Shown piece after piece: positions 1 through 64,000 of a DNA stretch of 64,000 nucleotides. A program made the position numbers and the translations under genes. Every line of letters begins with the position of its first letter. Positions within the stretch are counted from its first letter, which is position 1. The notes beneath the pieces were generated by a model. It worked only from the letters and a program-made list of their open reading frames with translations. It did not search any database and had not been told where the DNA came from. The DNA is from Chloroflexota bacterium (lineage in GTDB: Bacteria > Chloroflexota > Limnocylindria > Limnocylindrales > CSP1-4), in contig JAXDKT010000161.1 of the NCBI GenBank assembly GCA_034666965.1, forward strand, positions 5,603 through 69,602, given 5' to 3'.

Positions 1-61
1 GCCTTTCGGACGGCCCCGGGCGGCTTCCCGGCCAGCGGGCTGCGGGTCGGAGTCCGGCGGG

Positions 62-67
62 TATAAT
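62..67 (+). promoter_or_regulatory. TATAAT -10-like hexamer in leader of first CDS
   Basis: Exact TATAAT at 62-67 in an otherwise GC-rich leader about 115 nt upstream of the 181 start. No convincing -35 element. Confidence 0.2.
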
Positions 68-180
68 CCGGCCCACCTGCCAGCCGACCGAGGGTCGCCC
101 GTCGCCGGCCCCGAGACCTCGACCAGCCAGCCGGGGGCGCCCGGACCGCCAGCCCGCCAGATCCGAGACGAGGCCCGCAT

Positions 181-2463
181 TTGGCCGTACGGCTCCAGAT
201 GAAGCTCGGCTACGTGGCCGAGCAGGACCGCCTCCCCGACTCTCCGGACACGGTTGCGCCCTTCGAGCCGACGATCGGCGCGATCAGTCGCTCGAAGGGG
301 AGCCTGTACCTGCTCGTGACCGGTCGCACGCCCGGTTCGCGCTTCGGAGAGCTCACCCGGCAGGTCGCCGAAACGATCCACCGCGAGTACTACTACGACG
401 AATCGGCCGGCATCGCGGTGTGCCTGTCGAAGGCGATCAAGGCCGCCAACAAGAAGCTCGGCCACCAGCGCGATCGGGTTGCCGGCGACGAGGCCAACGG
501 CCCGATCGGCGTGGCGGCCGCAGTCGTGCGGGGCAACGAGCTGTACGTCGTCACGATCGGACCGGCGCAGGCGTACCTCATCCGCCAGGCGCGCCTGTCG
601 ACGTTGCCCGATCTCCATCGTGAGCGCGGTCTGCCCACGACCGAGATCGAGCCGGACGTCTGGCGTGGGGAGGTGTCGGTTGGCGACTCGGTGGTGCTCG
701 CCTCGCCCAACCTGATGGCTCGGCTCGGGCCCGACGAGCTCAAGGACGCGATGGTCACCCTCCATCCCCAGTCCGCAATGGAGCACCTCCATCACCGCTT
801 CATCGCTGCCGATGGCAGTGGCAGCGACGGGGCGATCGCCTTCGAGGCGACCGAGGTGTCGGCCACCACCAAGCAGCGCAAGCTCGTTCCGGTCAAACCG
901 GCCGAGCCCCTGGCCGGCTCGCCCGACCGGTCGCCGATCCCGCTGGCCGACAGCGTCACGGCCGGCGCAGCCGCGGTCAGCCAGTCGGCGCGCCAGGCCA
1001 CATCCGCCGCGGGTGGCGCCGCCGGACGGTTCCTGGGCGGGATGCAGGACCGCCTGCCCAGACGCTCGGATCCGACCGAACGCCGGGTGACGGGAACCTC
1101 CGCCCGGCGCGAGACTCAGCGCCGGGCGGCCGTCGCCGTTCTGGCCCTGGTCGTGGTCGTGGCAACCCTGGGCATCGGTGTGTGGTTGTTTGCCGGCAAG
1201 GAGGGGTCGCCCGGCACGCTCGGTTCGCAGAACGCCGGACAGAAGGCCCTGATGGCCGCTCAGACCGCGATCGGTCAGGTCTACGGTCCGGGCGTCGACC
1301 TGGTCAAGAACGACCCGCCCCGCGCGACCGATCTGCTGAGCGAGGCCTGGCGTCAGCTCGACGCGGCCGCCGCGGCCGGGGTCCCGGCTGCGGCCATCGA
1401 CCCGCTTCGGGCCAAGGCCCGGGGCGGGCTCGACGAGCTCTACCGGATGGAGCCCGTCGTAGCGACGGCCCTGCTCTCCCTGGTCGACGCCAAGCCGGCG
1501 GTCGACCTCCGGGGGCTGGCCCTCGGTCCCGACAATGCGCCCTACGTCCTCGACGCGGCGACCCACTCGGTGTACCGGATCGACGTCAAGGCCGGCAAGG
1601 CCGGGCTCATCGTCAAGGCCGGCCAGGCCGTCGACGGGACCAAGGTCGGCGAGCCCACGTTCATCGCCCGGGCCGGACCCGACCTGCTCATCCTCGACGC
1701 CAAGAACGTCCTGTGGCGCTGGCGTCCAGCCGACCGGACCGGCTCGGGCACCCTGCGCCGGGTCAAGGTGCTCGGCGCGGCGGGCTGGGGCGACGATGTC
1801 AGGGCGATGGGCGCGTTCGAGACCAACCACGAGGCGGGGCTGTACCGCCTGTACGTGGTCGATCCGTCCGCCAAGCAGATCCTGGCCTACTCGCCGGCGG
1901 CTGACGGTGGCGGCTTCCCAGGCGCGGCGAGCCCCTGGTTGGCCGCCCCTCAGGACGTCTCGGCGGTGGACTCGATGCTCATCGACGGCGACATCTACCT
2001 CTCGCGATCGGGCTCGATCGCGCGCTTCATCAAGGGCGGCAACGCGACCTGGAAACCGGCCGATCCGGGCGATTCACTCCTCCGTGCGGCCCCTGTCTAT
2101 TCGCTCCTGGCCACGGGCGCGATCGGGTCGGACAAGGACAAGGGGCCGGTCTACGGCTACGACCGCCCCAACGGCCGGGTGATCGCCCTGGCCAAGGACG
2201 GCGGCTCCATTGTCGGACAGTACCGCCTCAACGGCGACGACCCGGCCTGGGCCGACCTGCGCGGGATGTACGTGGTCGCCGGGCTGGGCGACGAGCCCGC
2301 GACCCTGGTGTGGATCGACAAGAATCGGGTGATGAGCTCGATCCTGGAGGCGGTCCAGACGCCCACGGCCTCGCCCGGGCCGGGGTCTGGGGCCAGCCCG
2401 TCGGTCAAGCCGTCAGCCACGCCGAAGGCCACCAAGAAGCCGACCAAGACCCCCAAGCCGTGA
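181..2463 (+). CDS. membrane protein: N-terminal degenerate PP2C-like domain, one TM helix, beta-rich extracytoplasmic domain, Pro/Thr/Lys-rich tail
   Basis: 760-aa ORF (TTG start; ATG at 199 is an alternative). The N-terminal 150 aa are laid out like a PPM phosphatase (GxxxR...GVAAAVVRGNELYVVTIGPAQAYLIRQ) but lack the metal-binding DGxGG motif. Hydrophobic segment AAVAVLALVVVVATLGIGVWLFAG, then a repeat-like beta-rich C-domain ending KPSATPKATKKPTKTPKP. Confidence 0.6.
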   Translation: MAVRLQMKLGYVAEQDRLPDSPDTVAPFEPTIGAISRSKGSLYLLVTGRTPGSRFGELTRQVAETIHREYYYDESAGIAVCLSKAIKAANKKLGHQRDRVAGDEANGPIGVAAAVVRGNELYVVTIGPAQAYLIRQARLSTLPDLHRERGLPTTEIEPDVWRGEVSVGDSVVLASPNLMARLGPDELKDAMVTLHPQSAMEHLHHRFIAADGSGSDGAIAFEATEVSATTKQRKLVPVKPAEPLAGSPDRSPIPLADSVTAGAAAVSQSARQATSAAGGAAGRFLGGMQDRLPRRSDPTERRVTGTSARRETQRRAAVAVLALVVVVATLGIGVWLFAGKEGSPGTLGSQNAGQKALMAAQTAIGQVYGPGVDLVKNDPPRATDLLSEAWRQLDAAAAAGVPAAAIDPLRAKARGGLDELYRMEPVVATALLSLVDAKPAVDLRGLALGPDNAPYVLDAATHSVYRIDVKAGKAGLIVKAGQAVDGTKVGEPTFIARAGPDLLILDAKNVLWRWRPADRTGSGTLRRVKVLGAAGWGDDVRAMGAFETNHEAGLYRLYVVDPSAKQILAYSPAADGGGFPGAASPWLAAPQDVSAVDSMLIDGDIYLSRSGSIARFIKGGNATWKPADPGDSLLRAAPVYSLLATGAIGSDKDKGPVYGYDRPNGRVIALAKDGGSIVGQYRLNGDDPAWADLRGMYVVAGLGDEPATLVWIDKNRVMSSILEAVQTPTASPGPGSGASPSVKPSATPKATKKPTKTPKP

Positions 2464-2476
2464 GCGGCGCCGTGCC

Positions 2477-3181
2477 GTGATCCCGCTCCGGGACGCCAAC
2501 CCCGTCCGCCGCCGACCGGTCGTCACCCTGGCGATCATGGCGGCCTGCTTCGCCGTTTTCGGACTCGAGCTCGGGGCCCAGGCGGCCGGTGGCGAGGCGG
2601 GCCTCGAGGCTTTCTTCCGGGCGTACGGCGTCGTGCCGGTCGACCTGCTCGACGCGGTCGACCACGGTCGATGGCTGAGCATGCCCGTCCTGACCCTGAT
2701 CAGCCATCAGTTCCTGCACGGCGGCTGGCTCCACATCGGGGGCAACATGCTCTACCTGTGGATCTTCGGCAACAACGTCGAGGACCGCCTGGGCCGGCTG
2801 GGCTTCCTGCTGTTCTATCTGGCCGGCGGAATGGTTGCCGCGTTGACCCAGGTCGCGATCGACCCGGCCTCGGACGTCCCGCTGGTGGGCGCGTCGGGAG
2901 CCATTGCGGCCGTGCTGGGGGCCTATTTCGTGCTGTTCCCGCGGGCACGGGTCCTGTCGATCGTGTACGTGGTCGTGTTCTTCCAGCTGATCGAGGTTCC
3001 CGCGGTCTTCGTCCTGGGGCTGTGGTTCCTGCTCCAGGTCATCGACGGGCTGGCCTCGCTGGGGGCCACCGACATCGTGGGCGGCGTGGCGATCTTCGCC
3101 CACATCGGCGGCTTTGTGGCGGGCATGCTGGCCGGGCTGCTGCTTCGCTCGCGCGGGCCACGACCGCTCGGTGCGGCTTGA
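2477..3181 (+). CDS. rhomboid-family intramembrane serine protease
   Basis: Six or more TM segments. Catalytic GASGAI (GxSG) motif and downstream FAHIGGFVAG His motif. HxxxN-like HGGWLHIGGNMLYLW segment. Confidence 0.85.
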   Translation: MIPLRDANPVRRRPVVTLAIMAACFAVFGLELGAQAAGGEAGLEAFFRAYGVVPVDLLDAVDHGRWLSMPVLTLISHQFLHGGWLHIGGNMLYLWIFGNNVEDRLGRLGFLLFYLAGGMVAALTQVAIDPASDVPLVGASGAIAAVLGAYFVLFPRARVLSIVYVVVFFQLIEVPAVFVLGLWFLLQVIDGLASLGATDIVGGVAIFAHIGGFVAGMLAGLLLRSRGPRPLGAA

Positions 3182-3229
3182 GCGGCCGCCCAGCGTGGCC
3201 CGCCGGATGACCGTGGGATAATCGCGGCC

Positions 3230-3784
3230 ATGACCGAGCTCGTGGAGATGGTCGTCGAGAGCGTCCGGGTGCACATGCCCTCGAGCCAGCACGTGGTCAT
3301 CCTCAAGGAGCTCGACCACGAGCGCTACCTGCCGATCTGGATCGGCCCCTGGGAGGCGAACGCGATCGCCATGAAGCTCCAGGGCGTCTCGTCGGAACGG
3401 CCGCTCACCCACGACCTGTTCTCGGCGACCCTGGACGAGTTGGGGGTCGCCGTCCGGCGAGTGGTCATCTCGTCGCTGGCCGAGGAGACCTTCCATGCCC
3501 GCCTGTTCCTCGAGTCCGGAGGGCGCGAGCTGGAGGTCGATTCGCGCCCGTCCGACGCGCTCGCCCTGGCCGTTCGGGTCGGCGTCCGGATCTTCGCCTC
3601 GGACGAGGTCCTCGACCGCGCCGGTGTTCGGCCTGACGATGCCGCCGGCTCGTTGGAGGGCCTCGAGTCGACCGACGACGCGGCCAACGTGGCCGACCCG
3701 CGCCTGGCGGTCTTCCGGGAGTTCATCAACTCGCTCGATCTGGGGGGCGATCTGGGAACCCGGGAGGGCCCCAACCGCGAGTAG
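3230..3784 (+). CDS. bifunctional nuclease (BFN/DUF151) domain protein
   Basis: VILKELDHERYLPIWIGPWEANAIAMKLQGVSSERPLTHDL ... RPSDALALAVRVGVRIFAS matches the BFN family signature. Confidence 0.7.
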   Translation: MTELVEMVVESVRVHMPSSQHVVILKELDHERYLPIWIGPWEANAIAMKLQGVSSERPLTHDLFSATLDELGVAVRRVVISSLAEETFHARLFLESGGRELEVDSRPSDALALAVRVGVRIFASDEVLDRAGVRPDDAAGSLEGLESTDDAANVADPRLAVFREFINSLDLGGDLGTREGPNRE

Positions 3785-3856
3785 CCACGCCTGAACCGCG
3801 AGCGGCGATGGGGGCTCAAGGCTCATCCGCGGCGAGCGCCGAGGCATGCGCCGCGC

Positions 3857-4690
3857 TCACTCGTCGAGGATGGACTCCCCCCGAGCCAGGGCCCGGTCGG
3901 GCGACGCCCACATCCGCACGCGCAGGAGCCAGAAGTCGCGCACGGCCCTGAGGATGACCTGCGGGTTGGCCCCCGTTGGCGACCCCGCCGTGCGTGGATA
4001 GTGGGGAACGCCGACCTCGACCACGGTTCGGCCCAGCGTTCGCAGGCGGATCAACAGCTCCGCCGACAGGAACGCGCCGCCCGATTCGACCCGGATCCCG
4101 TGCAAGGCTTCGCGGCGGTAGAGCTTGCAGGCGCAGTCGACGTCGGTCGCCCGCAGCCCGAAGAAGATCCGATTGGCCAGCCGGTAGCCCCGGGCGTAGA
4201 TCGTCCGGATGAGCGGGTCGGCCCGGCGAATCCGGTACCCGATCACGACCGCCGGCCGATCCCGGGCCGACATGCGCTCGGTCAGGCGACCCAGGTCGGC
4301 GATCCTGAACTGCCGATCCCCGTCGGTGAACGCCACGAAACCGAACCGGGCGGCGTGGAACCCGGACCGCAGCGCCGCGCCATAGCCCAGGTTGGTCGGG
4401 TGGTGGACGGCCCGGACGATTCCGGGATGGGCCGCGGCCAGCCGGTCGGCGATCTCCCCGGTCCGATCGCGTGACCCGTCGTCGACGACAACGATCTCGA
4501 ACCGATCGGCCAGCGTCGGCAGGGTGGCCAGCGCCTCGATCACGAGCGGCTCGAGGTTGTCTTCCTCGTTGTGGGCCGGAAAGAAATAGGACAGCTCCGG
4601 GACCCGCACGGGGTCACCGGTGGGCGCGCCTTCCTGTTGGCCAAGGTGTGCGTCGCTCACGGCGGGAATGTCTCCGGGGTGCTCATCCAA
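3857..4690 (-). CDS. GT2 polyprenol-phosphate mannose synthase-like glycosyltransferase (DPM1/Ppm1 catalytic-domain type, stand-alone)
   Basis: GT-A motifs: FPAHNEEDNLEPLV, VVVDDGSRDRTGEI, NLGYGAALRSGF, FTDGDRQF (DxD-like). No fused Lnt-like membrane domain. TTG start at 4690. Confidence 0.8.
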   Translation of the reverse strand: MDEHPGDIPAVSDAHLGQQEGAPTGDPVRVPELSYFFPAHNEEDNLEPLVIEALATLPTLADRFEIVVVDDGSRDRTGEIADRLAAAHPGIVRAVHHPTNLGYGAALRSGFHAARFGFVAFTDGDRQFRIADLGRLTERMSARDRPAVVIGYRIRRADPLIRTIYARGYRLANRIFFGLRATDVDCACKLYRREALHGIRVESGGAFLSAELLIRLRTLGRTVVEVGVPHYPRTAGSPTGANPQVILRAVRDFWLLRVRMWASPDRALARGESILDE

Positions 4691-4796
4691 GTCGACGGCC
4701 GGCCTCGAGCGTCCGACGAAGGACCCTGCGCTATACTCCGCTCCACCTCAGCGCTCGTGCAGGAGACGGACCTCTCTGGCAGTCGTTCATCCCGGT

Positions 4797-7700
4797 GTGC
4801 CCGACCGAGGCAGCGCAGCACCGAGGCGGTCGTTCGAGGCTGCCGGAGCGCTCCTCGCGATCCTGATCCTCGGTCTCGCCTTCCGCCTCATCATCGCATA
4901 CGTCCTGCTCCCGGGGTCCGGCTTCGGTGTGGACCGGAGCACCTTCCAATTCTGGGCCAGCGACCTCGCGGCGCACGGGCCGTTCGGCTTCTACGGACGC
5001 GGCTTCTTCGTCGACTACACCCCCGGGTATCTGTACGTCCTGTGGCTGGTCGGCATCGTCGGCAATGCCCTGGGCGTCATCGGCGACCTGATCAAGCTGC
5101 CCGCGATCGTTGGCGACGTGGCGCTCGCATGGCTGATCCACTCGTTCGTCCGGGAGCTCGGTGGCTCGCGGCGGGCGGCCCTGATCGGGGCCATCCTGTT
5201 CCTGGTCAACCCGGTGACCTGGTTCGACAGCGCCATCTGGGCGCAGGTCGATTCGGTCGGCGTGGTCTTCCTGCTCCTGGGCCTGCGCGATCTTTGGCGG
5301 CATCGCCCCGAGCGGGCCTCGCTCTTCGCGGTCGTCGCCGCGATCGTCAAGCCGCAGCTGGGCATCCTGGTCCCGATCATCGCCGTCGTCCTGCTCCGCC
5401 GCCACGTCTACGAGTGGCTCCGGCCGCCCGTTGCGGCGTCCGCCGGTGGAGGCCGGTCGACGGATCTGTCGCCGGCCCGCCCGCGCGGCGATCCCTGGTT
5501 CGACCGGCTCGGCACCGGTCCGATCCGCCTGCTCACCAGTGCCGGAATCGGCCTGCTCAGCGCGATCGGGCTGTGCCTGCCCTTCGGGTTGTCCCCGGTC
5601 GGGCTCCTCGACCTGGTGGCCCGGGCCGCGGGCGGATACCCGTACGTCACGGTCAACGCCTACAACCCCTGGGCGCTCCTGAGCCATGACGGCAACGGGC
5701 TGGCTCAGAACGGCCAATGGCTGCGCGATGTGGCGGGTGATCAGACCGGCCAGGCCGCAACCTTGCTCGCCGGAATCCCGGCCGTCTACATCGGGACGGC
5801 CCTGCTCCTGACGGCGATCGCTGTGGTGGTCATCGTCGTCGCCCGCTGGGCCCGGCCCACCCTGCTCACCCTGGACGGCGTCGGGCGGAGGATCGCGGTC
5901 GTGACCGACGAGCGCCGCCTGCTCGTGGTGGCGCTGACGGTCCTTGCCCTGGTCTTCTTCGTGCTACCGACCCGGGTCCACGAGCGCTATCTCTACCCAG
6001 CGTTTGCCCTCGGCGCGATCCTCGCGGCCAGCTCGCTCCGCTGGCGGATCGCCTATGTCGTCCTGGCCCTGGCCAGCTTCGCGAACCTGTACGCGATTCT
6101 GCTCACGCCCTTCTACGAAAACCCGGGGATCAAGGACTGGCTGGGGATCGGCGACGCGATCCGGTCGCCACTGGGGGTGACCCTGGTGGTCGCCGCCCAC
6201 GTGATGGTGCTCGTCTGGGCCGCGACTGAGCTCCGGCCGGCGGCCATCCGCCGACTCGACCTCGAGACGCTCCGCGACGCCCTGCGGGAGCGCGCCCGCG
6301 AGGACGGCAGCCCCGCCGACACTGAACCGGCGTCCAGGGGCCCGGAAGCCGGGGCCCGGCTGCGAGACCTCGAAGGCGCCCGGTCTGGCGACCCGGCTGC
6401 CATCGGCAGCGGCCCAGTCGTCATGGGCGCGCTCCGCCCCGACAGCCAACCCGCCGGCCAGTCGGGCGGGCTGCCCCTGCCCTTTGGCCTGGGCGCGGTT
6501 CGGGCCCGGTTGTCCGACCGATCGCGCAGTCTCCACGGTGAGGGCGGCGGGCGGCTCGACCGCCTCGACGTCTGGCTCGTCATCGTCATCGTGGTCGCCA
6601 GCCTGGTCCTGCGGACGTTTCGGTTGTCCGAGCCGTACCGGATGCACTTCGACGAGGTCTACCATGCCCGGACCGCGACCGAGTTCCTCCAGGACTGGCG
6701 CTACGGCCAGCCGCACGACATCTACGAGTTCACCCATCCTCACCTGGCGAAGTACGTCATCGCCCTGGGGTTGATCGTCGCCGGCGACGACCGGGTGACG
6801 GCCCAGCGCTCGCTGGGGACCGCGACCCGGGACGTCCTGGTCGAGCCGCGCTGGCTCGATCCGTCCCTGCCCGGGGGTCGGGCCGGGGAACGGTTCTATG
6901 CGGCCGGCGGGGACCGCCTCACCGCCTACGACCTGGTCGGTCGCCAGGAGATCGCGAGCTGGCCGGTCCCGGGGGCGAGCGCCCTGGCCCTCGATCCGGT
7001 CGCCCATCGGGTCCTGGTCGGGACGGACGGCGGCGCGCTGCTCGCACTCGATACGACCGCCGAGCTCGACCAGCTCCGGGCCGGCGGCTCCGGGAGCGGC
7101 TCGGGCAGCCCGGCGGCTGAGCTCGGCGGGCCGACGGCCCTGGCCGAGGTCGGAGCCCCGATCGTCCGAATGGCCATCACCGACGACGGGACCGGGTTGG
7201 CCCTGGTCACCGGCGGCGGCGAGGTCGTCTCGGTCGACCCCGGCAGCGGCGCCGTCCTCGCCCGGACGCCGATCGAAGGCGCCGCGGACGTGGTCGACGG
7301 CGGGCTCGGGAATGGCCTGACCGCAGACCCGACGAGCGTGACCGACCCGGCGGCCGCGGCCGGCGTGCTGGCCGGGATCACCGGCGGGGACCGGGCCGAC
7401 TACCAGGCCCGCCTGGCGAAGGCGGCCACCGGCGACGCCGGCGAGCTCGTCGTGCTGGCCGGCTTCCCGGATGACCAGCGTGCGCCAATCGATGCCGCGA
7501 TCGCCGATGGCCGGCTGACAGGCTTCACGGTCACGCCCCTGCCCCGGATCGCGGTTACCGGTTCGAATGGGCTGTCATTCGTGTCGCCGGCCACCGGCGA
7601 GGTTGTCGATACGATCGAGCTCGATGCCGCGGGTCGCGGCGTGGCCAAGGTGACCGGGATCGACAAGCCGACGGTGTACGTCGCCCTGGCCGACCGGCGG

Positions 7701-10208
7701 GTGGCCGTCGTCGAGATCGGCGAGTCCGACGGCAAGGTGCGGCCGCATCTCGACACGACGTTCTGGGTCCCGGGCGATGTCCGCCGCGTGCTGTTCGACG
7801 AGCCGACCGGGATGGTCCACGTGCTGGGCACGGCGCCGGATGGCTCGGGCGACACGATCTACGTCGTGGAGCCGCACGCCAACGCGGTCTATGCCGATGC
7901 CCGCCTGCCGTTCGCGGCTGGAGCCTGGGCCCTCGATGCCGACGCGATGAACCCGAGCGGCGACCGCGAGGCGATCTTGGTCTCGTCCTCGGACGGGACC
8001 CTGGCGTCGGTCGATGCCGGTCAGCACGCCTTCGCCTGGCGCCTGCCCGGAGTGATCGCCGGGGCCCTGATGGCGGGGCTGATCTTCCTCCTGGTCCGGA
8101 CCCTGTTCCGCCGCCGCGACGTGGCGGTCCTGGCCGGGATCCTGGTGCTGGTCGACGGGATGCTCTTCGTCCAGAGCCGCATCGCGATGAATGATGTCTA
8201 CGTCGGGTTGTTCATCGTCGCCGCATATGCCCTGTTCGCGCCGCTGTGGACCGGTCGCTGGCGCAGCCCCTGGGCGTTCTGGGTCGTCCTGCCAGTGGTC
8301 GGGGTGCTGCTCGGCCTGGCCCTCGCCTCCAAATGGGTGGCGCTGTACGCCGTCGCCGGGATCGCCGTCCTCATCCTGGGCCGCTCGGCGCTGGGGCGGA
8401 TCGTCCTGATCCTGGGGTTCATCCTGGGAACGACCGTGCTGGGCCTCATGGCCATGGCGGTCCCGGCCGGGGCCCTCACCAGCGGTGGCAACCTTCTGTT
8501 CGTCGGGCTGATGGTCGCGCTGACGCTGGTCGCGGTCGTCGTCACGGTGCTCCACCCGATCGCCTGGTCGCTCGAGGAGACCCGCCTGGCCATCGTCGGG
8601 CCGGCGGCGCTCGGGATCCTGGTCTTTCTTGTTGCGGTGCCCCTCGGCCTGGCGTCGAAGCCGTTGACGCTCGGTCCTCTGACCGTGAACCCGATCGAAG
8701 TCGCCCTGACCCTGATCCTGGCCTCGGGCGGCGTCTGGCTGCTCATGCGCTTCGCCGGGCTGTGGGGCATCGGTCCACTGGCGCCTCGACCCGATCCGGA
8801 CGATCCGGTCCTTCTGGCCGATCCGCCGGCCCAGCCTCCGGAGGGCTGGCTCCGTCCGGGGGCCATGCTCGGCCTGCCGATCGTCTGGGCGGCCATCTGT
8901 CTGGTGGCCATCCCGCTGGCGGTTTACGTCGTGTCATACGTGCCCTGGGTCGCCCTCGGCAACCGGATCACCGACGGCTGGCCGCCGGGCAACACCGGCC
9001 AGACCCTGCTGGATCTGACCCGCTCGATGTACGACTATCACAACGGCCTCCGAGCGACCCATGCCGCCTCGTCGCCGTACTGGGCCTGGCCGTTCGACCT
9101 CAAGCCGGTCTGGTTCTACCAGGACAGCTTCGATGCCGGGACCGCCGGGGCGATCTATGACGCAGGCAACCTTGTGGCCTGGTGGCTGGCGGTCCCGGCG
9201 ATGGCCTTCGTCGCCTGGCAGGCATTCAAGCGCCGAAGCCTGGGCCTGGGCCTGATCTTCGTGGCCTTCGCGTTCCAGTGGATGCCCTGGGCCCGGATCG
9301 ACCGGGCCACGTTCCAGTACCACTACTACGCGGCGTTGCCGTTCGTGCTCATCGCCCTGGCCTACTTCCTGGCCGAGCTGCGCCACGGACCGTCGGCGCG
9401 GACCTGGGCCCTGGCTCGGCTGTCGGCGGCCCTGGCCGTGCTGGGTCCGGCCCTGCTGTGGCTGTTCAAGGGACCACTGTGCGCCTTCGTCAGGGTCGAG
9501 GCGGTGAACCCCGGATCGCAGGCGTGCGTGGCCACCGCGCCGGGCCAGATCGTCCTCACCTGGCGGTCGGCCGGGCTGGCCGGGGTCCTCCTGGTCGCCG
9601 GGGCGCTGGTCGTGGTCCAGCTGCTCCGCCTCGGGGCGCCGGAATCGTCACCGGGAGAGACCGGCCGACGGCTGGTCCGCTTGGCCCTGACCGCCGCGGC
9701 CGGGGTGGTCGGGCTGCTGCTTGCCGGCAGTCAGCTCAGCGACACTCCGATCCTGACCCAGGACGGCTTCCGGATCGAGCCGATTGCCCTGGTGGTGCTG
9801 GTCGGTCTGGCGCCGGTCGCCTGGGTCGTGGCCACGGCCCGGGACGTGCGTCGGTTCGTGGCCGGCGCGGTGCTGGCCTGCCTGGCCTGGTTCGTGATCT
9901 GGTATCCGAACCTGTCCGGCCTGCCCCTTCCAGCGACGATCGTGAACGCCTACCAGGGCTTGCTCCCGACCTATCTCTATGCGTTCCAGTTCCCGGTGAA
10001 CACGGATCCGGTGGTGCCGTTCCACCTGTTCGCCCCGGTCAAGGTGCTGGGCCTGGCCGTGCCCGGCGCACTGCTGCTGTTCGTCGCGCTGTTGATCACC
10101 TGCCTGGTCGTCGGCTACAGCGCCTGGACGTGGCGGGTCTCGCTCGCCGAACGCAAGCTCGCCGACCGCGATCCTGGCTCGGTCAGCCGGACCGGCCAGG
10201 CGGGCTAG
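4797..10208 (+). CDS. giant (about 1800 aa) polytopic GT-C glycosyltransferase fusion: N-terminal GT-C module plus PMT(GT39)-like protein O-mannosyltransferase module with a beta-propeller-like insertion
   Basis: Track ORF 4620..10208. Start trimmed to in-frame GTG 4797 so it does not overlap the divergent GT2 start; this is uncertain. N-module: FGVDRSTFQFWASDLAAHGPFGFYGRGFFVDYTPGYLYVLW plus many TM helices (PMT_2/DUF2029-like). From about codon 620: RMHFDEVYHARTATEFL ... EFTHPHLAKYVIALGL (PMT loop-1 DE motif). A 350-aa beta-rich repeat region follows, then PMT core TMs (RIAMNDVYVGLF) and a C-terminal HNGLRATHAASSPYWAWPFDLKPVWFYQD block (PMT 4TMC-like). Confidence 0.75.
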   Translation: MPDRGSAAPRRSFEAAGALLAILILGLAFRLIIAYVLLPGSGFGVDRSTFQFWASDLAAHGPFGFYGRGFFVDYTPGYLYVLWLVGIVGNALGVIGDLIKLPAIVGDVALAWLIHSFVRELGGSRRAALIGAILFLVNPVTWFDSAIWAQVDSVGVVFLLLGLRDLWRHRPERASLFAVVAAIVKPQLGILVPIIAVVLLRRHVYEWLRPPVAASAGGGRSTDLSPARPRGDPWFDRLGTGPIRLLTSAGIGLLSAIGLCLPFGLSPVGLLDLVARAAGGYPYVTVNAYNPWALLSHDGNGLAQNGQWLRDVAGDQTGQAATLLAGIPAVYIGTALLLTAIAVVVIVVARWARPTLLTLDGVGRRIAVVTDERRLLVVALTVLALVFFVLPTRVHERYLYPAFALGAILAASSLRWRIAYVVLALASFANLYAILLTPFYENPGIKDWLGIGDAIRSPLGVTLVVAAHVMVLVWAATELRPAAIRRLDLETLRDALRERAREDGSPADTEPASRGPEAGARLRDLEGARSGDPAAIGSGPVVMGALRPDSQPAGQSGGLPLPFGLGAVRARLSDRSRSLHGEGGGRLDRLDVWLVIVIVVASLVLRTFRLSEPYRMHFDEVYHARTATEFLQDWRYGQPHDIYEFTHPHLAKYVIALGLIVAGDDRVTAQRSLGTATRDVLVEPRWLDPSLPGGRAGERFYAAGGDRLTAYDLVGRQEIASWPVPGASALALDPVAHRVLVGTDGGALLALDTTAELDQLRAGGSGSGSGSPAAELGGPTALAEVGAPIVRMAITDDGTGLALVTGGGEVVSVDPGSGAVLARTPIEGAADVVDGGLGNGLTADPTSVTDPAAAAGVLAGITGGDRADYQARLAKAATGDAGELVVLAGFPDDQRAPIDAAIADGRLTGFTVTPLPRIAVTGSNGLSFVSPATGEVVDTIELDAAGRGVAKVTGIDKPTVYVALADRRVAVVEIGESDGKVRPHLDTTFWVPGDVRRVLFDEPTGMVHVLGTAPDGSGDTIYVVEPHANAVYADARLPFAAGAWALDADAMNPSGDREAILVSSSDGTLASVDAGQHAFAWRLPGVIAGALMAGLIFLLVRTLFRRRDVAVLAGILVLVDGMLFVQSRIAMNDVYVGLFIVAAYALFAPLWTGRWRSPWAFWVVLPVVGVLLGLALASKWVALYAVAGIAVLILGRSALGRIVLILGFILGTTVLGLMAMAVPAGALTSGGNLLFVGLMVALTLVAVVVTVLHPIAWSLEETRLAIVGPAALGILVFLVAVPLGLASKPLTLGPLTVNPIEVALTLILASGGVWLLMRFAGLWGIGPLAPRPDPDDPVLLADPPAQPPEGWLRPGAMLGLPIVWAAICLVAIPLAVYVVSYVPWVALGNRITDGWPPGNTGQTLLDLTRSMYDYHNGLRATHAASSPYWAWPFDLKPVWFYQDSFDAGTAGAIYDAGNLVAWWLAVPAMAFVAWQAFKRRSLGLGLIFVAFAFQWMPWARIDRATFQYHYYAALPFVLIALAYFLAELRHGPSARTWALARLSAALAVLGPALLWLFKGPLCAFVRVEAVNPGSQACVATAPGQIVLTWRSAGLAGVLLVAGALVVVQLLRLGAPESSPGETGRRLVRLALTAAAGVVGLLLAGSQLSDTPILTQDGFRIEPIALVVLVGLAPVAWVVATARDVRRFVAGAVLACLAWFVIWYPNLSGLPLPATIVNAYQGLLPTYLYAFQFPVNTDPVVPFHLFAPVKVLGLAVPGALLLFVALLITCLVVGYSAWTWRVSLAERKLADRDPGSVSRTGQAG

Positions 10209-11422
10209 GCCGGCGCCAGGGGATCGGGCTCGACGGCCTCCGTCGTCGAGCTGACGACCCGCGGCGACGGCGGGACCTCGGCGCGGAAGTCCGGAGGGAG
10301 CGCGCCCTGGGCCGCGAGGCGACGGATGACGAAGCCGTAGTAGGTCTCGACCCGATCGGTGATCCGCTCCCAGCTGAATGCTTCGGCACGCTCCCGGCCG
10401 CTCTCGCTCATCTGCTCGCGGAGGGCGTCGTCGACGAGCAGCCGGCCGATGGCCGAGGCCAGCTCGCGCGGCTCGCCGGGCGGGACCAGGAGGCCCTGCT
10501 CTCCGCGCCGGACCACCCCCTTGTAGCCGTGGATATCCGAGGCCACGATCGGCGCGCCGGCCGCCATCGCCTCGAGCAGGACGATCCCGAACGACTCGCG
10601 CCCCGTGGCCGGCGCGACGAACACGTCCGCGGTGCGGAACAGCTGGGCCTTCTCGGCGTCGGTCACCCGACCCAGGAACTCGACCCCCGCCAGGCGGCGG
10701 GTCAGCACGTAGCGCCGTGCCTCGCGCTCCTGCGGACCCGAGCCGACGACCAACAGCCGGCAGGCGCAGCCGGTCTTGCGCAGGATCCGGTAGGCCTTGA
10801 GCAGGTCGAGCAGGCCCTTGCGCGGCTCATGGCGGCCGAGGAAGAGCAGGTTGCGGGTGCCGTCCTGCCAGCGCGCGATGGGCACCGCCTTGCGGTAGCG
10901 GTCCACATCGACCCCGTTGGGGATGACCTTGTAGTCGCCCGGGACGAAGCGATCGATGAAATGGCGGGCAGCCGCGCTGACCGCGATCCGGCCGTGAAGC
11001 AGGCGGGCATGGCCCTGCATCACCCGCGCCCCGAACTCGTACGACAGCGAGAACCCGGCGTAGGCGTGGAACGTGGCCACATTCACGCTCCGCGACCGGC
11101 GCAGGAGGATGAGCGACAGGAAGGGCACGAAGGGCTCGTGGAAGTGGAGCACGTCGAAGCGTTCGCGCTCGAGCATGTCGTCGACCAGGCTGACGTAGCG
11201 GGGCGAGACGGTGACCGTCCCGACGGACCCGTTCATGGGCACGCTGAAGCCCTTGCCCAGGCGGATCACGTCACCCTCCGAGGCGCGCTGCAGCCCGTGG
11301 CTGCTGCTGATGATGCGCACGTCATGGCCGTGCAGGCGGAGGTTCTCGTAGAGATATCGGACGTGCTCGTTGACGCCGCCCGGGACCGGGTAGACGTAGG
11401 GCGTGACGAGGCCGATCTTCAC
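10205..11422 (-). CDS. pimA: GT4 phosphatidylinositol alpha-mannosyltransferase PimA-like
   Basis: MKIGLVTPYVYPVPGGVNEHV, GRHEPRKGLLDLL, ESFGIVLLEAMAAGAPIVASDIHGY. These align closely with mycobacterial PimA N-terminal, EX7E-region and C-terminal motifs. It is the last gene of the PI/PIM operon. Confidence 0.85.
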   Translation of the reverse strand: MKIGLVTPYVYPVPGGVNEHVRYLYENLRLHGHDVRIISSSHGLQRASEGDVIRLGKGFSVPMNGSVGTVTVSPRYVSLVDDMLERERFDVLHFHEPFVPFLSLILLRRSRSVNVATFHAYAGFSLSYEFGARVMQGHARLLHGRIAVSAAARHFIDRFVPGDYKVIPNGVDVDRYRKAVPIARWQDGTRNLLFLGRHEPRKGLLDLLKAYRILRKTGCACRLLVVGSGPQEREARRYVLTRRLAGVEFLGRVTDAEKAQLFRTADVFVAPATGRESFGIVLLEAMAAGAPIVASDIHGYKGVVRRGEQGLLVPPGEPRELASAIGRLLVDDALREQMSESGRERAEAFSWERITDRVETYYGFVIRRLAAQGALPPDFRAEVPPSPRVVSSTTEAVEPDPLAPA

Positions 11423-12240
11423 GTCTCCACCTCGGGCTCGACCGGCCGATCGCTTCTCGGCGCGTAGCGTGGCGGACGGGACCGGCCGCCCGGATAGCCG
11501 TGGTCCCGACCGGTGCCATCCCCCCGGACGCGGCCGCCGAACTCGTCGCGGACGTCCCGGCCACGCTTCCGGAGCTGCCGGCCGAACACCGCCAGCTGGC
11601 TGCCGGTCGGATGGGCGACACCGTGCCAGCGGGTCTGCCCCGCGAGGATCGCAACCCGCAGATCGTCCGCGCTGCGGCCCGGGAAGGTGGTGTAGCCCTG
11701 CCCGATCGACTCCAGGGCATGAGCGTCACTGGAGCCGATGCCGGCCAGGCCGTTGGCCGCGATGAACTCGGCGACCCGCCGACCGGCACGCCCCAGGGCG
11801 GTCGGGTTGAACGCCTCCAGCCCATCGGGATGGACCGCGCGGTCGGGATCCGCCAGGAGTCGGCGGAGGACCGGCGCCTGGGCGCACAGCGGGTAGGGGA
11901 AGAGAGGATGGGCTGGGATCGCCAGCCCGCCCTGGTCATGGATTGCGGCGATCGTGTTGCGGAGCGACCGCCAGGGCCGGATCCGCTCGGTCAGGAACAG
12001 CCCGAGCAGGTGGCCGCCCAGGGTCGAGATCTCCTCGCCGACGATGACCTCCAGCTCCAAACCCCGATCCTGAGCCAGCTCGCGCGCCGCGAGCGCCGAG
12101 TCGATCCGCTCGTGATCGGTCAGGGCGATGACATCGAGGCCGGCCGGCCCGGCGGCGCGCTCGAGGATCTCGATCACGCTGGCCGTCCCGTCGGAGGCAA
12201 GCGAATGGATGTGCAGGTCGGCGCGTCCTTCGGAGGTCAC
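11419..12240 (-). CDS. PHP-domain metal-dependent phosphoesterase
   Basis: ADLHIHSLASDG ... DVIALTDHE ... AIPAHP ... SSDAH: the PHP His/Asp motif set. GTG start at 12240 overlaps the upstream acyltransferase stop by 4 nt (GTGA). The 3' end overlaps the pimA start by 4 nt. Low-complexity Arg/Gly C-tail. Confidence 0.7.
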   Translation of the reverse strand: MTSEGRADLHIHSLASDGTASVIEILERAAGPAGLDVIALTDHERIDSALAARELAQDRGLELEVIVGEEISTLGGHLLGLFLTERIRPWRSLRNTIAAIHDQGGLAIPAHPLFPYPLCAQAPVLRRLLADPDRAVHPDGLEAFNPTALGRAGRRVAEFIAANGLAGIGSSDAHALESIGQGYTTFPGRSADDLRVAILAGQTRWHGVAHPTGSQLAVFGRQLRKRGRDVRDEFGGRVRGDGTGRDHGYPGGRSRPPRYAPRSDRPVEPEVET

Positions 12241-13247
12241 CGCCCGGACCCCGTCTCGAGGTCGGGCCAGATCGGGAAGAACGCCCCGAACCACTGCTCC
12301 GGCGCCCGGGCGATCGCGAGCTCGAACAGGCGCGCCTCCTCGGCGACGAAGGCCGTGACCCGCTCGCGCCGCGAACCGGCCGTCGGCACCGCCAGCGGGT
12401 CCAGGCGACCCACGTAGCGGCCGCCCGGCAGCCGCCGGACCGAGGTGAGGTACGCCGGCGCGCCGGTCTCGATGGCGATTAGCGCGGGCCCCAGCGGGAT
12501 CGAGGCCGGTGCCCCGAACAGGGACGCGCCGATCCCGCCACCGGTCAGGTCCCGGTCGCCGACGAGCCCCACCGGCTCGCCCCGGGCCAGGGCCGCCATA
12601 AGCTCTCGGCGCGCCTCGCGCAGGCCGACGATGCGGATCCCGAGGCTGCCCCGGGTCCGCTCGAGGTAGTCCTGCAAGGCGGGGTCGCCGATCGTCTCCA
12701 TCGGCGTCGTGAGGGGCCGGTCGGCATGGACCGCCGCGACGTACGCCTGGAGCTCGATGGCCCCATAGTGGAGGCCGATGAAGATCCGCGGCCCCGCCTC
12801 GGCGAAGGCCGCTGCAAAGGCCTCCGGCGTCTCCACCGTGAGCCGCTCGGCAAGGTAGGCCGGCCGGAGCGCGGGTGCCCGGGCCACGTCCAGGTAATAG
12901 CGGGCGTACTGCCGGAAGGCCGCTCGGACGAGTCGTTCGAGGGCCCGTGGATCATCCGCCGCCGCCCGCGTCCGCGCGTCGGCCAGTCCCTCCGCGGTCA
13001 ACCAGCTGACGACTCGGCCGAGGTTGCGGCGGGCCTGGGCGGCGCGTCGTCGATCGGTTCGGTACCAGACCTCGCCGGCCAGCTCGGCCAGCTCGCGCAG
13101 CGGGGCCTCGGGCAGACGGCAGGCCAGTCCCGAGGCACGGGCCACGAGCCCGGCCACCAGGCGTTGGCGGAAGCTGCCCCGCGCCCGGATCGGGGCCATC
13201 GCCGCCGGCCGGGCGGTCTCGTCGGGCGCGGTCGCCATGCGGCTCAT
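12237..13247 (-). CDS. LPLAT (HtrB/LpxL/PatA family) lipid acyltransferase, second tandem copy
   Basis: The 710-aa track ORF was trimmed to ATG 13247, which overlaps the upstream stop as ATGA. The upstream 374 codons are Arg/Gly junk overlapping the neighbouring gene. Residual protein: WYRTDRRRAAQARRNLGRV ... IFIGLHYGAIELQA ... GDRDLTGGG ... FGAPASIPLGPALIAIETGAP: lauroyl/myristoyl-acyltransferase family signatures. Confidence 0.75.
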   Translation of the reverse strand: MSRMATAPDETARPAAMAPIRARGSFRQRLVAGLVARASGLACRLPEAPLRELAELAGEVWYRTDRRRAAQARRNLGRVVSWLTAEGLADARTRAAADDPRALERLVRAAFRQYARYYLDVARAPALRPAYLAERLTVETPEAFAAAFAEAGPRIFIGLHYGAIELQAYVAAVHADRPLTTPMETIGDPALQDYLERTRGSLGIRIVGLREARRELMAALARGEPVGLVGDRDLTGGGIGASLFGAPASIPLGPALIAIETGAPAYLTSVRRLPGGRYVGRLDPLAVPTAGSRRERVTAFVAEEARLFELAIARAPEQWFGAFFPIWPDLETGSGR

Positions 13248-14272
13248 CGGGCCGGCCGGCCGGCCGCCATCTGTGCCGCGCGCGCCTCGAGGGCCGTTCG
13301 CTCGGCCTCGGTCTCCGGCCACATCGGCTTGAAGCTGTACCACTGGTCCGGGGCTGCGGCGATCACCCGTCCCAGTGCGTCGGCGATCTCCTGGGTCGCG
13401 CGGAGCACCTCCGCCGGCTCGGTCGAGGCCACCCGGATGGGCGCGTCCGTGGTCGCATGGAAGCGCCCGTCGGGCAGGCGTCGGGCAACCACCGGCAGGA
13501 TGACGGCACCGGTCTTGCCGGCCAGGGTGGCGGGACCCGCGGGCAGGGTCGTCCAGGCCCCGAACAGGCGCACCGGGACGTCTCCGGGCCGGTATCCCCA
13601 GTCGACCAGGAGGGCCAGCATCTCGCGCCGCTTGAGCACGCCGTACACCTCGCGCAAATTGCGCCACGGGATGACGGTCGCGCCCCAACGGGCGCGCTCC
13701 TCGCGCAGCCGCTCGAACAGCCCGGGAAAGGTCGAGTCGTCGGCCACGCCCGACAGTGGCCAGCCGCGCCACCCGATCCCGGCGGCGATCGCCTCGTTGT
13801 TGCCGACGTGGCCGGCGGCGAAGATCACCCCGTCCGATTGGCGCCAGACCTCCTCGACGTGGTCGATCCCGGCCGGATCCAGCAGCGCCCCGGCCGCCTC
13901 GGCACTCAGCGACGGGAGACGCATCAGCTCGACCAGATAGCGGGCGTAGCTGCGATAGGCGCGGAGCGCCATCCGGCGCACCGCCGGATCGTCGGGCGGG
14001 AGCCCCAGGACGTGACCGAAGTTCTGGTTCGACCAGCGTCGCTTCGAGGGCCACAGCAGGTACGACGCCTGGACGAACCAGCCGACCACGGTTGCGGCCG
14101 GACCGGCCGGCAGGCGGGCGAAGATCCACTCCGCCGCCCGGTAGCCTGCGACGGCGGTCGTGTCGAGCACCCGCCCGGTACCGGCCACGCGGCGATGAGG
14201 GGCCTCGAGCGATCGCCTCCGGCTCGGGGGGATCGGCTCGCTCGTCGCGGGTCGATCCGGCGCAGACGTCAC
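13244..14272 (-). CDS. LPLAT (PatA-like) phosphatidylinositol-mannoside acyltransferase, first tandem copy
   Basis: [17 protein letters not shown] ... [17 protein letters not shown] ... [35 protein letters not shown]: HtrB-family motifs. Sits between ino1 and pimA as patA does in mycobacteria. Confidence 0.8.
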
Positions 14273-15513
14273 TGGGTCCCGGCCGCCACCTTCGCCTTGG
14301 TCCCCGCCAGGCGCTTGAGCGCCCGCCTGCCCGGTGCCTCGGTCCCGACCAGGGTCTCGTCGTCGTCACCCCGGATGAAGGCCTCGACCCGGTTGTACGC
14401 CACGTCGTCGTGGATCTGGATCGGTGGGCTCTTCATGAAGTAGCTCGACGGCGCGACGAGGGTCCCCTTGAGACCGCGGTCGAGTCCCAGCTTCAGGCAG
14501 CGGATCGCATCGGTGATGACCCCGGCGCTGTTGGGGCTGTCCCAGACCTCGAGCTTGAGCTCAGCGTTGAGGGGCACGTCGCCGAACGTCGTGCCCTCCA
14601 TCCGGATGTAGCACCACTTCCGGTCGAGCAGCCAGGGAACGTGGTCGCTCGGTCCGACGTGGACGTCGTCCGGATCCATCTCGTAGTCGAGCATGCTCGT
14701 GACGGCGTTGGTCTTGGAGATCTTCTTGGACTCGAGTCGTTCTCGCTCGAGCATGTTGAGAAAGTCGGTGTTGCCGCCGAAGTTGAGCTGGTAGGTCCGG
14801 TCGAGGCGGACCCCCCGGTCCATGAACAGGCGGGTGAGGACGCGGTGGCTGATCGTGGCACCGACCTGGCTCTTGATGTCGTCGCCGATGATCGGCAGAC
14901 CCTCGTCGGCGAAGCGGCGCTGCCAGTACGGCTCGCGGCCGATGAACACCGGGATGGCATTGACGAACGCGACGCCGGCCCGGAGGGCCTGCTCGACGTA
15001 CCACTTGGTGGCCTCTTCACTGCCGACCGGCAGGTACGAGACCATCACGTCGACCTCGCGCTCCTTGAGGATGCCGACCACGTCGGCGGTCGGGCCGGGC
15101 GCCTTCTCGATGATCTGGCTGAGGTACTTGCCCAGGCCGTCGTGGGTCATCCCCCGGTCGACCTTCACGCCCATGGGGGGCACGTGCTGGAAGACGTAGG
15201 TGTTGTTGGGCTTCTGGTAGATGGCCTCGGAGAGGTCCTTGCCCACCTTGTTCTTGTCGATGTCGAACGCGGCCACGTACTCGATGTCGCGGACGTGGTA
15301 GCCGCCCAGGTCGACGTGCATCAGACCCGGGACGAAGTCGTCCGTCCCGGCGTTCTCGTAGTAGTAGCGCCCCTGGATGAGGCTGCTGGCGCAGTTGCCG
15401 ACGCCCACGATCGCGACCCGGATCCTGCCGTCCTTGCGCGCCCCACCCGCGGTCGGCTTGGCGCCGTTCGCCGCCTGGGTCCCGTTCGTGCCGTTCTTCC
15501 CGGTCTTGGCCAC
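14269..15513 (-). CDS. ino1: myo-inositol-1-phosphate (inositol-3-phosphate) synthase
   Basis: [18 protein letters not shown] (NAD Rossmann), [47 protein letters not shown]. Full-length 414 aa, Ino1 family. Confidence 0.9.
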
Positions 15514-15523
15514 CTGCTGTCTC

Positions 15524-16234
15524 CTACTTCCCGTCGCTCGCGACGGCCTGCTGCCTGACGTGGAGGATGCGTTGGATGACGGTGATCGTGGCGCCCAGGG
15601 CGATGATCCCCAGGGCGAGCTGGAGGATCACGATGCCCACCGGTACCGCGCCGGCGCCGGCCCCCAGGCCGGCACCGCCGCCGGTCCCCGAGATCCCGGC
15701 GAGGATGAGTCCGAGCGAGAGGACGATCAGGCGGACTTCGCGGGGCATCAATCCGACGGCGGCCATGCCCGTCCCCGTGGTGAACCCGAGACCTTCCGAC
15801 CTGGCCCTCGTGTAGCTGACCATGAACGCCGATCCCATCGCGGCCGCCGCCAGCACCGGGCCAGCCGCGTTCCCGCCGGCTTGAGCCAGGCCGGCGGCGA
15901 CCCCGACGTACACGAGCGCCTCGCCCCAGCGATCGAAGACCGAGTCCATGAACGCGCCGAGGTTGGAGACCTTGCCCGTCGCCCGGGCGAGGGTACCGTC
16001 GAACATGTCGAAGACCCCGCCGAGGAAGACGACGATCCCGCCGATCAGCCACTGCTGCAGGCCCAGCAGGATCGCCCCGACGACGGTGATCGCGAAGCCG
16101 ATCAGGGTCAGGCCGTTGGGGGTCAGGCCCAGCCGGCCGAGGAACAGGGCGACGGGCTCGGCCAGCGTCCTGACCCGGGCCCGGGTGCCGGGACTGACCA
16201 GCGAACCGCGGCCGGACGGCCTCGTCGCGCTCAT
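15524..16234 (-). CDS. pgsA: CDP-alcohol phosphatidyltransferase, phosphatidylinositol(-phosphate) synthase PgsA1-like
   Basis: [12 protein letters not shown] ... [10 protein letters not shown] (D-x2-DG-x2-AR...G-x3-D-x3-D motif). Five or six TM helices. The ATG at 16234 overlaps the regulator stop by 4 nt. Confidence 0.85.
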
Positions 16235-16542
16235 CCAGCCGGCTCCTCCGTTGCCGGGCCAGGGGACCGCGGCAGGCCCAGCCCGAGCAGCGCCCGCTCT
16301 CTCGCAAGGGCCTCGTCGAATGCCTCGGGCCGGAGGCTGCAGAGCGTCTCCCGGCCGCTGCGCCGGGTGGTCACGATGCCCGCCGCCCGGAGCTTGCCCA
16401 GGTGCCAGCTGACCAGGGGCTGCGACAGCCCGACGTGCTCGATCAGTTCGGTCACGCTGGCAGCCCCGGTCGACAGGCGCCGGACGATCCGGAGCCGGTT
16501 GACGTCGGCCAGGGCGCGGTGGAACAGGCGGATCTCGCGCAG
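16231..16542 (-). CDS. ArsR/SmtB-family HTH transcriptional regulator (start uncertain)
   Basis: The track gives only 74 aa from an internal GTG. The upstream in-frame translation continues LREIRLFHRALADVNRLRIVRRLSTGAASVTELIEHVGLSQPLVSWHLGKL, a complete ArsR wHTH. The open frame reaches about 16650 with no canonical ATG/GTG, so the start may be non-canonical or leaderless near the TATA element. Confidence 0.55.
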   Translation of the reverse strand: MREIRLFHRALADVNRLRIVRRLSTGAASVTELIEHVGLSQPLVSWHLGKLRAAGIVTTRRSGRETLCSLRPEAFDEALARERALLGLGLPRSPGPATEEPAG

Positions 16543-16650
16543 CTGGTCGGGTTGGTCGACGACGGACGCGATGGTCGCGCGGATCCGGGCGGGGGATGGA
16601 CTCAGGAGGGTCTCCGGCGGCGAGGTCGAGCGCGACGGCTCAACACGGAT

Positions 16651-16660
16651 TTATATAAAT
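16651..16660 (-). promoter_or_regulatory. AT-rich TTATATAAAT element immediately upstream of the ArsR-type ORF
   Basis: The only strongly AT-rich 10-mer in a roughly 70% GC region. It lies at the 5' edge of the open frame of the regulator. Candidate -10 for the regulator-pgsA-ino1-acyltransferase-PHP-pimA transcript. Confidence 0.3.
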
Positions 16661-16895
16661 CGCGGTTGATGCTATTGCGCGTGCCGCCGCCCTGTCAAGT
16701 CCGGGACGGGCCTCGACGATCGCCGCAAATCGACTAAACGCTTACCCAGCCCGTAGCGCACGAGAGAGGCTACGCGCTCACCGAGTTCGTCGTGTCTCGT
16801 TGGCCGGGACCTGCCTCCGGGGCCGGGTTATCTGGCCGTGGGGCGTTTGCGAACGCAACGATGAGGCTCTTGCCTCCGCCCATGGCTGCGCAGCC

Positions 16896-17678
16896 TCACA
16901 TCCGGGATCTCAGCACGGCGACCTCGGGCATCTCCTCGAGCGGGCCGAAGCCGTGCTCGGCCAGCCAGCGAACCGCCACCAGGCTTCGCCACGACCACCA
17001 CGCGCGGATGAGGTCGCGGTCGACGTCGGTACCGTAGCCGGCGACGACGGCGCCAAGGTGCTCCTCGTGTGCGAGCGTAAGGGTGGCGAGGTCGTACAGG
17101 GCGTCGCCCTGGGACGCCTCGGACCAGTCGAGTACGCCGGTGACCTCATCACCGTCGACGAAGACGTGGGTGATCTGCAGGTCGCCGTGGATGAACACGG
17201 GTGTCCACGGCCGGAGCGCGGCCTCGGCGATACGGCGGTTGCGCGTGACCACGCCGGTGGGAAGGACGTCGTTGGCGACGAGCCAGTCGCATTCGCGGTC
17301 GAGACGCGATGCCAACTCGTCGAGGCTCCGACCGGGCCATGGCGGCAGCGGCGCGTCGTGCAGCAGCCGTGCGGCGGCACCCGCCGCGGCCCACGCCGCC
17401 GGGGACGCGGTGGACGGTTCCTGGAGGCGGCCGAGCGCCGTCCCCGGGAGGGCGGCGAGCGCGAGCACGGGCGGCTTCCGCCACAGGACCTGCGGGGTCG
17501 GGATCGGGGCCATCGCCATCGCCTCGACCTCGACGTCGGTGCGCGTCTGATCAGCGTCGATCTTCAGGAACACGTCGCCGACGCGCAGCGTCGCGCGCTC
17601 GCGATGGGCGACGACGACCTCGACCTCCTCCACGTCGGCCATTATCACGGGGTAATCGGTCGCGGTTCCATTCCCCAA
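16896..17678 (-). CDS. aminoglycoside-phosphotransferase (APH)/choline-kinase-fold small-molecule kinase
   Basis: Brenner motif HGDLQITHVFVD and DFG-like VLDWSEASQGDALYDLA. The substrate cannot be called from sequence. Confidence 0.65.
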   Translation of the reverse strand: MGNGTATDYPVIMADVEEVEVVVAHRERATLRVGDVFLKIDADQTRTDVEVEAMAMAPIPTPQVLWRKPPVLALAALPGTALGRLQEPSTASPAAWAAAGAAARLLHDAPLPPWPGRSLDELASRLDRECDWLVANDVLPTGVVTRNRRIAEAALRPWTPVFIHGDLQITHVFVDGDEVTGVLDWSEASQGDALYDLATLTLAHEEHLGAVVAGYGTDVDRDLIRAWWSWRSLVAVRWLAEHGFGPLEEMPEVAVLRSRM

Positions 17679-17818
17679 ACTCGGGGAACGAGGTGGCGGG
17701 TCGAGGGCCCCGGCAGCCGACCCGGGCGGGGGCTGAGCAAGTCACGCATGGCTCGGGGTGTGACGGCGGGTCGTCCGGGCGGACCGGGGACCGACCGGGA
17801 CCGGGCTACACTCGGGTC

Positions 17819-19522
17819 GTGAGTCGCGGGTCGTCGCTGGTGCTGCTCGCCGTGCTCGGGGCCGGGGTCTTCCTGGCCGGGCTCGAGCTGATGATCACCG
17901 CGGTCGCCCTGCCCTCGATCGTCGTCGACCTGGCGGACTGGACCCAGCTCCGGCGTGCGTCCTGGATCGTCAACGGCTACCTGCTGGTCTACGTCATGAC
18001 CATGCCCCTGGCTGGTCGACTGGCCGATCTCCTGGGCGGGCGCAGGGTGTTCATGGCCGCCCTCGTAGCGTTCACCCTCGGATCGGCCCTGGCCGGTGCC
18101 GCCCAGAGTCTCGATCAGCTCATCGCCGCGCGTCTCGTCCAGGCGCTCGGTGGCGGCACGCTGGTGCCGGTCGGGACGGCTGCCGCCGCCCATCTGTTCG
18201 GCGGTCGAGCCAGACCGCGGGCGCTGGGTGCGATCGGGGCCCTCACCTTCCTGGGCATGGCCGCCGGGCCGTTCCTCGGGGCCGCGTTGTTGGGCACGAT
18301 CCACGCCGAATCGGCGCTCGCCTCGGCCGGCATCACCGGCGGCGGCCCGCTCGCCTTCCTGGCGCCCGCCTGGCGCTGGGTGTTCTATGTCAACGTGCCG
18401 ATCGGCATCGTCGCCGTGGCGTTCGCCTGGGCCGCCAGCGCCGGTTGGGAGACGCCCCGCCGCGCGACCCGCCTGGACCTCCTCGGAGCGCTGGCATTCA
18501 CGGTGGGGCTGGGAGCCGCGCTGGTCGGACTGACCCTGGTGGGCAGCCGCTCGGACGCGACGATCCTCGGTCTCGGGCCGGCGACCGTGAGCGCGATCCT
18601 GCTGGCCGTGGCAGTCGGGGGCCTGACCCTGACGGTGATCGACGGTCTGCTGCGCGACGCGCCCTTCCTCGACGTCCGCCTGTTCCGCCGGCGGGAGTTC
18701 GCCTCGGCCGCGCTCGTCTCGCTGTTGACCGGCTACGGCTTTGCCACCGCGATCGTGGGGGCGGCCGTGTTCGTCGACCGGGTCCTGTACGGCGGGCCGC
18801 CCGAGCAGCAGGTCGTCCTCGGCTCGCTGGCCGCGGCCACCGCCGTCGGCGCCCTCGTGTCGGGTTTCGCGGTCCGCCGCCTGTCCCTCCGGCTGGTGAC
18901 CCTGCTCGGGTTGATCGCGAGCACGGCGGGGCTGGCCGCGATGGCCGGCTGGACGCCGTCGACGACGATCGCCACGGCCAGCGCGGCCGCTGCGCTCTTC
19001 GGGCTCGGCTTCGGCTTGACCGTGACACCGCGTTCGATCGCGGCCATCGAGACGGCCGGCGCGGCGGCCTTCGGGATGGCCTCGGCGACGGTCACGGTCG
19101 CGCGGATGATCGGGATGGCGATCGGGCTGGCCGTGCTGACGGCGTACGGCTCCACCACCATCGATCGCCTGACCGCCCAGATCTACGCCACGCCCGAGGC
19201 CTACCAGTCGGTCCTGCCACCCGAGCTCGTCGGCCGCCCCTTCCGGGACGGCCTGGTCGTAGCCGCGCTCGAGCGCTGGGCCTCGGGCGAGGCCGCCCGG
19301 ATCATGGTCGGTCTGTTTCTGTCCGCCGCCATCGTCACCGCCCTGGCGGCCATCCCGGCACTCGCCCTGGGGACCCGGCGGGCGCGTATGCTGGCGGGCG
19401 GTGCGGACGCCAGCGAGGCCGAAGACACCGTCGATCGCGGCAACCTTCGGCGAGACCCGCAGCGCGGAGGCGACCGATCCCCCGATGGTTCAGACGAGCC
19501 CGCGACCACCCTCGCGCTCTGA
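17819..19522 (+). CDS. MFS transporter, 14-TMS DHA2-type drug:H+ antiporter family
   Basis: GTG start at 17819; the upstream part of the track ORF overlaps the APH gene. Motif-A-like GRLADLLGGRRV. 14 hydrophobic segments. Confidence 0.8.
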   Translation: MSRGSSLVLLAVLGAGVFLAGLELMITAVALPSIVVDLADWTQLRRASWIVNGYLLVYVMTMPLAGRLADLLGGRRVFMAALVAFTLGSALAGAAQSLDQLIAARLVQALGGGTLVPVGTAAAAHLFGGRARPRALGAIGALTFLGMAAGPFLGAALLGTIHAESALASAGITGGGPLAFLAPAWRWVFYVNVPIGIVAVAFAWAASAGWETPRRATRLDLLGALAFTVGLGAALVGLTLVGSRSDATILGLGPATVSAILLAVAVGGLTLTVIDGLLRDAPFLDVRLFRRREFASAALVSLLTGYGFATAIVGAAVFVDRVLYGGPPEQQVVLGSLAAATAVGALVSGFAVRRLSLRLVTLLGLIASTAGLAAMAGWTPSTTIATASAAAALFGLGFGLTVTPRSIAAIETAGAAAFGMASATVTVARMIGMAIGLAVLTAYGSTTIDRLTAQIYATPEAYQSVLPPELVGRPFRDGLVVAALERWASGEAARIMVGLFLSAAIVTALAAIPALALGTRRARMLAGGADASEAEDTVDRGNLRRDPQRGGDRSPDGSDEPATTLAL

Positions 19523-19538
19523 GAAGTCCAGCCCAACC

Positions 19539-20516
19539 GTGACCGCGGCGGATAGCGCCATCCGGGTCGCCGTGCGGACGGCGGGGGGCCTGGTCGAGTC
19601 GACCGGGCTCGAGGCGGTCCCCAAGGTCCCGCTGCCGAAGGGCACGACGGCCTGGATCGACGTCAGCGAGCCGTCAGCCGATCAGGTCGCCGCGATCACG
19701 GGGCTGCTCGGGCTTCACGAGCTCATCGCCGAGGACATCCTCGAGGGCAACCAGCGGGCCAAGATCGAGGTCACCGCCGATCGCATTCACATCGTCATGT
19801 TCGCCCTGACCTACGGCGATCCGATCCAGCCGAGCGAGATCGACATGGTCCTCGGCGACGGCTTCCTGCTGACCGTCCACGGGGCCGCATGGGATCCTCG
19901 ATCGACCCACCACCTTCGCGGCGACGGCCTTGCCAACGTGATGGCGCGGGGCCCCGACCATCTCCTGTGGGCGATCTGCGACGACCTCGTCGACGGCTAC
20001 TTCCCGCTGATGGACAAGCTCGGGGACGAGATCGACCTGCTCCAGGACGCGGTCATCGCCAATGCCTCGCCGCAGACCCTCGAGCGGCTGTTCGAGCTCA
20101 AGCGCGAACTGGTCGCGATCCGCCGCGCCGCCGCGCCCGTGCGCGAGATCTTCAACCAGCTGACCAACCGCGATCTGGCCCTGGTCGACACCGAGGAGAT
20201 CATCTACTTCCGGGACGTCTACGACCATCTCATCCGCCTGACCGACGAGCTGGACACGTACCGGGAGTTGGTCAGCGGCACCCTCGACGTGTACCTCTCG
20301 ACGGTCAACAACAACCTGTCGCTGATCATGAAGCGGCTGACCGGTGTGACCGTGGTCCTGACCGGGATCGCCGCGATCGCCGGCATCTTCGGGATGAGCG
20401 AAGCCGGCGCCGCGTTCACTGGCGCCGAGGCGCTCGGATTCTGGGTCATCACCGCGGTGACAATCGGCCTGGCCTTCCTGATGGCCTTCGTCCTGCGCCG
20501 GATCGGCTGGATCTAG
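19539..20516 (+). CDS. corA: CorA-family divalent cation (Mg2+/Co2+) transporter
   Basis: Cytoplasmic N-domain (WIDVSEPSADQVAAITGLLGLHELIAEDIL) and two C-terminal TM helices with FGMSEAG in the GMN position. Start set to GTG 19539 just after the MFS stop; ATG 19482 is an alternative. Confidence 0.7.
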   Translation: MTAADSAIRVAVRTAGGLVESTGLEAVPKVPLPKGTTAWIDVSEPSADQVAAITGLLGLHELIAEDILEGNQRAKIEVTADRIHIVMFALTYGDPIQPSEIDMVLGDGFLLTVHGAAWDPRSTHHLRGDGLANVMARGPDHLLWAICDDLVDGYFPLMDKLGDEIDLLQDAVIANASPQTLERLFELKRELVAIRRAAAPVREIFNQLTNRDLALVDTEEIIYFRDVYDHLIRLTDELDTYRELVSGTLDVYLSTVNNNLSLIMKRLTGVTVVLTGIAAIAGIFGMSEAGAAFTGAEALGFWVITAVTIGLAFLMAFVLRRIGWI

Positions 20517-20558
20517 CCCGACCCTTCCGGGCTCAGCCGGGCGGATCGCCGGCGGCGG

Positions 20559-21266
20559 TCAATGGCAGGAGACGGGGCTCGCCTTGGGGTGGGCCGCCTT
20601 GTGGCTGGTCGGCCCGTGGCTGAGCGGCAGGGCCACGACCTGGGTCTTCTCCAGGGTGCCGACCGGCCCCTCGGAGGTCTGTAGCCAGAGCGACTCGCGC
20701 GTCTCGGCAAAGGCGCCGTCGAAGGTCGTGACGTGGCGGCGCACCTCGACGACCTCGTACAGGTAGAGCTGGTCGTCGGCGGTGTAGACCTGGATGATCA
20801 TGCCCACCATCCGCCGGCCGTTGTTGACCTTGGAGGCCTCGAGGATCGGCAGGAACATCCCCGTCCTGGCGTGGGCGTACAGGTAGGTCGGCCCGGCCTG
20901 CCCGGGCTGGTGGAAGAGCTGGTGGTACATGGCCACGTTGCACGGCGGGAACGTGTCCGCGCCGCCCGGCTGGCGGATGACCGGCAGGTCGATGCCGAGG
21001 GCCGGGACGACCACCCGCGTGGCGACGGCCGGGCTGGCTGGCGAGCCGCTCGAGCTGGCGCTCGGGCTGGCCAGTGGCGGGAAGGACAGCAGCGCGCTGG
21101 GCTCCGGGCTGTCCGAGGGCTCGATCGCGACGGGATCCGAGGCCGTCGCGACGGCGTCCGCGGGGATCGTGTAGGTCAGTAGTCCAGCCGCGATGAGTGA
21201 CACGCCGACGGCCGCCAGCAATGCGGGGAGGAGGCGGTCCCGGACATGATCGACGGCGGTGCGCAT
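20559..21266 (-). CDS. signal-anchored sortase-fold protein lacking the catalytic Cys (Ser in TLxTC position)
   Basis: N-terminal TM segment. VVPALGIDLPVIRQ resembles the sortase beta1 'IPxIGvdxPV' region. PGQAGPTYLYAHART resembles 'PGxxGNxVIAGHR' (catalytic His). SLWLQTSEGP sits where TLxTC is expected. Assignment is tentative. Confidence 0.4.
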   Translation of the reverse strand: MRTAVDHVRDRLLPALLAAVGVSLIAAGLLTYTIPADAVATASDPVAIEPSDSPEPSALLSFPPLASPSASSSGSPASPAVATRVVVPALGIDLPVIRQPGGADTFPPCNVAMYHQLFHQPGQAGPTYLYAHARTGMFLPILEASKVNNGRRMVGMIIQVYTADDQLYLYEVVEVRRHVTTFDGAFAETRESLWLQTSEGPVGTLEKTQVVALPLSHGPTSHKAAHPKASPVSCH

Positions 21267-21334
21267 GGGGGCGCCATGCTAGCCGGTCAAGGGTGCCCCC
21301 GCCCCCGGGAGCTTCGTACTGGTACCCTCCCGCC

Positions 21335-22000
21335 ATGTCGCCACGCGTCGCCGTCCTGCTCGGGTTGCTCGGCGGTGTCGCGGCGGCGGCACTGGTCCTG
21401 GGTGCCATCTTCGCCCTCGCGCCCGAGCCGGCCCGCCCGAGCTCGACAGCAGTCGCCAGCCAGTCGCCCTCGCCCGAGCCCTTGGCCTCCCCGGCGCCTC
21501 CGTCGCCGTCGCCCTCGCCCGAGCTCTCGCCCTCGCCCGTGCCGTCCGGGCCCGCCGCGGCGTTTGGCGTCGGTCTGCCGGCGCCGGACCTGCGGGTAAC
21601 CCGGGTCGGTGGCGGGACGATCGATCTCGCTGAGCTCCGCGGCAAGCCGGTCTGGGTCAACTTCATGCAGACGACCTGTCCGCCGTGCATCGACGAGTTC
21701 CCGCTGATGAACGGCTTCGCCGAGCGCTACGCCAGCACCGGGCTGATCGTCGTCGCGGTCGACGTCAAGGAAGACGAATCGGTGGTCCTGGCGTTTGCGG
21801 AAGGGCTGAACGCGACCTTCCCGGTGGGGCTCGACGGCGATGGCACGGCCCAGCGAGCGTGGGGCGCGATCGCCCTGCCAGTCCACTTCTGGGTCGATGC
21901 CGGCGGGGTCGTCCGGTCGGGCGCCCTGGGCGGAATCGGCCCCGATCTGATGGCCAGCAGCCTCCAGAAGATTCTGCCCGGGACCACCGTCAGGCCGTGA
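21335..22000 (+). CDS. TlpA/ResA-like membrane-anchored thiol-disulfide oxidoreductase (thioredoxin fold)
   Basis: ATG 21335. TM anchor, Pro/Ser-rich linker, WVNFMQTTCPPCIDEFP (CxxC active site). Confidence 0.75.
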   Translation: MSPRVAVLLGLLGGVAAAALVLGAIFALAPEPARPSSTAVASQSPSPEPLASPAPPSPSPSPELSPSPVPSGPAAAFGVGLPAPDLRVTRVGGGTIDLAELRGKPVWVNFMQTTCPPCIDEFPLMNGFAERYASTGLIVVAVDVKEDESVVLAFAEGLNATFPVGLDGDGTAQRAWGAIALPVHFWVDAGGVVRSGALGGIGPDLMASSLQKILPGTTVRP

Positions 22001-22941
22001 CCCTCCGGCCGGACCGGCCGCCGTCCCAGCTGCCGGCCATCGACGGGTGGCCCTTGGTCCGGCGCCGGCTGGTCGAGCTGGCGGCGGTCCCCGGACGGCT
22101 GCTCGTCGTGACCGACTTCGATGGGACGCTCGCGCCCATCGCCCTCGACCCGATGGCGGTCCGGATCGAGCCGCGCGGTCGGTTGGCCCTCCGTCATCTG
22201 GCCAGCCTCGCCGCGACGCAACCGGAGCGACTCAAGGTGGTCGTGCTCAGCGGCCGGACCGCGCACGACGTGGCGACGCGGGTCCGCGTGGGCGGGGTCG
22301 AATACCACGGGGATCATGGCATCCAGGCCGGCTACCTGCCCCGCGGGGTACCGGCCGAGCGGCTGGTGGCGAGCTCGGATCCGGCGCTCGCTCGACTGGT
22401 CGACGACGCCCGAGCGCTCGGCGTCGCGGTGGCGACCGCGCTCGGTCGGCCCGACTGGCTGTTCGTCGAGGACAAGGGCCCATCGGTCGCGTTCCACTTC
22501 CGGGCGGCCCGGGACCCGGCCGTCGCGGGGGGCCTGGTCGAGTCAGCGGTCGAGGCCGCCCTGGCCCGCCAGAAGGACCGCGATGGACAGTCGGTCTTTG
22601 CCCGGTTCGATGGCCGGCGGATCGTCGAGCTCCGTCCGGAGGGCGCGGGTGGCAAGGGCGCCACCCTGAGCCGCCTCCTCGCCGTGGGCGAATTCGACGC
22701 GGCCATCGTCCTGGGCGACGACCGCAGCGATGCCGAGGCGTTCGCCGTGCTCGCCGCCGCGCGCGCCGAGGGCCGCCTGGCGGCGAGCCTGGCGCTGGCG
22801 GTCCATGGCGCCGCCGAGACGCCGGCCGAGGTGGTGGCCGCCGCCGATCTGATGGTCGACGGGCCGCGTCAGGCGTCGCGTGCGCTGGCGACGCTGGCCC
22901 GGGCCATCGACGGCCCGTCACGGGCCAGGAGCCGGGACTAG
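21997..22941 (+). CDS. HAD-IIB trehalose-6-phosphate phosphatase-like hydrolase (OtsB family)
   Basis: GTG 21997 overlaps the TlpA stop (GTGA). LLVVTDFDGTLAPIA (motif I), VVVLSGRTA (motif II), LGDDRSDAEAF (motif IV). Confidence 0.7.
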   Translation: MTLRPDRPPSQLPAIDGWPLVRRRLVELAAVPGRLLVVTDFDGTLAPIALDPMAVRIEPRGRLALRHLASLAATQPERLKVVVLSGRTAHDVATRVRVGGVEYHGDHGIQAGYLPRGVPAERLVASSDPALARLVDDARALGVAVATALGRPDWLFVEDKGPSVAFHFRAARDPAVAGGLVESAVEAALARQKDRDGQSVFARFDGRRIVELRPEGAGGKGATLSRLLAVGEFDAAIVLGDDRSDAEAFAVLAAARAEGRLAASLALAVHGAAETPAEVVAAADLMVDGPRQASRALATLARAIDGPSRARSRD

Positions 22942-24407
22942 GAGACGAGTGCCCTGGCGGCGTCCTCGACCACGCGCACGAGGGGGCCGGGGTAGAGCCC
23001 CAGCAGGACGGTCAGGATCGCGGTCCCGGCCAGGCCCAGTCGGAGCAGGCCGCTCTTCTCGACCGCGGGCACGTCCTTGCCCTCGCGCATGTACATGTAG
23101 ACCACGACGCGCAGGTAGTAGAACGCAGCGACCGCGGCGTTGAGCACCAAGATGACCGCCAGGATCCCGGCCGGGCCGCCAGCCTCGACGGCGGCCAGGA
23201 CCACGTAGGCCTTGGCCAGGAACCCGGCCGTCGGCGGGATGCCCGTCAGCGACAGCAGGAAGAGGGTCATCAGGAGCGCCAGGGCCGGCTCGCGCCGGCC
23301 CAGACCCGCGAACGTCTCGATCGCGCTCGACACGCCCCGCCGGCGCTGGAGCGCGGCGACCACGGCGAACGCGCCCAGGTTCATGAAGCTGTAGGCGGCG
23401 CCGTAGTAGAGCAGGCCCTCGAGCCCGGCAATGCTCGAGTGGGGGCTGGCCCAGGCGGCCAGTCCCACGAGCATGTAGCCGGTATGCGCGATCGACGAGT
23501 AGGCCAGCATGCGCTTGACGTTGTCCTGGCTGATCGCGACGAGGTTGCCGAGCGTCATGGTGACCGTGGCCAGGACCACGATGACCATCAGCCAGTCCTC
23601 GCGAAGCGGCCCCAGGGCGCCAACGAACAGGCGCAGGATGAGCGCAAACGCACCGATCTTGGGCCCGACCGACAGATAGCCGGTCACCGGGGTGGGCGAG
23701 CCCTGGTACGCGTCCGGGGTCCAGTAATGGAACGGCACGGCGGCGATCTTGAAGGCCACGCCGGTTGTCAGGAAGGCCAGGCCCATGGCCAGCCCCGCCG
23801 ACAGCGGGGCGGTTCCGGCCACGATCTTGCCCAGCTCGGTCGCCACGACGTCAACCCGGGTCGAGCCGGTCAGGCCCCATATGAAGGCGAGGCCGAACAG
23901 GAAGATGGCTGAGCTGAACGAGCCCAACAGGAAGTACTTGATGGCACCCTCGGTCGACAACGCGTCGCGCTTGGCGAAGCCGGCCAGCAGATAGCCCGGC
24001 AGGACCATCAGCTCGAGACCCAGGAACAGCACCAGGAGGTCAGCCGCGGCCGAGATGAGGAGGGCCCCGCTCATGGCGAAGATGAGCACCGCCGCGAACT
24101 CGGCCAGGGGCAGGTCGCGCGCCGCGAGATAGTCCTTGGCGAAGACGATCGTCAACGCGACGACGGCCACGAAGAGCAGATCCAGGAATGTGGTCAGGGC
24201 GTCGAGCCGATAGGACCCTCCGAATGCCTCGCCCGGGGTCGCTCCGGTGATCAGGGTCACGATCGCCACCCCGGCCAGCCCGGCGAGGCTGATCGCAAGC
24301 GTCGCCCGGCGCGACCCCGGCACGATCAGGTCGACCACGATCAGCGCACCGGCGACGAGGACCGCCGCTACGAACGGCGCGATCGTGGTCAGGTCCTGGA
24401 CGGTCAT
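22938..24407 (-). CDS. nuoN: NADH-quinone oxidoreductase subunit N
   Basis: 14-TM antiporter-like subunit. Last gene of the nuo operon. Confidence 0.9.
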   Translation of the reverse strand: MTVQDLTTIAPFVAAVLVAGALIVVDLIVPGSRRATLAISLAGLAGVAIVTLITGATPGEAFGGSYRLDALTTFLDLLFVAVVALTIVFAKDYLAARDLPLAEFAAVLIFAMSGALLISAAADLLVLFLGLELMVLPGYLLAGFAKRDALSTEGAIKYFLLGSFSSAIFLFGLAFIWGLTGSTRVDVVATELGKIVAGTAPLSAGLAMGLAFLTTGVAFKIAAVPFHYWTPDAYQGSPTPVTGYLSVGPKIGAFALILRLFVGALGPLREDWLMVIVVLATVTMTLGNLVAISQDNVKRMLAYSSIAHTGYMLVGLAAWASPHSSIAGLEGLLYYGAAYSFMNLGAFAVVAALQRRRGVSSAIETFAGLGRREPALALLMTLFLLSLTGIPPTAGFLAKAYVVLAAVEAGGPAGILAVILVLNAAVAAFYYLRVVVYMYMREGKDVPAVEKSGLLRLGLAGTAILTVLLGLYPGPLVRVVEDAARALVS

Positions 24408-24422
24408 GGTCGGTGGGCTCCC

Positions 24423-25979
24423 TTACCGGACCAGCACGTGGAATGCGGCCACGGTGCCGCCCTGGACGCTCTCGAGGACGGTCGTCACCGACGTCTGGAC
24501 CAGGTTCAGGATGAGACCGGGGAACAGTCCGAAGACGACGATCAGGGCCCCCAGCGGGGCGAGGGTGAGCAGCTCGACCGGACGGATGTCGGTCAGGTGG
24601 CCGCCCAGCCCCGTCAGGAACTCCGACAGCTCGCCGGTGAACAGCCGCTGGAACATCCACAGCAGGTACGCGGCGGCCAGGATCATGCACGAGGTCGCGA
24701 CCGCGGCCACGTAGGGGTTGGCCGTGAAGGCGCCGACCAGGACGAGGAACTCGCCGACGAAGCCGGACAGGCCGGGCAGGCCCACGCTCGCGAACACGAA
24801 GAAGCCGAACGCCGCGGCATAGACCGGGGTCCGGCCCGCCAGGCCGCCGAGCTTGGCGATCGTCCGGTCGTGGGTTCGCTCGTAGATCACCCCGACCAGC
24901 AGGAACAGGGCCCCGGTGATCAGTCCGTGGTTGACCATCTGCAGGATCGCGCCCTGCATGCCCTGCTCCTGAAACACGAAGATCCCCAGGGTCACGAAGC
25001 CCATGTGGCTGACCGACGAATAGGCGATGAGCTTCTTGAGGTCCGGCTGGACCAGGGCCACGATCGCGCCGTAGATGATCGCGATGAGGCTGAGCACGAT
25101 GATCCACGGCGCAAAGGTCCGGGCCGCATCCGGGAACAGCGGCAGCGCGAACCGGATGAAGCCGTAGGCGCCGAGCTTGAGCATGATCGCGGCGAGGATC
25201 ACCGAGCCCGCCGTGGGAGCCTCGACGTGGGCATCCGGCAGCCAGGTGTGGAACGGGAACATCGGGACCTTGATGGCGAAGGCCAGGAAGAAGGCCAGGA
25301 AGGCGAACAGCTGGAGGCCGTTGGCGAAGCCGACGGTCCCGGCGAACGTCCGCAGCGACTCGAAGTCAAAGGCATTGGTCCACGAGCCAGTCGCGGCCTG
25401 GTAGGTGTAGGCGGTGGCCAGGATGGCGACCAGCATCAGGAGCGAGCCGACCAGCGTGTAGAGCACGAACTTGATGGTCGCGTAGATCCGGTTCGATCCG
25501 CCCCAGATCCCGATGATCAGGTACATCGGGACGAGGACGACCTCCCAGAACACGTAGAACAGGAACAGATCGAGGGCCACGAACACGCCGATCAGCCCGA
25601 CCTCGAGGATGAGGAACGAGATCATGTATTCCTTGAGGCGCTCCTTGATCGGGCCGAACGAAGCCAGGATGCTGATCCACGACAGGGTCGTGGTCAGGAC
25701 CACCAGGACCGCGCCCAGCCCGTCGACCCCGACCTTGTACTGGACTCCGAAGACGGGGATCCAGTCAACCCGCTCGACATACGAGAAGCCGCTCGCCAGG
25801 GGGTCGAACCCGATCAGCATCAGCAGCGACAGCCCGAACGACACGAAGGCCGCGCCCAGGGCGGTCCAGCGCACGGCGCGTTCGTTGCCCTTGGGGATGA
25901 ACGCGATGATCAGCGCCCCCACGAGGGGGACGAACGTGACCAGGCTGAGCAGCGGCAGGCTCGACCCCTCGACGATCAT
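24423..25979 (-). CDS. nuoM: NADH-quinone oxidoreductase subunit M
   Basis: Track ORF trimmed to ATG 25979 (MIVEGSSLPLLSL...). The ATGA overlap matches the nuoL stop. Confidence 0.9.
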   Translation of the reverse strand: MIVEGSSLPLLSLVTFVPLVGALIIAFIPKGNERAVRWTALGAAFVSFGLSLLMLIGFDPLASGFSYVERVDWIPVFGVQYKVGVDGLGAVLVVLTTTLSWISILASFGPIKERLKEYMISFLILEVGLIGVFVALDLFLFYVFWEVVLVPMYLIIGIWGGSNRIYATIKFVLYTLVGSLLMLVAILATAYTYQAATGSWTNAFDFESLRTFAGTVGFANGLQLFAFLAFFLAFAIKVPMFPFHTWLPDAHVEAPTAGSVILAAIMLKLGAYGFIRFALPLFPDAARTFAPWIIVLSLIAIIYGAIVALVQPDLKKLIAYSSVSHMGFVTLGIFVFQEQGMQGAILQMVNHGLITGALFLLVGVIYERTHDRTIAKLGGLAGRTPVYAAAFGFFVFASVGLPGLSGFVGEFLVLVGAFTANPYVAAVATSCMILAAAYLLWMFQRLFTGELSEFLTGLGGHLTDIRPVELLTLAPLGALIVVFGLFPGLILNLVQTSVTTVLESVQGGTVAAFHVLVR

Positions 25980-27955
25980 CGGCCGCTCACGATCACGAGG
26001 TACGAGCCGGCCATCACGATGAGCCCGATGGCGATCCCCAGGGCGTAGTTCTGGACCCGTCCCGTCTGGACCCGGCGCAGACCCGTGCCGAGCCCGCGGG
26101 CGAGCGCCCCCAGCCCGTTGACGGTGCCGTCCACGATCGTTCGGTCGAACCACCAGCAGGCCGTCGCGATCCGCCCGCCGACCCGGATGAAGAGCAGGTC
26201 GTTGAGCTCGTCGAACCACCACTTGTTGAGGGACGCGCGGTACAGGAAGCGGGTCGCGGCGTTCGCCTCGGCGATGGCGGTGACCTGCTCCGGACGCGGC
26301 GCCCGACGCAGGCCGAGCAGCTCGACTCCGAAGAAGTGCCAGGCGACCAGGATGCCGACGGTGGCGATGCCGACGCTGGCCAGGATCAGCGCCCCGTCGA
26401 TCCCGAACAGGCTGAACGCCGCCTCCGGATGGCCCGAGGCCGCGAGCGTCTCGGCAAAGACCGGCTCGAGCCAGGTGTGGATGAGGCTGTTCCCGAAGGG
26501 CAGACCCAGGACCAAGCCCAGGAAGATCGTGGGGATGGCCAGGATCACCAGGGGCACCGTCATCGACGGCGGCGACTCGTGGACCAGGGGCTCGATCTCG
26601 GGCGCGACATGGCTCGGGCCCCAGAAGGTCATGCCCATCAGCCGGAACATGTAGAAGGCGGTCATCCCGGCGACCACGAAACCGATCGCCCACACGACCA
26701 GGAAGCCGTTCTTGAACGCCTCGGCCAGGATCTCGTCCTTGCTGAAGAAGCCCGCCAGGGGTGGGATGCCCGCGATCGCCAGCGAGCCGATGAGCGTCGT
26801 CCAGTACGTGATCGGGATCCTTCGCCACAGGCCGCCCATCCGGCGCATGTCCTGCTCTTCGTGGACGGCGTGGATGACCGAGCCCGAATCGAGGAAGAGG
26901 AGGCCCTTGAAGAAGCCATGGGCCATCAGGTGGAAGATTGCGGCGGTCCACGCCCCGACTCCCAGCGCCGCGAACATGTAGCCGAGCTGGGACAGGGTCG
27001 AGTAGGCCAGCACGCGCTTGATGTCGGTCTGGGTGAAGGCGATCGAGGCGGCCAGGATCGCGGTGAAGATGCCGATCGCGGCGACCACGACCATCGCGCT
27101 CTGGGCGTGGCCGAAGATCGGGTTGGCCCGAGCCACCAGGTAGACCCCGGCGTTGACCATCGTCGCGGCGTGGATCAGGGCCGAGACCGGGGTGGGCCCC
27201 TCCATCGCGTCGGGCAGCCAGACGTGGAGCGGGAACTGGGCGCTCTTGCCGGCCGCCCCGCAGAACACCAGCAGGGCGATGGCCGTGATCGTGGGCTGGT
27301 CGAGCTCGCCGATCCGGGCCAGGACCTCCTGGACATTGAGCGTCCCGAGGCTGACGAAGATGAGCATGATCCCGAGGGCGAAGCCGACGTCACCCACCCG
27401 GTTGACGATGAATGCCTTCTTGCTGGCCAGCGCGGCGCTGCGTTTGCGGTACCAGAAGCCGATGAGCAGGTAGCTCGACAGACCGACCAGCTCCCAGGCC
27501 ACGAAGATCACCAGGAAGTTGTCGGCAAGGACGAGCAGGAGCATCGAGAACATGAACAGGTTGAGGTAGGCAAAGAAGCGCCACGTGCCCGGGTCGTGGC
27601 TCATGTACCCGATCGAATAGATGTGGACGAGCATCCCGATCGTGGTCACCACGATGAGCAGGCAAGCCGTCAGCGCGTCGACGTGGAAGCCGGCCTCCAC
27701 CACGAACTTGCCGGCCGGGATCCACTGCCACAGGCCGATCGAGTGGCCGTGCTCCCCGAACGGCTCGGCCCGGCCAAGGGCCGCGGCCGCGACGACCATC
27801 GCGGCCACCCAGCTGACGACCACGGCGCCGATCGGCAGCGCGCTCGCAGCATTGCGGCCGGAGCGGGCCTGCAGCCGCCGCCCGAACAGGGCGGTGAAGG
27901 CGAAACCGGCGAGGGGCAGCGTCGGAACGATCAGGATGAGGAGGTCGTAGGGCAT
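25976..27955 (-). CDS. nuoL: NADH-quinone oxidoreductase subunit L
   Basis: 659 aa. Antiporter-like core plus long C-terminal helix region. Confidence 0.9.
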   Translation of the reverse strand: MPYDLLILIVPTLPLAGFAFTALFGRRLQARSGRNAASALPIGAVVVSWVAAMVVAAAALGRAEPFGEHGHSIGLWQWIPAGKFVVEAGFHVDALTACLLIVVTTIGMLVHIYSIGYMSHDPGTWRFFAYLNLFMFSMLLLVLADNFLVIFVAWELVGLSSYLLIGFWYRKRSAALASKKAFIVNRVGDVGFALGIMLIFVSLGTLNVQEVLARIGELDQPTITAIALLVFCGAAGKSAQFPLHVWLPDAMEGPTPVSALIHAATMVNAGVYLVARANPIFGHAQSAMVVVAAIGIFTAILAASIAFTQTDIKRVLAYSTLSQLGYMFAALGVGAWTAAIFHLMAHGFFKGLLFLDSGSVIHAVHEEQDMRRMGGLWRRIPITYWTTLIGSLAIAGIPPLAGFFSKDEILAEAFKNGFLVVWAIGFVVAGMTAFYMFRLMGMTFWGPSHVAPEIEPLVHESPPSMTVPLVILAIPTIFLGLVLGLPFGNSLIHTWLEPVFAETLAASGHPEAAFSLFGIDGALILASVGIATVGILVAWHFFGVELLGLRRAPRPEQVTAIAEANAATRFLYRASLNKWWFDELNDLLFIRVGGRIATACWWFDRTIVDGTVNGLGALARGLGTGLRRVQTGRVQNYALGIAIGLIVMAGSYLVIVSGR

Positions 27956-27958
27956 CGG

Positions 27959-28270
27959 CTACTGCCGCATCGCGTCGTACTCGTCGACCAGCGGCGTCCG
28001 CCGGTTGCGGAAGATGGCGATCACGATGGCCAGCCCGACGGTCGCCTCGCCGGCCGCCACGGCGATCACGATCAGGGCAATGATCGATCCCTGCTCGCGC
28101 AGGAGCGGGTTGAACGCCCCGAAGGCGACGATCGCCAGGTTGACGGCGTTGAGCATCAGCTCGATTGACATGAGCATGCTGATCGCGTTGCGGCGGGCCA
28201 GGAAGCCGAACGTGCCGATGCAGAACAGCAGCGCCGACAGGATCAGGTAGGCGTCCAGCGAGTTGATCAT
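27959..28270 (-). CDS. nuoK: NADH-quinone oxidoreductase subunit K
   Basis: 103-aa three-TM protein MINSLDAYLILSALLF... with a conserved Glu in the TM. ATG 28270 overlaps the nuoJ stop. Confidence 0.9.
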   Translation of the reverse strand: MINSLDAYLILSALLFCIGTFGFLARRNAISMLMSIELMLNAVNLAIVAFGAFNPLLREQGSIIALIVIAVAAGEATVGLAIVIAIFRNRRTPLVDEYDAMRQ

Positions 28271-28818
28271 CCGCGGTCGGTCGCTTCCCCCTGGTCGAGC
28301 TCGCGCTTGGCCAGGTAGATGCCACCGATCACGGCGGCCAGGAGCAGGACGCTGACGACCTCGAACGGCAGCACGAAATCCCGGAACAGGATCCGGGCCA
28401 GCTCCGCGGTCCCCACCTGGAGCCGTTCCGCCGCCGCCCCCCAGTCGGTGGCACCGATGACCAGGACCAGGATCAGCGCCAGGATCACGGCCAGGATCGC
28501 CGCCGGGACGGCCTGGGTCTGGAACACCAGCCGGACCGGGGCGGCCTTGGTCTGGGTGAGCATGATCGCGAACAGGACCAGGACGCTGATGGCGCCGATG
28601 TAGATGAGCACCTGAGCGCCGGCGATGAGCGGCGCGCCGAGGATCACGTAGATCCCGGCCAGCGCCCCGAAGCACACGATCATCGCCAGGCCGCAGCGGA
28701 TGATGTCGCGCATCACCACGACCAGCAGGCCCGAGCCCAGGAGCAGCGCGGCGAAGGCCAGGAACAGGAGGTCGTTCCAGCTCAGCCCGATGAACGGGAT
28801 CGTGTCCGGGATCGCCAC
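28267..28818 (-). CDS. nuoJ: NADH-quinone oxidoreductase subunit J
   Basis: 183-aa five-TM protein. Position and composition typical of NuoJ. Confidence 0.85.
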   Translation of the reverse strand: MAIPDTIPFIGLSWNDLLFLAFAALLLGSGLLVVVMRDIIRCGLAMIVCFGALAGIYVILGAPLIAGAQVLIYIGAISVLVLFAIMLTQTKAAPVRLVFQTQAVPAAILAVILALILVLVIGATDWGAAAERLQVGTAELARILFRDFVLPFEVVSVLLLAAVIGGIYLAKRELDQGEATDRG

Positions 28819-28836
28819 CGCGCCCTCCTTCCTCGG

Positions 28837-31446
28837 CTACTCGTGGTGGGCGTGGCGGCCGCCCGCGCCACCGTGCCCATTCCCGCCATGGGCGCCGCCG
28901 TGCCCGTTGGGGCCGTTGGGACCGGCGGCGATCGACGGTGGCAGGACCGGCAGCAGCCGGCTCGGGTCGGGCAGGCGACCGGCGACCCGGGCTCGCTCCA
29001 TCCAGTCCGCCTCGCGCCGGATGTAGGTCGCCTCGGTCTCCATGTCGACCGCGGCCAGGGCGATGAGGTCGATCATCGGCTCTTCCCGGCTGGTATGCGA
29101 CAGCTCGAACTGATCGCTGTGGCGCAGGGCGTCATAGGGGCAGGCGTCGACGCAGATGCCGCACAGGATGCAGCGGCTCTCGTCGACCTCGTACTTCTCC
29201 AGGACCCGCGGCTTGGGCATCAGCGCCCCGGTCGGACAGGTCTCCGCGCAGCGCCCGCACGACACGCACGGCGTGTCGTTGAGGCTCATGTCGAGGGGTG
29301 TCGTCACCAGCGTGTCGAAGCCGATTCTCATGAAGTCGTAGCAGGCCGCGCCGACGACCTCGGAGCAGACCTGGGCGCAGCGGCCGCAGTCGATGCAGCG
29401 CGACGGCTCGCGCAGGATGAACGCGTGGCTGTCGTCCCGGATGTAGTCGTGGTTGACCCCGGTGAACCGGTTCTCGGTGACGCTCCGGTAGCCGGCGCCC
29501 TGGTGATACGCGGGCTCGAGCGTCTTGAGGGTGGTCCCGTACTCGATCCCGAGCCGGCGCAGGTCGCAGAAGCCGATCGCCTCGCAGGTGCACTGGAGAC
29601 AGCGGGTCGACTCGGCCACGGCCTCGGCCGGCGTGTAGGGGATCTCGTACTCGACGTAGCTCTTGTTCCGGATCTCGGCGTCCATCGCCTTCATCCGGTA
29701 GCGAGGCTCCTTGACCTCGCTGGTGAAGGGCACGATCGACAGGAACTCGGGCTGCGGCTCGGCCAGGGTCTGGCGGGTCTTGATCGTCGACAGGTCGAGA
29801 CCCTTGAGATAGGCGTCGGCGGCGTATGACGCCCGGCGGCCCTCCGCGATGGCCTGCACGACCGTCGCCGCGCCGATCCGGACGTCGCCCGTCCCGAACA
29901 CGCCCGCTCGGTCGGTCTCGAAGGTGACCGCGTCGGCCTTCAGCCGGCGCTGCTTGGTGGGCTGGGGCCCCTCGGAGCCGGGCCCGATCCAGGACAGGTC
30001 GGGGCCCTGGCCGATGGCCAGCAGGACCCGATCGCAGTCGATCGTGAACTCGGTCCCGGGCATCGGCTCCGGCCGACGCCTTCCGGAGGCGTCCGCTTCG
30101 CCCAGCTTGTTGCGGATGAACTCGACCCCGGTCACCTTGCCGGCCTCATCGACGATGACCCGGGTGGGAGCGGCCTGGAAGATGGCCTGGACGCCTTCTT
30201 CGATGGCCTCGTGGACCTCGTTCGCGGCCGGCATGTCCTTCATGTCCCGGCGGTAGACCAAGGTCACCTCGCCGGCCCCCTGGCGGATCGACGTCCGCGA
30301 GCAGTCCATCGAGGTGAAGCCACCGCCGATGACCACGACCCGCTTGCCGGCGTGACCCGGGTAGGGCAGGCCGAGGGTCGCGGTCTGGAGGTACTCCAGC
30401 CCGTCGATCACGCCATCGGCATCCTCGTTGGGAACCCCCAGCTTGTTGGTGTCGTAGCAGCCGATCGCGACCAGGACCGCATCGAAGCCTTGGCCCTGCA
30501 GGTCGTCGAGGGTGAAGTCGCGCCCGAGACCCTGACCGCACACGATCTTGCCGCCGAGCCGCGTCACCGACTCGTACTCGGCCTCGAGGACCTCGACCTT
30601 GGGCAGACGATACTGGGGGATCCCGTAGCGGAGCATCCCGCCGGGCGCCGCGTCGCGCTCGAAGACGGTCACCTCGTGGCCGGCCAGGAGGAGGTAGTAG
30701 GCGGCGCTCATGCCGGCCGGACCGGAGCCGATGACGGCGGCCCGTCGGCCACTCCTGGCCTGGGGCTCGAAGGGCAGCGGCGGATCCAGTCCGTCATCGA
30801 GCATCGCCTTGAGGACCTGGTCGCCGGCGTAGCGGTGGCTGTCCCGGATGGCGATCGCCTCGTCGACCTCGTCGCGCCGGCAGTGCTCCTCGCAGGGCGC
30901 CGGGCAGACCCGGCCGAGCACGCTCGGGAAGGGGATCGTCCGCTTGAAGATCCGGGTCGACTCGCGCCAGTCGCCCTCGGCGTTCTGCTTGAGGAAGCCC
31001 GGGATGTCGATGTGGCTGGGGCACTTGTTCTGGCACGGCGGCAGGCAGTAGGCGTTGTGGTCGCTGAAGATCAGCTCGAGGTTGGTCGCCCGCAACCGGC
31101 GCAGCTCCTCGGTCTGGGTCTGGACCTTCATGTCCGGCTCGCACGCTCGCGAGCAGCTGATCGGCGGACACTCCTCCCCCTCGACCTCGACCACGCACAT
31201 CCGGCACGCGCCAAAGCCGGGCAGCTTGGGTTCGTAGCACAGGGTCGGGATCTCGATCCCGTTGTCGCGACAGACCTCCAGGATGGTCTGCCCCGCGTGA
31301 CCATCGACGACCCGGCCGTCGACCTCGATTCGGAAGCCGGGACTGGCCTGCGGCCGCTGCGGCGCCGGGGTCGTCAGGAGCCGTTCGGCAAGCGAATCCG
31401 GCTGGTCCTGGGGCTGGGCGTCGGGTCTGATGATCAGGTCGGTCAT
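28837..31446 (-). CDS. 869-aa fusion: NuoG/HydA-type N-terminal Fe-S domain ([2Fe-2S] plus His-Cys3 [4Fe-4S]), GltD/NfnB-type FAD/NAD(P)H oxidoreductase, and NuoI-type 2x[4Fe-4S] ferredoxin C-domain. It occupies the nuoG/nuoI slot.
   Basis: ATG 31446 (MTDLIIRPD), 11 nt after the nuoF stop. [2Fe-2S]: PTLCYEPKLPGFGACRMCVVEV...ISCSRAC. H-x3-C-x2-C-x5-C: HNAYCLPPCQNKCPSH. GltD-like: RAAVIGSGPAGMSAAYYL, GKRVVVIGGGFTSMDCSRTSIRQGA, VFGTGDV. Ferredoxin: CIDCGRCAQVC, CVSCGRCAETCP, CILCGICVDACPYDAL...FELSH (NuoI C-terminal-like). Gly/His-rich tail. Confidence 0.8.
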   Translation of the reverse strand: MTDLIIRPDAQPQDQPDSLAERLLTTPAPQRPQASPGFRIEVDGRVVDGHAGQTILEVCRDNGIEIPTLCYEPKLPGFGACRMCVVEVEGEECPPISCSRACEPDMKVQTQTEELRRLRATNLELIFSDHNAYCLPPCQNKCPSHIDIPGFLKQNAEGDWRESTRIFKRTIPFPSVLGRVCPAPCEEHCRRDEVDEAIAIRDSHRYAGDQVLKAMLDDGLDPPLPFEPQARSGRRAAVIGSGPAGMSAAYYLLLAGHEVTVFERDAAPGGMLRYGIPQYRLPKVEVLEAEYESVTRLGGKIVCGQGLGRDFTLDDLQGQGFDAVLVAIGCYDTNKLGVPNEDADGVIDGLEYLQTATLGLPYPGHAGKRVVVIGGGFTSMDCSRTSIRQGAGEVTLVYRRDMKDMPAANEVHEAIEEGVQAIFQAAPTRVIVDEAGKVTGVEFIRNKLGEADASGRRRPEPMPGTEFTIDCDRVLLAIGQGPDLSWIGPGSEGPQPTKQRRLKADAVTFETDRAGVFGTGDVRIGAATVVQAIAEGRRASYAADAYLKGLDLSTIKTRQTLAEPQPEFLSIVPFTSEVKEPRYRMKAMDAEIRNKSYVEYEIPYTPAEAVAESTRCLQCTCEAIGFCDLRRLGIEYGTTLKTLEPAYHQGAGYRSVTENRFTGVNHDYIRDDSHAFILREPSRCIDCGRCAQVCSEVVGAACYDFMRIGFDTLVTTPLDMSLNDTPCVSCGRCAETCPTGALMPKPRVLEKYEVDESRCILCGICVDACPYDALRHSDQFELSHTSREEPMIDLIALAAVDMETEATYIRREADWMERARVAGRLPDPSRLLPVLPPSIAAGPNGPNGHGGAHGGNGHGGAGGRHAHHE

Positions 31447-31457
31447 CGGGCGCCTCG

Positions 31458-32795
31458 TCAGGCCCGTCCGGCGAGGGCCACCGCGATCGGGTGACACACG
31501 CCCGCGGGGCAGGTGCTGCGGAGGAGGTGATCGTCCAGCTCGGGCCGGAAGTATCGCATCGCGCTGGTTGTCGGAAGCGTCGCGAGCCGCTCGTGGTCGC
31601 ACAGGGCCGAGCCCACGATGTCGCTGGCCAGGTCGAGCGCCAGAGCGGCATCGCCCGGCCGGGGGGTCCCCGCGGCCATCCGATCGACGATCTCCGACAG
31701 GCGCCGCGTGCCGATCCGGCAGGGGATCGTCTTGCCGCAGGCCTGGTCGGCGCAGAACCGGGTCAACAGTCGGGCCAGATCGACGATGCAGGCTTGGTCG
31801 TCGGCGACCACGATGGAGCCCGAACCAATGTGGGCGTCGACGGCCCGAAGGGCGTCGTATTCGTAGGGCGTGTCGAGGAGGTCGGGTGGCAGGAAGCCCC
31901 CCGAAGGGCCGCCAACGAGAACGGCCTTGATCGGACGCTCGGGCTCGCTTCCGCGCCCACGAGCGTGGACGAGATCGACCAGGTCCCGCAGCTTCGTTCC
32001 GATTGGCACCTCGGCGATGCCCGCGCCGCCCGGTCCCCGGAGCTGGACCAGGATCGTCCCGGGGCTCGCCTTCGAGCCGATCGCGGCATACGCCTCAGCC
32101 CCGTGGTTCACGATCCAGGGGACCGCGGCCAGGGTCTGCACGTTGTGGACCAGCGTGGGGCGCCCGAAAAGTCCCTGCTCGGCTGGGTGCGGTGGACGTT
32201 GCTCGGGCTGCCCGCGCTTGCCCTCCAGCGCCTTGAGCAGGACGGTCTCCTCGCCCAACATGTAGGCGCCCTGAACGGGTCGGATCTCGATCCGCACCGG
32301 CCAGCCCGTCTCGACCGCGTCGGGGCCGATCAGGCCGGTCTCCTCGGCCGCGGAGATTGCTGCCTCGAGCGTCCGGATTGCCGCTTCGGCATCGGATCGA
32401 ACTGCGATGAAGCCTTGGCGGGCGTCGATCGCATAGGCCGCCAGGGCCATCCCCTCGATCACCGCGAACGGGGCCCGCTCGAGGAGCGTGCGGTCGGTCT
32501 GGACGGCGGGATCCGCGCCATAGCCGTTGGCCACGACGTAGCGACGGGCCTCGGGAGCGCTGGCTGCGGCACGCCACTTGGTCCCGCTCGGGAAGCCCGC
32601 CCCGCCGCGACCGCGCAGGCCCGAGCCGGCCACGGCGGTCACGACCTGGCTCGGGGTCATCGCTCGGACTGCGGTCTTGAGCGCCTCGAAGGCCCCGGTC
32701 CGGATCGCGCTGTCGAGATCGGTGGGATCGCCGCCGTCAGTCGCGGGCAGGAGCACCCGCGGCCAGCTCGAAGGAGTCGCGAGCAGGTTTGTCAC
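31458..32795 (-). CDS. nuoF: NADH-quinone oxidoreductase subunit F (FMN, N3 cluster), divergent
   Basis: GLRGRGGAGFPSGTKW (FMN/phosphate loop), YVVANGYGADP (NADH site, diverged), CGKTIPCRIG ... ALCDHE (N3 Cys ligands). Confidence 0.85.
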   Translation of the reverse strand: MTNLLATPSSWPRVLLPATDGGDPTDLDSAIRTGAFEALKTAVRAMTPSQVVTAVAGSGLRGRGGAGFPSGTKWRAAASAPEARRYVVANGYGADPAVQTDRTLLERAPFAVIEGMALAAYAIDARQGFIAVRSDAEAAIRTLEAAISAAEETGLIGPDAVETGWPVRIEIRPVQGAYMLGEETVLLKALEGKRGQPEQRPPHPAEQGLFGRPTLVHNVQTLAAVPWIVNHGAEAYAAIGSKASPGTILVQLRGPGGAGIAEVPIGTKLRDLVDLVHARGRGSEPERPIKAVLVGGPSGGFLPPDLLDTPYEYDALRAVDAHIGSGSIVVADDQACIVDLARLLTRFCADQACGKTIPCRIGTRRLSEIVDRMAAGTPRPGDAALALDLASDIVGSALCDHERLATLPTTSAMRYFRPELDDHLLRSTCPAGVCHPIAVALAGRA

Positions 32796-33463
32796 CGTTC
32801 GCCCGCCGGTGCGTCGTCGGCCGCGTCCGGTCGGGCGCCTCGCCCGCTGAGAGCGCCGTCGAGCGCGCCCAGGTAGGCCTCGTCCGCGCGCCCCGGCGCC
32901 GCCGCGGGAGCGCCGACCGCCAGGTGGTCGTAGTAGGTGGCCGTGCCGTAGAGCATGGCGTACCAGGCACCGGTCGACTGGCTCACCCGCTTGAGCGCCG
33001 CGACGGGAACGTAGCCGTACTCGGCCTGGATCGCGGCGAGGATCCCGAGGAGCTCCTTGGGATCGTGGTCGAAGCCCTCGAGGATTTCGTCGACGGCGTG
33101 CAGATCGATCCCGTGGAAGTGCTCATAAACCGGGTCGGGAACGGTCCGTCCGGCGCGCCGGAGGGCCGACTCCTCGCGCCGTTCGCCATAGGTCTCGGGC
33201 GGGCCCCAGTGGATCGCATAGCGGCCCTTGGTGTCGACGCCACCCATGTCGATGCACTCGACCGGGCAGGCCTGGGCGCATTGGAAGCAGGTCTCGCATT
33301 TGAGCGTCCCGTACTCGTCGTAGAGCAGCTGCAGACGCCCCCGGAACTTGGGCGGGATGCTGGCCGGGACCTCGGGATAGAGGTTGGTGACCTTGGGCTC
33401 GAAGAAGCGGCGCAGGGTCAGGGCCATGCCCCGAACCAGACCGAGTCCGGGCACGAAGCTCAT
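32792..33463 (-). CDS. chimeric 223-aa protein: NuoI N-terminal half (one CxxCxxCxxxCP motif) fused to a cysteine-less NuoE-like thioredoxin-fold N-domain
   Basis: LRRFFEPKVTNLYPEVPASIPPKFRGRLQL ... CETCFQCAQACPVECIDM is the NuoI N-terminus plus its first Fe-S motif. The second motif is absent. The C-terminal half, HAVDEILEGFDHDPKELLGILAAIQAEYGYVPVAALKRVSQSTGAWYAMLYGTATYYDHL, resembles the NuoE N-domain but carries no Cys for N1a. Confidence 0.7.
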   Translation of the reverse strand: MSFVPGLGLVRGMALTLRRFFEPKVTNLYPEVPASIPPKFRGRLQLLYDEYGTLKCETCFQCAQACPVECIDMGGVDTKGRYAIHWGPPETYGERREESALRRAGRTVPDPVYEHFHGIDLHAVDEILEGFDHDPKELLGILAAIQAEYGYVPVAALKRVSQSTGAWYAMLYGTATYYDHLAVGAPAAAPGRADEAYLGALDGALSGRGARPDAADDAPAGER

Positions 33464-33473
33464 CGGGTGGTCC

Positions 33474-34820
33474 TCATCGGATGCCGTCCACGACCAGGAT
33501 GGCCAGGGCGGTCACGAACAGGTTGAGCAGCGAAGCGGGCAACAGCCACTTCCAGGCGAAGCCCATGAGCTGATCGATCCGGACCCGCGGCAACGTTCCG
33601 CGCATCCACACGAAGAGGAATACGAAGCCATACGTCTTGGTCAGGAACCAGAGCAGGCCCACGACCCAGTCGAAGCTGAGGAATGCGAACCCGACGAGCG
33701 CCGCCACGGCCACCAGGTTGAACAGGACGAAGCCGATGACCAGCGCCTGCCACAGCTTGACCTGGCTGTTGACGAGGTAGAAGGGCAGGCCCAGGACCAA
33801 GATTCCCAGCGGCGGGATGAGCGCCAGGGCGAACAGCAGGCCGATGCCCATGCCGCTCAGATCGGGCTGGGCCACGATCGGCCAGGGCCAGTCGAAGGGC
33901 GCGTTCCAGCCGCCCATGAAGAGGGCCACCGTCAGGCCCGAGACGATGAACACGTTGACGTACTCGGCGAAGAAGAAGAACCCGAAGCGCATACCCGAGT
34001 ACTCGGTGGCGAACCCGGCCACGATCTCGGAGTCCGCCTCGGTCAGGTCGAACGGGGTCCGGTTCGCCTCAGCGGTCGCGGCGATGAAGAAGATCACGAA
34101 GGCCAGTGGCTGCCGGAAGACGTACCAGTCGAACAGGCTGCCGGACTGGTTGAGGGTGATCTGGTTGACGCTCAGGGTTCCCGACAGCAGGACGATCCCG
34201 ACCACCGACAGGGTCAGCGGGATCTCGTAGCTCACGATCTGGGCCGCCGCCCGAAGCCCGCCCAGCAGCGAGTACTTGTTGAAGCTGGACCAGCCGGCCA
34301 TCAGCAACCCGACCACGCCCAGCCCGCCCATGGCGAAGAAGTAGAGCAGCCCGATGTTGAGGTCCAGGCCGAACAGGCCGGGAGCGAACGGGACCACGAC
34401 CAGGGTCATGACGCTGGCGACATAGACCACGATCGGGGCCCAGGTGAACACCAGCGGGTCGGCCCCGGTCGGGGTGAAGTCCTCTTTCATCAGGACCTTG
34501 AGCCCGTGGACCACCGACAGCAGCGAGCCATACGGCCCGACCCGGTCGGGACCGTAGCGCAGGTTCATCAGGGCGATGACCTTCATCTCCATGTAGATGA
34601 TCAGGAAGGCCGTCGGGACGGTCATCAGCAGGATGATGGTTGCGGCCACGACGAAGCGGACGAGCGGCACGTTGTCGCCCAGGAAGGTCAGGACCACCGG
34701 TCCGACGATGACCACGGCTGCGGTCAGGCCGGCGGCCAGGACGAGCAGCAGGGGCACGGCCGTGAACACGATCTTGCCCGGCAGGGTCAGGCGGCCGAAC
34801 GTCCGACTGAGCATCGCCAT
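33474..34820 (-). CDS. nuoH: NADH-quinone oxidoreductase subunit H
   Basis: 448-aa polytopic protein with the conserved NuoH loop AGWSSFNKYSLLGGLRAAAQIVSYEI and the quinone-site EYxxxxF-like segment TEYSGMRFGFFFFAEY. Confidence 0.9.
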   Translation of the reverse strand: MAMLSRTFGRLTLPGKIVFTAVPLLLVLAAGLTAAVVIVGPVVLTFLGDNVPLVRFVVAATIILLMTVPTAFLIIYMEMKVIALMNLRYGPDRVGPYGSLLSVVHGLKVLMKEDFTPTGADPLVFTWAPIVVYVASVMTLVVVPFAPGLFGLDLNIGLLYFFAMGGLGVVGLLMAGWSSFNKYSLLGGLRAAAQIVSYEIPLTLSVVGIVLLSGTLSVNQITLNQSGSLFDWYVFRQPLAFVIFFIAATAEANRTPFDLTEADSEIVAGFATEYSGMRFGFFFFAEYVNVFIVSGLTVALFMGGWNAPFDWPWPIVAQPDLSGMGIGLLFALALIPPLGILVLGLPFYLVNSQVKLWQALVIGFVLFNLVAVAALVGFAFLSFDWVVGLLWFLTKTYGFVFLFVWMRGTLPRVRIDQLMGFAWKWLLPASLLNLFVTALAILVVDGIR

Positions 34821-35996
34821 CTACTTGTCGACGCCCCCCATGATCGGATCGAGCGAGGCCATGATCGCCATCGTGTCGGCGATGAGATTGCCCGGGGTCA
34901 GCAGCCCGACCGCCTGGAGGTGGACGAAGCTGGGGTCATGGATCCGCATCCTGAAGGGCTGGTCGGTTCCGTCACTGATGGCGTACGTGGCGTACTGCCC
35001 GCGAGGACCCTCGACCGCGGCGTAGGCCCGGCCGGGCCGGGGCCGCATCAGCCGGGGCAGCTTGGCCATGATCGGCCCGTCGGGCATCTCGTTGAGGCAC
35101 TGGTCGATGATCCGCAGGCTCTGCTTGATCTCATCGAGACGAACCAGGTAGCGCGCGAGGCAATCGCCTTCCTGGCGGGTCGGGACATCGAAGTCGAGCT
35201 CGGGATAGATGCTGTAGGGGTGCGACCGGCGCATGTCCAGGGGAACCCCGGAGGCCCGGATGTTGGGTCCGGTCATGCACATCCGGAAGGCGGTTTCGCG
35301 ATCGAGCGTGCCCAGGCCGCGCATGCGCCGGACGAAGATCTCGTTCTGATTGAGTAGGGTCTGGTTGGCCTCGATCTGCTCGGTGGCCTTGCTCATCCAG
35401 GTCCCCAGCCGGCTCATGAACTCGTGATTGAGATCGCCGTTGACGCCGCCGATCCGGAAGTAATTGAAGAGCATCCGTTGACCGGTGAGCGCGGCCAGCA
35501 GCTCGACGATGTCGTCGCGCTCGATGAAGCTCCACAGGATCGGCGTCAGCCCGCCGAGGTCGAGCGCCATCCAGCCCATGAACAGGGCGTGACTGGCGAC
35601 CCGGTTGAGCTCACCCGACAGGACCCGGATGTATTCGGCGCGGCGCGGGACCTCGACGTCCATGAGCTTCTCGAAGGCCATCACCGGGGCCCATTCGTTG
35701 AACAGCGCGCTGACGTACTCGAGCGGATCGGTGTAGGCGATGGTGTGGTGGTAGTCGGCGTTCTCGCACAGCTTCTCCACGCCGCGATGGAGGTAGCCCA
35801 GGACCGGGTCAAGGTCGACCACGCGCTCGCCCTCGAGCTTGAGCACGACCCGCAGGACGCCGTGGGTGGAGGGATGCTGCGGCCCCATGTTGACGAACAG
35901 CTCGCCGTCGCCGAGGGTGTAGAACTCGGCCTCGCGCTCGGTCCGAGGCGGATATGGCGGGATCGGCTCGAAGACGCCGATCTGCTCCTCGAGCAT
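34821..35996 (-). CDS. nuoD: NADH-quinone oxidoreductase subunit D (49 kDa)
   Basis: ATG 35996 (MLEEQIG...); GTG 36038 is an alternative. MGPQHPSTHGVLRVVLKLEGE, YLHRGVEKL, C-terminal IMASLDPIMGGVDK. Confidence 0.9.
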   Translation of the reverse strand: MLEEQIGVFEPIPPYPPRTEREAEFYTLGDGELFVNMGPQHPSTHGVLRVVLKLEGERVVDLDPVLGYLHRGVEKLCENADYHHTIAYTDPLEYVSALFNEWAPVMAFEKLMDVEVPRRAEYIRVLSGELNRVASHALFMGWMALDLGGLTPILWSFIERDDIVELLAALTGQRMLFNYFRIGGVNGDLNHEFMSRLGTWMSKATEQIEANQTLLNQNEIFVRRMRGLGTLDRETAFRMCMTGPNIRASGVPLDMRRSHPYSIYPELDFDVPTRQEGDCLARYLVRLDEIKQSLRIIDQCLNEMPDGPIMAKLPRLMRPRPGRAYAAVEGPRGQYATYAISDGTDQPFRMRIHDPSFVHLQAVGLLTPGNLIADTMAIMASLDPIMGGVDK

Positions 35997-36048
35997 GACC
36001 CGCGGATCGTCCGTGGACGGGACCCGGATGGTCGTCACCGCCGCTGCC

Positions 36049-36600
36049 TCAGCTCGACCTGGTCCGCCGGACACGATCGTCCGGGGTCGCGTCGACCGGC
36101 TCGTGGGTGCGTTCCATGTGGCGGACGCCGCCGCCCGGGGAGCGGGCCGCATCGTCGGGCAGGTAGAAGTCCTTGCGCAACGGGAAGCTGGTGTAGTCGG
36201 CCGGCATATAGATCCGGCGCAGGTCGCGGTTGCCTTCGAACGCGATTCCGAACATGTCGTAGGCCTCGCGCTCCTGCCACTCGGCGCCCTTCCACAGGAA
36301 GGTGACCGAGGGGACCCGCGGATCGTCGCGGGACAGGCCGTCCGCGACCACTCGCAGCCAGTCCGGGCTGGTCGGGCTCCACAGGTGATAGACCGCCTGC
36401 ATCGTGGTCCCGGTGTCGACGCCGCACAGGTCCATCAGGGCCTCGAACCCGAAGTCGGGCTCGTCATGAAGCGCCCGCATGACCTCGGGCAGGTCGCCCG
36501 GCGCGACCCGGATCTCGGTCTCGTCGTGGCGCTGGCGAACGGGCCCCAGCAGCCACTGTCCGAAGCGGGCTTCGAGGCGGCGCCGGAGGGATCGGTCCAC
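36049..36600 (-). CDS. nuoC: NADH-quinone oxidoreductase subunit C (30 kDa)
   Basis: Trimmed to GTG 36600, 5 nt after the nuoB stop. The upstream part of the track ORF is Arg/Gly junk. DLCGVDTG ... EREAYDMFGIAFEGNRDLRRIY ... FPLRKDF. Confidence 0.75.
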   Translation of the reverse strand: MDRSLRRRLEARFGQWLLGPVRQRHDETEIRVAPGDLPEVMRALHDEPDFGFEALMDLCGVDTGTTMQAVYHLWSPTSPDWLRVVADGLSRDDPRVPSVTFLWKGAEWQEREAYDMFGIAFEGNRDLRRIYMPADYTSFPLRKDFYLPDDAARSPGGGVRHMERTHEPVDATPDDRVRRTRSS

Positions 36601-36605
36601 CGGGC

Positions 36606-37340
36606 TCAGACTCCGTCCGGGACGGTCGGCCCGATGGCGCGCTCCGGCCAGTGGCCGCGGCGCTCGAGCACGAGCTGCTGGAGCTTCATCATCCCGTAGA
36701 TGAGGCCCTCCGGCCGGGGCGGACAGCCCGGCACGTAGACGTCCACGGGCATCACCCGGTCGATCCCCTGGATCGTCGAGTAGCTCCGCTTGTAGCGTCC
36801 GCCCGAGCAGGTGCAGTCCCCCATCGCGACGCACCACTTGGGTTCGGGCATCTGTTCCCACAGGCGGACGAGCGGGCCGGCCATCTTGGTCGTCAGCGTG
36901 CCGGCCACGATCAGGACGTCGGCCTGGCGCGGGCTGGCCCGGAACGGGAACATGCCCCAGCGATCCATGTCGTTCTTGGACGTCGCCGCCGACATCATCT
37001 CGATGGCACAGCAGGCCAGGCCCGACAGGAGCGGCCAGAGGCTGTTCGCCCGGATCAGGTCGAGCACGACGTCGGCCTTGGTCGGGATGACCTCGAGGGC
37101 ACCCCAGCGAGCGTCGTCGTGACGGCCGGCGTCGCTGGCTGCGTACTCGCGCAGATGAGCGGCGTCGGACGTGCCCGCGGCGCTGTACGCGGCCGGCTCG
37201 GCCGATTGCCAGAGCGTGTTCGGGACCACGATCGGGGCCATCGGGTCGCGATCGCCGGCGACCGTGAGCGAGCGCTCGTCGGTCGGCTCGGCGGCTTCCA
37301 CGCCGGCCGGCCCGGTCGCGCCCTCGGGCGTCAGCGCCAT
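36606..37340 (-). CDS. nuoB: NADH-quinone oxidoreductase subunit B (N2 cluster) with an approx. 70-80-aa acidic/Ala-rich N-terminal extension
   Basis: SLWPLLSGLACCAIEMM, CTCSGG, GCPPRPE (N2 ligands). Core preceded by MALTPEGATGPAGVEAAEPTDERS...; internal ATG (MAPIVV) at 37241 is an alternative start. Confidence 0.85.
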   Translation of the reverse strand: MALTPEGATGPAGVEAAEPTDERSLTVAGDRDPMAPIVVPNTLWQSAEPAAYSAAGTSDAAHLREYAASDAGRHDDARWGALEVIPTKADVVLDLIRANSLWPLLSGLACCAIEMMSAATSKNDMDRWGMFPFRASPRQADVLIVAGTLTTKMAGPLVRLWEQMPEPKWCVAMGDCTCSGGRYKRSYSTIQGIDRVMPVDVYVPGCPPRPEGLIYGMMKLQQLVLERRGHWPERAIGPTVPDGV

Positions 37341-37687
37341 GTCAGGACACCCTTGCGCCAGGCGTAGGCCAACCCCAGCAGGAGGATCCCGACGAACACG
37401 AGCATGCTCACCAGGCCGCCCAGGAGCAGGTCCCGGAAGACGATCGCCCAGAGGTAGATGAAGATCACCTCGATGTCGAACGCCACGAACAGCAGGGCGT
37501 AGATGTAGAACGACAGGCCGAATCGACCGTGGGTATCGCCGTACGTGTCAATGCCCGACTCGTAGGGCAGGCCCTTGTGGCCGTCGCCACGGTTTCGATG
37601 GGAGATGAGCCAGGCCGCGCCGATGGTCACGATGACGAACGAGACGCCGGCGAAGGCGAACCCGACGACGTACCAGATCCCGGTCAA
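37331..37687 (-). CDS. nuoA: NADH-quinone oxidoreductase subunit A
   Basis: 118-aa three-TM protein; first gene of the nuo operon. Confidence 0.85.
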   Translation of the reverse strand: MTGIWYVVGFAFAGVSFVIVTIGAAWLISHRNRGDGHKGLPYESGIDTYGDTHGRFGLSFYIYALLFVAFDIEVIFIYLWAIVFRDLLLGGLVSMLVFVGILLLGLAYAWRKGVLTWR

Positions 37688-38009
37688 TCCAACCTCACAG
37701 CGGACCCACCCCGGATGCTCTCGCGCCAGGGCGGCGGTTCCATCGTGGCGAGTGGCGTCCGTGCGGCACGGACCGTTCGCGGGAGCGCATGCTCCGCCTC
37801 GACATTCTATCAGCGGACGACCGGGTCAGGCGTCGGCGGGAACGGCGGCGGGCGTGCTGCGACGCGGCGTCAGCAGGGTCGGAAGTGCCGGGGCGGCAGC
37901 TCGCGCCGAGCGCGCGTAGCAGGATGCGAGTTTACCACCCCGGCGCGCGCCAGACTGCGCTTCGACCTGAGCCCGGGCAATAGGGCGAATGCCGTACCGT
38001 GGCCACGAT

Positions 38010-39221
38010 CTAGGCGGGCAGCCGGAAGCGCAACCCGATGAGCGGCGGATCGGGGGCGAGGCCACGACCGAGCAGGCTCACCCGGAAGCCACCCATGGCC
38101 CGCGGGTCGAGCAGCCGGGCAACGCTCGAGCGGACCGCCAGCCACTCCTCGAGGGTGGTGTCCGGATCGGAGCGGATCGCCTCGAGCAGCTCGTCCATGC
38201 CGGCCCCGACCAGGAACTCGGCCTGGGTGGTCAGCCCGAGGGGCGTCAGCCCGGCCGCTCGGGCCGCCCGCTCGAGGGCGCTGAAGTCCACGTGCGCGGT
38301 CAGGTCCTGGCGGCCGACGGCGACGGTCCAGTCGTCGTGGGCCCGATGGGCGCTGTACGCCAGGAGCGTGCCCGCGCCCCGCGCGGGCCCATACAGCTCG
38401 CCCGCGAGGTGGCCGTAGTCGACGATCAGAACCGCGCCGCGGGCCAGCCCCTGGGCCACCTCGCCCAGCCACCCGTCGAGCTCGAGGCAGACCTCCGCCC
38501 GGGCGCCGTCGGCCAGGACGATCCCGTCCGCCGCAAACCGCGCCGCGAGGGCCGGGCTGGACGGCTCACCGGCCCGCTCGACGAAACCACTCTCGTCCCA
38601 GTCGACGAAGAGCTCCTCCAGCTGACCGCCGCGTCGACCCACGACGCGATGGACCGGCAGCGCGTCGACGAACTCGTTCGCCAGGACCGCGCCAACCTCC
38701 TCGGCGCCGGCCTCGAGCTCGAGGACCGAACCGGACCCGGCGGCCTCGATCCGCCTGACGAGCTCCTCGCGCCGGAACGCGTTGAGCTCGACCGGCGCGT
38801 AACGCAGAGCCGCCGCCAGCCCTGGCGACCCGGCGACCCGGCCAAGCTGGCCGCGACCGGCGAGGGCGTCGAGAATCGCCGCCGCGAGCGCCCCCGACCC
38901 GGCGCCGTACTCGCGCAGCACGAAGCGCGCCGGCCGATCCAGCCGCCGCCAGATCTCGTCGAGCTGGCGGGCGATCGCGGCGCCAAAGATCGGATGGGTC
39001 TCCGGCGCCGTCAGGAAGTCGCCGGCCCGGCCGGGACGCTCGGTCGCGCCGCGGTAGTAGCCCAGCCCGGGTTCGTACAGGGCCAGCTCCATGAACCGGG
39101 CAAAGGTGATCGGGCCGTCGGCCTCGATCTCGGCCCGGATCCGCTCGACGAGCGCGGGTTCGCCGGCCGTCGGCAGCGGCGCCGGTGCCGGCCCGCGCCC
39201 GAAGGCCGCCTCGAGGTCCAT
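38010..39221 (-). CDS. MidA/NDUFAF7-family class I SAM-dependent methyltransferase (COG1565, Methyltransf_28)
   Basis: ITFARFMELALYEPGLGYY, GDFLTAPETHPIFGAAIA, LREYGAGSGALAAAIL (SAM motif I). Same strand as and directly upstream of nuoA. Confidence 0.75.
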   Translation of the reverse strand: MDLEAAFGRGPAPAPLPTAGEPALVERIRAEIEADGPITFARFMELALYEPGLGYYRGATERPGRAGDFLTAPETHPIFGAAIARQLDEIWRRLDRPARFVLREYGAGSGALAAAILDALAGRGQLGRVAGSPGLAAALRYAPVELNAFRREELVRRIEAAGSGSVLELEAGAEEVGAVLANEFVDALPVHRVVGRRGGQLEELFVDWDESGFVERAGEPSSPALAARFAADGIVLADGARAEVCLELDGWLGEVAQGLARGAVLIVDYGHLAGELYGPARGAGTLLAYSAHRAHDDWTVAVGRQDLTAHVDFSALERAARAAGLTPLGLTTQAEFLVGAGMDELLEAIRSDPDTTLEEWLAVRSSVARLLDPRAMGGFRVSLLGRGLAPDPPLIGLRFRLPA

Positions 39222-39227
39222 CGAAGC

Positions 39228-40373
39228 TCAGCGACCGCCGGCGATCAGCCGGACGCCGGGCCCGACCAGGGTGTGGCCGCCGAGCACGATCGGGATCGGG
39301 CCATCGGCCGCCGCCGCCGTCAGCTCGGCCAGCCACGGATCGGCAACCGCATTCGCCCCGAGCAGGTCGGACGCGTAGCGCGACTCGGCCGCGGGCCAGC
39401 CGGCTTCGTCGCCCCCGAGCCGGTGAGCGAGCAGGACCCGGCTGTCGACGAGGGCCGCATCGCCGAGCTCGGCCAGGCGCTCGCCCAGGGCGGCCGGGCC
39501 GTCCCGATCGAGGAGGGCGCCGAGCACGGACCGGGGCGGCCGGGGCGGCCGGGCGGGGTCGGCCGCGCCGCGGGTCGGTGGCCCAACGGCCAGCTCCGAC
39601 GCGGCCCGGAGTCCGCGCTCCTCGACCAGCCCACGCACCCGGCAGCGGGCGTGGCGCTCGAGCCAGCCGAGCGTCGCCGCCGACGTTCGCCCGGCGATGA
39701 CCAGCTCACGGCGCGGGTCGGCCATGACCCCACGGACGCCGTCGAGGGCGGCCCGAATACGATTCGTGACGGCATCGACCAGGTCGGCCCGGGGCGGCCG
39801 AGCGTCGGCTCGACGTGCCCGGCGGGCCCGGTTGGTCGTCGCCCGGTACTCGTCGACCAGGACGACGTCGAGCGGCGAATCGAGGTCGACCGCGAGCCGC
39901 CAGCGAGAACGGAGGTCGGCCACCGCGACCCCGGCGACCTCGGCCAGCCAACGCGGCAGGGCGTTGTCGCCCGGCAGCTCGGCCGGCACACGATTCAGGG
40001 TTGTCCCCGCGGCTGCCGAGACGGCCACGATGTCCGCCGAGAAGCGGTTGTTGGCGAGGGCGACGAGTCCCGGTCCGGCGGCCGCCGCGACGAACGCGCG
40101 CCGGTCTGCGCCGGTGGCCAGGGCCAGTGCCCCAGATCCGAGCAGGACCAGTCCCCGATTCGGCGCGAGACGCGCCCGGATCGTTGCCAACCTGGCTCCG
40201 AAGGGCTGAGCGTCGCGCGATCCGGAGATCCGTGCCGTGGCTGCCCCCGCGGCCAGGAAGCCGGTCACGTGGCCCTCGGCCACGGCCAGGCGCGCGGCCG
40301 CGAGCCGGCGCTCGAGCGGTCCCGAATCCGGACCGGCCAGGCGGTGGAGGATGATGACGTCGACGGTGGCCAC
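39228..40373 (-). CDS. hypothetical protein (Ala/Leu/Arg-rich, no confident domain call)
   Basis: 381-aa ORF with GC3-biased codon usage. Possibly a nucleotidyltransferase-like alpha/beta protein (VIILHRLAGPDSGPLERRL). Start and function uncertain. Confidence 0.4.
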   Translation of the reverse strand: MATVDVIILHRLAGPDSGPLERRLAAARLAVAEGHVTGFLAAGAATARISGSRDAQPFGARLATIRARLAPNRGLVLLGSGALALATGADRRAFVAAAAGPGLVALANNRFSADIVAVSAAAGTTLNRVPAELPGDNALPRWLAEVAGVAVADLRSRWRLAVDLDSPLDVVLVDEYRATTNRARRARRADARPPRADLVDAVTNRIRAALDGVRGVMADPRRELVIAGRTSAATLGWLERHARCRVRGLVEERGLRAASELAVGPPTRGAADPARPPRPPRSVLGALLDRDGPAALGERLAELGDAALVDSRVLLAHRLGGDEAGWPAAESRYASDLLGANAVADPWLAELTAAAADGPIPIVLGGHTLVGPGVRLIAGGR

Positions 40374-40426
40374 CGAGCGAGTCTAGCGACGGCGACCGGC
40401 GAGCACGGCGGGAGGGCCGGCCTTCG

Positions 40427-41044
40427 ATGACGAGCGCACGGCGGGCCCGGGCCTATGTCGGCCTGGGATCCAACCTGGGCGATGCCGCGGCCACGCTCGC
40501 CGCCGCGGTCCACGCCCTGGCGGCGCTGCCGGGAGTTCGGGTTCGCGGCGTGTCGCGGCTGTACGCCACCGCGCCGGTGGGCGTCACCGACCAACCCGAG
40601 TTCCGCAACGCGGCGGTCGCCCTCGACGCGCCGTCCGGGCCCGACCCGGCAGTCGGCGCGACCGCGCTGCTGATCGCCCTCAAGAGCCTCGAAGCGGCCT
40701 TCGGACGCAGAGCCCGCGGCCATTGGGGCCCACGCGAGCTCGACCTCGACCTGCTCATCTTCGGGCGGGCCGAGCTGGCGATCGATCGACCGCCGGGCGG
40801 CCGCTCGATCGACGCCCCGACCGACCCGGCCAAGGCCGGCCGACTCCTCGTGGTGCCCCATCCGGAGGCCCGGACCCGGCTGTTCGTGCTGGCGCCGCTG
40901 GCCGACCTGGCGCCCGGCCTGGTGCCGCCGGGTTGGGGCGAGAGCGTGGCCTCGGCTCGTCGCCGACGGGAGCAGGCCGAGGGCTCCGCCGCGGCTCGGC
41001 CGATCGGCGAATGGAATCCCGCCGCCGGAAGGTGGGCCCCCTAG
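40427..41044 (+). CDS. folK: 2-amino-4-hydroxy-6-hydroxymethyldihydropteridine pyrophosphokinase (HPPK)
   Basis: [66 protein letters not shown]. Confidence 0.85.
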
Positions 41045-42030
41045 AGTCGGACGGCCGGCGGCCGGCTCCGGTCGAACATCGCCACGGTATCCACAAAGCG
41101 CACCTGCTTCGACTGGTAGCCCATGACCAGCGAGTGCGTCCGTGCCCCGCCACCGAAGAAGCGCAGCCCATGGAGGAGGTCGCCGCTGGTCACGCCGGTC
41201 GCGGCGAAGACCAGGTTCTCGCCGGAGGCCAGGTCCTCGGTCCGGTAGACCCGGCCCTCGTCGTCGTCATTGCCCATCTGGCGCGCCCGCTGCCGCTCCT
41301 CGTCGTTGCGGAACCGGAAGCGCGCCTGGATCTCGCCGCCGAGGCAGCGCAGCGCCGCCGCCGTGATGACGCCCTCGGGCGCCCCGCCGATGCCCATCAC
41401 GGCGTGCACGCCGGTGCCCGAGACGGCGCACGAGATCGCCGCCGACAGGTCGCCGTCCGTGATCAGCTTGATCCGCGCGCCTGCCGCCCGGACCTCCGCG
41501 ATCAGCGCCTCATGGCGGGGTCGCTCGAGGATCACCACGGTGATGTCGCCGACGTTGCGGCCAAGCGCCTCGGCGATCCGGTGAAGGTTGTCGGTCGGGG
41601 TCGACGCGATGTCGACATGGCCGGCCGCGACCGGCCCGACGCACAGCTTCTCGAGATAGGTGTCCGGCGCGTGGAGCAGCCCGCCCCGCTCGGACGCGGC
41701 GAGGACCGTGATCGCGCCGGCCTGGCCGTGGGCGACCAGGTTGGTGCCTTCGAGCGGATCGACCGCGATGTCGATCTCCGGGATCGCGCGCCGGTCGTGG
41801 TCGGCTTGGCGGCCGACCTGCTCGCCGATGTACAGCATCGGCGCCTTGTCGCGCTCGCCCTCGCCGATGACGATCGTGCCGGCCATGTCGATCTCGTCCA
41901 TCGTCCGACGCATCGCCTCGACCGCGGCACGGTCGGCGCCGTGCCCGTCGCCCCGACCCATGTAGCGGGCCGAGGCGATCGCGGCCGCCTCGGTGACTCG
42001 AACCATCTCCAGCGCGAGAAGCTGTTCCAC
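41041..42030 (-). CDS. glpX: fructose-1,6-bisphosphatase class II
   Basis: Full-length GlpX family: [51 protein letters not shown]. Confidence 0.9.
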
Positions 42031-42071
42031 GGGGCCCTCCTGGTCGGCGGCGCTGTCGTTCGAGCTCGGGA

Positions 42072-43619
42072 TCAGTGGCGAAAGTGACGCTGGCCGGTGA
42101 AGACCATGGCCAGGTGGTGGCGGTTGGCGACCTCGATCGCCATCTCGTCGCGGATCGAGCCGCCAGGCTGGATGATCGCCGTCACCCCGGCGTTGGCAGC
42201 CATGGCGATCCCATCCGGAAAGGGGAAGTAGGCGTCGCTGGCCATGACGCTCATCCGGGCGCGATCGCCGGCGCGGCGAACGGCGATCTCGACCGAAACC
42301 TGGCGGCTCGCCTGACCGGCTCCGATCCCGACCGTGGCGGCGCTCTTGGCCAGCACGATCGCGTTCGAGCGGACGTGCCGGACGGTCCGCCAGCCGAAGA
42401 GCAGATCGGTCAGCTCCTCGAGGGTCGGGCGCCGTTTGGTCACGACCTGGAGCTGGCCGGCCTCGTGCCCCAGCGCGTCCTGGGTCTCGACCAGCAGTCC
42501 GCCACCAACCCGCTTGAAGTCGAGGTTGGCGATTCCGTAGTCGCGCATGCCCTCCGACGGGTCGGCCGGCACGGCCAGGATCTCGAGGCCGGTCTTGGCC
42601 CGCAGGATGCCCAGCGCGGACTCGCTGTATCCCGGCGCCACGACGGCCTCGTAGGAGTTGGCGGCAATCTCCCGGGCGGTGGCCCCGTCGAGCTCGCGGT
42701 TCACCCCGACGATGCCGCCGAAGGCTGCCACCGAGTCCGTCTCGAGGGCCTTGCGATAGGCCTCCACGAGCTCGTCGTTGGAGGCCATCCCGACCGGATC
42801 GGTGTGCTTGACGATGGCCACGGTGGGCGCGGTGAAGTCCTTGGCCATCCGGTAGGCGGCATCAAGATCGAGCAGGTTGTTGAAGCTGGGCAGCGAGCCC
42901 TGGAGCTGCTCGGCATCGGCCAGCGTGCCCGAGCGGTGGGTCGTCTCGCGATAGAACGCCGCCCGCTGATGGGGGTTCTCGCCGTAACGCAGGTCCTCGA
43001 CCTTCTCGAGAACCATCGCCAGGCGGCTCGGGAAGGTCGTCCCCGAGACCTGGTTGATGTAGGCCGCGATCTCGGCGTGATAGGCGGCCACGATCCCGAA
43101 GGCCTCGGCGGCGAGCTGCTGGCGGAGCTCAGCCGAGATCGAGCCGAGCTCCTTGAGCTCGCGCACGAGCCGGCCGTAGTGACGCGGGTCGGCCACCGCC
43201 GCAACGCCGGCGTAGTTGCGCGCGGCGGCGCCGAGCAGGGCCGCTCCGCCGACGTCGATCATCTCGATGGCCTCGTGCAGGGCGACCGATCTCGGGCCGA
43301 CCTGGGGCGAGAACGGCTTGACGTTGACCACGACGATGTCGATCAGGACGAGGCCGTGCTCGGTCAGCTCCGCGAGCTGGGCGGGGACGTCCCGGCGGGC
43401 GAGGATCCCGGCGTAGACGGCTGGGTGGAAGGTCTTGACCTGGCCGCCGGCGAGGGCCGGCACCGCAGTCAGCTCGGAGACAGAGCCGACCTGGATCCCG
43501 TCCGAGGCGAGGTGCTCGCGGGTTCCGTCGGTGGCGTACATCTCGACATCGAGCGTCGCCAGGTCACGCGCGAGCGCGGACACGCCGTCGCGGTTCGCGA
43601 CCGAGAGCAGGGCACGCAC
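42072..43619 (-). CDS. purH: bifunctional AICAR transformylase / IMP cyclohydrolase
   Basis: MGS-like N-domain [20 protein letters not shown]; AICARFT domain; C-terminal FTGQRHFRH. Confidence 0.9.
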
Positions 43620-43692
43620 CCGAGGTCCACCTCCTGATCCGGTCGACGACGCGCCTCACCTGACGCCCCGGGCCGAGGGCGCCCGTCATCGG

Positions 43693-43723
43693 CCCGAGTA
43701 TACCGCCCGTCATGCCATACTCG
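43693..43723. promoter_or_regulatory. inverted repeat CCGAGTAT-N15-ATACTCGG in the divergent purH / membrane-protein intergenic region
   Basis: 8-bp perfect arms (43693-43700 and 43716-43723). Candidate operator or transcript hairpin. Confidence 0.25.
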
Positions 43724-43767
43724 GCCTCCCAAAGCGCCCCACGACCCTCTGAATCTGGAGCCCGTCG

Positions 43768-44235
43768 GTGACCAAGCCGCCCTGGGAATACCTCTTCGAG
43801 CAGTTCTCGCGGGTCAAGTTCCCGGACCTGTTTCCGGCGACCTGGATCGCCTCGTTGGCCCTGCTGGTCGTCCTCGTCGTGCTCTACAACCTACGGACCC
43901 GGGCCTTCCGCCGGCACCAGCCCTATCTCGAGATGTGGGAATGGCTGCTGTGGACGGGGCTGATCCTGTTCAGCCTGCTGCTGGTGTTCAGCCTGTTCGT
44001 GTGGGACTTCCTGTTCGTGCTGGTCACGATGATCGGCGGGGCGGCGATTCTCATCTGGATCCGCTTCGTCAGGTTCCCACCGATCTTCGAGATGTACGAG
44101 CGCAAGCTGGCTCGCGAGCGTTACTTCACCCGGACCAAGTTCGCCCATCCGGAGTCGACCATCCGCACCAAGACGGCGCGGGGTGCCCGGACGGGTCGCC
44201 CGGCCAAGTCCACCAAGCGTCGTCGGCGACGCTGA
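43768..44235 (+). CDS. small membrane protein with basic C-terminal tail (hypothetical)
   Basis: GTG start. Three hydrophobic segments. KSTKRRRRR tail. GC3-biased codons. Confidence 0.5.
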   Translation: MTKPPWEYLFEQFSRVKFPDLFPATWIASLALLVVLVVLYNLRTRAFRRHQPYLEMWEWLLWTGLILFSLLLVFSLFVWDFLFVLVTMIGGAAILIWIRFVRFPPIFEMYERKLARERYFTRTKFAHPESTIRTKTARGARTGRPAKSTKRRRRR

Positions 44236-44255
44236 TCCCGCGCGAAGTCGCGAGC

Positions 44256-44714
44256 ATGGACATCCGGCGCTTCGGCTACGGGCACCGGCGGCCGGCCGGT
44301 CCGGACGGCACGAGCGGTGTCCAGGCGGCGGTCATCCATTCCGACGCCCGCGCGACCGTGTCGGAGCTAGCGTTCACGCGCAAGGCGATCCTCGAGCCCC
44401 ACTCCAGTCCCAACACGACCTGGTTCCTGGTCATCGAGGGTGGTGGCTTCGTCCTGGTCGGCGACGAGACCGCCCGGGTATTTGCCGGCCAGGCCGTGCA
44501 CTGGCCGGCCGGGGTCGTTCATGGTGCGTCGACGGACGTATCCGAGATGCGGGCGATCGTGGTCGAGCTGGCGGGTCCCGACGACCACGCCTTGCGGGGC
44601 GTGCTCGAGGGCGTCGCCCTGCCGCTCCCTGCCGGTCCGGTGGCCAAGGCTGAGGGCGCCCTGGCCGACGACCGGTCCGTGGTCTACGACCCCGCGCATG
44701 GCGAGCCACTCTAG
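44256..44714 (+). CDS. cupin-domain protein
   Basis: ATG 44256 in frame with track ORF 43935..44714. WFLVIEGGGFVLVGDETARVFAGQAVHWPAGVVHGA is a two-motif cupin signature. Confidence 0.55.
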   Translation: MDIRRFGYGHRRPAGPDGTSGVQAAVIHSDARATVSELAFTRKAILEPHSSPNTTWFLVIEGGGFVLVGDETARVFAGQAVHWPAGVVHGASTDVSEMRAIVVELAGPDDHALRGVLEGVALPLPAGPVAKAEGALADDRSVVYDPAHGEPL

Positions 44715-44748
44715 GCCCGACCTCACGCGGGCGGTCGGCGGGCTCCCG

Positions 44749-45423
44749 TCAGCTCCGCCCGCGTTCCGCCGCCGGCTCACCGGCGAGCACCGCCCCGAGC
44801 TGGCCCAGGATCCTTGCGGTCGCGCCCCAGACCAGCAGCTCGGTGCCATCCGCGGCCCTGACCGGATAGGCCCCGTAGCGCAGCGGCCAATCGCGGACGG
44901 TTCGCTCGACGATCCGGATCGGGGCGTCCGGCAGAAAGCCGGACAGGGGCGCCTCGATGATCCGGGCGACCTCGACCGGGGAGGGCTCCAGGACGGGCGG
45001 CCGCTCGGCGATCGCCAGGATCGGCACCAGCGCGAAGAGACTGACCGGGATCCACACCTCGTCGAGCCGGCCGACGATCGTCAGCCCGGCCGCCACAGGG
45101 TCGAGGCCCACCTCCTCGGTCGCCTCGCGCAGGGCGGTGGCGACGATGTCCGCGTCACCGGGCTCGACCTTGCCGCCGGGAAAGCTGACCTCGCCCGAGT
45201 GGAGCCCGTCATAGGTCGGGCGTTCGGTCAGGATCACCCGGGCGGACCCGTCGGCGCCGGGCACGATCAGGACGAGGACGGCCGCCGGTCGGTCGGTGGC
45301 CGGCACCCGCGCGGCGAAGGAGCGGGCCCGGCCGTCGGTCAGCAGCGGGGTCAGCTCGGACGGACCGCCGGGCAGCGGGTCGGGCAACGAGCCCAGCCGC
45401 TCGCGCGCCGTCTCGATCCGCAT
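44749..45423 (-). CDS. NUDIX hydrolase, CoA-pyrophosphatase (NudL)-like
   Basis: Nudix box GEVSFPGGKVEPGDADIVATALREATEEVGL. Confidence 0.8.
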   Translation of the reverse strand: MRIETARERLGSLPDPLPGGPSELTPLLTDGRARSFAARVPATDRPAAVLVLIVPGADGSARVILTERPTYDGLHSGEVSFPGGKVEPGDADIVATALREATEEVGLDPVAAGLTIVGRLDEVWIPVSLFALVPILAIAERPPVLEPSPVEVARIIEAPLSGFLPDAPIRIVERTVRDWPLRYGAYPVRAADGTELLVWGATARILGQLGAVLAGEPAAERGRS

Positions 45424-45461
45424 CGCTGGCGGTCGGAAGGTCGAGCGGACCCGCGGGCGGG

Positions 45462-48215
<2,754 letters not shown>

Positions 48216-48266
48216 GGCGTGCCTCGGGATGCGTCGACGGAGTGCCTAGCCGATGGTAGACCCCTG

Positions 48267-48276
48267 ACAATATTGT
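48267..48276. promoter_or_regulatory. 10-bp palindrome ACAATATTGT in clpB upstream region
   Basis: Perfect palindrome inside the 83-bp dnaJ-clpB intergenic spacer. Flanks (cTGACAAT...ATTGTtg) partly resemble the HspR half-site TGTCAAG. Confidence 0.25.
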
Positions 48277-48298
48277 TGGTAGGTGGGCTGAGCCCGGG

Positions 48299-49396
48299 TC
48301 AATCGAGGCCCTGGCGCGGATCGGGCTGATCCACCAGCTCCACCAGTCGCTGGGCCGCCGCGCGGGCCTCCTTGGACAGGTTTGTGGGCAGGATCACCTT
48401 GACCCTGACCAGCAGGTCGCCGGTCGCGGGCTCGCCCGGCTTGGGCTTGAGCCGGGGCATGCCCTGGCCCTTGAGCCGGAAGGTCCGGCCGGGCTGGGTG
48501 CCCTCCGGGATCTTCAGACGCACCCGGCCCTTGAGGGTCTTGACCGTCACCTCGGCGCCGAGGAGCGCCTCGCCCAGGGTGATCGGCACCTCGCGAGTGA
48601 GGTCGGCCCCGATCCGGGTGTAGACCGGATGGGGTTTGACCCGGATCACCAGGTACAGGTCGGCCGGGTGGTCCGGATCGCCACCGCCCCGGCCCTTCAG
48701 CCGGATGCGGCTGCCCGTCTCGACTCCCCGCGGGACCGTCACCTCGAGACGCTTGCCGTCGACGGAGATCAGCCGCTTGGTGCCGTGAAAGGCCTCCTCG
48801 AGGGTGACCTCGACCTCGGCCTCGACACTCGGGGTCCGGGCCGGGCTCCGAGTCTGCCTCCGCCCGCCCGGGCTCGAGCCGAACCCGTCGGCCGTCCCGG
48901 TCGTCCCGCCCAGGCCCATGCCCGCCAGGATGTCGTCGAACGACGCCCCGCCCGCGGCCGTCCGCGATCCTCGCCCTCCGGTCCGCGGGCGAGTCCCGGT
49001 CGCGGCGCCCTCGAAGAACGTCCGGAAGAAGTCGCTGAACTCGCCGGAGTCGGCACTGGTCCGGTACTCGTAGCGGACGTTGCCGCCGTCCGACCTGCCG
49101 AAGCCGGCATAGGGGCTGTCCGGCCCGAACGGGTCGGCCCCGGCCGCGCCGCCGCTGGCCTGGTAGGCCTCCCAGTTGGCCCCGAGCTCGTCGTAGAGCT
49201 TGCGCTTCTCAGGATCGGACAGGACCGCGTTGGCCTCGTTGATCTCCTTGAACCGGCGCTCGGCCGAGGCGTCGCCCGGCTTCAGGTCGGGGTGGTGCTG
49301 CCGGGCGAGCTTCCGGAAGGCTCGCTTGACGTCGGCTTGGGACGCTCCCCGGTCGACGCCCAGGACCTTGTAGTAGTCGCGGTAGTCAACCGCCAC
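48299..49396 (-). CDS. J-domain co-chaperone (DnaJ/CbpA type, no zinc-finger domain)
   Basis: DYYKVLGV...HPDL J-domain with HPD. Gly-rich linker. DnaJ C-terminal domains. No CxxCxGxG repeats. Confidence 0.85.
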   Translation of the reverse strand: MAVDYRDYYKVLGVDRGASQADVKRAFRKLARQHHPDLKPGDASAERRFKEINEANAVLSDPEKRKLYDELGANWEAYQASGGAAGADPFGPDSPYAGFGRSDGGNVRYEYRTSADSGEFSDFFRTFFEGAATGTRPRTGGRGSRTAAGGASFDDILAGMGLGGTTGTADGFGSSPGGRRQTRSPARTPSVEAEVEVTLEEAFHGTKRLISVDGKRLEVTVPRGVETGSRIRLKGRGGGDPDHPADLYLVIRVKPHPVYTRIGADLTREVPITLGEALLGAEVTVKTLKGRVRLKIPEGTQPGRTFRLKGQGMPRLKPKPGEPATGDLLVRVKVILPTNLSKEARAAAQRLVELVDQPDPRQGLD

Positions 49397-49406
49397 CGCG
49401 ACCTCG

Positions 49407-51899
49407 TCAGTCTCCGGCGGCCGGCCGGGCCACGACCGACGGCTGGTCGCTCGTCGGGAATGTCGGCGGCCGAACGCTGGTCGTGGGGCGTTCCACCCCG
49501 CCGCCCGGCGCGCCGCTGGGACGCGGTGCCAGCGGCTTCGGCCGACGACGCAGGGCCGCTTCGAGGACGCTGTCCATCGAGTCGACCAGGACGAGCTTGG
49601 TCTGCTTGCGGATCTCCTCCGGGATGTCGCGCAGGTCCTTCTCGTTCTTCTTGGGCAGGATCACCATCTTCGCCCCGGACAGGTGGGCCGCCAGGATCTT
49701 GCTCTTGAGCCCACCGATCGGAAGCACGCGGCCCCGGAGGGTGATCTCGCCCGTCATCGCCACGTCCTTGCGGACGGGAATGCCGGTGAAGGCACTGACC
49801 ATCGCCGTGGCCATCGTGACTCCGGCTGACGGGCCGTCCTTGGGGATCCCGCCGGCGGGCACGTGGATGTGGAGGGTGTTCTTCTCGAACACCTCGCGCT
49901 CGATCCCGAGGCGGCCCGCGTTGGCCCGGATCCAGGACAGCGCGGCACGAGCCGACTCACGCATGACCTCGCCCAGCTGGCCGGTCAAGATGAAGTCCTC
50001 CTTGCCCTCCATGCGGGTCACCTCGACCGCGACGATGTCGCCGCCGACCTCGGTCACGACGAGTCCGGTCGCCGCCCCGATCTGGTCTTCGGCCTCCAGC
50101 TCGCCGTACTCGAAGCGCGGGGGCCCAAGATACTCGTCGAGCTTCTTGACGTCGACCACCGTCTTGCGCTTGCGGCCTTCGGCGACCGAGCGAGCCACCT
50201 TGCGCATGATGTTGGCGATCTCGCGCTCGAGGTTTCGAACGCCGGCTTCGTGGGTGTAGGCCTGCACGAGCTCGGTCATGGCCTCGTCCGTGATCTCGAT
50301 GTGCTTGGGCTTCAGTCCGTGATTCGTCATCTGCTTCGGGATCAGGAAGCGGCGCCCGATCTCGGCCTTTTCCTGCTGCGTGTAGCCGGGCAGCTGGATG
50401 ACCTCCATCCGGTCGCGCAGAGGCGCCGGGATCGGGTCGATCAGGTTGCCCGTTGCGATGAACAGGACCTTGCTCAGGTCGAACGGCACCTCGAGGTAGT
50501 TGTCCTGGAAGCTGTTGTTCTGCTCCGGATCGAGGACCTCGAGCAGGGCCGAGCTCGGATCGCCGCGGAAGTCCATGCCGATCTTGTCGACCTCGTCGAG
50601 CATGAACACCGGGTTGTTCGTGCCGGCCGTCTTGATGTTCTGAATGACCCGGCCCGGGAGGGCACCGATGTAGGTCCGGCGGTGGCCCCGGATCTCGGCC
50701 TCGTCGTGGATGCCGCCGAGGCTCATCCGCACGAACTTGCGGCCCATGGCTCGGGCGACGCTCTTGCCCAACGAGGTCTTGCCCACTCCGGGCGGGCCGA
50801 CCAGGGCCAGGATCGGGCTGCGAATCGTGTCGGCCAGAGAGCGGACCGCGAGGTATTCGAGGATCCGCTCCTTGATCTTCTCCAGGCCGTAGTGGTCCTC
50901 GTCGAGGATCTTGGCGGCCTCCTTGATGTCGAGCCGGTCGTCGGTGGACGTGTTCCAGGGCAAGCCGACCAGCCAGTCGACGTACGTCCGGATGACGCCG
51001 ACCTCAGGTGAGGCTGACGGGATCCGGCTCATCCGGTCGATCTCCTTGATCGCGCGGGCCTTGATCTCCTCGGGCATCCCGGCGGCCTCGACCTTGTCGC
51101 GCAGCTCGTTGATCTCGGCCTGCTGGGGATCGTCCTCACCCAGCTCGCGCTGGATCGCCTTGAGCTGCTCGCGCAGGATGTATTCGCGCTGGGTCTTGTC
51201 CATCTCGGACTTGACCTCGGACTGGATCTTGCCCTTCAACTCGAGGATCTCGACCTGCTGGGCGAGGAACGCCTGGACGAGCTTGAGTCGCTCGACCACG
51301 TCGATCGTCTCGAGCAGCTCCTGGCGCTGCTCGGTGGACATGTCGGGGCTGTAGGCGACCATGTCTGCCAGGAGGCCCGGCTCGGTGATGTTCCGGGCGG
51401 CCACGGCGGCCTCGGGCGGGACGGGTGCGCCGTTGGCGACGTACTGCTCGATGCCGGCCTGGACCGTACGCATCAGCGCCTGGACCTCCACCCCGCCGGG
51501 CGAGGCGTCCGCGATCTCCTCGACCGAGGCCACGATGTAGGGGCTGGTCTGCGAGAACTTGCGCACCCGCAGCCGGCCCTGGCCCTGGACGATGGCCCGG
51601 ACGGTGCCGTCCTGGAGCTGAACCACCTGGGCGATCTTGGCCAGGGTCCCGATCTCGTAGAGCTCGGACGGGTTCTCGATCTCCTCCTGCTCCGGTCGGC
51701 GCTGGGTCACCAGCGCGATCGGCCCGCCGCTCTCGACGGCCGCATTGAGGGCATTCACGCTCTTCTCGCGCCCGACCTGGAGGGGCACGATCATCTCCGG
51801 AAAGATGACCGTCTCCCGGAGTGCCACGAGGGGCAGCTCGCGCGTGGTCGATCCGGATCCAGCCTTTGGCTTGTCCGGGGTCTTGGGTCGATCAGACAT
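49407..51899 (-). CDS. lon: ATP-dependent Lon protease
   Basis: LON N-domain, AAA+ ([15 protein letters not shown]), and protease domain with Ser ([12 protein letters not shown]) and Lys ([19 protein letters not shown]). The ATG at 51899 overlaps the hspR stop; TTG 51902 is an alternative. Confidence 0.9.
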
Positions 51900-52276
51900 C
51901 AACGGGTCTCCTGTGGAGCGGCGCTCCGGTTGTGCTGGCCGCCGTAGTCAGCGTGCGTCTCGGCGTCGGTTTTTCTGGCATTGGCTTCATCGAAGAGGGT
52001 CTCCAGGATCCGGGTCCCGAGGCGCTCCTCGAGCTCGAACAAGATCCGGATGCCGGCGAGATTCACCCCACGGTCCTGGGTCAGGTGGCGGATCCACAGC
52101 ACCCGGCGGATATCGTCCTCGCTGTAGAGCCGGATGTTGGACGGAGTCCGGGCCGGACAGAGCAGGCCCTCGTCCTCATAGATCCGCAGCGTGCGGGGGT
52201 GGACCCGGACCAGACCCGCGGCCACGCTGATGACGTAGACGGGACGAGCTGGGTCCTGTTCGAGCCGGTTTCTCAT
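51899..52276 (-). CDS. hspR: MerR-family heat-shock repressor HspR
   Basis: PVYVISVAAGLVRVHPRTLRIYEDEGLL...RLYSEDDIRRVLWIRHLTQDRGVNLAGI. Trimmed to ATG 52276; the upstream part of the track ORF is a TTG-initiated extension. Confidence 0.8.
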   Translation of the reverse strand: MRNRLEQDPARPVYVISVAAGLVRVHPRTLRIYEDEGLLCPARTPSNIRLYSEDDIRRVLWIRHLTQDRGVNLAGIRILFELEERLGTRILETLFDEANARKTDAETHADYGGQHNRSAAPQETR

Positions 52277-52295
52277 GTGAACGACAGAGTAAAAC

Positions 52296-52316
52296 CTTGA
52301 CAATGGTGTTGTCAAG
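52296..52316. promoter_or_regulatory. HAIR-like HspR operator: perfect inverted repeat CTTGACA-N7-TGTCAAG
   Basis: 21-bp perfect IR 19 nt upstream of the hspR ATG. Resembles HAIR consensus CTTGAGT-N7-ACTCAAG. The left arm also supplies a TTGACA -35-like hexamer on the coding strand. Confidence 0.6.
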
Positions 52317-52486
52317 AGATTGGGCAAGGACGCCTCCCAACCGATGAGTGTCCAGCACTGAACCGCCGGCCTCCGGCGCGTTCGACCCCGAGGCGCCCGC
52401 GCTTCCCCGAGGCGCCCGCGCTTCAGCTGGGCTGCCGGTGGCGCCGGTGCTGCCCGATGGATCCGGCCGGGCGGCTACCCGACGGA

Positions 52487-53173
52487 TCAGGCCTTGGCTG
52501 GCTCGAGCGTCTCGCCGTCGCCGATGAGCTCGCCATGAAGGGCCGCCTCGCATTCGGCCCGGCCGATGGCGATGACCTTGTCACCTGAGGCGAGGATCGT
52601 GTCCGGCCGGATGGGGATGGCGCTCCCACCGCGGATAACCGCGAAGAGGGCACAGCCCTCGGGCATCGGCACCTCACGGGCGGCCCGGCCGATCGCCGGA
52701 GAGCCCTCGCGCAGCTGAGCCTCGATGATCTCGAGCTCGCCGCCACCCAGACCGGCCAGGTGGAGCAGCTCGTGGACCGGAATGTCCTGCTCGATCGAGC
52801 CCAGGATCATCCGGGTGGGACTGATCAGCTCGTCGACGCCCAGGTGCCGGAAGAGCGCCTCGTTCTTGGGGTTGTTGACCCGGGCGATCGTCCGCGGGAC
52901 GTCGAAATGATGCTTGGCCATCTGACAGATGACGAGGTTGTCCTCGTCGTCGCCGGTCACGGCGGCGACCACGTCCGCCCGCTCGCAGCCCGCCTCGGCC
53001 AGATGGTTCCCCTCGCAACCGTCCCGGGTCACCACGATGGAGCCGAGGTCGTCGGCGATCTGCGCCGCTCGCGCGGCGTCCTTCTCCATCAGCACGACTT
53101 CGTGGCCGGACCCGATCAGCTCCTTGGCCAGGTAGTAGCCGACCTTGCCACCCCCGACAACCAGCACGAACAT
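52487..53173 (-). CDS. trkA: RCK-domain K+ transport regulator (TrkA-N plus TrkA-C), ceoC-like
   Basis: MFVLVVGGGKVGYYLAKEL (Rossmann GxGxxG) plus C-terminal TrkA-C segment. Confidence 0.8.
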   Translation of the reverse strand: MFVLVVGGGKVGYYLAKELIGSGHEVVLMEKDAARAAQIADDLGSIVVTRDGCEGNHLAEAGCERADVVAAVTGDDEDNLVICQMAKHHFDVPRTIARVNNPKNEALFRHLGVDELISPTRMILGSIEQDIPVHELLHLAGLGGGELEIIEAQLREGSPAIGRAAREVPMPEGCALFAVIRGGSAIPIRPDTILASGDKVIAIGRAECEAALHGELIGDGETLEPAKA

Positions 53174-53176
53174 GGC

Positions 53177-53698
53177 TCAGGCCTCCCCGGCCGGCCGGGC
53201 GCCGACCGCCGCCATGGCCGGGTCCGCTCGGTCGGGCCCAATCGGATCGTCATGGTGAGGGTGGGGGGCCGCATCGCGCACACCCGGCGCCGGCCCGACG
53301 GGCAGGCCCAGGTGAGCGAGCAGGGCGTGGGCCATCAGGTCCGTCCGACAGATCGTGGCGATGCCCAGGTCGGCGTAGGCCTCGGCGCGGACCGTGTCGT
53401 TGATCTTGGCCACCACCCGCCCGATCCCGAGGACCTCGGTGGCCAGCTGGGCGGCCATCACGTTGCGGTTGTCGCCTTCGGTCAGGGCTAGGAACACGTC
53501 GGCTCCGGCGGCACCCGCCCGGCGGAGGGTGTCCTCATCGGTCCCGTCACCGCGAATGGCCTCGCCCGCGAAGGTCGACGGCAGCCGTTCGAAGGCCGCC
53601 GTCGAGAGATCCACGATCGTGACCTGATGGCCGCGGGTGTCGAGATCGGCGGCGAGGTTGGCCCCGACCCGGCCGCACCCGACGATGACGATGTTCAT
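53177..53698 (-). CDS. RCK-domain protein (TrkA-N), ceoB-like
   Basis: MNIVIVGCGRVGANLAADL ... ADVFLALTEGDNRNVMAAQLA. Confidence 0.75.
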   Translation of the reverse strand: MNIVIVGCGRVGANLAADLDTRGHQVTIVDLSTAAFERLPSTFAGEAIRGDGTDEDTLRRAGAAGADVFLALTEGDNRNVMAAQLATEVLGIGRVVAKINDTVRAEAYADLGIATICRTDLMAHALLAHLGLPVGPAPGVRDAAPHPHHDDPIGPDRADPAMAAVGARPAGEA

Positions 53699-54156
53699 TT
53701 GCTCAGCTCCTCGGTCATCGGCTCACGGATGACCATCACGGCACAGGGCGCGTTCTTGAGCGCGTAGGGGACCGTTCGCCCGATGGCGAAGTCACCCCCG
53801 AATCGCTTCCGGTAGGGCAGGCCCAGGATGAGCATGTCCGCGTCGCGCTCGGTCGCCTCGTCCACGATCGCGGCGCCCACGTCGCGGGCCTGGAACAGGA
53901 CCGTCTCGATGGGCATCTTCTCGGCTTCGGCCGTTCCTTCGACCATGTCGAGCACGCGTTGCGCCTCCTCGGATCGCCCGGCGACGTCGGCGTCGAGGGG
54001 CAGGCTCCAGCCGATCTCCACGACGTGGACCGCGATGAGCTCGGCCTTGTTGGGTCGAGCCAGGGCGCACGCGATTCGGACGATGCGCTGGTCGCTCGAG
54101 CCACCACTCACCGCGAGGACGACGCGCTTGACGATCTCGTGGCTGGGCTCGGGCAT
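53695..54156 (-). CDS. universal stress protein (UspA family)
   Basis: VVLAVSGGSSDQRIV ... DMLILGLPYRKRFGG ... PCAVMVI (ATP-binding Usp motif). Confidence 0.8.
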   Translation of the reverse strand: MPEPSHEIVKRVVLAVSGGSSDQRIVRIACALARPNKAELIAVHVVEIGWSLPLDADVAGRSEEAQRVLDMVEGTAEAEKMPIETVLFQARDVGAAIVDEATERDADMLILGLPYRKRFGGDFAIGRTVPYALKNAPCAVMVIREPMTEELSK

Positions 54157-54262
54157 CGGCGGTCACGATACCACCGGACCGGCAGCCGGTCCCGGCCGCA
54201 CCGGGATGGTGGTGCCCCGCCGCGCCGGGCTTCGGCCGCGGTCCGCCGGGCTTCGGCCGCGG

Positions 54263-56323
54263 TCAGCCGCCCGTCGGCTTTTCGTTGCCGTCGGTCGGCG
54301 TCGACTGGCCGAAACCGCCGGGGTCCTCGCGCCGGTAGGGGGCGTTCACGACGACCGTCTGCGGGCGACCGAGGAGGACCGTCCGGAGGCGTTTGGCCGA
54401 TTGGTTGTAGAGCAGTCGCTCCCACCAGTGACGGGCGACGTACTCGGGGATCACCACGAACGTGATCGGCTCCTCCTTGTCGGGCGGCCAGGCCCGGTCG
54501 AGGACGTCGAGATAGGCCAGCAGCGGTCCGATCAGGGCCCGATAGGGCGACTCGACCACGACCAGCGGTACGCCCGGCATCTGACGCTCCCAGCGCTCGC
54601 GCATCTCGGCGGTCTGGTCCGGGTCGTCCGAGATGTACACCGCCCGGATGTCGTCGCTGATCGACCGGCCGACGTTGATCGCCTGGACGACCGCCCGGTT
54701 CAGTCCGGGGACGGGAACCACGACCCGTTCCTCGCGTCGCGGCTCGCCGCCGACGTAGTTCGGTCGGATCGCCAGCTGCGCCCCCGACGCGGCGTACTGG
54801 CGGCTGATGAACAGCATCATCCCGACCAGGAGCGGAGTGAGGATGACCACCAGGTAGGCGCCGTCGAAGAACTTGACCGAGACGACGACGAGGAAGACGA
54901 CGAATGTCAGCAGCGCACCGAATGCATTGACCGCGGCGCGCCAGGTCCAGCCCGGCTCGCGCGCGCTGAGCCAGTGCTTGACCATCCCGATCTGCGACAG
55001 CGTGAAGCACACGAACACGCCGACCGAGTAGAGCGGGATCAGGGCGTGCGTGTCGCCCCGGAAGGCCCACAGCAGGCCGAACGCGACCGCGGCCAGCAGA
55101 ACGATCCCCCACGAGTACGCCAGGCGATCGCCGCGGAACGAGAACTGGCGGGGCATGTAGCCGTCCTGGGCCAGGATCGCGGCCAGCCGCGGGAACGCGT
55201 TGAAGCTGGTGTTGGCGGCCAGGAACAGGATCAGGGCGGTGCTGATCGCGAAGGCCGGCAGCAGCGGAGAGCCGGAGCCGAAGACCGCCGTGGCGACGAC
55301 GGCCACGACCGATGGCCCGCCGGGTGCCGACGGGAGGACCTGGTAGGCCCGGGCGATGACGGTGATCCCGATGAACAGCACGCCCAGCAGCACGGCCATG
55401 ATCGTCAGCGTGTTGGCGGCGTTCTTGGCCTCCGGGGGTTTGAACGCGGGTACCCCGTTGGCGATGGCCTCGACCCCGGTCAGGGCGACCGAGCCGCCGG
55501 CGAAGGCCTTGAGCAGGAGGAAGACCGTGAGGGCCTCGGGATGGGCCACGAAGACGTCGGTCTGGCGGACCGGGACGACGCTGCCGGTCAGTACGTGGAA
55601 CAAGCCGATGCCGACCATCAGCAGGGCCAGGCCAACGAACAGGTAGGTCGGGATCGCAAAGATGTTGCCCGACTCCCGGAGCCCGCGCAGGTTGCCGATG
55701 GTGATCAGCATGATCGACGCGAAGGCCACCTCGATCCGGATGTCGTAGACCGCCGGCATGATCGACTGGATCTGCTCGATCGCCGACGCGGTCGAGACCG
55801 CCACGGTCATCACGTAGTCGATGAGCAACGCCGCGGCGGCGACCAGCCCGAGCAGCGGCGACAGATTCTGGCGGGCGACGACGTAGGCGCCGCCGCCGTT
55901 GGGGTAGGCCCGGCAGACCTGCCGGTATGACACCGACACCACGGCCAGCAGCACGGCGATCGCGATCGATACCCCCACCGAGTAGGCCAGTGCGCCCACG
56001 GCCGCGGCGGCGATCAGGACCTTGAGGATCTCCTCGGTGGCGTACGCCGACGAGGAGATCGCGTCCGAGCTGAAGATCGCCAGGGCCTTCTTCTTGGACA
56101 GCCGTTCGCCGATCTCCTCCTCGTTCGCCAGGGGCCGGCCGATGACCAACCTGCGCAGCCGCGACAGGGCCCGACCGGCCGGCGTCGCGGGGCGACTGGC
56201 GGCCTCCTTGGCCACGAGCTGACCGGGCCCGGTGTACCGGAAATATGGGCTGTGCGGGCGATCCACCCGAACCCGGCGATCTGCGGGTTTACGCCCCGGG
56301 AGGGGGCGCCGTCCTCCGATCAT
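54263..56323 (-). CDS. kimA: KimA-family (APC-superfamily) K+/H+ symporter with cytoplasmic C-terminal domain, copy 1
   Basis: RLVIGRPLANEEEIGERLSKKKALAIFSSDAISSSAYATEEIL...SYRQVCRAYPNGGGAYVVARQNL...LIDYVMTVAVS aligns near-colinearly with B. subtilis KimA (RFLIGKPLKS...LKALAMLSSDALSSVAYGTEQIL...SYRQIIYAYPQGGGAYIVSKENL). 12 TMs plus an approx. 190-aa C-domain. Confidence 0.8.
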   Translation of the reverse strand: MIGGRRPLPGRKPADRRVRVDRPHSPYFRYTGPGQLVAKEAASRPATPAGRALSRLRRLVIGRPLANEEEIGERLSKKKALAIFSSDAISSSAYATEEILKVLIAAAAVGALAYSVGVSIAIAVLLAVVSVSYRQVCRAYPNGGGAYVVARQNLSPLLGLVAAAALLIDYVMTVAVSTASAIEQIQSIMPAVYDIRIEVAFASIMLITIGNLRGLRESGNIFAIPTYLFVGLALLMVGIGLFHVLTGSVVPVRQTDVFVAHPEALTVFLLLKAFAGGSVALTGVEAIANGVPAFKPPEAKNAANTLTIMAVLLGVLFIGITVIARAYQVLPSAPGGPSVVAVVATAVFGSGSPLLPAFAISTALILFLAANTSFNAFPRLAAILAQDGYMPRQFSFRGDRLAYSWGIVLLAAVAFGLLWAFRGDTHALIPLYSVGVFVCFTLSQIGMVKHWLSAREPGWTWRAAVNAFGALLTFVVFLVVVSVKFFDGAYLVVILTPLLVGMMLFISRQYAASGAQLAIRPNYVGGEPRREERVVVPVPGLNRAVVQAINVGRSISDDIRAVYISDDPDQTAEMRERWERQMPGVPLVVVESPYRALIGPLLAYLDVLDRAWPPDKEEPITFVVIPEYVARHWWERLLYNQSAKRLRTVLLGRPQTVVVNAPYRREDPGGFGQSTPTDGNEKPTGG

Positions 56324-58367
56324 CGCTCTCCGTGGGCTCCGCGTTCAGGCTCGACCGGCCGCCGCGGCGATATGGGACGTCGGCGACGACAGTGTGCTCG
56401 CGGTCGATGAGCGCCGCCTTGAGACGTTTGGCGGTCTGGTTATACAGCAGACGCTCCCACCAGTGGCGGGCGACGTACTCGGGCAGGACCACCACGGTGA
56501 CGGGCGCCGGCTTGTCCGGGGGCCAGGCCAGGTCGAGGACGTCCAGATACGCCGAGATCGGCGCGATGAAGGCGCGGTAGGGCGACTCGACGATGACCAG
56601 GGGCACCCCCGGCAGCTGGTGTTCCCAGCGGCGCCGGAGCTCCTGGCCGTCGTCCTCGTCGTCGGTCACGTAGACCGCCCGGACGTCGCGGGCGATGGTC
56701 CGGCCGAAGTTGACCGCCTGCACGACCGCTCGGTTGATGCCGTTGACCGGAATCACCACCCGCTGCTCCCGATGCGGTCCGGCGAAGACCACGTCATCGC
56801 GGACGTGCAGCTCGGCCGCCTGGTCGCTGTACTCCCGATGGATGAGGCGCATGACCGTGACCAGGATCGGGATGAGCAGGATGACCAACCAGGCGCCGTC
56901 GCGGAACTTGACCGCGGTCACGATGATCGCCACCAGGCCCGTCAGACAGGCCCCGAACGCGTTGATCGCCAGCCGCCGCCGCCAGCCCGGGACCCGCTCG
57001 CGGAGCCAGTGCCGGATCATGCCGCTCTGGCTGATCGTGAAGTCGATGAACACCCCGACCGAGTAGAGCGGGATGAGCAGGTGCGTCTCGCCGCGAAAGA
57101 CGATGACCAGGCTGGCGGCCACGATGGCCAGGACGACGATCCCGTAGCTGAAGGCCAGGCGGTCGCCGCGGAAGGCGAATTGGCGGGGCATGAACCCGTC
57201 GCTGGCCAGGATCGCCAGCAACCGGGGAAACGCGTTGAAGCTCGTGTTCGCGGCCAGGAACAGCAGCAGCGCCGTGAAGGCCTGGAACAGGTAGAAGCCG
57301 ATCGAGCCAGCCCCATACACCCGGGCGGCGACCTGCGAGATCACCGTCTGCTTGGTGGGCTCGTCGATGTGGGTGATCCCGAAGTTCACCGCCAGGAAGG
57401 TGATCCCCAGGAAGAGCACCCCCAGGAGACCGGCCATGACCGTCAGGGTGGTCGCGGCATTCTTGGCCTCGGGCGGCTTGAAGGCCGGCACGCCGGTGGC
57501 GATCGCCTCGGTCCCGGTCAGCGCCACCGAACCCGCGGCGAAGGCGCGCAGGAAGAGGAGCACGGTGACCCCCTGGGCCGTCTCCGCGGTCCGGGCGACC
57601 TCCGCCTCGGAGAACTGGCCGTGCTCGCCGAGGACGATGATCCGGAATGAGCCCATTGCGATCATCAGCAGGGCCGAGCCCACGAACAGGTAGGTCGGCA
57701 CGGCAAAGATGTTGCCGGCCTCGCGCAGCCCGCGCAGGTTGCCCAGGGTGATCAGGCCGATGGCCACCACCCCGATGATCACCCGCTCGTCGGCAAGAGC
57801 CGGGATGGCCGAGGTGATCTGCTCCACGGCCGAGGAGGTCGACACCGCCACGGTCAGGGTGTAGTCGATGAGCAGTGCCGAGGCGGCGATCAGCGAGGCG
57901 TTCCGCCCGAAGTTGCGCTTCGAGACGGAGTACGAGCCGCCCCCGGTCGGATAGGCGATGCAGATCTGGCGATAGCTGAACGCGACGGCACCGAGCAGGA
58001 TGACGATCGCCAGGCTGACGTACAGGCCGTAGCTCAGGGCGACGGCCCCACCCAGAACCAGCACGCGCAGGATCTCCTCGGTCGCGTACGCGCTCGACGA
58101 GATCGCGTCGGAGCTGAAGATGGCCAGCGCCTTGACCTTCGACAGGCGCTCGCCGATTTCCGCCTCCGACGCCAAGGGACGACCGATCAGCCAGGCCTTG
58201 GTCCGGGCATAGGCTCGTCCGGCCGCGGTCTTGGGCCGGCTGGCGGCTTCCCTGGCGGTCAGCTGTCCCGGGCCGGCCCAGCGGAAGAAGGGAGCGTGGG
58301 GTCGCTCGACCCGGACGCGCTTGTCGCCGGGCTTGCGTCCCTGGACCGGCCGCCGTCCGCCGATCAT
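56289..58367 (-). CDS. kimA: KimA-family K+/H+ symporter, tandem paralog copy 2
   Basis: Same architecture. The N-terminus (MIGGRRPVQGRKPGDKRVRVERPHAPFFRWAGPGQL) is conserved with copy 1, which supports both starts. The 3' end overlaps the copy-1 start by 35 nt. Confidence 0.8.
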   Translation of the reverse strand: MIGGRRPVQGRKPGDKRVRVERPHAPFFRWAGPGQLTAREAASRPKTAAGRAYARTKAWLIGRPLASEAEIGERLSKVKALAIFSSDAISSSAYATEEILRVLVLGGAVALSYGLYVSLAIVILLGAVAFSYRQICIAYPTGGGSYSVSKRNFGRNASLIAASALLIDYTLTVAVSTSSAVEQITSAIPALADERVIIGVVAIGLITLGNLRGLREAGNIFAVPTYLFVGSALLMIAMGSFRIIVLGEHGQFSEAEVARTAETAQGVTVLLFLRAFAAGSVALTGTEAIATGVPAFKPPEAKNAATTLTVMAGLLGVLFLGITFLAVNFGITHIDEPTKQTVISQVAARVYGAGSIGFYLFQAFTALLLFLAANTSFNAFPRLLAILASDGFMPRQFAFRGDRLAFSYGIVVLAIVAASLVIVFRGETHLLIPLYSVGVFIDFTISQSGMIRHWLRERVPGWRRRLAINAFGACLTGLVAIIVTAVKFRDGAWLVILLIPILVTVMRLIHREYSDQAAELHVRDDVVFAGPHREQRVVIPVNGINRAVVQAVNFGRTIARDVRAVYVTDDEDDGQELRRRWEHQLPGVPLVIVESPYRAFIAPISAYLDVLDLAWPPDKPAPVTVVVLPEYVARHWWERLLYNQTAKRLKAALIDREHTVVADVPYRRGGRSSLNAEPTESDDRRTAPPPGA

Positions 58368-58391
58368 CGGCGGAGCGCGCCGGCGAGCGGG

Positions 58392-59150
58392 TCAGACGCC
58401 ATGGTCGAGGCGTCCGATGTGCCGGTCCGGAAGCTTGAGCCGGCGCATGGCGGCCTGCGTCGCCGCGATGTCGTAGGGCACGCGATGCCAGCTGAGCTCG
58501 GCACGCTCGAGGTCCAGGACGAGACAGCTTGCCCGTGGATCGCCGTCGCGTGGCTGGCCGACGCTGCCCGGATTGGCCAGCAGCCGACGCCCGTCGAGGC
58601 CGAGGATCGAGCCGGCCGCTGGACGGAGCGTCTCGACGCCCATGCCAGCCGAGCCGCCATCGGCTTCCTCGCGGAAGACCGACGGCAGGTGCGTGTGGCC
58701 ATGGAGCCCGTACGTCGTTTGGAGCGCCTCGATGTTGGGGCGCGCGACGGCCGCACTGGTGACGTACTCCCAGGTCGGATCGCGCGGGCTGCCATGGACG
58801 AGGCTGAAGTCGCCCTCGGCCCAGCGCTCGGGAAGGGCCGCCAGCCAGGTCCGGGTGTCGCCGCCGATGGCCTTGCGGGTCCACTCCATGGCTCGCCTGG
58901 CGTCGACGTTGAAGTAGTCGATCTCCGGGCCGCCCACGGCGGCGGCGTCATGGTTGCCGCGGACGCCGACCGCTTGCCGTTCCCGCAGTCGGGCGACCAC
59001 GCCATCGGGTTCCGGACCGTAGCCCACAACATCGCCGAGGTGCCACACGGCATCGGTCGAGCCGACCGCGGCGAGGACGCTGTCCAGGGCGACGAGGTTG
59101 GCGTGGATATCCGACAAGACCGCGATCCGCACCGACAGAGTTTCCGACAC
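58392..59150 (-). CDS. calcineurin-like metallophosphoesterase (YfcE/MJ0936-type)
   Basis: IAVLSDIHAN (motif I), HLGDVVGYGPEP (GDxxD/G), VRGNHD (GNHD/E), LVHGSP, GHTHLP. Confidence 0.8.
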   Translation of the reverse strand: MSETLSVRIAVLSDIHANLVALDSVLAAVGSTDAVWHLGDVVGYGPEPDGVVARLRERQAVGVRGNHDAAAVGGPEIDYFNVDARRAMEWTRKAIGGDTRTWLAALPERWAEGDFSLVHGSPRDPTWEYVTSAAVARPNIEALQTTYGLHGHTHLPSVFREEADGGSAGMGVETLRPAAGSILGLDGRRLLANPGSVGQPRDGDPRASCLVLDLERAELSWHRVPYDIAATQAAMRRLKLPDRHIGRLDHGV

Positions 59151-59213
59151 TTCGGCGTCAGGCGGGGGCCGACTGCGTCGCCCGGGCCCGAAGGCCCCAA
59201 CGGCCGATCCGGG

Positions 59214-60059
59214 TCAGGGCGGACGGCGCTTGCGCTCCCGGGGATCCCTGGGGTATCGGGCGGGTGTCGGGCGGGACTTGGTGACGACCACCAGGACGTG
59301 CTCGTCGAGGCCCAGCCGCGGATCGACGTCGACGATCGTCGGCGGATCGCCACCCAGGCTCTCGATCGCATCCTTGGCGGCAGCCAGCTCGGGGGTCACG
59401 TCGCGCCGTTTCCAGGCGACGAGCACGCCATTCGGCGCGAGGAGGGGCAGGCTCAGCTCGGCCAGCTCGGTCAGATCGCCGACCGCCCGGGCGACGACCG
59501 CCGGCCAGCGCTCCCGATGACGTCGGTCGGCGGCGAGCTCCTCGGCCCGGCCGGCGAACGCCTCGACCACGGCGGTCGAGCCCAGCGCCGCGCCGGCAAC
59601 CTCGAGGAAGCGCGCCTTCTTGGCCACGCTTTCGACAAGGAGCGCCCGACGCGCGGGCAGGACGATCGCCAGGGGCAGTCCCGGGAAGCCGCCGCCGCTG
59701 CCCAGATCGACCAGGGTGTCAATGCGCCGCTCGCGCAGAAGCGCCACGGCGGTCAGGCTGTCGAGGATGTGGCGGCGCACGGCCTCGAGCGGATCGCGGA
59801 TCGCGGTCAGGTTGATCGCCGCGTTCCAGGCGAGGAGCAGTCGGAGATGGTCGATGAGGGCCGTCCTGGCCGGCTCGCCTAGTTCCCGAAGCCCGAGCGT
59901 GACCAGGCCAGTGTCCAGGACGGCCTGAGCGGCGGGGGCGAGCTCGGGAAGGTCCTCGACGCGCGACGGGAGCGGTTCGCGAAGGCGATCCACAGGCCTC
60001 CTCGATGGTGGGCGTGGACCGAGCGCGAGCCGCCCCCGGCGTCGTTGCTGGCTCGGCAT
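59214..60059 (-). CDS. rsmG: 16S rRNA (guanine527-N7)-methyltransferase RsmG (GidB)
   Basis: LLLAWNAAINLTAIRDPLEAVRRHILDS, VDLGSGGGFPGLPLAIV (SAM motif), VESVAKKARFLE. The true start is probably an internal GTG near 59994; the N-terminal 20 aa are Arg/Pro-rich. Confidence 0.8.
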   Translation of the reverse strand: MPSQQRRRGRLALGPRPPSRRPVDRLREPLPSRVEDLPELAPAAQAVLDTGLVTLGLRELGEPARTALIDHLRLLLAWNAAINLTAIRDPLEAVRRHILDSLTAVALLRERRIDTLVDLGSGGGFPGLPLAIVLPARRALLVESVAKKARFLEVAGAALGSTAVVEAFAGRAEELAADRRHRERWPAVVARAVGDLTELAELSLPLLAPNGVLVAWKRRDVTPELAAAKDAIESLGGDPPTIVDVDPRLGLDEHVLVVVTKSRPTPARYPRDPRERKRRPP

Positions 60060-60200
60060 GGTGGATCGTTCGGTTTGCCGCGCCTCATCCGGTTCTGGCC
60101 CCGGTTTCCCGGTCGCCCCTCGCGAGTCACGGTCCCCTGCGTTGCCGCCATGTCGTGCGGAAGCCGGACGCTACGGGACGGCCCCGCCGAAGTCAACGCG

Positions 60201-60243
60201 GTTATCCACGAACCGTCGGCAGCCGTCCACGTTGGTGGATAAC
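60201..60243. promoter_or_regulatory. inverted pair of DnaA-box-like 9-mers GTTATCCAC-N25-GTGGATAAC
   Basis: TTATCCAC matches 8/9 of the DnaA box TTATCCACA on each arm. A third weaker CGTCCACG lies in the spacer. Located in the histidine-kinase / rsmG intergenic region. Confidence 0.35.
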
Positions 60244-60289
60244 CGAGCGCTGACGGTGGATGGGGACCGGCTCAGGCCGATTCGTCGGC

Positions 60290-61933
60290 CTACGCCGGTC
60301 CGGGCGGATCCGTCCGGGACAGGGCGCCCTGGATCGAGCGAAGCCTGACCGGAACGCTGCCTGGCTCGGCTCCCCGTGGCGCCGGCTTGCCCGGCTCGCG
60401 GGGCGGCGCGGACAGGGCCACGGGCCGCCCGGCCGCCCGCATCGCACGCAGGACGGCGGCCTCCTCGAGCAGGATCTCCTCCTCGGCCAGGGCCCGCTCG
60501 AGGACCGCGCCAAGGGGCTCCTCGCCGATCTGGGTAGCGCCCGGCAGGACCAGGACGAAGCTCGAGCCGGACTCCGGGACGGAGGCAACGGCCAAGTCGC
60601 CGTCCATCGCCCGGGCGAGATCCTGGGCGATGGCCAGCCCGAGACCCGTGCCGCTGATCGACGCCTGGGCGTCGGCCCGGTAGAACCGCTCGAAGATCCG
60701 GTCCCGGTCTTCGCTGGCGATCCCGGGGCCGTCGTCGCGGACCGCCAGAATGGCGCTCGAGCCGTCGAACGACCCGACCAGCTCGACATGGCCACCCTCC
60801 GGGGTGAACTTGAGGGCGTTGCCCAGAAGGTTGGTCAGGATCCGCTGGACCTCGCGCCGGTCGCCTGTCGCGGCGCGCATCCGGGGTGGGAGATTCGAGC
60901 TCAGCTCGATCCGCCGTTCGAGGGCCAGCGGGGTCAGCGCCGCCAGCGCCCGATTGCCGACCTCGGCCACGGAGAACGGCCGCAGGTCGAGATGGACGTT
61001 GCCGGCGTCGAGTCGCGAGATCTCGAGCAAGTCTCCGACCAGGTCGCCCATCGAGTCCACGATCAGCCGGCTGCGCTCGATGAAGTCGCGCTCGACCGCG
61101 GCATCCTGGACCTTGCCCTCGGCGATCAGGTCGAGGTATCCACTCAACCCGGTCAGCGGGGTACGCAAGTCGTGGGCGACGGTCGACACGAACCGCTCAC
61201 GCTGCCCTTCTCGGGCCCGGAGCGCCTCGAGCTCGCTGGCCGCGATCATCTGCGTGGTCACGAGGGCGAGGGCTACGGCAGCATGGCGCGCCAGGGTCGG
61301 GGGCAGGCGATTCGTCAGCGACAGGACGCCGTCCACGTCGGTCATCTCGAACCCCAGGACCACCTGCCCGGAACTCGGGATCTCGATCAGGGCGAAGCGT
61401 GCGTCGGGTGGGAGGCGATGGATGCGGCCGTTCGATTCATCGGCTGTCTCGACCTCGTCGTCGCCGATCCCCGGGACCGTGTCGCTGGCCTCGAGCTCGG
61501 GGATGGCGACCCCCTGCCCGTCGGGGTCGGGCAAGCGCGCCAGCATGACCGCGGCGCGACCCGCGGCGGCGCGCTCCGCGCGGCTGCGGTGGGCTTCGCT
61601 GTCGAGCCAGGCCGCCAACAGCTGGGCGTCGCCTTCGTCCTCGGCCGCTCCGAGGGAGACCGCGACGCGGCGCTCTGGGGCCTCGGACAGGACCGCCGCC
61701 CGGCGGGCGCCCACGGTCCGGGCAAGGAGGTCGAGCAGGCCGGCCAGGCAGGCATCGGCTGGTTGGCCCGAGGCGAGGATGTCGAGGGCGCGCGCGAGCA
61801 GGGCCGCCTCCTCGTGGGCGAGGCGGTCCTGCCTGCGCCGGGACGTCTGGCGACGCTCGACGTACGGTCCCGGCGGACCGACGCTCGGCGGGCGGGTCGG
61901 CAACCGGACGACCTGCGAATAACGATCGGCCAT
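60290..61933 (-). CDS. cytoplasmic sensor histidine kinase (N-terminal GAF-like sensory region, HisKA, HATPase_c) with C-terminal extension
   Basis: ATG 61933 (MADRYSQ). H-box STVAHDLRTPLTGLSGYLDL; N, G1, G2 boxes (LLGNALKFT, DDGPGI, GTGLGLAIA). No TM segments. No response regulator adjacent. Confidence 0.8.
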   Translation of the reverse strand: MADRYSQVVRLPTRPPSVGPPGPYVERRQTSRRRQDRLAHEEAALLARALDILASGQPADACLAGLLDLLARTVGARRAAVLSEAPERRVAVSLGAAEDEGDAQLLAAWLDSEAHRSRAERAAAGRAAVMLARLPDPDGQGVAIPELEASDTVPGIGDDEVETADESNGRIHRLPPDARFALIEIPSSGQVVLGFEMTDVDGVLSLTNRLPPTLARHAAVALALVTTQMIAASELEALRAREGQRERFVSTVAHDLRTPLTGLSGYLDLIAEGKVQDAAVERDFIERSRLIVDSMGDLVGDLLEISRLDAGNVHLDLRPFSVAEVGNRALAALTPLALERRIELSSNLPPRMRAATGDRREVQRILTNLLGNALKFTPEGGHVELVGSFDGSSAILAVRDDGPGIASEDRDRIFERFYRADAQASISGTGLGLAIAQDLARAMDGDLAVASVPESGSSFVLVLPGATQIGEEPLGAVLERALAEEEILLEEAAVLRAMRAAGRPVALSAPPREPGKPAPRGAEPGSVPVRLRSIQGALSRTDPPGPA

Positions 61934-62012
61934 TCGCCCATCGTCGTCCGGCCGGTGCCTGGCGGAAATCCCCCGTCCGCCGGACCGTCCGGCCCGGAAG
62001 TACCGCGTCCGG

Positions 62013-62372
62013 CTACGCCCCGCGTACCGGTCGGACCGGTCGTCCGATCGTCCGGCGCACGACGTCGATGACCTCGTCGACATACTCGTCGGCCTGACCG
62101 CGATCGGCGGCTGTCCGGACGCAGCCGCGGACATGGTCCTCGAGAACCAGGATCGAGACCGCGTCGACGGCCGCGCGCAACGCGGCGGTCTGCTGGAGGA
62201 TGTCGACGCAGTACTCCTCGCGCTCGATCATCCGGGCGATGCCGCGGACCTGACCCTCGATCCGGCTCAGCCGGCGGACCAGCGTGCCCTTGTCCTTTGA
62301 GTAGCTGTGACGAAAGTCGTCGGAGCCGCCCGCTGCCTGGGTCGGCCGGCCCTGCGCTGCGCTCCTGGCCAT
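62013..62372 (-). CDS. csoR: CsoR/RcnR-family metal-sensing transcriptional repressor
   Basis: LVRRLSRIEGQVRGIARMIEREEYCVDILQQTAALRAAVDAVSILVLEDHVRGC: C-H-C metal-ligand pattern of CsoR. Start set at MARSAAQG. Confidence 0.75.
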   Translation of the reverse strand: MARSAAQGRPTQAAGGSDDFRHSYSKDKGTLVRRLSRIEGQVRGIARMIEREEYCVDILQQTAALRAAVDAVSILVLEDHVRGCVRTAADRGQADEYVDEVIDVVRRTIGRPVRPVRGA

Positions 62373-62418
62373 CGGTCTCCTTCCGCGCCGCGGGCAGTTC
62401 TCACCCGCCGTCGGGATC

Positions 62419-62456
62419 ATACTCCCTGGCAGTATTGGCGATGGAGGGCAGGGTAT
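62419..62456. promoter_or_regulatory. candidate CsoR operator: pseudo-palindrome ATACTCCCTGGCAGTAT followed by GGGCAGGGTAT
   Basis: GC-core, AT-flanked inverted repeat of the CsoR operator type (ATACCC...GGGTAT-like). It lies 45-85 bp upstream of the csoR start. Confidence 0.35.
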
Positions 62457-62568
62457 TCGTCGTCGGTCGGGTCCATGCGGTCGACTGGCCGATCGTCGGT
62501 CGGCTAGACTGCGCTTCGATGGATCTCCGCGATCGTCCGTCTGCGCGACCGGCCGCCGAGGCCCCCGC

Positions 62569-63183
62569 GTGAGCGACTCGCGGCCGGCCCAGCCCGAGCC
62601 CGACGTCGCGGATAGCGGCCCCCGAAGAGCCGAGACTGGCCCGGCCTTTGCCCACGCCAGCGAGGCTGAGCTCTCCCGGATCCTCGACTTCTACGCGGTC
62701 CGCTGGGAGTACGAGCCGCGCGTCTTTCCGATCCTGTGGAACACCGACGGCGACGTCCTGGAGAGCTTTGCACCCGACTTCTACCTGCCCGACCTCGACC
62801 TCTACGTCGAGATGACGACGCTTCGCCAGAAGCTCGTGCGCAAGAAGAACCGCAAGCTGCGCCGGCTCCGCGAGCTCTATCCGGACGTCCGGATCAAGCT
62901 GTTCTACGCGCGCGACTTCCGGGCCCTGATGCTCAAGTACGGCCGTCTCGCGCTGGCCGACGAGCTGTCCGGGACCTCCGGCCAGGTGACCCCCGGACGA
63001 CCGTACGCCGAGCTCCTGGCCGGGCCGTTCGGGGTCGCTGTCGGGGTCGACTCAGGCAGTGCTGCGGCCGTCCCCGCCGACTCCCTGGCGGTCGGGCTTG
63101 GGCCGACCCGCCGTCGCCGGCGCCGACCCGCGCCGGTCGAGGGCCAGCCCACCCGCGCTGAGGTCGGGACGGCCGACCGGTGA
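62569..63183 (+). CDS. hypothetical protein (possible nuclease-like core), Arg-rich low-complexity tail
   Basis: Conserved-looking core YAVRWEYEPRVFPILWNTDGDVLESFAPDFYLPDLDLYVEMTTLRQKLVRKKNRK. No confident family assignment. Confidence 0.45.
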   Translation: MSDSRPAQPEPDVADSGPRRAETGPAFAHASEAELSRILDFYAVRWEYEPRVFPILWNTDGDVLESFAPDFYLPDLDLYVEMTTLRQKLVRKKNRKLRRLRELYPDVRIKLFYARDFRALMLKYGRLALADELSGTSGQVTPGRPYAELLAGPFGVAVGVDSGSAAAVPADSLAVGLGPTRRRRRRPAPVEGQPTRAEVGTADR

Positions 63184-63746
63184 CGACCACGGTCGATCTC
63201 CACGCCGACGTCGCGGAGGTCCTCGTGTCCGAGGAGGCGATCCAGAACCGGGTCCGCGAGCTGGGTCAGCAGATCAGCGACGACTATCGCGGCCGCGACC
63301 TGACCCTGGTCAGCGTGCTCAAGGGTTCGCTCCCGTTCATGGCCGATCTGATGCGCGCGATCGACGTGCCGGTCCGGATCGACCTGATGGAGGTTTCTTC
63401 GTACGGGGGCACGGCGACCGAGTCGTCCGGCCTGGTGCGCATCCTCAAGGATCTCTCCTCGAGCATCGCCGGCAACGATGTCCTCCTCGTCGAGGACATC
63501 ATCGACACCGGGCTGACCCTCAATTACCTCATCCGCTACCTTCGGGGCAAGAACCCCGCGTCGCTGCGCATCTGCACCCTGCTCGACAAGCCGGCCCGCC
63601 GGCTGGTCGACATTCCGGTCGACTACACCGGGTTCACCATCGAAGACCGCTTCGTGGTCGGCTACGGGCTGGACTACGGGGAGCTGTACCGCAACCTGCG
63701 CTTCGTGGGCGTGCTCCGCCCCGAGGTCTATTCGGGCGGCGGCTGA
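63180..63746 (+). CDS. hpt: hypoxanthine-guanine phosphoribosyltransferase
   Basis: LTLVSVLKGSLPFMADL, PRPP motif VLLVEDIIDTGLTL, FVVGYGLDY. Confidence 0.9.
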   Translation: MTTTVDLHADVAEVLVSEEAIQNRVRELGQQISDDYRGRDLTLVSVLKGSLPFMADLMRAIDVPVRIDLMEVSSYGGTATESSGLVRILKDLSSSIAGNDVLLVEDIIDTGLTLNYLIRYLRGKNPASLRICTLLDKPARRLVDIPVDYTGFTIEDRFVVGYGLDYGELYRNLRFVGVLRPEVYSGGG

Positions 63747-63762
63747 GGCGGCCGTGCATCGT

Positions 63763-64000
63763 CGACCGCTCGGCCGGGGTCGTCTGCTGGCCACGATCGG
63801 GGCGCTGATCGTGCTCGTCGGCTGCGTCCTGCCGTGGTATTCGATCGGCGGCGCACTGGGAACCGGTCTCCCGGCCGAGACCCTCAACGCCTTCTCCGAC
63901 AAGGGCATCGGGGTGTTCATCTGCGCCCTGGTCGTGCTCGCCCTGGTGAGCCTGCCCTACGCAGCCGGCGACAAGCCGTTGGCGGTCGACCGTGCCCTGT
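63763..64000 (+). CDS. membrane protein, 5' fragment (runs off window end)
   Basis: GTG-initiated; two hydrophobic segments (LLATIGALIVLVGCVLPWY; VFICALVVLALVSLPY). Confidence 0.35.

Follow-up and report, generated by a model that had tools for sequence, protein, structure and literature searches.

A conserved polypeptide of Ca. Limnocylindria (Chloroflexota) that joins two different GT-C glycosyltransferase modules and carries a beta-propeller in its PMT loop 1

In the window analysed here, a 64,000-nucleotide stretch of a Chloroflexota contig, a small GT2 gene stands next to a gene that appears to encode two GT-C membrane modules in a single polypeptide. This raises the questions of whether the long gene is genuine, what each module is, and whether the modules act together. 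An ORF scan gave a minus-strand frame at 3857..4690 and a plus-strand frame at 4620..10208 (at most 1862 codons, GC3 of 0.90), and these coordinates and strands bear out the divergent arrangement initially described. The start assigned by NCBI, GTG 4797, yields 1803 aa, and protein P0001 matched this product with 100% identity and 100% coverage. No match to a sigma-70 consensus was found in the intergenic region 4610..4796. The divergent genes and their parts are:

3857..4609, minus strand: GT2 gene, soluble product of ~250 aa; the ORF is open to 4690, likely start GTG 4609
4610..4796, no strand: intergenic region of 187 bp between the divergent GT2 and fusion genes, from the sequence read
4797..10208, plus strand: fusion gene, 1803 aa, with a GT-C module, a linker and a PMT with a propeller
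4797..6236, plus strand: N-terminal GT-C module, aa 1-480, ALG6/ALG3/PIG-M/PimE-like, candidate catalytic Asp46
6237..6563, plus strand: inter-module linker, aa 481-589, Arg/Gly/Pro-rich
6564..6791, plus strand: PMT TM1 and first part of extracytoplasmic loop 1, with the HPHLAKY helix after Asp-Glu
6792..8021, plus strand: seven-bladed beta-propeller in loop 1, aa 666-1075, YncE/YVTN-like, with a helical sub-insert
8022..10205, plus strand: PMT transmembrane core, aa 1076-1803, with a conserved C-terminal extension

The fusion is a polytopic membrane protein with two different lipid-sugar-dependent glycosyltransferases, itself uncharacterised, and consists of four parts: the N-terminal GT-C module, the linker, the PMT/GT39 module, and the propeller within the latter. 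More than 120 full-length homologues were found (50-81% identity), all carriers being uncultured MAGs, and among the 62 complete loci in genomes of Ca. Limnocylindria, 54 encode the protein in one unbroken reading frame, which upholds the initial annotation of one polypeptide with two GT-C modules. The fusion is conserved across Ca. Limnocylindria, a whole class. The motifs FQFWASD, DYTPGYLY, HFDEVYHARTATEF, HPHLAKY and SSPYWAWPFDLKPVW, pointed out before, were all found and are invariant or nearly so among homologues.

The C-terminal module (aa 590-1803) is a PMT, as had been proposed. Pfam PMT (PF02366; 47.4 bits against a cut-off of 22.7; match at 8025-8375, profile positions 81-196) and PMT_4TMC (PF16192; 48.5 bits against 32.4; match at 9003-9383) both exceed their gathering cut-offs, and the Asp-Glu motif is invariant. 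The first 80 positions of the PMT profile are displaced because of the insert; the corresponding region, 6564..6791, has a mean identity of 0.74 and aligns separately to yeast Pmt4 residues 51-110. Pmt4 and another PMT were the only PDB sequence relatives of this module, in three collinear segments. The candidate catalytic Asp-Glu is aa 618-619 (6648-6653). HFDEVYHARTA and THPHLAKY are invariant, HFDEVYH being present in all of 43 aligned homologues and lying where the first loop helix begins in a structure model that does not include PMT TM1; the C-terminal core contains an invariant SSPxWAWPxDxKPVWFY and a conserved Cys pair. The module scored 56.1 bits with NF058602, the NCBIfam equivalog for actinobacterial Pmt, where the cut-off is 800, and is therefore a distant PMT family member rather than an equivalog. 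It shares with GT39 enzymes (M. tuberculosis PMT, yeast Pmt1/2/4) the PMT and PMT_4TMC domains, the Asp-Glu motif at the start of loop 1, the HPxLAK helix, a conserved loop motif in the 4TMC region and a predicted cytoplasmic N-terminus. Unlike these enzymes, it has additional TM helices, continues for ~270 aa in a C-terminal extension and is fused to a second GT-C.

A propeller-like insert of 350 aa after TM2 had been described initially. A seven-bladed propeller is indeed present, but it is larger (~410 aa) and lies inside extracytoplasmic loop 1, where it separates the HPHLAKY helix from TM2. Its sequence identity to YncE/YVTN seven-bladed propellers is ~13%, and it differs from them in being an internal domain of a membrane-enzyme loop, with a helical sub-insert. 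Whereas this 410-aa domain occupies loop 1, the MIR domain of eukaryotic PMTs is found in a later loop, and PMTs of Actinobacteria lack any accessory domain. Arg-rich loops alternate with the conserved motifs, and the first post-propeller helix leads into an RRR; this pattern would place both the motifs and the propeller outside. Literature searches found neither a PMT with a propeller in the catalytic loop nor a natural polypeptide in which two different GT-C catalytic modules are joined. To our knowledge, characterised GT-C enzymes are all stand-alone polypeptides.

The N-terminal module has a GT-C membrane fold with the conserved TM core and juxtamembrane helices, and its best structural match is ALG6, a glucosyltransferase. 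Its Pfam scores (Alg6_Alg8 14.3-14.6 bits, GT87 17.6-17.9 bits) lie below the cut-offs of 25 and do not support membership of GT57 or GT87, the latter among the HMMs that had been suggested as a check. A profile of its family, which comprises ~4000 bacterial, uncharacterised clusters at 50% identity, matched none of the PDB sequences, PimE included. Sequence identity to ALG6/ALG8 (GT57), ALG3 (GT58) and PIG-M (GT50) is 11-16%; set against these families, described as apparently eukaryote-only (Lombard 2016, PMC4973528), the fusion protein has no gathering-level Pfam match and its host is bacterial. The mycobacterial PPM-dependent PIM mannosyltransferase PimE (GT87) is stand-alone, whereas the N-module is fused and reaches 17.9 of the 25 bits required for GT87.

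The GT2 protein matches Pfam Glycos_transf_2 (E 1.2e-25) and has a GT-A domain with a DxD motif, DGDRQ being found at residues 96-100; its homologues are 75-92% identical, 251-280 aa long and generically named in their sources. It had been called Ppm-like. PDB sequence matches to ArnC (9e-10), Pyrococcus DPMS (8e-9) and GtrB (3.5e-7) are about equal, the NCBIfam matches include PpgS and a dolichyl-phosphate hexose transferase, and no NCBIfam equivalog cut-off is reached, so that neither PDB nor NCBIfam brings GT2 closer to mannose synthases than to the makers of other lipid-phosphate sugars. Support extends only to the clade of polyprenyl-phosphate sugar synthases (ArnC, DPMS, GtrB), of which GT2 is a candidate member. 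With Ppm1/DPM1, ArnC and GtrB it has in common the GT-A domain, a DxDxQ-type motif and a genomic link to GT-C enzymes. A search for hydrophobic segments found none (maximum KD 1.22). As stated earlier, GT2 has no Lnt-like domain, in contrast to M. tuberculosis Ppm1; like human DPM1 and M. smegmatis Ppm1 it has no TM helices, and unlike GtrB, ArnC and Pyrococcus DPMS it has no C-terminal TM hairpin.

Analyses of related loci showed that a TMEM260-like GT-C gene and a gene for a 173-aa membrane protein lie between GT2 and the fusion, on the GT2 strand, in 68 of 81 relatives; in most, ~3 kb with two extra genes takes the place of 4610..4796, and GT2 overlaps the TMEM260-like gene in the same orientation. 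The tight pairing seen here therefore follows gene loss, and the adjacency of GT2 and a double GT-C, from which a dedicated, possibly processive machine had been proposed, is real at this locus but lineage-specific.

A PIM-type lipid cluster abuts the 3' end of the fusion gene and was absent from the initial annotation:

10205..11422, minus strand: PimA-like GT4 that overlaps the stop codon of the convergent fusion gene
11419..12294, minus strand: PHP-family phosphoesterase in the lipid cluster, with NCBIfam PHP-type matches
12237..14272, minus strand: two tandem PatA/HtrB-like acyltransferases (12237-13247, 13244-14272)
14269..15513, minus strand: inositol-3-phosphate synthase (Ino1; TIGR03450, E 1.6e-159)
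15524..16234, minus strand: CDP-alcohol phosphatidyltransferase, phosphatidylinositol-phosphate synthase type

The GT4 product matches M. smegmatis PimA over its full length (E 1e-61; next best 1.5e-21), and its position is conserved in relatives. For both acyltransferases the PIM acyltransferase model ranks first in NCBIfam, with E values of 5.1e-35 and 5.6e-38 and scores that stay below the cut-off, and the last gene matches both NF045883 PIPSynth (E 1.7e-35, below the equivalog cut-off) and archaetidylinositol-phosphate synthase (3.3e-37). Genes of early PIM biosynthesis, namely a PimA orthologue, PI synthesis and PIM acyltransferase genes, are present together, and the cluster is syntenic in ~60 loci; PHP_C is found in locus L001 and a PHP-GT4 fusion in L082. 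From the cluster one would expect PIM-like glycolipids in this uncultured class, which is abundant in soil and freshwater; PIMs are known to us only from Actinobacteria. The fusion gene and the cluster are convergent and not co-transcribed, and within one class common descent, and not function, may account for their synteny.

The likeliest function of the locus is mannosylation of proteins and/or PI-glycolipids. With a probability of roughly 0.55, we read the fusion as a bifunctional glycosyltransferase in which the PMT acts on proteins and the N-module adds a further sugar, supplied with donor by GT2 and with the propeller used in docking. Soluble GT2 would make the donor on the cytoplasmic face, after which it would be flipped; both active sites would face the outside of the cytoplasmic membrane and draw on a sugar linked to polyprenyl phosphate, most likely mannose. 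The divergent PMT could then transfer this sugar to Ser/Thr of exported proteins through its loop-1 Asp-Glu, and the propeller, in the catalytic loop beside the active site, could be a docking platform for the acceptor or a partner, functionally resembling the MIR domain of eukaryotic PMTs. The N-module, with Asp46 as catalytic base, may extend either the O-mannose just installed or a PIM-type glycolipid of the adjacent PimA/PatA/Ino1/PIP-synthase cluster. The linker would serve to tether the two enzymes at 1:1 stoichiometry. The active-site regions of the two modules are kept by purifying selection, motif identity being 0.67-0.80 for the N-module and 0.74-0.87 for the PMT, compared with 0.12-0.27 for the linker. 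In M. tuberculosis, GT-C enzymes including PimE elongate the first O-mannose, and PimE also acts on PIMs (PMC12331936, PMC12041525). If the modules cooperate, the fusion would offer a compact model for coupling successive lipid-linked-sugar transfers at the membrane and would reveal the part that accessory domains play in the choice of PMT acceptors.

The modules could instead be functionally independent, the fusion and its proximity to GT2 and the PIM cluster being inherited gene order and co-expression only. The linker, probably cytoplasmic, is long, has 15.6% R, is predicted to be disordered (pLDDT <50 in the model) and has a mean identity of 0.27 against 0.54-0.77 in the flanking modules. 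Independence would also fit the occurrence of stand-alone N-module paralogues in unrelated contexts, the origin of the GT2 adjacency by deletion and the convergent orientation of the lipid cluster. Against it, the fusion is kept in essentially all complete loci down to ~45% identity and is also present in a more distant lineage at ~40%, which argues for selection on physical linkage; we regard independence as possible but somewhat unlikely.

A different sugar and acceptor would keep the modules active but change their product: the product of GT2 would be polyprenyl-phosphate glucose, or an amino sugar, and the acceptor of the two GT-C modules a glycolipid or cell-wall polymer in place of proteins. 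The even spread of the GT2 matches leaves room for this, as do the resemblance of the N-module to ALG6 and Alg6_Alg8 and the low equivalog score of the C-module. The above-gathering PMT and PMT_4TMC matches and the exclusively PMT relatives in PDB speak for mannose, however, as do the PimA-like neighbour and the TMEM260-like genes of relatives, which belong to mannose pathways. Moreover, every characterised GT39 that we know of uses mannose, and the alternative seems unlikely.

A more specific form of the bifunctional reading, in which the N-module would be a bacterial sister of the ER-lumen ALG/PIG GT-C enzymes within a coupled two-step mannosylation machine, acting on PI-anchored mannolipids from the PimA-type pathway, is distinctly doubtful. 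If true, protein O-mannosylation would be physically linked, outside Actinobacteria and eukaryotes, to a toolkit for GPI/PIM-like lipid glycosylation, and the proposed PMT-related origin of lumenal glycosyltransferases would gain a concrete model among prokaryotes. The N-module is structurally closest to the ER-lumen ALG/PIG enzymes and so bears on their evolutionary origin.

That the N-module is a non-catalytic GT-C-fold domain, comparable to PIG-U in the GPI transamidase and serving as lipid-binding scaffold or substrate recruiter for the PMT, is quite improbable. Asp46 is invariant in homologues and, in the model, falls within the first turn of helix 44-60, the putative first juxtamembrane helix; K185-P-Q and H395-E-R are also invariant, and the three correspond by type to PimE D58, K195 and H321/H322. 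An autonomous enzyme would also fit the many stand-alone paralogues, which are 450-550 aa long.

Finally, the possibility that assembly or annotation merged two genes into one ORF is refuted by the comparative data, including the search for split versions proposed initially: 8 of the 62 complete loci have frame breaks, some within the linker region, but these are scattered, most of them belong to 'MFD' MAG assemblies and several loci are broken repeatedly, whereas the more than 120 unbroken proteins come from independent ENA, JGI, NCBI and Logan assemblies.

The fusion is an 1803-aa protein in which an N-terminal GT-C module (N-module) and a C-terminal protein O-mannosyltransferase module (PMT, GT39; C-module) are joined by a linker, and its gene is divergent from GT2, which encodes a soluble glycosyltransferase. 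Each part is of a known kind: GT2 is a lipid-sugar synthase, and the fusion combines a GT-C fold, a PMT-family module and a YncE-like propeller. Four features are new and, in the searchable literature, undescribed: a single chain containing two GT-C catalytic modules of different kinds, the propeller grafted into loop 1 of a PMT, the fusion's association, in Chloroflexota, with a PimA-type lipid cluster and, as the structural models suggest, a bacterial GT-C family nearest in structure to the ER-lumen ALG/PIG enzymes. Literature searches on Limnocylindria glycosyltransferases, COG5542/Gpi18-like proteins, and PimA or PI in Chloroflexi returned nothing relevant.

The best-supported reading is that the fusion is a bifunctional outer-face glycosyltransferase drawing on a lipid-phosphate sugar made by GT2. 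The analysis shows the folds, the synteny and conserved active sites in both modules; the orientation in the membrane, the sugar and acceptors used and a coupling between the modules are what we propose. GT2 would make the lipid-phosphate sugar and the fusion would use this donor at the outer face, with the PMT module acting on exported proteins as an O-mannosyltransferase; the propeller, carried on the catalytic Asp-Glu loop, would be well placed for binding a partner or acceptors. A further sugar would come from the N-module, whose acceptor could be the O-mannose: PimE is stated to be among the enzymes that elongate the first mannose in M. tuberculosis (PMC12331936). Alternatively, the acceptor could be a PI-mannoside from the adjacent pathway, as it is for PimE and GPI mannosyltransferase I. 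It is also possible, if somewhat unlikely, that the two modules are independent enzymes that are merely co-inherited, which would be compatible with the bifunctional reading. The linker between them (aa 481-589), rich in Arg, Gly and Pro and predicted to be disordered (pLDDT below 50), is the least conserved part of the fusion, with an identity of 0.12-0.27.

GT2 (3857-4609, minus strand) is a GT-A enzyme of ~250 aa (Glycos_transf_2, E = 1.2e-25) that carries a DGDRQ motif and lacks a TM segment. Among proteins of solved structure, its relatives are ArnC (9e-10), Pyrococcus DPMS (8e-9) and GtrB (3.5e-7), and its sub-threshold NCBIfam matches include ArnC, PpgS, dolichyl-phosphate hexose transferase and AglJ, while homologues with 75-92% identity carry generic names that are uninformative on the sugar. 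Sequence comparison thus supports membership in the polyprenyl-phosphate sugar synthase class; of the initial annotation of GT2 as "Ppm-like", this class stands, but mannose specificity does not follow from these relatives. Mannose is nevertheless the favoured donor sugar because the GT39 enzymes characterised so far are known as mannose users, the gene co-oriented with GT2 in relatives is marked by the domain of TMEM260, a human O-mannosyltransferase (PMC10214176), and PimA acts in a mannose pathway. A different sugar, or an acceptor other than protein, is rather doubtful.

The C-module (aa 590-1803) was above the Pfam gathering thresholds for PMT (47.4 bits vs. 22.7) and PMT_4TMC (48.5 vs. 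32.4), and its only sequence relatives in the PDB were yeast Pmt4 (E = 1.9e-6) and another PMT, matched in three collinear segments, in agreement with the PMT identity proposed initially. The NCBIfam equivalog of actinobacterial Pmt reached 56 bits against a cut-off of 800; judged by sequence, the C-module is a distant PMT. Its model (pLDDT 79, pTM 0.76), which, owing to a 1200-residue limit, begins only at the DE motif and omits TM1, shows, in order, the DE helix and the HPHLAKY helix (both in loop 1), ~29 beta strands with a helical sub-insert, a long TM helix and RRR. Because of this order, and because the insert is flanked by Pmt4 residues 110 and 139 in the alignment, the modelled beta domain is placed within extracytoplasmic loop 1, which contradicts the earlier placement of the insert after TM2. 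Fold searches aimed at the PMT core gave matches dominated by propellers. Conservation is highest in the DE loop (0.74-0.82) and the 4TMC motif (0.77-0.87) and moderate in the propeller (0.46). Additional TM helices are present in the C-module, as is a conserved ~270-aa C-terminal extension that includes a conserved Cys pair; no counterpart of this extension could be identified in characterised PMTs. The Cys pair lies in PLCxFVRVxAVNPGSxAC (aa 1561-1577; ~9477-9527 in the window). Also conserved in this extension, beyond the PMT_4TMC region, is the motif YPNxSxLPLP...NAYQGxLPTYxYxFQFP.

The N-module occupies the following part of the gene:

4797-6236, plus strand: N-module (aa 1-480)

All of its Pfam matches were sub-threshold (GT87, E = 0.0033; Alg6_Alg8, E = 0.021), and neither the single sequence nor the family profile found a sequence relative in the PDB. 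Structural matches were obtained as listed.

Structural matches of the N-module, with the two values recorded for each
ALG6: 21.4; 380
ALG3: 20.3; 354
GPI mannosyltransferase I: 20.2; 348
PIG-U: 17.0; 341
ArnT: 15.7; 280
PimE: 15.3; 333
Pmt4: 13.0; 300

The ER-lumen ALG/PIG enzymes have been described as apparently eukaryote-specific (Lombard 2016, PMC4973528). When 20 members of the N-module family were scanned singly, Pfam matches were found to Alg6_Alg8 (11 members, best 1.8e-7), PIG-U (7), GT87 (3) and PMT_2 (3). The family comprises 3958 clusters (50% identity) at E <=1e-3 and 228 at <=1e-30, and on long contigs many of its members are encoded as separate, 450-550-aa proteins whose annotation goes no further than "Gpi18-like mannosyltransferase" or "hypothetical". 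The first juxtamembrane helix has an invariant D46 in its first turn, which appears to correspond to the position of the catalytic Asp in PimE, ALG6, ArnT and PglB (PMC12041525); strict or near invariance is also seen for D73-Y-T-P-G-Y, W142/D144/Q150/D152, K185-P-Q and P391-T-R-V-H-E-R-Y. A non-catalytic, PIG-U-like N-module is improbable, since D46, K185 and H395-E-R are invariant and autonomous paralogues exist. In the model, the helices and the positive-inside rule put the Arg-rich loops all on one side and the conserved motifs all on the opposite side; the N-terminus and the linker would therefore lie on the Arg-rich side, taken as cytoplasmic. A "GT-C_B" class for the N-module was withdrawn, as the PimE paper places ALG6, ArnT, PglB and PimE in GT-C_A (PMC12041525).

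An ORF scan of the region found two ORFs, 3857-4690 (minus) and 4620-10208 (plus), the longer having a GC3 of 0.90, a codon bias like that of a real gene. The start annotated by NCBI is GTG 4797, giving the 1803-aa form to which residue numbers refer, and the protein exactly matches [quoted passage not shown]. Among 5.8 billion proteins searched, 1311 hits were found; the best 120 of these are almost all 1700-1860 aa long, with 50-81% identity and 95-100% query coverage, and their ENA, JGI, NCBI and Logan source assemblies are independent. All motifs quoted in the initial annotation were found in the fusion and are invariant or nearly so among homologues. With one genome scanned per species, N-module relatives were found in 168 genomes, the best 80 of which belong without exception to Chloroflexota, most under the label Candidatus Limnocylindria or Limnocylindrales. 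The proposed single chain is upheld: a hidden stop or an assembly artefact, extremely improbable as the origin of the fusion, was rejected because 54 of the 62 complete copies each consist of one unbroken ORF of ~1800 codons, the breaks in the remaining 8 (mostly "MFD" MAG assemblies, some broken at several sites) are scattered, and the fusion is also present in a lineage of only ~40% identity. The comparative search for split versions that had been suggested yielded two apparently split loci, L082 and L085, with gene calls fragmented throughout, suggesting assembly errors, and two proteins, P0200 and P0255, that are genuine stand-alone N-module paralogues in unrelated genomic contexts. No second copy of either GT-C module was found by tblastn in the whole 64-kb window. 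In a more distant lineage (L083, 1-11723), a GT-C island comprises a GT2 gene, one PIG-V-like gene (PF04188), one TMEM260_N-like gene and a stand-alone N-module paralogue (497 aa); directly downstream of the paralogue, and overlapping its stop with its own start, is another N-module-PMT fusion.

Gene order is kept in ~60 loci: a 760-aa membrane protein, a rhomboid (missing from some of these loci), a BFN-domain protein, GT2 (minus), the fusion (plus) and a minus-strand lipid block of GT4, PHP, two acyltransferases, Ino1 and CDP-alcohol phosphatidyltransferase. Two of the upstream genes are:

2477-3181, plus strand: rhomboid protease
3230-3784, plus strand: BFN-domain protein

A 480-aa ORF antisense to both (2405-3847, minus) was rejected as a high-GC artefact, R/D/E/Q-rich and without a Pfam match. 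The 760-aa protein (181-2463, plus) has a weakly PP2C-like N-terminus, a single TM helix (aa 316-338) and a C-terminal, beta-rich domain of ~420 aa, to which the propeller shows no similarity. Because this domain ends in a Ser/Thr/Pro/Ala-rich tail (60% STPA over the last 45 aa), the protein is a plausible O-mannosylation acceptor candidate.

The divergent GT2/fusion pair noted initially is present, but its tight adjacency is atypical: 68 of 81 relatives have a TMEM260_N-type GT-C gene (~520 aa) inserted between GT2 and the fusion, accompanied in 57 of the 68 by a gene for a 173-aa membrane protein, both co-oriented with GT2. In one relative (L001, where they span 6912-8998) the three genes overlap end to end. 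Both genes are absent throughout the 64-kb window, and since the nearest relatives (L004, L013) retain only remnants of them, the tight pair here is a product of gene loss. A promoter and terminator scan of the divergent region gave no consensus sites. Elsewhere in the window (16-64 kb), housekeeping genes account for all ten of the largest ORFs that were sampled.

The block at 10205-16234 (minus) appears from sequence matches to encode a complete early pathway for phosphatidylinositol mannoside (PIM)-type lipids. Its GT4 matches M. smegmatis PimA over the full length (E = 1e-61; next best 1.5e-21), both acyltransferases have the PIM acyltransferase as their best model (5.6e-38 and 5.1e-35), and Ino1 (E = 1.6e-159) and the PIP synthase model (1.7e-35, CDP-alcohol phosphatidyltransferase) are also matched. 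The cluster, syntenic in ~60 Limnocylindria loci, predicts PI-mannoside lipids outside Actinobacteria. The PHP-family phosphoesterase is a candidate for the phosphatidylinositol-phosphate phosphatase step. Its gene (11419-12294, minus) lies between PimA and the acyltransferases, and L082 has a single PHP-GT4 gene call (12919-14706).

Follow-up and report, generated by a model that had tools for sequence, protein, structure and literature searches.

The window, that is the whole stretch of 64,000 nucleotides analysed here, was found to carry on its minus strand, at positions 22938-37687, an operon of complex I genes in the order nuoA-B-C-D-H-[NuoI N-half::NuoE N-domain]-[NuoF-like]-[NuoG-N/GltD/FeS::NuoI C-half]-J-K-L-M-N (Table 1). 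Pfam matches together with reading of the gene junctions agreed with the non-canonical order A-B-C-D-H-I'/E'-F-G'-J-K-L-M-N that an earlier sequence-only reading had proposed. The operon is tightly packed, with several junctions being ATGA overlaps. The four cysteine ligands of cluster N2 are present in nuoB (CCAIEM, GDC, GCPP), which also has an N-terminal extension of ~100 aa, while nuoC starts with GTG directly 3' of the nuoB stop, and nuoH has a ~78-aa insertion (residues ~310-388) compared with divergent relatives, as seen from split tblastn matches. The true start of G' was read as MTDLIIRP, and a 921-aa GTG ORF was rejected as it overlaps nuoF. The gene matching nuoL in the related locus L004 has Proton_antipo_N/M and NADH5_C domains. 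A gene for an NDUFAF7/MidA-family methyltransferase, in the same orientation, lies immediately upstream of nuoA and was found in the same place in 69 of 75 related loci. Scanning the window with Pfam ORF by ORF, rather than with HMMs in six frames, gave no further nuo-type genes among its 28 other high-GC3 ORFs. The host is a soil bacterium.

Table 1. Features of the complex I operon and the adjoining gene, with positions in the window.
Feature	Position	Strand	Basis
NDUFAF7/MidA-family methyltransferase	38010..39227	-	Pfam Methyltransf_28, E 1.4e-50
nuoA, 118 aa	37331..37687	-	Pfam Oxidored_q4, E 2.8e-31
nuoB, 244 aa with ATG at 37340	36606..37340	-	Pfam Oxidored_q6
nuoC, 183 aa	36049..36600	-	Pfam Complex1_30kDa and junction reading
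nuoD, 405 aa	34821..36038	-	Pfam Complex1_49kDa, E 2.6e-86; start read
nuoH, 448 aa, directly 3' of nuoD	33474..34820	-	Pfam NADHdh, E 4.6e-103
I'/E' protein, 223 aa	32792-33463	-	Pfam and junction reading
NuoI N-terminal half, I'/E' aa 1-95	33179..33463	-	Alignment to solved NuoI chains
NuoE/HydC/NfnC N-terminal helical domain, I'/E' aa 118-182	32918..33112	-	Pfam and PDB matches
I'/E' tail, aa 183-223	32792-32917	-	Poorly conserved (conservation profile)
nuoF-like gene, 445 aa	31458-32795	-	Pfam Complex1_51K and NADH_4Fe-4S
G' gene, 869 aa	28837-31446	-	Pfam and junction reading
NuoG/HydA-type [2Fe-2S] domain, G' aa 39-105	31132..31332	-	Pfam Fer2_4
GltD/NfnB-type flavoprotein, G' aa 130-550	29797..31059	-	Pfam Fer4_20 and Pyr_redox_2
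N5-position cluster and HydA-type 2x[4Fe-4S], G' aa 610-745	29212..29619	-	Alignment to NfnA residues ~560-680
NuoI C-terminal half, G' aa 746-830	28957..29211	-	Single-stretch NuoI matches
Gly/His-rich tail, G' aa 831-869, and stop codon	28837..28956	-	Sequence; conservation 0.3-0.4
nuoJ, 183 aa	28267..28818	-	Pfam Oxidored_q3
nuoK, 103 aa, ATGA overlap with nuoJ	27959..28270	-	Pfam Oxidored_q2
nuoL, 659 aa	25976..27955	-	ORF; operon position and tblastn collinearity with L004
nuoM, 518 aa, ATGA overlap with nuoL	24423..25979	-	Position and matches to related Proton_antipo_M genes
nuoN, 489 aa	22938..24407	-	ORF; position and collinearity with related operons

NuoI sequence was found in the operon solely as two halves, carried by the two outer proteins of the cassette between nuoH and nuoJ. 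The N-terminal half, in I'/E', holds the first CxxCxxCxxxCP motif (C56, C59, C62 and C66, invariant in 76 sequences), with residues 9-94 of I'/E' aligning with residues 7-90 of M. smegmatis NuoI (8e9g_I) and residues 11-81 with residues 15-86 of the E. coli protein (7awt_I). The C-terminal half, in G', holds the second such motif (C759, C762, C765 and C769) and the DFEL segment, and residues ~750-800 of G' matched NuoI residues 91-131 of E. coli and 94-151 of P. denitrificans, in one stretch each. When the halves were joined, their profile gave one end-to-end match to NuoI/TYKY (profile positions 4-145, 118 bits, E 2e-33), compared with only about 49 and 48 bits for the single halves. As judged by these alignments the two pieces are exact collinear complements of one NuoI (residues 7-90 and ~91-150), in agreement with the earlier suggestion of a NuoI split over two fusion proteins. 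An intact nuoI between nuoH and nuoJ was found in none of 54 complete loci. AlphaFold2 gave scores in two runs (pLDDT 43.7 and 34.8) that are too low to bear on reassembly of the halves or on distances between clusters.

Behind its half NuoI, I'/E' continues into a NuoE-like piece that, as had been proposed, is partial, covering only positions 2-58 of the 145 in the Pfam 2Fe-2S_thioredx profile and matching residues ~20-83 of NfnC, HydC and FdsG in the PDB; the thioredoxin-like [2Fe-2S] domain was absent from I'/E' by both Pfam and PDB matches. The NuoF-like protein is a flavoprotein of NuoF/BfuB-core type, with the FMN loop GRGGAGFP, a GEET motif and N3/B1 cysteines in shifted positions; neither an N-terminal thioredoxin-like domain nor a C-terminal ferredoxin domain was found in it by the same two approaches. 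Its best PDB matches were NfnB (375 bits) and HydB/StnB (~355 bits), as against at most 258 bits for canonical NuoF. The shifted N3 motif reads C348-x4-C353-GK(T/S)IP-C359 ... C399, with Thr/Ser in place of the canonical middle Cys, and its upstream Cys was present in 70 of the 83 NuoF-like sequences compared. The NuoF site motif 'NADEGDPGAF' is changed to 'NGYGADP' in the window's protein and to N(G/A)Y(G/D)ADP in all of the reduced forms.

With these alterations of the NADEGDPGAF and N3 motifs, oxidation of NADH at the FMN is not assured, and the enzyme might be a complex I using NADPH only, having the GltD-like FAD of G' as its single entry point and the NuoF-like subunit as a structural or electron-storage relic or a non-turnover flavin binder. 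The rearranged N3 ligation, the conservation of the NuoF-like subunit below that of G' (the best conserved of the three cassette proteins) and an F-clamping E' piece devoid of its cluster would all suit such an enzyme. However, the FMN phosphate loop GRGGAGFP, GAY-x-x-GEET and three of the four N3 cysteines were conserved or invariant across the 83 sequences, and maintenance of the full-length 445-aa subunit in hundreds of species suggests activity; we consider the NADPH-only alternative unlikely.

In G', residues 39-769 matched NfnA residues 5-699 (E 5e-157) as well as StnC (E 2e-137). The first domain, with C70, C81, C84 and C98 invariant in 84 sequences, aligned with NfnA residues 5-70. The GltD/NfnB-like flavoprotein that the sequence-only reading had placed in the nuoG slot was recovered both with Pfam and in the PDB, where it matched NfnA, StnC, NfnB and GltD. 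It contains two [4Fe-4S] sites (C134, C138, C142, C181, C185, C189 and H204), of which H204 stands at NfnA Lys170, the A7-cluster ligand being His here versus Lys in Bfu enzymes, together with a GSGPAG motif for FAD and an NADPH-type GGGFTSMD ... YRR motif, both conserved. Residues 610-745, with a weak Pfam Fer4_Nqo3 match, hold a cluster at the N5 position that is all-Cys (C616-x2-C-x-C-x5-C627: C616, C619, C621 and C627), as in NfnA, and a complete HydA-type 2x[4Fe-4S] domain (C684-C694, C727-C737), giving one cluster more than in NuoG; all cluster cysteines of this region were invariant. The His-Cys3 cluster previously assigned to G' is not present, its 'HNAYC' being the start of the GltD-type cluster domain. 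The extra G' cluster and the shifted N3 motif likewise correct the earlier reading. By these matches the three middle proteins are nearer to NfnCBA/StnABC than to NuoEFG, and what the earlier reading had not seen is that the module is an Nfn/Stn-type Bfu cassette inside nuoI.

The large G' protein was found in 405 species genomes, and the synteny comparison gave the complete gene order in 54 of 86 loci, with the other loci being contig-truncated subsets. Gene order was identical in independent assemblies, every Fe-S cysteine was invariant across relatives, and the FAD, NADPH (YRR), FMN-loop and GEET motifs were conserved. A protein with 100% identity to I'/E' (P0121) recurs on four contigs in public data, and full-length homologues number in the thousands across JGI, ENA, NCBI and Logan assemblies. 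An assembly artefact, a frameshift or decaying pseudogenes, for which the unusual layout and nothing more could speak, has next to no probability and was rejected, since recurrence of the ORF structure in independent assemblies removes that objection. The same ORFs, gene order and cysteines across the 405 genomes argue instead for a rebuilt N-module, as first proposed, rather than gene decay. Hundreds of uncultured species share the design.

Versions that are fuller or fused in another way, also not seen earlier, occur in other lineages, and by domain content the relatives form a graded series. Loci labelled Thermoleophilia keep the complete Bfu module, with the NuoI N-half fused to a full NuoE in which the [2Fe-2S] cysteines remain, a full BfuB of 629 aa and an NfnA-like protein fused to the NuoI C-half, all sitting in the same A-B-C-D-H...J-K-L-M-N frame. 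A third arrangement was seen in L004, where GltD has moved to the F subunit with both NuoI fusions retained. Neither the window's proteins nor any of the Limnocylindria-type loci have cluster C1, the N-terminal domain of BfuB or its C-terminal ferredoxin domain, and this version has lost the NuoE [2Fe-2S] cluster together with the extra BfuB clusters and domains.

The two NuoI fusions also bear on whether the operon could encode two separate enzymes, with a soluble transhydrogenase of Nfn type next to an 11-subunit complex I. Soluble NfnABC does exist, and in L002 and L162-L166 the A-B-C-D-(H)-I'E-F-G' block has no J-N after it, but with the only NuoI divided between the outer cassette proteins, none intact between nuoH and nuoJ in the complete loci, and both fusions common to three domain arrangements in two phyla, we regard two enzymes as very improbable. 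As the operon's only NuoI halves are on the cassette proteins, a separate nuoE/nuoG pair elsewhere could not replace these.

Our preferred reading, which we hold with a probability of roughly 0.6, is that of a working proton-pumping complex I with an input module that was not inherited as NuoEFG but derives by recruitment from an NADH/NADPH transhydrogenase of Bfu type (NfnCBA/StnABC). We infer proton pumping, assembly, donor specificity and electron path from sequence. The simplest history suggested by the anatomy would be insertion of an nfnC-B-A-like cassette in nuoI of an 11-gene A-B-C-D-H-I-J-K-L-M-N operon, between the two ferredoxin motifs, giving the fusions NuoI(N-half)::NfnC N-domain and NfnA-like::NuoI(C-half), in the latter of which the NuoI half would replace the vestigial formate-dehydrogenase-like domain of NfnA. 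An 11-subunit complex I has been reported in Chloroflexi (PMC3144371). The NuoI halves would reassemble to the usual N6a/N6b domain on NuoB/D/H, which would also fix the new module to the Q-module, and the retained NfnC N-domain may clamp the NuoF-like subunit, in the way that it anchors the NfnABC trimer (PMC11829005).

With a transhydrogenase-type flavoprotein cassette inside nuoI, both NADH and NADPH probably serve the enzyme as electron donors, the NADPH specificity of the GltD-like site being predicted from motif similarity. By homology, the FMN in the NuoF-like subunit would accept electrons from NADH and the FAD in the GltD-like domain those from NADPH, with both flavins delivering to the Fe-S chain in the large subunit. 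In NfnABC electrons follow the path FAD-A7-A6-A3-A2-A1-B1/FMN, with A2-A4-A5 as a dead-end branch (PMC11829005); that branch would here be the exit, leading to N6a/N6b, N2 and menaquinone. Points against such a scheme are the His in place of Lys at A7 and the risk that a direct Fe-S wire from one flavin to the other short-circuits the pools of NADPH and NADH.

Homology to the bifurcating NfnABC/StnABC, the retention of every Bfu core element in Thermoleophilia-type relatives and the membrane-bound 'Nuo-Bfu' enzymes predicted in other phyla (PMC9304861) could suggest a 'Nuo-Nfn-Bfu' enzyme that bifurcates or confurcates at the membrane, coupling NADH, NADPH and either ferredoxin or quinone as Bfu enzymes do, for example in NADH-driven NADP+ reduction powered by exergonic menaquinone reduction. 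The defined bifurcation site is, however, the B1-FMN-C1 flavobicluster (PMC11829005), and both C1 and the two BfuB end domains, including the ferredoxin-side one, are those missing from all Limnocylindria-type loci; NADH and NADPH are moreover both strongly exergonic donors to menaquinone, so that bifurcation is not needed. We find it decidedly unlikely. With these losses neither the known bifurcation site nor a ferredoxin site is left in the Limnocylindria version, and we therefore expect a plain dual-donor NAD(P)H:quinone oxidoreductase without bifurcation.

The GltD-like domain might alternatively be an electron output reducing NADP+ or another acceptor, either in a transhydrogenase linked to the respiratory chain or by reverse running, with menaquinol and proton-motive force yielding NADPH. 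Nfn/Stn enzymes are reversible, in acetogens NADP+ reduction is part of their physiological direction (PMC7483475), and NfnABC has its two flavins wired to each other. This same FMN-to-FAD wire bypasses the coupling site, however, so that proton-motive force could not drive NADP+ reduction, the quinone sink should hold the chain oxidised, and there was no sign of a lifestyle requiring reverse electron flow; an output role is most unlikely.

No prior description of such a complex I design was found in the literature searched. Compared with NfnABC/StnABC (PDB 9BOV/9BP5, 8OH5 and 9N5U), the NADH-dependent ferredoxin:NADP+ oxidoreductase of Bfu type that bifurcates electrons, the dual-donor module proposed here has the same three proteins in identical gene order (NuoE-like, NuoF-like, [2Fe-2S]-GltD-FeS), with the all-Cys motif and both GltD clusters included in the NfnA alignment, NfnB as the closest relative of F and the FAD and NADPH motifs kept. 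It differs in being joined to a membrane complex I via the NuoI half-fusions, in having His for Lys at A7, and in lacking the NfnC [2Fe-2S] cluster C1, both NfnB end domains and NfnA's Fdh-like domain with cluster A5, and with them the known bifurcation and ferredoxin sites. With canonical 14-subunit complex I (NuoA-N; T. thermophilus, E. coli, M. smegmatis) it shares all eleven Q-module and membrane-arm subunits and an FMN flavoprotein followed by an Fe-S chain to N6a/N6b and N2, but H follows D, nuoI encloses the E-F-G-like genes, its product is divided between two polypeptides, N1a, N7 and the molybdopterin-like NuoG domain are missing, N3 is altered, and an FAD/NADPH domain, two GltD-type clusters and one [4Fe-4S] cluster are added. 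The predicted 'Nuo-Bfu' enzymes (Deferribacteres, Proteobacteria, Planctomycetes and Nitrospirae; Schut et al. 2022, PMC9304861) likewise have a Bfu-type module for NuoEFG and menaquinone as likely acceptor, but their description is of A-N clusters with 14 subunits and a complete BfuBC core, for which confurcation of NADH and ferredoxin was predicted, whereas the window's module is reduced and of Nfn type; that paper does not mention NuoI, nor does it report a GltD domain in its Nuo-Bfu description. The 11-subunit complex I (NuoABCDHIJKLMN) from Chloroflexi and others is identical in frame to the window's operon minus the cassette, but there NuoI is intact and a dedicated flavoprotein module is missing. 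Finally, the Mbx-like clusters of Thermotoga and proteobacteria (Degli Esposti 2015, PMC4758237) also place a GltD-type NAD(P)H flavoprotein on a complex I-related membrane enzyme; there, however, GltD replaces NuoI in a Mrp/hydrogenase-type complex with proposed NAD(P)+ reduction, whereas in the window NuoI is kept, although split, and GltD lies within a NuoG/NfnA-like subunit beside a NuoF-like flavoprotein.

The complex I genes of the window (G+C about 70%) lie on the minus strand as a single operon of closely spaced genes, several of them joined by ATGA overlaps, and after resolution of the start codons their order was A-B-C-D-H-[223 aa]-[445 aa]-[869 aa]-J-K-L-M-N. NuoA, B, C, D, H, J and K were unambiguously assigned by Pfam; NuoL, M and N were named, without a Pfam scan, from operon position and collinearity with related operons. 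The operon as a whole encodes the eleven conserved subunits of the Q-module and membrane arm (A, B, C, D, H, I, J, K, L, M and N), with NuoI in two halves, and the NuoB translation contains the four cysteine ligands of cluster N2 (CCAIEM, GDC and GCPP). The 869-aa protein begins with MTDLIIRP, 11 nt past the preceding stop, and the upstream GTG of a 921-aa ORF is not its start. None of the 28 other window ORFs scanned with Pfam was a nuo gene. The non-canonical layout that the sequence-only reading had described was thus borne out by Pfam, by the reading of the junctions and by the 28-ORF scan.

The first NuoI motif was found on the 223-aa protein, here called I'/E', and the second at the C-terminus of the 869-aa protein, here called G', so that no single NuoI polypeptide of the operon carries both motifs. 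When the N-terminal and C-terminal pieces from 22 diverse loci were linked genome by genome, and the whole of PDB was searched with the resulting profile, a single uninterrupted match spanned NuoI/TYKY chains from end to end (profile positions 4-145 against, for example, TYKY 85-214; 118 bits; E 2e-33); searched singly, the halves gave about 49 and 48 bits. On the numbering of M. smegmatis NuoI, the break falls between '...GERYGR' and 'VYQINYLRC...'. Because the halves are collinear with one NuoI, the operon can be written as A-B-C-D-H-I(N)-[E-F-G-like]-I(C)-J-K-L-M-N. An 11-subunit complex I has been reported in Chloroflexi (PMC3144371), and the gene order of the window is identical to it except for the three-gene cassette inside nuoI. 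Given this gene order around the cassette, together with cassette proteins that are closest to Nfn and Stn, which are NADH/NADPH transhydrogenases of the electron-bifurcating BfuABC family, we infer that insertion of a three-gene cassette into nuoI is the most economical history. AlphaFold2 gave a pLDDT of 43.7 for a direct chimera of the NuoI halves, run from single sequence only, and of 34.8 for G', run with only 38 close homologues, both values being too low for the models to be informative.

In I'/E', residues 9-94 align with residues 7-90 of solved NuoI chains and comprise the N-terminus, the first CxxCxxCxxxCP motif and the next hairpin, ending exactly ahead of the second motif. Further along, residues 118-182 correspond to the helical domain at the N-terminus of NuoE-type subunits (NfnC, HydC, FdsG and the 24-kDa subunit), and in the Pfam profile only positions 2-58 of 145 are matched. 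No cysteine occurs in I'/E' beyond residue 70 and the thioredoxin-like [2Fe-2S] domain (N1a, or C1 of BfuC) is absent; the last 40 residues are weakly conserved. The 445-aa protein, F, has the FMN and N3 domains of NuoF according to Pfam, being closer to Bfu B subunits (375 bits for NfnB, about 355 for HydB and StnB) than to any complex I NuoF (at most 258 bits). It aligns only with core residues 104-526 of NfnB and ends directly after CPAGVC, and no ferredoxin motifs were found in it. Conserved motifs of F include the FMN loop GRGGAGFP and GEET; the NADE motif of NuoF is altered to NGYG, and the N3 cysteine pattern is Cx4Cx5C...C in place of the canonical CxxCxxC...C. At residues 348-359 the whole Limnocylindrales clade has the N3/B1 motif FC-x4-C-GK-(T/S)-IP-C instead of C-GK-C-xP-C, and the related locus L005 has Gly at the third cysteine; ligation of the N3/B1 cluster appears to be evolutionarily labile in the reduced forms.

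Residues 39-769 of G' align with NfnA 5-699 of Caldicellulosiruptor NfnABC (E 5e-157). The alignment with StnC (8OH5) is similar, and the match to archaeal NfnA (9N5U) is limited to residues 33-568. The part aligned with NfnA holds the [2Fe-2S] domain, an inserted GltD-like FAD domain with two [4Fe-4S] clusters, an all-Cys cluster at the NuoG N5 position and a complete HydA-type 2x[4Fe-4S] domain (motifs A and B); Pfam gave no Molybdopterin match. The His-Cys3 cluster proposed for G' in the sequence-only reading did not survive alignment to NfnA, which places an all-Cys motif at the N5 position. His204 aligns with the A7-cluster Lys170 of Csac NfnA and is invariant in 84 sequences. In the GltD domain, the FAD motif GSGPAG and GGGFTSMD...VYRR are conserved in all aligned relatives. 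Within the GltD/NfnB family, YRR after the second dinucleotide fold is associated with NADPH binding, and the NADPH-type site of G' is a predicted specificity, based on this motif similarity. Where NfnA has a vestigial formate-dehydrogenase-like domain with cluster A5, G' ends in the C-terminal half of NuoI: residues ~750-800 (CILCGICVDACP then DQFEL) form one continuous match to NuoI 91-131 of E. coli and 94-151 of P. denitrificans, and the last cysteine of the HydA-type domain precedes the first cysteine of this NuoI motif (motif C) by only 21 residues. A Pfam Fer4_7 match would instead make motifs B and C an ordinary internal dicluster ferredoxin, which we ruled out since the partner of motif B is motif A, as it is in NfnA and HydA, and motif C with DFEL is NuoI-specific. 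G' finally carries a Gly/His/Asn-rich tail (GPNGPNGHGGAHGGNGHGGAGGRHAHHE), which might bind metal; such a tail is also found in the consensus of close homologues, though its positions are poorly conserved.

A 100% identical Chloroflexota MAG protein, on four contigs, is public for I'/E', and G' has thousands of full-length homologues with above 80% identity in JGI, ENA, NCBI and Logan assemblies, those that are named being Chloroflexota or Candidatus Limnocylindrales. In one-genome-per-species data a relative of G' is encoded in 405 genomes, of which the best 80 are MAGs labelled nearly all as Chloroflexota, Chloroflexia or Limnocylindrales, with a few labelled otherwise. Using tblastn ordering, the complete 13-gene order was seen in 54 of 86 loci, the others having subsets consistent with contig ends, except for a few with single-gene differences. 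All 30 Fe-S-motif cysteines of G', the most conserved of the three cassette proteins, are invariant in the 84 sequences, as are the four cysteines of the I'/E' motif. The sequence-only reading had named an assembly artefact as one finding that would overturn it; that explanation, like a frameshift or a pseudogene, is ruled out by the recurrence in independent public assemblies and across the 405 genomes, by the gene order of the full loci and by the invariant cysteines. Judged from these alignments, the cassette proteins are under selection.

Divergent members, with 27-62% identity, were found by searching cluster representatives with I'/E' and metagenomes with the C-terminal region of G'. Loci L148 and L155 contain the full operon A-B-C-D-H-I'E-F-G'-J-K-L-M-N, which is partial in L149, L150, L152 and L153, and the named close relatives of the L148/L155 clade are Thermoleophilia or Actinobacteria MAGs. 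In this Thermoleophilia-type clade the N-terminal half of NuoI is joined to an entire NuoE that keeps its [2Fe-2S] cysteines; F is a 629-aa complete BfuB having an N-terminal thioredoxin-like domain, the canonical CGKCVPC and a C-terminal 2x[4Fe-4S] ferredoxin domain; and G' is NfnA-like with the C-terminal half of NuoI. A complete Nfn-type Bfu module lies within nuoI of a full complex I operon in L155, as also in L148, L149 and L153, and the enzyme would be membrane-bound with potential sites for NADH, NADPH, ferredoxin and quinone. Loci L002, L005, L163 and L165 are reduced like the window and share with it N(G/A)Y(G/D)ADP in place of NADEGDPGAF. A third design is seen in L004, with the N-terminal half of NuoI fused to a full NuoE, a 1048-aa F fusion of a thioredoxin-like domain, NuoF and a C-terminal GltD in which the second dinucleotide motif has degenerated and lacks YRR, and a short NuoG-like protein of 265 aa with the canonical His-ligated HxxxCxxCxxxxxC and the C-terminal half of NuoI. 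Both NuoI half-fusions are thus kept in L004, and the retention of the split NuoI through three domain arrangements and two phyla provides strong evidence that the fusions would serve as functional attachment of the module.

We consider that complex I may, through entry of an entire bifurcating transhydrogenase cassette into nuoI, have made a second, independent gain of an NAD(P)H-oxidising head, the stages of which live on as the complete head in Thermoleophilia-labelled MAGs and as stripped heads in Limnocylindria, and to this reading we would give a probability of roughly one in three.

Among the reduced loci, L002, L163, L165 and L166 have an A-B-C-D-(H)-I'E-F-G' block without nuoJ-N after it, with I'E of L165 directly following nuoD in the absence of nuoH; nuoJ-N of such loci must be elsewhere or absent. 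Neighbouring the L002 block are genes for pyruvate:ferredoxin oxidoreductase and one for a ferredoxin.

NfnABC oxidises NADPH at the FAD that NfnA carries, and electrons follow a path A7-A6-A3-A2-A1 to the bifurcating B1-FMN-C1 site, with A2-A4-A5 being a dead-end branch to the vestigial Fdh-like domain and with the N-domain of NfnC anchoring the trimer (PMC11829005). By homology, both flavin sites and the connecting chain are retained in the window enzyme, C1 and all extra BfuB domains are lost, and half of NuoI stands in for the dead-end domain of NfnA. With the flavin sites and chain retained and the NuoI half in the dead-end position, an electron path can be proposed in which NADH would enter at the FMN of F and NADPH at the FAD of G', both flavins would feed the Fe-S chain of G', and electrons would continue through reconstituted N6a/N6b and N2 to menaquinone, coupled to proton pumping by the unaltered membrane arm. 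Electrons could leave for NuoI either through the cluster at the N5 position, which is the complex I route, or through the HydA-type cluster next to it. The flavobicluster B1-FMN-C1 (PMC11829005) is incomplete in the window, where C1 is absent, and present in the Thermoleophilia-type relatives. Since C1 and the ferredoxin-side domains are absent, the window enzyme falls outside the bifurcating Bfu enzymes as these are defined, and bifurcation is not required by thermodynamics. With two flavins on one chain, a short-circuit of the NADH and NADPH pools would need to be avoided. In a more radical reading, exergonic menaquinone reduction would regulate or power the exchange of hydride between the pools of NADH and NADPH, making the enzyme a respiratory-chain-coupled transhydrogenase.

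Complex I is taken as NADH-specific, and to our knowledge its use of NADPH has been obtained only through engineered E. coli NuoF. If the proposed reading is true, the window enzyme would be the first natural proton-pumping complex I oxidising NADPH besides NADH, and redox-balance models for Limnocylindria (Ellin6529) and Thermoleophilia would need revision to include a natural enzyme that has an NADPH-type flavin site of its own. These groups are known chiefly from soil and freshwater metagenomes, and all close relatives found here were MAGs. Arguments that the N-module arose from soluble NuoEFG-like or Bfu-like enzymes usually rely on distant comparisons; here the join would still be visible as a cassette within nuoI, and because intermediate grades coexist, the steps of N-module acquisition become directly testable. 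A 2x[4Fe-4S] ferredoxin domain divided over two subunits as a docking device would be an unusual natural case of split-domain complementation. The cassette genes are currently annotated as 'FAD-dependent oxidoreductase', 'ferredoxin' and 'formate dehydrogenase major subunit', so that automated surveys would score these genomes as being without NuoE, NuoG and NuoI. The interest of the system would hence lie in a possible natural NADPH-oxidising complex I and in a staged, visible and independent N-module acquisition, concerning hundreds of uncultured Limnocylindria and Thermoleophilia genomes.

Several other features of the window were observed (see the table). NuoB has a ~100-residue Ala/Pro/Glu-rich N-terminal extension (aa 1-100) before the conserved core, provided that translation begins at the ATG at 37340, and divergent relatives match only from residue ~83. 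NuoH has a ~60-residue N-terminal extension and a hydrophobic insertion of ~78 residues at aa ~310-388, probably extra transmembrane helices; the insertion is absent in the Thermoleophilia-type and other divergent relatives, in which the tblastn match is split into residues ~53-310 and 386-444. A gene for an NDUFAF7/MidA-family SAM methyltransferase adjoins nuoA upstream on the same strand and holds the equivalent position in 69 of 75 Limnocylindria-type loci; no such gene turned up in those divergent loci that were checked. In mitochondria the NDUFAF7 family acts in the assembly of complex I, as the factor methylating the homologue of NuoD.

Coordinates of features in the window and of cassette regions in related loci
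Sequence	Feature	Coordinates	Strand	Remarks
Window	ORF	67-2463	+	798 aa; coding-like GC3; no Pfam match at E <= 1e-5
Window	Very long ORF with protein O-mannosyltransferase domains	4590-10208		Up to 1872 aa; adjoins the following gene run
Window	Gene run recalling actinobacterial phosphatidylinositol-mannoside synthesis	10205-15627		
Window	GT4 glycosyltransferase	10205-11725		
Window	Lipid A-type acyltransferase	13244-14365		
Window	myo-Inositol-1-phosphate synthase	14269-15627		
Window	Complex I operon	22938-37687	-	
Window	C-terminal tail of G'	28837-28956	-	aa 831-869
Window	Start of G'	31446	-	
Window	NuoH	33474-34820	-	448 aa
Window	NuoB	36606-37340	-	
Window	SAM methyltransferase	38010-39227	-	Pfam Methyltransf_28, E 1.4e-50
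Window	ORF	39228-40382	-	384 aa; coding-like GC3; no Pfam match at E <= 1e-5
L155	Nfn-type Bfu module within nuoI	5134-10370		
L002	Block without nuoJ-N after it	6481-14281		
L004	Third design	1321-6023		

Soluble Nfn and Stn enzymes and HMM surveys of complex I variants have already been described in the literature, as have 14-subunit 'Nuo-Bfu' complexes that are predicted for other phyla and contain a full BfuBC core (PMC9304861) and Mbx-like clusters with GltD in place of NuoI (PMC4758237). The literature searched, on GltD-bearing or NuoI-split complex I and on Limnocylindria respiration, contained no mention of a split nuoI or an Nfn-type complex I head. Compared with BfuABC, the three subunits of the window are homologous to BfuC, BfuB and BfuA, in that gene order. 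Canonical NuoG differs from G' in having a His-ligated N5 and a C-terminal molybdopterin-oxidoreductase-like domain, and with the GltD/NfnB-type NADPH flavoproteins G' shares the FAD GxGxxG fold and the second dinucleotide fold with YRR. With NfnA and StnC, finally, G' has in common the [2Fe-2S] N-domain, the inserted GltD/NfnL-like FAD domain with its two [4Fe-4S] clusters and the NuoG/HydA-type clusters, whereas the A7 cluster, ligated there by three Cys and one Lys, has His204 of G' at the Lys position.

Follow-up and report, generated by a model that had tools for sequence, protein, structure and literature searches.

The locus raises the question of what is encoded by an 869-aa reading frame that joins iron–sulphur, flavoprotein and NuoI-like parts within a complex I operon of the window, as the whole 64,000-nucleotide stretch of analysed DNA is called here, and how electrons from NADH and NADPH would pass through the product. 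According to the ORF call, the gene (28837..31446, minus strand) starts with ATG at 31446 and stops at 28837-28839, with GAGG 5′ of the start codon and the end of nuoF 11 nt upstream. The ORF is uninterrupted in 80 independent genome assemblies, which rules out a fusion by sequencing error, an objection raised in an earlier, sequence-only reading of this DNA. The orthologues in 80 genomes are 81-92% identical, and hundreds of metagenome protein clusters match the protein at 82-94% identity. In public annotation, it is named only ‘FAD-dependent oxidoreductase’ or ‘formate dehydrogenase major subunit’. Based on the translation, the Pfam and NCBIfam domains, the alignment with NfnA and StnC and the orthologues, the protein was assigned as an NfnA′-NuoI(C) fusion, and we consider it rather probable that it is the central subunit in a variant form of respiratory complex I.

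The comparison with solved structures showed that residues 39-769 are colinear with NfnA (9bov_A) in one alignment (E 5e-157) and with StnC (8oh5_C, E 2e-137). NfnABC and StnABC are Bfu-type NADH-dependent ferredoxin:NADP+ oxidoreductases (PMC11829005, PMC10482914, PMC12018979). The model PRK12814 (‘NADPH-dependent glutamate synthase small subunit’-like) covers residues 40-697 (E 5e-160), the NCBIfam NuoG model matches just residues 40-138, and the Pfam/NCBIfam domain assignment of the protein contains no molybdopterin-like domain. Judging from these alignments, the protein is an NfnA-type core, that is, the NADPH-binding subunit of Bfu-type transhydrogenases, joined to the C-terminal half of NuoI, and no loose mosaic.

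The domain order proposed in the sequence-only reading agreed with the Pfam and NCBIfam domains, and all of the motifs quoted there were found (CYEPKLPGFGACRMC...C, HNAYCLPPCQNKC, CPAPCEEHC, both GxGxxG, CIDCGRC, two CxxCGxCxxxCP and CPYDAL...FELSH). The N-terminal [2Fe-2S] domain (residues 39-112; 31111..31332, minus strand; Pfam Fer2_4, E 5e-18) is the equivalent of A1/N1b, and its candidate ligands C70, C81, C84 and C98 are 100% conserved, being invariant in the Limnocylindria and Thermoleophilia lineages as well as in soluble NfnA-like proteins. It is followed by a GltD/NfnL-type Fe-S domain (residues 134-212; 30811..31047, minus strand; Pfam Fer4_20, E 4e-17) equivalent to A6/A7, whose motifs H130-x3-C134-x3-C138-x3-C142-P and G-R179-V-C181-x3-C185-x3-C189 align with NfnA and StnC; R179 occupies the place of StnC K170, a cluster ligand. 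The first of these motifs had been taken for a His-Cys3 cluster site of the NuoG/HydA type. The motif H-x3-C-x3-C-x3-C is indeed present, but it belongs to the Fer4_20 domain of the GltD/NfnL type, as in NfnA and StnC. The positional counterpart of the His-ligated N5/FS4C site in NuoG/HydA appears instead to be the all-Cys motif C616-x2-C-x-C-x5-C627 (residues 616-627; 29566..29601, minus strand), which is 100% conserved and aligns with CLECGCx5C of NfnA/StnC. This motif would correspond to A3, given the domain order and the path A6-A3-A2-A1 (PMC11829005).

The FAD/NAD(P)H flavoprotein core (residues 236-536; 29839..30741, minus strand; Pfam Pyr_redox_2, E 1.6e-26; TIGR01318/TIGR01316, ~1e-90) consists of two Rossmann folds with R280 and Y399-R-R401, the YRR presumably being the 2′-phosphate binding motif of GltD/NfnB-type enzymes. 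The FAD/NADPH folds, R280 and YRR are common to the 869-aa protein and the NADPH-oxidising NfnA and StnC, and the NADPH use suggested earlier is plausible on these motifs. The GltD-like region also exceeds the HMM thresholds, with 62.5 bits for Fer4_20 (cutoff 25.8) and 93.9 bits for Pyr_redox_2 (cutoff 26.1); whole-protein GltD equivalog models stay below their own cutoffs, as expected of a fusion. In the AF2 model, the flavoprotein core is the sole confidently modelled region, and pLDDT is <50 for residues 558-815.

The 2x[4Fe-4S] ferredoxin-like domain that follows (A2 and A4; residues 677-742; 29221..29418, minus strand; Pfam Fer4_Nqo3, Fer4_7) carries the invariant Cys sets C684..C694 and C727..C737-P, aligned with NfnA and StnC. 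Residues 745-835 (28942..29214, minus strand) form the C-terminal half of NuoI, with positions 71-117 of 121 of TIGR01971 at residues 747-793, Pfam Fer4 at residues 752-775, and the second CxxCxxCxxxCP motif of NuoI (C759..C769-P) followed by FELSH. The earlier identification of the last Cys motif with the NuoI C-terminus is thus borne out. This half takes the place of the start of the Fdh-like domain 21 residues past the A4 motif, and the chain terminates 100 residues past that motif; homology to NfnA stops at about residue 769, where NfnA starts its Fdh-like domain and the 869-aa protein has the NuoI C-half. All of the proposed ligand Cys are 100% conserved in 79 sequences (the window and 78 orthologues), and the protein is predicted to carry one [2Fe-2S] cluster, five [4Fe-4S] clusters, FAD and an NADPH site.

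The gene lies, as the sequence-only reading had stated, in a complex I operon, the order of which, A-B-C-D-H-[I′E′]-F′-[869 aa]-J-K-L...N, is conserved in 80/80 Limnocylindria loci as far as the contigs extend (synteny tblastn covering the genes named in this order). All genes are on the minus strand, and those of the cassette operon overlap or nearly abut. The upstream block (33474..37687) comprises nuoA (37331-37687), nuoB (36606-37340), nuoC (within 36049-36861), nuoD (within 34821-36152) and nuoH (33474-34820), and the downstream block (22938..28818) starts with nuoJ (28267-28818) and nuoK (27959-28270), all assigned by Pfam/NCBIfam. The genes nuoL (25976-27955) and nuoN (22938-24407) were assigned by tblastn to called Proton_antipo_M (NuoL/M/N-type) genes of Thermoleophilia loci, and nuoM (24423-25979) by translation and position. 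The core set of 11 subunits (NuoA, B, C, D, H, I, J, K, L, M and N) is therefore encoded in one cluster, with NuoI as two halves and nuoM by position. Reading of the sequences showed that NuoB keeps the N2 ligands (GLACCAIEMM...WCVAMGDC...GCPPRPE) and NuoD the quinone-site His/Tyr (GPQHPSTHG, LGYLHRG). The canonical N-module, consisting of NuoE with N1a, NuoF, and NuoG with N1b/N4/N5 and the molybdopterin-like domain, was not found as such.

Between the two blocks, a three-gene, nfnCBA-like cassette interrupts nuoI within the loop that separates its two Cys motifs. The top solved-structure match of each cassette protein is in 9bov (chain A 5e-157, B 5e-111, C 3e-6), in agreement with the Bfu/Nfn-like composition suggested before; the split of nuoI by the cassette had gone unremarked in that reading. 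The first gene encodes a 223-aa protein, residues 1-106 of which (33146..33463, minus strand) correspond to the NuoI N-half and match positions 13-85 of 180 and 1-66 of 121 in the NCBIfam NuoI models. This best-conserved portion of the protein holds the first CxxCxxCxxxCP motif (C56..C66-P, residues 56-67). Residues 117-182 (32918..33115, minus strand) form the N-terminal helical domain of NfnC/NuoE, matching positions 2-58 of 145 only of Pfam 2Fe-2S_thioredx; the best PDB matches are the N-terminal domains of 9bov_C (20-83 of 176, E 3e-6) and of StnA (8oh5_A). Pfam and the PDB comparison revealed no [2Fe-2S] thioredoxin-like domain with C1 in the NuoE-like part, the translation and alignment of the 223-aa protein contain no Cys after C70, and the C1-bearing C-terminal domain of NuoE was not found in the window or within ±10 kb of the 80 Limnocylindria loci.

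Motif 1 of NuoI is thus on the 223-aa protein and motif 2 on the 869-aa protein (759-770), not on a single polypeptide. Joined in silico, the two halves gave one continuous alignment with the full-length NuoI proteins of E. coli (6e-20) and M. smegmatis (8e-20), and no further NuoI-like sequence or intact nuoI was found in the window. Because the 2x[4Fe-4S] ferredoxin fold requires both motifs for both clusters, the halves must reassemble, and we infer that the NuoI fold is rebuilt from the two proteins. Two independent fusions, in the 223-aa and the 869-aa protein, each link the cassette to NuoI. In the NfnABC structures, the Fdh-like domain and NfnB form a cleft that holds the NfnC N-domain (PMC11829005). 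Here this N-domain is fused to the NuoI N-half, and the NuoI C-half stands where the Fdh-like domain would start, at the A5 position; the two fusions therefore place NuoI at the site of the Fdh-like domain.

The middle gene encodes F′, a 445-aa NuoF-like flavoprotein (31458..32795, minus strand; Pfam Complex1_51K, NADH_4Fe-4S). Among solved structures, BfuB subunits match it best (9bov_B, residues 104-526 of 584, E 5.5e-111), and it is nearer to these than to true NuoF (Thermus Nqo1, 5e-75). The FMN/NADH loops (GLRGRGGAGFP, K73, GEET, loop 3) are kept, and among the B1 ligands C353, C359 and C399 are 100% and C348 91% conserved. By these residues, F′ appears to be a BfuB core with FMN, the NADH site and a predicted single [4Fe-4S] cluster. 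The N-terminal thioredoxin-like (B5) and C-terminal 2x[4Fe-4S] (B3, B4; ferredoxin-binding) domains of BfuB are absent from F′, a vestige of the B2 Zn site being left (H423, C429, C434), and tblastn with these domains of the Thermoleophilia BfuB returned generic ferredoxin motifs only, in the window and ±10 kb of the 80 loci. The 869-aa protein (81-92%) is better conserved among orthologues than F′ (59-78%) or the 223-aa protein (65-85%).

The carriers are Limnocylindria (Chloroflexota), with 80 loci, and Thermoleophilia (Actinomycetota), all of them MAGs; the variant complex I occurs in two abundant groups of uncultured soil bacteria. The Thermoleophilia loci (L081-L085) share the nuoI insertion point, the operon order, the NuoI halves and the NfnA′-NuoI(C) fusion. 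The fused proteins of both lineages are monophyletic with respect to soluble NfnA-like proteins (100/100 bootstraps), and the fusion has a single origin. In the Thermoleophilia form, NuoE is complete, with its [2Fe-2S], and so is BfuB (636-641 aa), which has the N-terminal thioredoxin-like domain, a B1 motif of canonical sequence (ESCGKCVPC), a CCx4C site and, at its C-terminus, the 2x[4Fe-4S] domain. Since this bifurcating core is complete, the Thermoleophilia form could still bifurcate.

For the window, we favour, with moderate confidence, a complex I that pumps protons and takes up hydride at two sites, from NADH at FMN and from NADPH at FAD, the two being joined at an Fe-S junction that leads to quinone. 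In the NfnABC structures, the path is FAD-A7-A6-A3-A2-A1-B1-FMN, and A2-A4-A5 is an unused side branch (PMC11829005); the StnC FAD is non-bifurcating and passes electrons one at a time into the chain, and Stn has NADPH:NAD+ activity as well (PMC10482914). In the variant complex, a hydride from NADH would reach FMN and its electrons would pass through B1 to A1, while a hydride from NADPH, the likely second physiological donor, would reach FAD and its electrons would pass through A7 and A6 to A3. The two arms would converge at A2, and a third arm would lead from A2-A4 through the reassembled N6a/N6b and N2 to menaquinone, powering proton pumping. The reassembled NuoI would bolt the cassette onto NuoB/C/D/H and the membrane arm. 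The pump is probably able to oxidise NADPH besides NADH. The nucleotide specificity of the FAD site is read from motif conservation and the exit through A4 from sequence adjacency; cofactor occupancy is predicted as well. Some features count against this scheme: electrons leave the canonical enzyme by way of N5, which corresponds to A3, and F′ has Thr in place of the middle Cys of the B1/N3 motif (CGKTIPC) and His in place of the adenine-stacking Phe-294. NADH and NADPH pools on one Fe-S chain would also tend toward short-circuit.

It is unlikely that the FAD site runs toward NADP+ reduction and the complex chiefly makes NADPH, from NADH or by pmf-driven reverse flow from quinol. Complex I is reversible, and the two flavins are wired to each other in the homologous structures; from NADH, the shared Fe-S chain would act as a membrane-anchored transhydrogenase. 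NfnABC and StnABC are likewise reversible and yield NADPH in vivo (PMC11829005; PMC10482914). However, the step from NADH to NADP+ is uphill at cellular ratios without a coupling site, the lineage of the window has lost the ferredoxin arm by which Nfn meets this cost, and no sign of lithotrophic, quinol-generating metabolism was seen in the window. This alternative overlaps with the two-entry scheme, because the same enzyme could run both ways.

Quite improbable is a module that still bifurcates or confurcates, with NADH and NADPH (or NADPH and another carrier) obligatorily coupled to quinone reduction, as the sequence-only reading had suggested. The cassette descends from a bifurcating NfnABC/StnABC-type enzyme, F′ retains B1, FMN and the B2 vestige, and the Thermoleophilia sister form retains the entire bifurcating core. 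However, the published minimal bifurcation site is B1-FMN-C1, with the ferredoxin exit via B3/B4 (PMC11829005), and C1, B3, B4 and the B5 domain are missing from the proteins, the window and ±10 kb of the 80 loci; moreover, non-bifurcating behaviour is reported for FAD of the NfnA/StnC type (PMC10482914). The flow from NAD(P)H to quinone is exergonic, and coupling is unneeded. Since C1, the N-terminal domain of BfuB and its C-terminal ferredoxin domain are all lost, the lineage of the window would have an NAD(P)H:quinone oxidoreductase that simply has two entries, can in principle run in reverse and does not bifurcate, and the claim of confurcation is not supported for the window.

There is a similarly slight chance that the GltD-like domain is a structural relic, scaffold or Fe-S wire, with NADH at FMN as the sole donor. 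Complex I retains other relics, e.g., the molybdopterin-like domain of NuoG, and in P0141 and P0273, relatives from Thermoleophilia, the second Rossmann motif is degenerate and YRR is lacking, so that the NADPH site can be lost within the NfnA′-NuoI(C) family. In the lineage of the window, however, both GxGxxG motifs are invariant, as are R280, YRR and the A6/A7 ligands, and no other part of the operon is as conserved as the flavoprotein region, which points to selection for catalytic function. It is hardly credible that the operon encodes an 11-subunit complex I and, separately, a soluble Nfn-like enzyme, or that the fusions are artefacts of assembly or annotation, despite the clustering of soluble Nfn/Stn genes and the public names given above, as the NuoI halves lie on different cassette proteins, no intact nuoI was found in the operon, and the same ORF structure recurs in 80 independent Limnocylindria assemblies and in Thermoleophilia.

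No description of this complex I variant was found in the searchable literature, in line with the earlier remark that it is not an established one. Compared with NfnABC/StnABC (PDB 9bov/9bp5, 8oh5/8oh9, 9n5u; PMC11829005, PMC10482914, PMC12018979), the cassette has three subunits in the identical order C-, B-, A-like, and the 869-aa protein is colinear with NfnA/StnC over ~730 residues at ~40-45% identity. They share the N-terminal [2Fe-2S], the inserted GltD/NfnL flavoprotein with two [4Fe-4S], CxxCxCx5C, the 2x[4Fe-4S] and the Lys/Arg beside the CPxPC motif of the A subunit, as well as FMN, the NADH site and B1 of the B subunit and the N-domain of the C subunit. Unlike them, the 869-aa protein lacks A5 and the Fdh-like domain, which mediates tetramer formation, and has the NuoI C-half instead; the cassette is without C1 [2Fe-2S], the B3/B4 ferredoxin domain and the N-terminal domain of B, and its C-like N-domain is joined to the NuoI N-half. 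In terms of the Bfu family, the BfuB core is present, whereas C1 of BfuC and B5/B3/B4 of BfuB are absent. NfnABC/StnABC is a soluble tetramer, whereas the module of the window lies in a complex I operon and is presumably membrane-bound and quinone-linked.

Like canonical complex I (Thermus thermophilus Nqo1-15, E. coli, M. smegmatis), the operon encodes NuoA, B, C, D, H, J, K, L, M and N, N2 and the quinone-site residues, an FMN/NADH subunit, an N1b-type [2Fe-2S] and a 2x[4Fe-4S] NuoI fold. It differs in having NuoI on two polypeptides, the N-domain only of NuoE, hence no N1a, and an NfnA-like protein in place of NuoG, with an extra FAD/NADPH domain and without the molybdopterin-like domain. 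The ‘Nuo-Bfu’ complexes predicted for Geobacter, Kuenenia, Nitrospina and others have 14 separate subunits, occur in other phyla and, by their descriptions, contain BfuBC with the bifurcating core in full and a BfuA that resembles NuoG; a GltD/NfnL NADPH domain or split NuoI is not reported for them (Schut et al. 2022, PMC9304861; Lücker et al. 2013, PMC3578206). The Mbx-like operons of Thermotoga and some proteobacteria, which carry a gltD-related flavoprotein in place of NuoI, are of the Mrp/Mbx type, non-quinone, and without a NuoF/NuoE partner or the NfnA architecture, NuoI being replaced and not split; what they share with the locus described here is a GltD-type NAD(P)-binding flavoprotein on a complex I-related membrane module at the NuoI position (Degli Esposti 2015, PMC4758237).

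The 869-aa protein is encoded on the minus strand, from an ATG at 31446 to a stop codon at 28837-28839; a GAGG sequence stands 7 nt ahead of the start codon, and 11 nt separate the start from the end of the preceding gene. The domain order proposed in the sequence-only reading was borne out by Pfam and NCBIfam profile searches, which placed Fer2_4 at residues 39-112, Fer4_20 at residues 134-212, Pyr_redox_2 at residues 236-536 and Fer4_Nqo3 at residues 677-742, and matched the last 4Fe-4S motif to positions 71-117 of the 121-position NuoI model. All of the motifs quoted in that reading were found, and every predicted ligand cysteine is 100% conserved among the window protein and its 78 orthologues (n = 79). 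One assignment had to be corrected: HNAYCLPPCQNKC, which had been taken for the His-Cys3 site of NuoG/HydA, falls within Fer4_20 and matches the NfnL-type domain of NfnA and StnC in the alignment, which rules out the NuoG/HydA site. The motif H130-x3-C-x3-C-x3-C is part of the GltD/NfnL-type Fe-S domain common to NfnA and StnC, and the positional counterpart of the His-ligated site is the all-cysteine C616-x2-C-x-C-x5-C627. That two genes had been joined by a sequencing error is ruled out, as the 869-aa ORF recurs in 80 assemblies.

The AF2 model of this protein, built from a 25-sequence alignment, had a mean pLDDT of 54, with the flavoprotein core alone confident and residues 558-815 below 50; it was too poor a basis for fold search or geometry. 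After the CLQCTCx5C cluster comes an insertion of 18 residues, TTLKTLEPAYHQGAGYRS (residues 638-655, window 29482-29535, minus strand); it is highly conserved in Limnocylindria and missing from Thermoleophilia and from soluble NfnA/StnC relatives. The C-terminal tail GPNGPNGHGGAHGGNGHGGAGGRHAHHE (residues 841-869, window 28840-28926, minus strand) is rich in Gly, His and Asn, and metal binding by it is conceivable; its sequence varies between orthologues, which usually end in a comparable low-complexity tail.

A single alignment spans residues 39-769 of the 869-aa protein and matches them to the A subunits of Bfu-type Nfn transhydrogenases. The E-values were 5e-157 for 9bov_A (1178 aa), whose size fits the 130-kDa NfnA of Caldicellulosiruptor saccharolyticus, 2e-137 for Sporomusa ovata StnC (8oh5_C) and 6e-136 for the archaeal NfnA 9n5u_A. 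The 445-aa NuoF-like neighbour, F', which spans only residues 104-526 of the 584-aa BfuB, is nearer to BfuB (9bov_B, 5.5e-111; HydB and StnB) than to genuine NuoF (Thermus Nqo1, 5e-75), and the NuoE-like piece of the 223-aa protein has its best match in the N-domains of 9bov_C and StnA. The three cassette proteins, whose genes follow the order C-like, B-like, A-like, therefore all point to one solved complex, and the Nfn/Bfu ancestry suggested earlier was right. The NfnA homology ends exactly at the start of the formate-dehydrogenase-like (Fdh-like) domain of NfnA, with its CTFCGMGC motif; the start of this domain is replaced by the C-terminal half of NuoI, CILCGICVDACP, 21 residues past the motif of cluster A4. 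A representative search also returned a 1140-aa protein (P0182) with the same [2Fe-2S]-GltD-Fe-S front followed by an [FeFe]-hydrogenase H-cluster domain, which appears to be an NADPH-linked variant of HydA-type hydrogenase.

The cassette is embedded in a tightly packed minus-strand operon with the order nuoA-B-C-D-H, 223-aa protein, F', 869-aa protein and nuoJ-K-L-M-N (nuoM at 24423-25979). No separate nuoE, nuoG or nuoI and no second nuo operon were found within the window. Residues 9-80 of the 223-aa protein correspond to the N-terminal half of NuoI and contain its first CxxCxxCxxxCP motif, and residues about 117-182 match the N-terminal helical domain of NuoE/NfnC only; as there is no cysteine beyond residue 70, the protein carries no [2Fe-2S] cluster. 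When residues 1-92 of this protein were concatenated with residues about 745-835 of the 869-aa protein, they gave one colinear alignment to full-length NuoI (E-values of 6e-20 for Escherichia coli and 8e-20 for M. smegmatis NuoI), with the break point in the loop between the two Cys motifs. Since the concatenated halves align as NuoI and the window holds no other NuoI-like sequence, nuoI is split, with three genes between its halves. The embedding in complex I had been recognised from the sequence, and the split had been overlooked. NuoB keeps the ligands of cluster N2 and NuoD keeps the quinone-site residues, so the Q-module looks functional.

Some features of the neighbouring genes are also worth recording. 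NuoH has 448 aa in the window, compared with 371-375 aa in the Thermoleophilia operons; about 75 hydrophobic residues (residues about 310-385, window 33666-33893, minus strand) are skipped by the HMM and tblastn matches and look like extra transmembrane helices, and the longer form seems to be conserved across 80 Limnocylindria loci. The longest ORFs for nuoB (36606-37340, minus strand) and nuoD (34821-36152, minus strand) have N-terminal extensions of about 80 residues before the conserved domains, the nuoC and nuoD ORFs overlap, and the real start codons are uncertain in this high-GC sequence. The scan of the operon for promoters and terminators gave nothing above chance. Elsewhere in the window, a 1862-aa ORF (4620-10208, plus strand) has PMT and PMT_4TMC (protein O-mannosyltransferase) domains in its C-terminal third only and may be over-extended or a large fusion.

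In a query-specific scan of one genome per species, 405 stretches were found that encode a relative. Among the best 80 of these, nearly all were labelled Chloroflexota or Candidatus Limnocylindrales, and the few labelled otherwise are presumably mis-binned. The order nuoA-B-C-D-H-[I'E']-F'-[869 aa]-J-K-L...N (I'E' being the 223-aa protein), compared without nuoM, is kept in 80 of 80 loci to the limit of each contig. Compared with the window proteins, the 869-aa protein is 81-92% identical in these genomes, F' 59-78% and the 223-aa protein 65-85%, which indicates strong purifying selection. Hundreds of metagenome clusters have 82-94% identity to the 869-aa protein; a search of cluster names for a cultured carrier turned up MAGs only. 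Orthologues appear in databases as 'FAD-dependent oxidoreductase', 'formate dehydrogenase major subunit', 'glutamate synthase beta subunit-like/formate hydrogenlyase subunit' or '(2Fe-2S)-binding protein', and none is named as a complex I subunit in public annotation.

The published bifurcating site is the flavobicluster B1-FMN-C1, and clusters B3/B4 lead to ferredoxin (PMC11829005; PMC9304861). F' keeps the FMN/NADH loops (GLRGRGGAGFP, K73, GEET and loop 3), and its B1/N3 motif departs from the canonical CGxCxxC: it reads CGKTIPC, with Thr356 in place of the middle Cys (residues 348-359, window 31719-31754, minus strand). Cys348, upstream of the motif, is 91% conserved and may be a substitute B1 ligand. 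Neither cluster C1 nor the B5 or B3/B4 domain occurs in the cassette proteins, elsewhere in the window or within ±10 kb of the 80 related loci. The end of F', H-x5-CPAGVC-H (H423, C429 and C434; residues 423-435, window 31491-31529, minus strand), is 76% conserved and is what remains of the BfuB B2 Zn site, which in NfnB has three Cys and one His; it persists although the ferredoxin domain that B2 normally tethers is gone. With C1, B5 and B3/B4 absent, the module does not qualify as a bifurcating Bfu enzyme by the published definition, although it clearly descends from one. The bifurcation or confurcation proposed in the sequence-only reading is thus not supported in the window's lineage.

The next relatives, sought by an exhaustive search of 50%-identity representatives, are soluble NfnA/StnC-like proteins with 36-46% identity to the 869-aa protein, about 1000-1370 aa long when complete. 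The exception is P0141, an 816-aa protein with 43% identity that ends in the NuoI C-half; with its relatives, labelled Thermoleophilia or Actinobacteria, it represents more than 100 clusters, and the genes of this type have the same operon arrangement as in the window. The Thermoleophilia chimera has 253 aa and joins the NuoI N-half to a complete NuoE with [2Fe-2S] motifs, which the 223-aa chimera lacks. Likewise, the F protein of Thermoleophilia has 636-641 aa and represents a complete BfuB, with an N-terminal thioredoxin-like domain, a C-terminal 2x[4Fe-4S] domain, CCx4C and the canonical ESCGKCVPC motif, where F' has CGKTIPC. In the NJ tree (682 columns and 35 sequences, 18 of them soluble NfnA/StnC-like), the fused proteins of Limnocylindria and Thermoleophilia grouped against the soluble ones in 100 of 100 bootstraps, so a single insertion into nuoI is most likely; since the outgroup enzymes have the full core, the window form would most simply be a reduced derivative. 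Between the two lineages, core Nuo subunits share 40-52% identity (NuoL 52-61%), and the transfer or divergence is therefore old. P0141 and P0273 (L081 10001-12451 and L084 10001-12487) keep all Fe-S ligands and have, in the GltD-like domain, a degenerate second dinucleotide-binding motif (GDGFAA...) and no YRR. This Thermoleophilia sub-lineage may have lost its NADPH site, which would thus be dispensable in some relatives.

In the window's lineage, the Rossmann motifs, R280 (equivalent to StnC R239) and the YRR common to NADPH-oxidising NfnA and StnC are invariant. These residues suggest the use of NADPH by the 869-aa protein, whose YRR presumably binds the 2'-phosphate. The earlier interpretation thus holds for ancestry and for complex I embedding, is plausible for NADPH and is not supported for bifurcation in this lineage. 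In solved NfnABC, electrons follow the path FAD-A7-A6-A3-A2-A1-B1-FMN, A2-A4-A5 is described as a dead-end side branch and an evolutionary remnant, and the Fdh-like domain and NfnB form a cleft in which the NfnC N-domain lies (PMC11829005). StnC is reported to have a non-bifurcating FAD, and Stn also performs NADPH:NAD+ oxidoreduction (PMC10482914). In the window, the NuoI C-half occupies the sequence position of the Fdh-like domain start (the A5 position), and the NfnC-like N-domain is joined to the NuoI N-half; two independent fusions would therefore place the reassembled NuoI at the site of the Fdh-like domain.

All carriers are MAGs, and from their sequences we infer an Fe-S junction with three arms at A2. 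One arm would run through A1 and B1 to FMN/NADH, the second through A3, A6 and A7 to FAD/NADPH, and the third through A4 to N6a/N6b, N2 and quinone. Alternatively, electrons could leave the module through A3, the counterpart of N5, as in canonical complex I. As the module has neither C1 nor the ferredoxin arm, independent NADH:quinone and NADPH:quinone activities are expected rather than confurcation. A connection between the NADH and NADPH pools poses a short-circuit problem.

With exit through A4, these elements can be joined into one reading, which we put forward tentatively and with somewhat less than even confidence. The operon would encode the principal proton-pumping complex I in two uncultured soil lineages of very high abundance, oxidising NADPH directly besides NADH and using as its exit A2-A4, a seeming relic in soluble NfnABC/StnABC. 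The Thermoleophilia form, which keeps B1-FMN-C1 and the ferredoxin domain, would wire bifurcation or confurcation among NADH, NADPH and ferredoxin to a quinone-reducing pump, a four-substrate respiratory machine, of which the Limnocylindria form would be a streamlined aerobic descendant. Complex I is NADH-specific in textbooks, and a second, NADPH-type flavin site would alter the view of how reducing power enters respiration in Limnocylindria and Thermoleophilia. The system is a concrete tie between Bfu-type bifurcating enzymes and complex I, and suggests a possible use for the 'dead-end' A2-A4-A5 branch of the NfnABC/StnABC structures. It is rare and instructive for an operon to interrupt a ferredoxin-fold gene in frame, with one fold presumably rebuilt from two polypeptides. 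Annotation pipelines would score the carrier genomes as lacking NuoE, NuoG and NuoI; for that reason, and given the database names of the key protein, reconstructions of metabolism in these soil lineages are probably mistaken here.

Four kinds of system come closest: soluble NfnABC/StnABC, canonical NuoEFG with NuoI, the predicted 14-subunit 'Nuo-Bfu' complexes of Geobacter, Kuenenia and Nitrospina (PMC9304861; PMC3578206) and the Mbx-like operons with a gltD-related protein instead of NuoI (PMC4758237). An Nfn-type NADPH domain on complex I, or a split NuoI, occurs in none of these four types. Surveys of complex I diversity (PMC4453560; bioRxiv 10.1101/2025.03.13.643058) make no mention of such a form, and searches of the full-text literature outside subscription-only papers found neither a GltD/Nfn-type module on complex I nor a split NuoI described. 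We rate the system in the window as a complex I with an alternative electron-input module.
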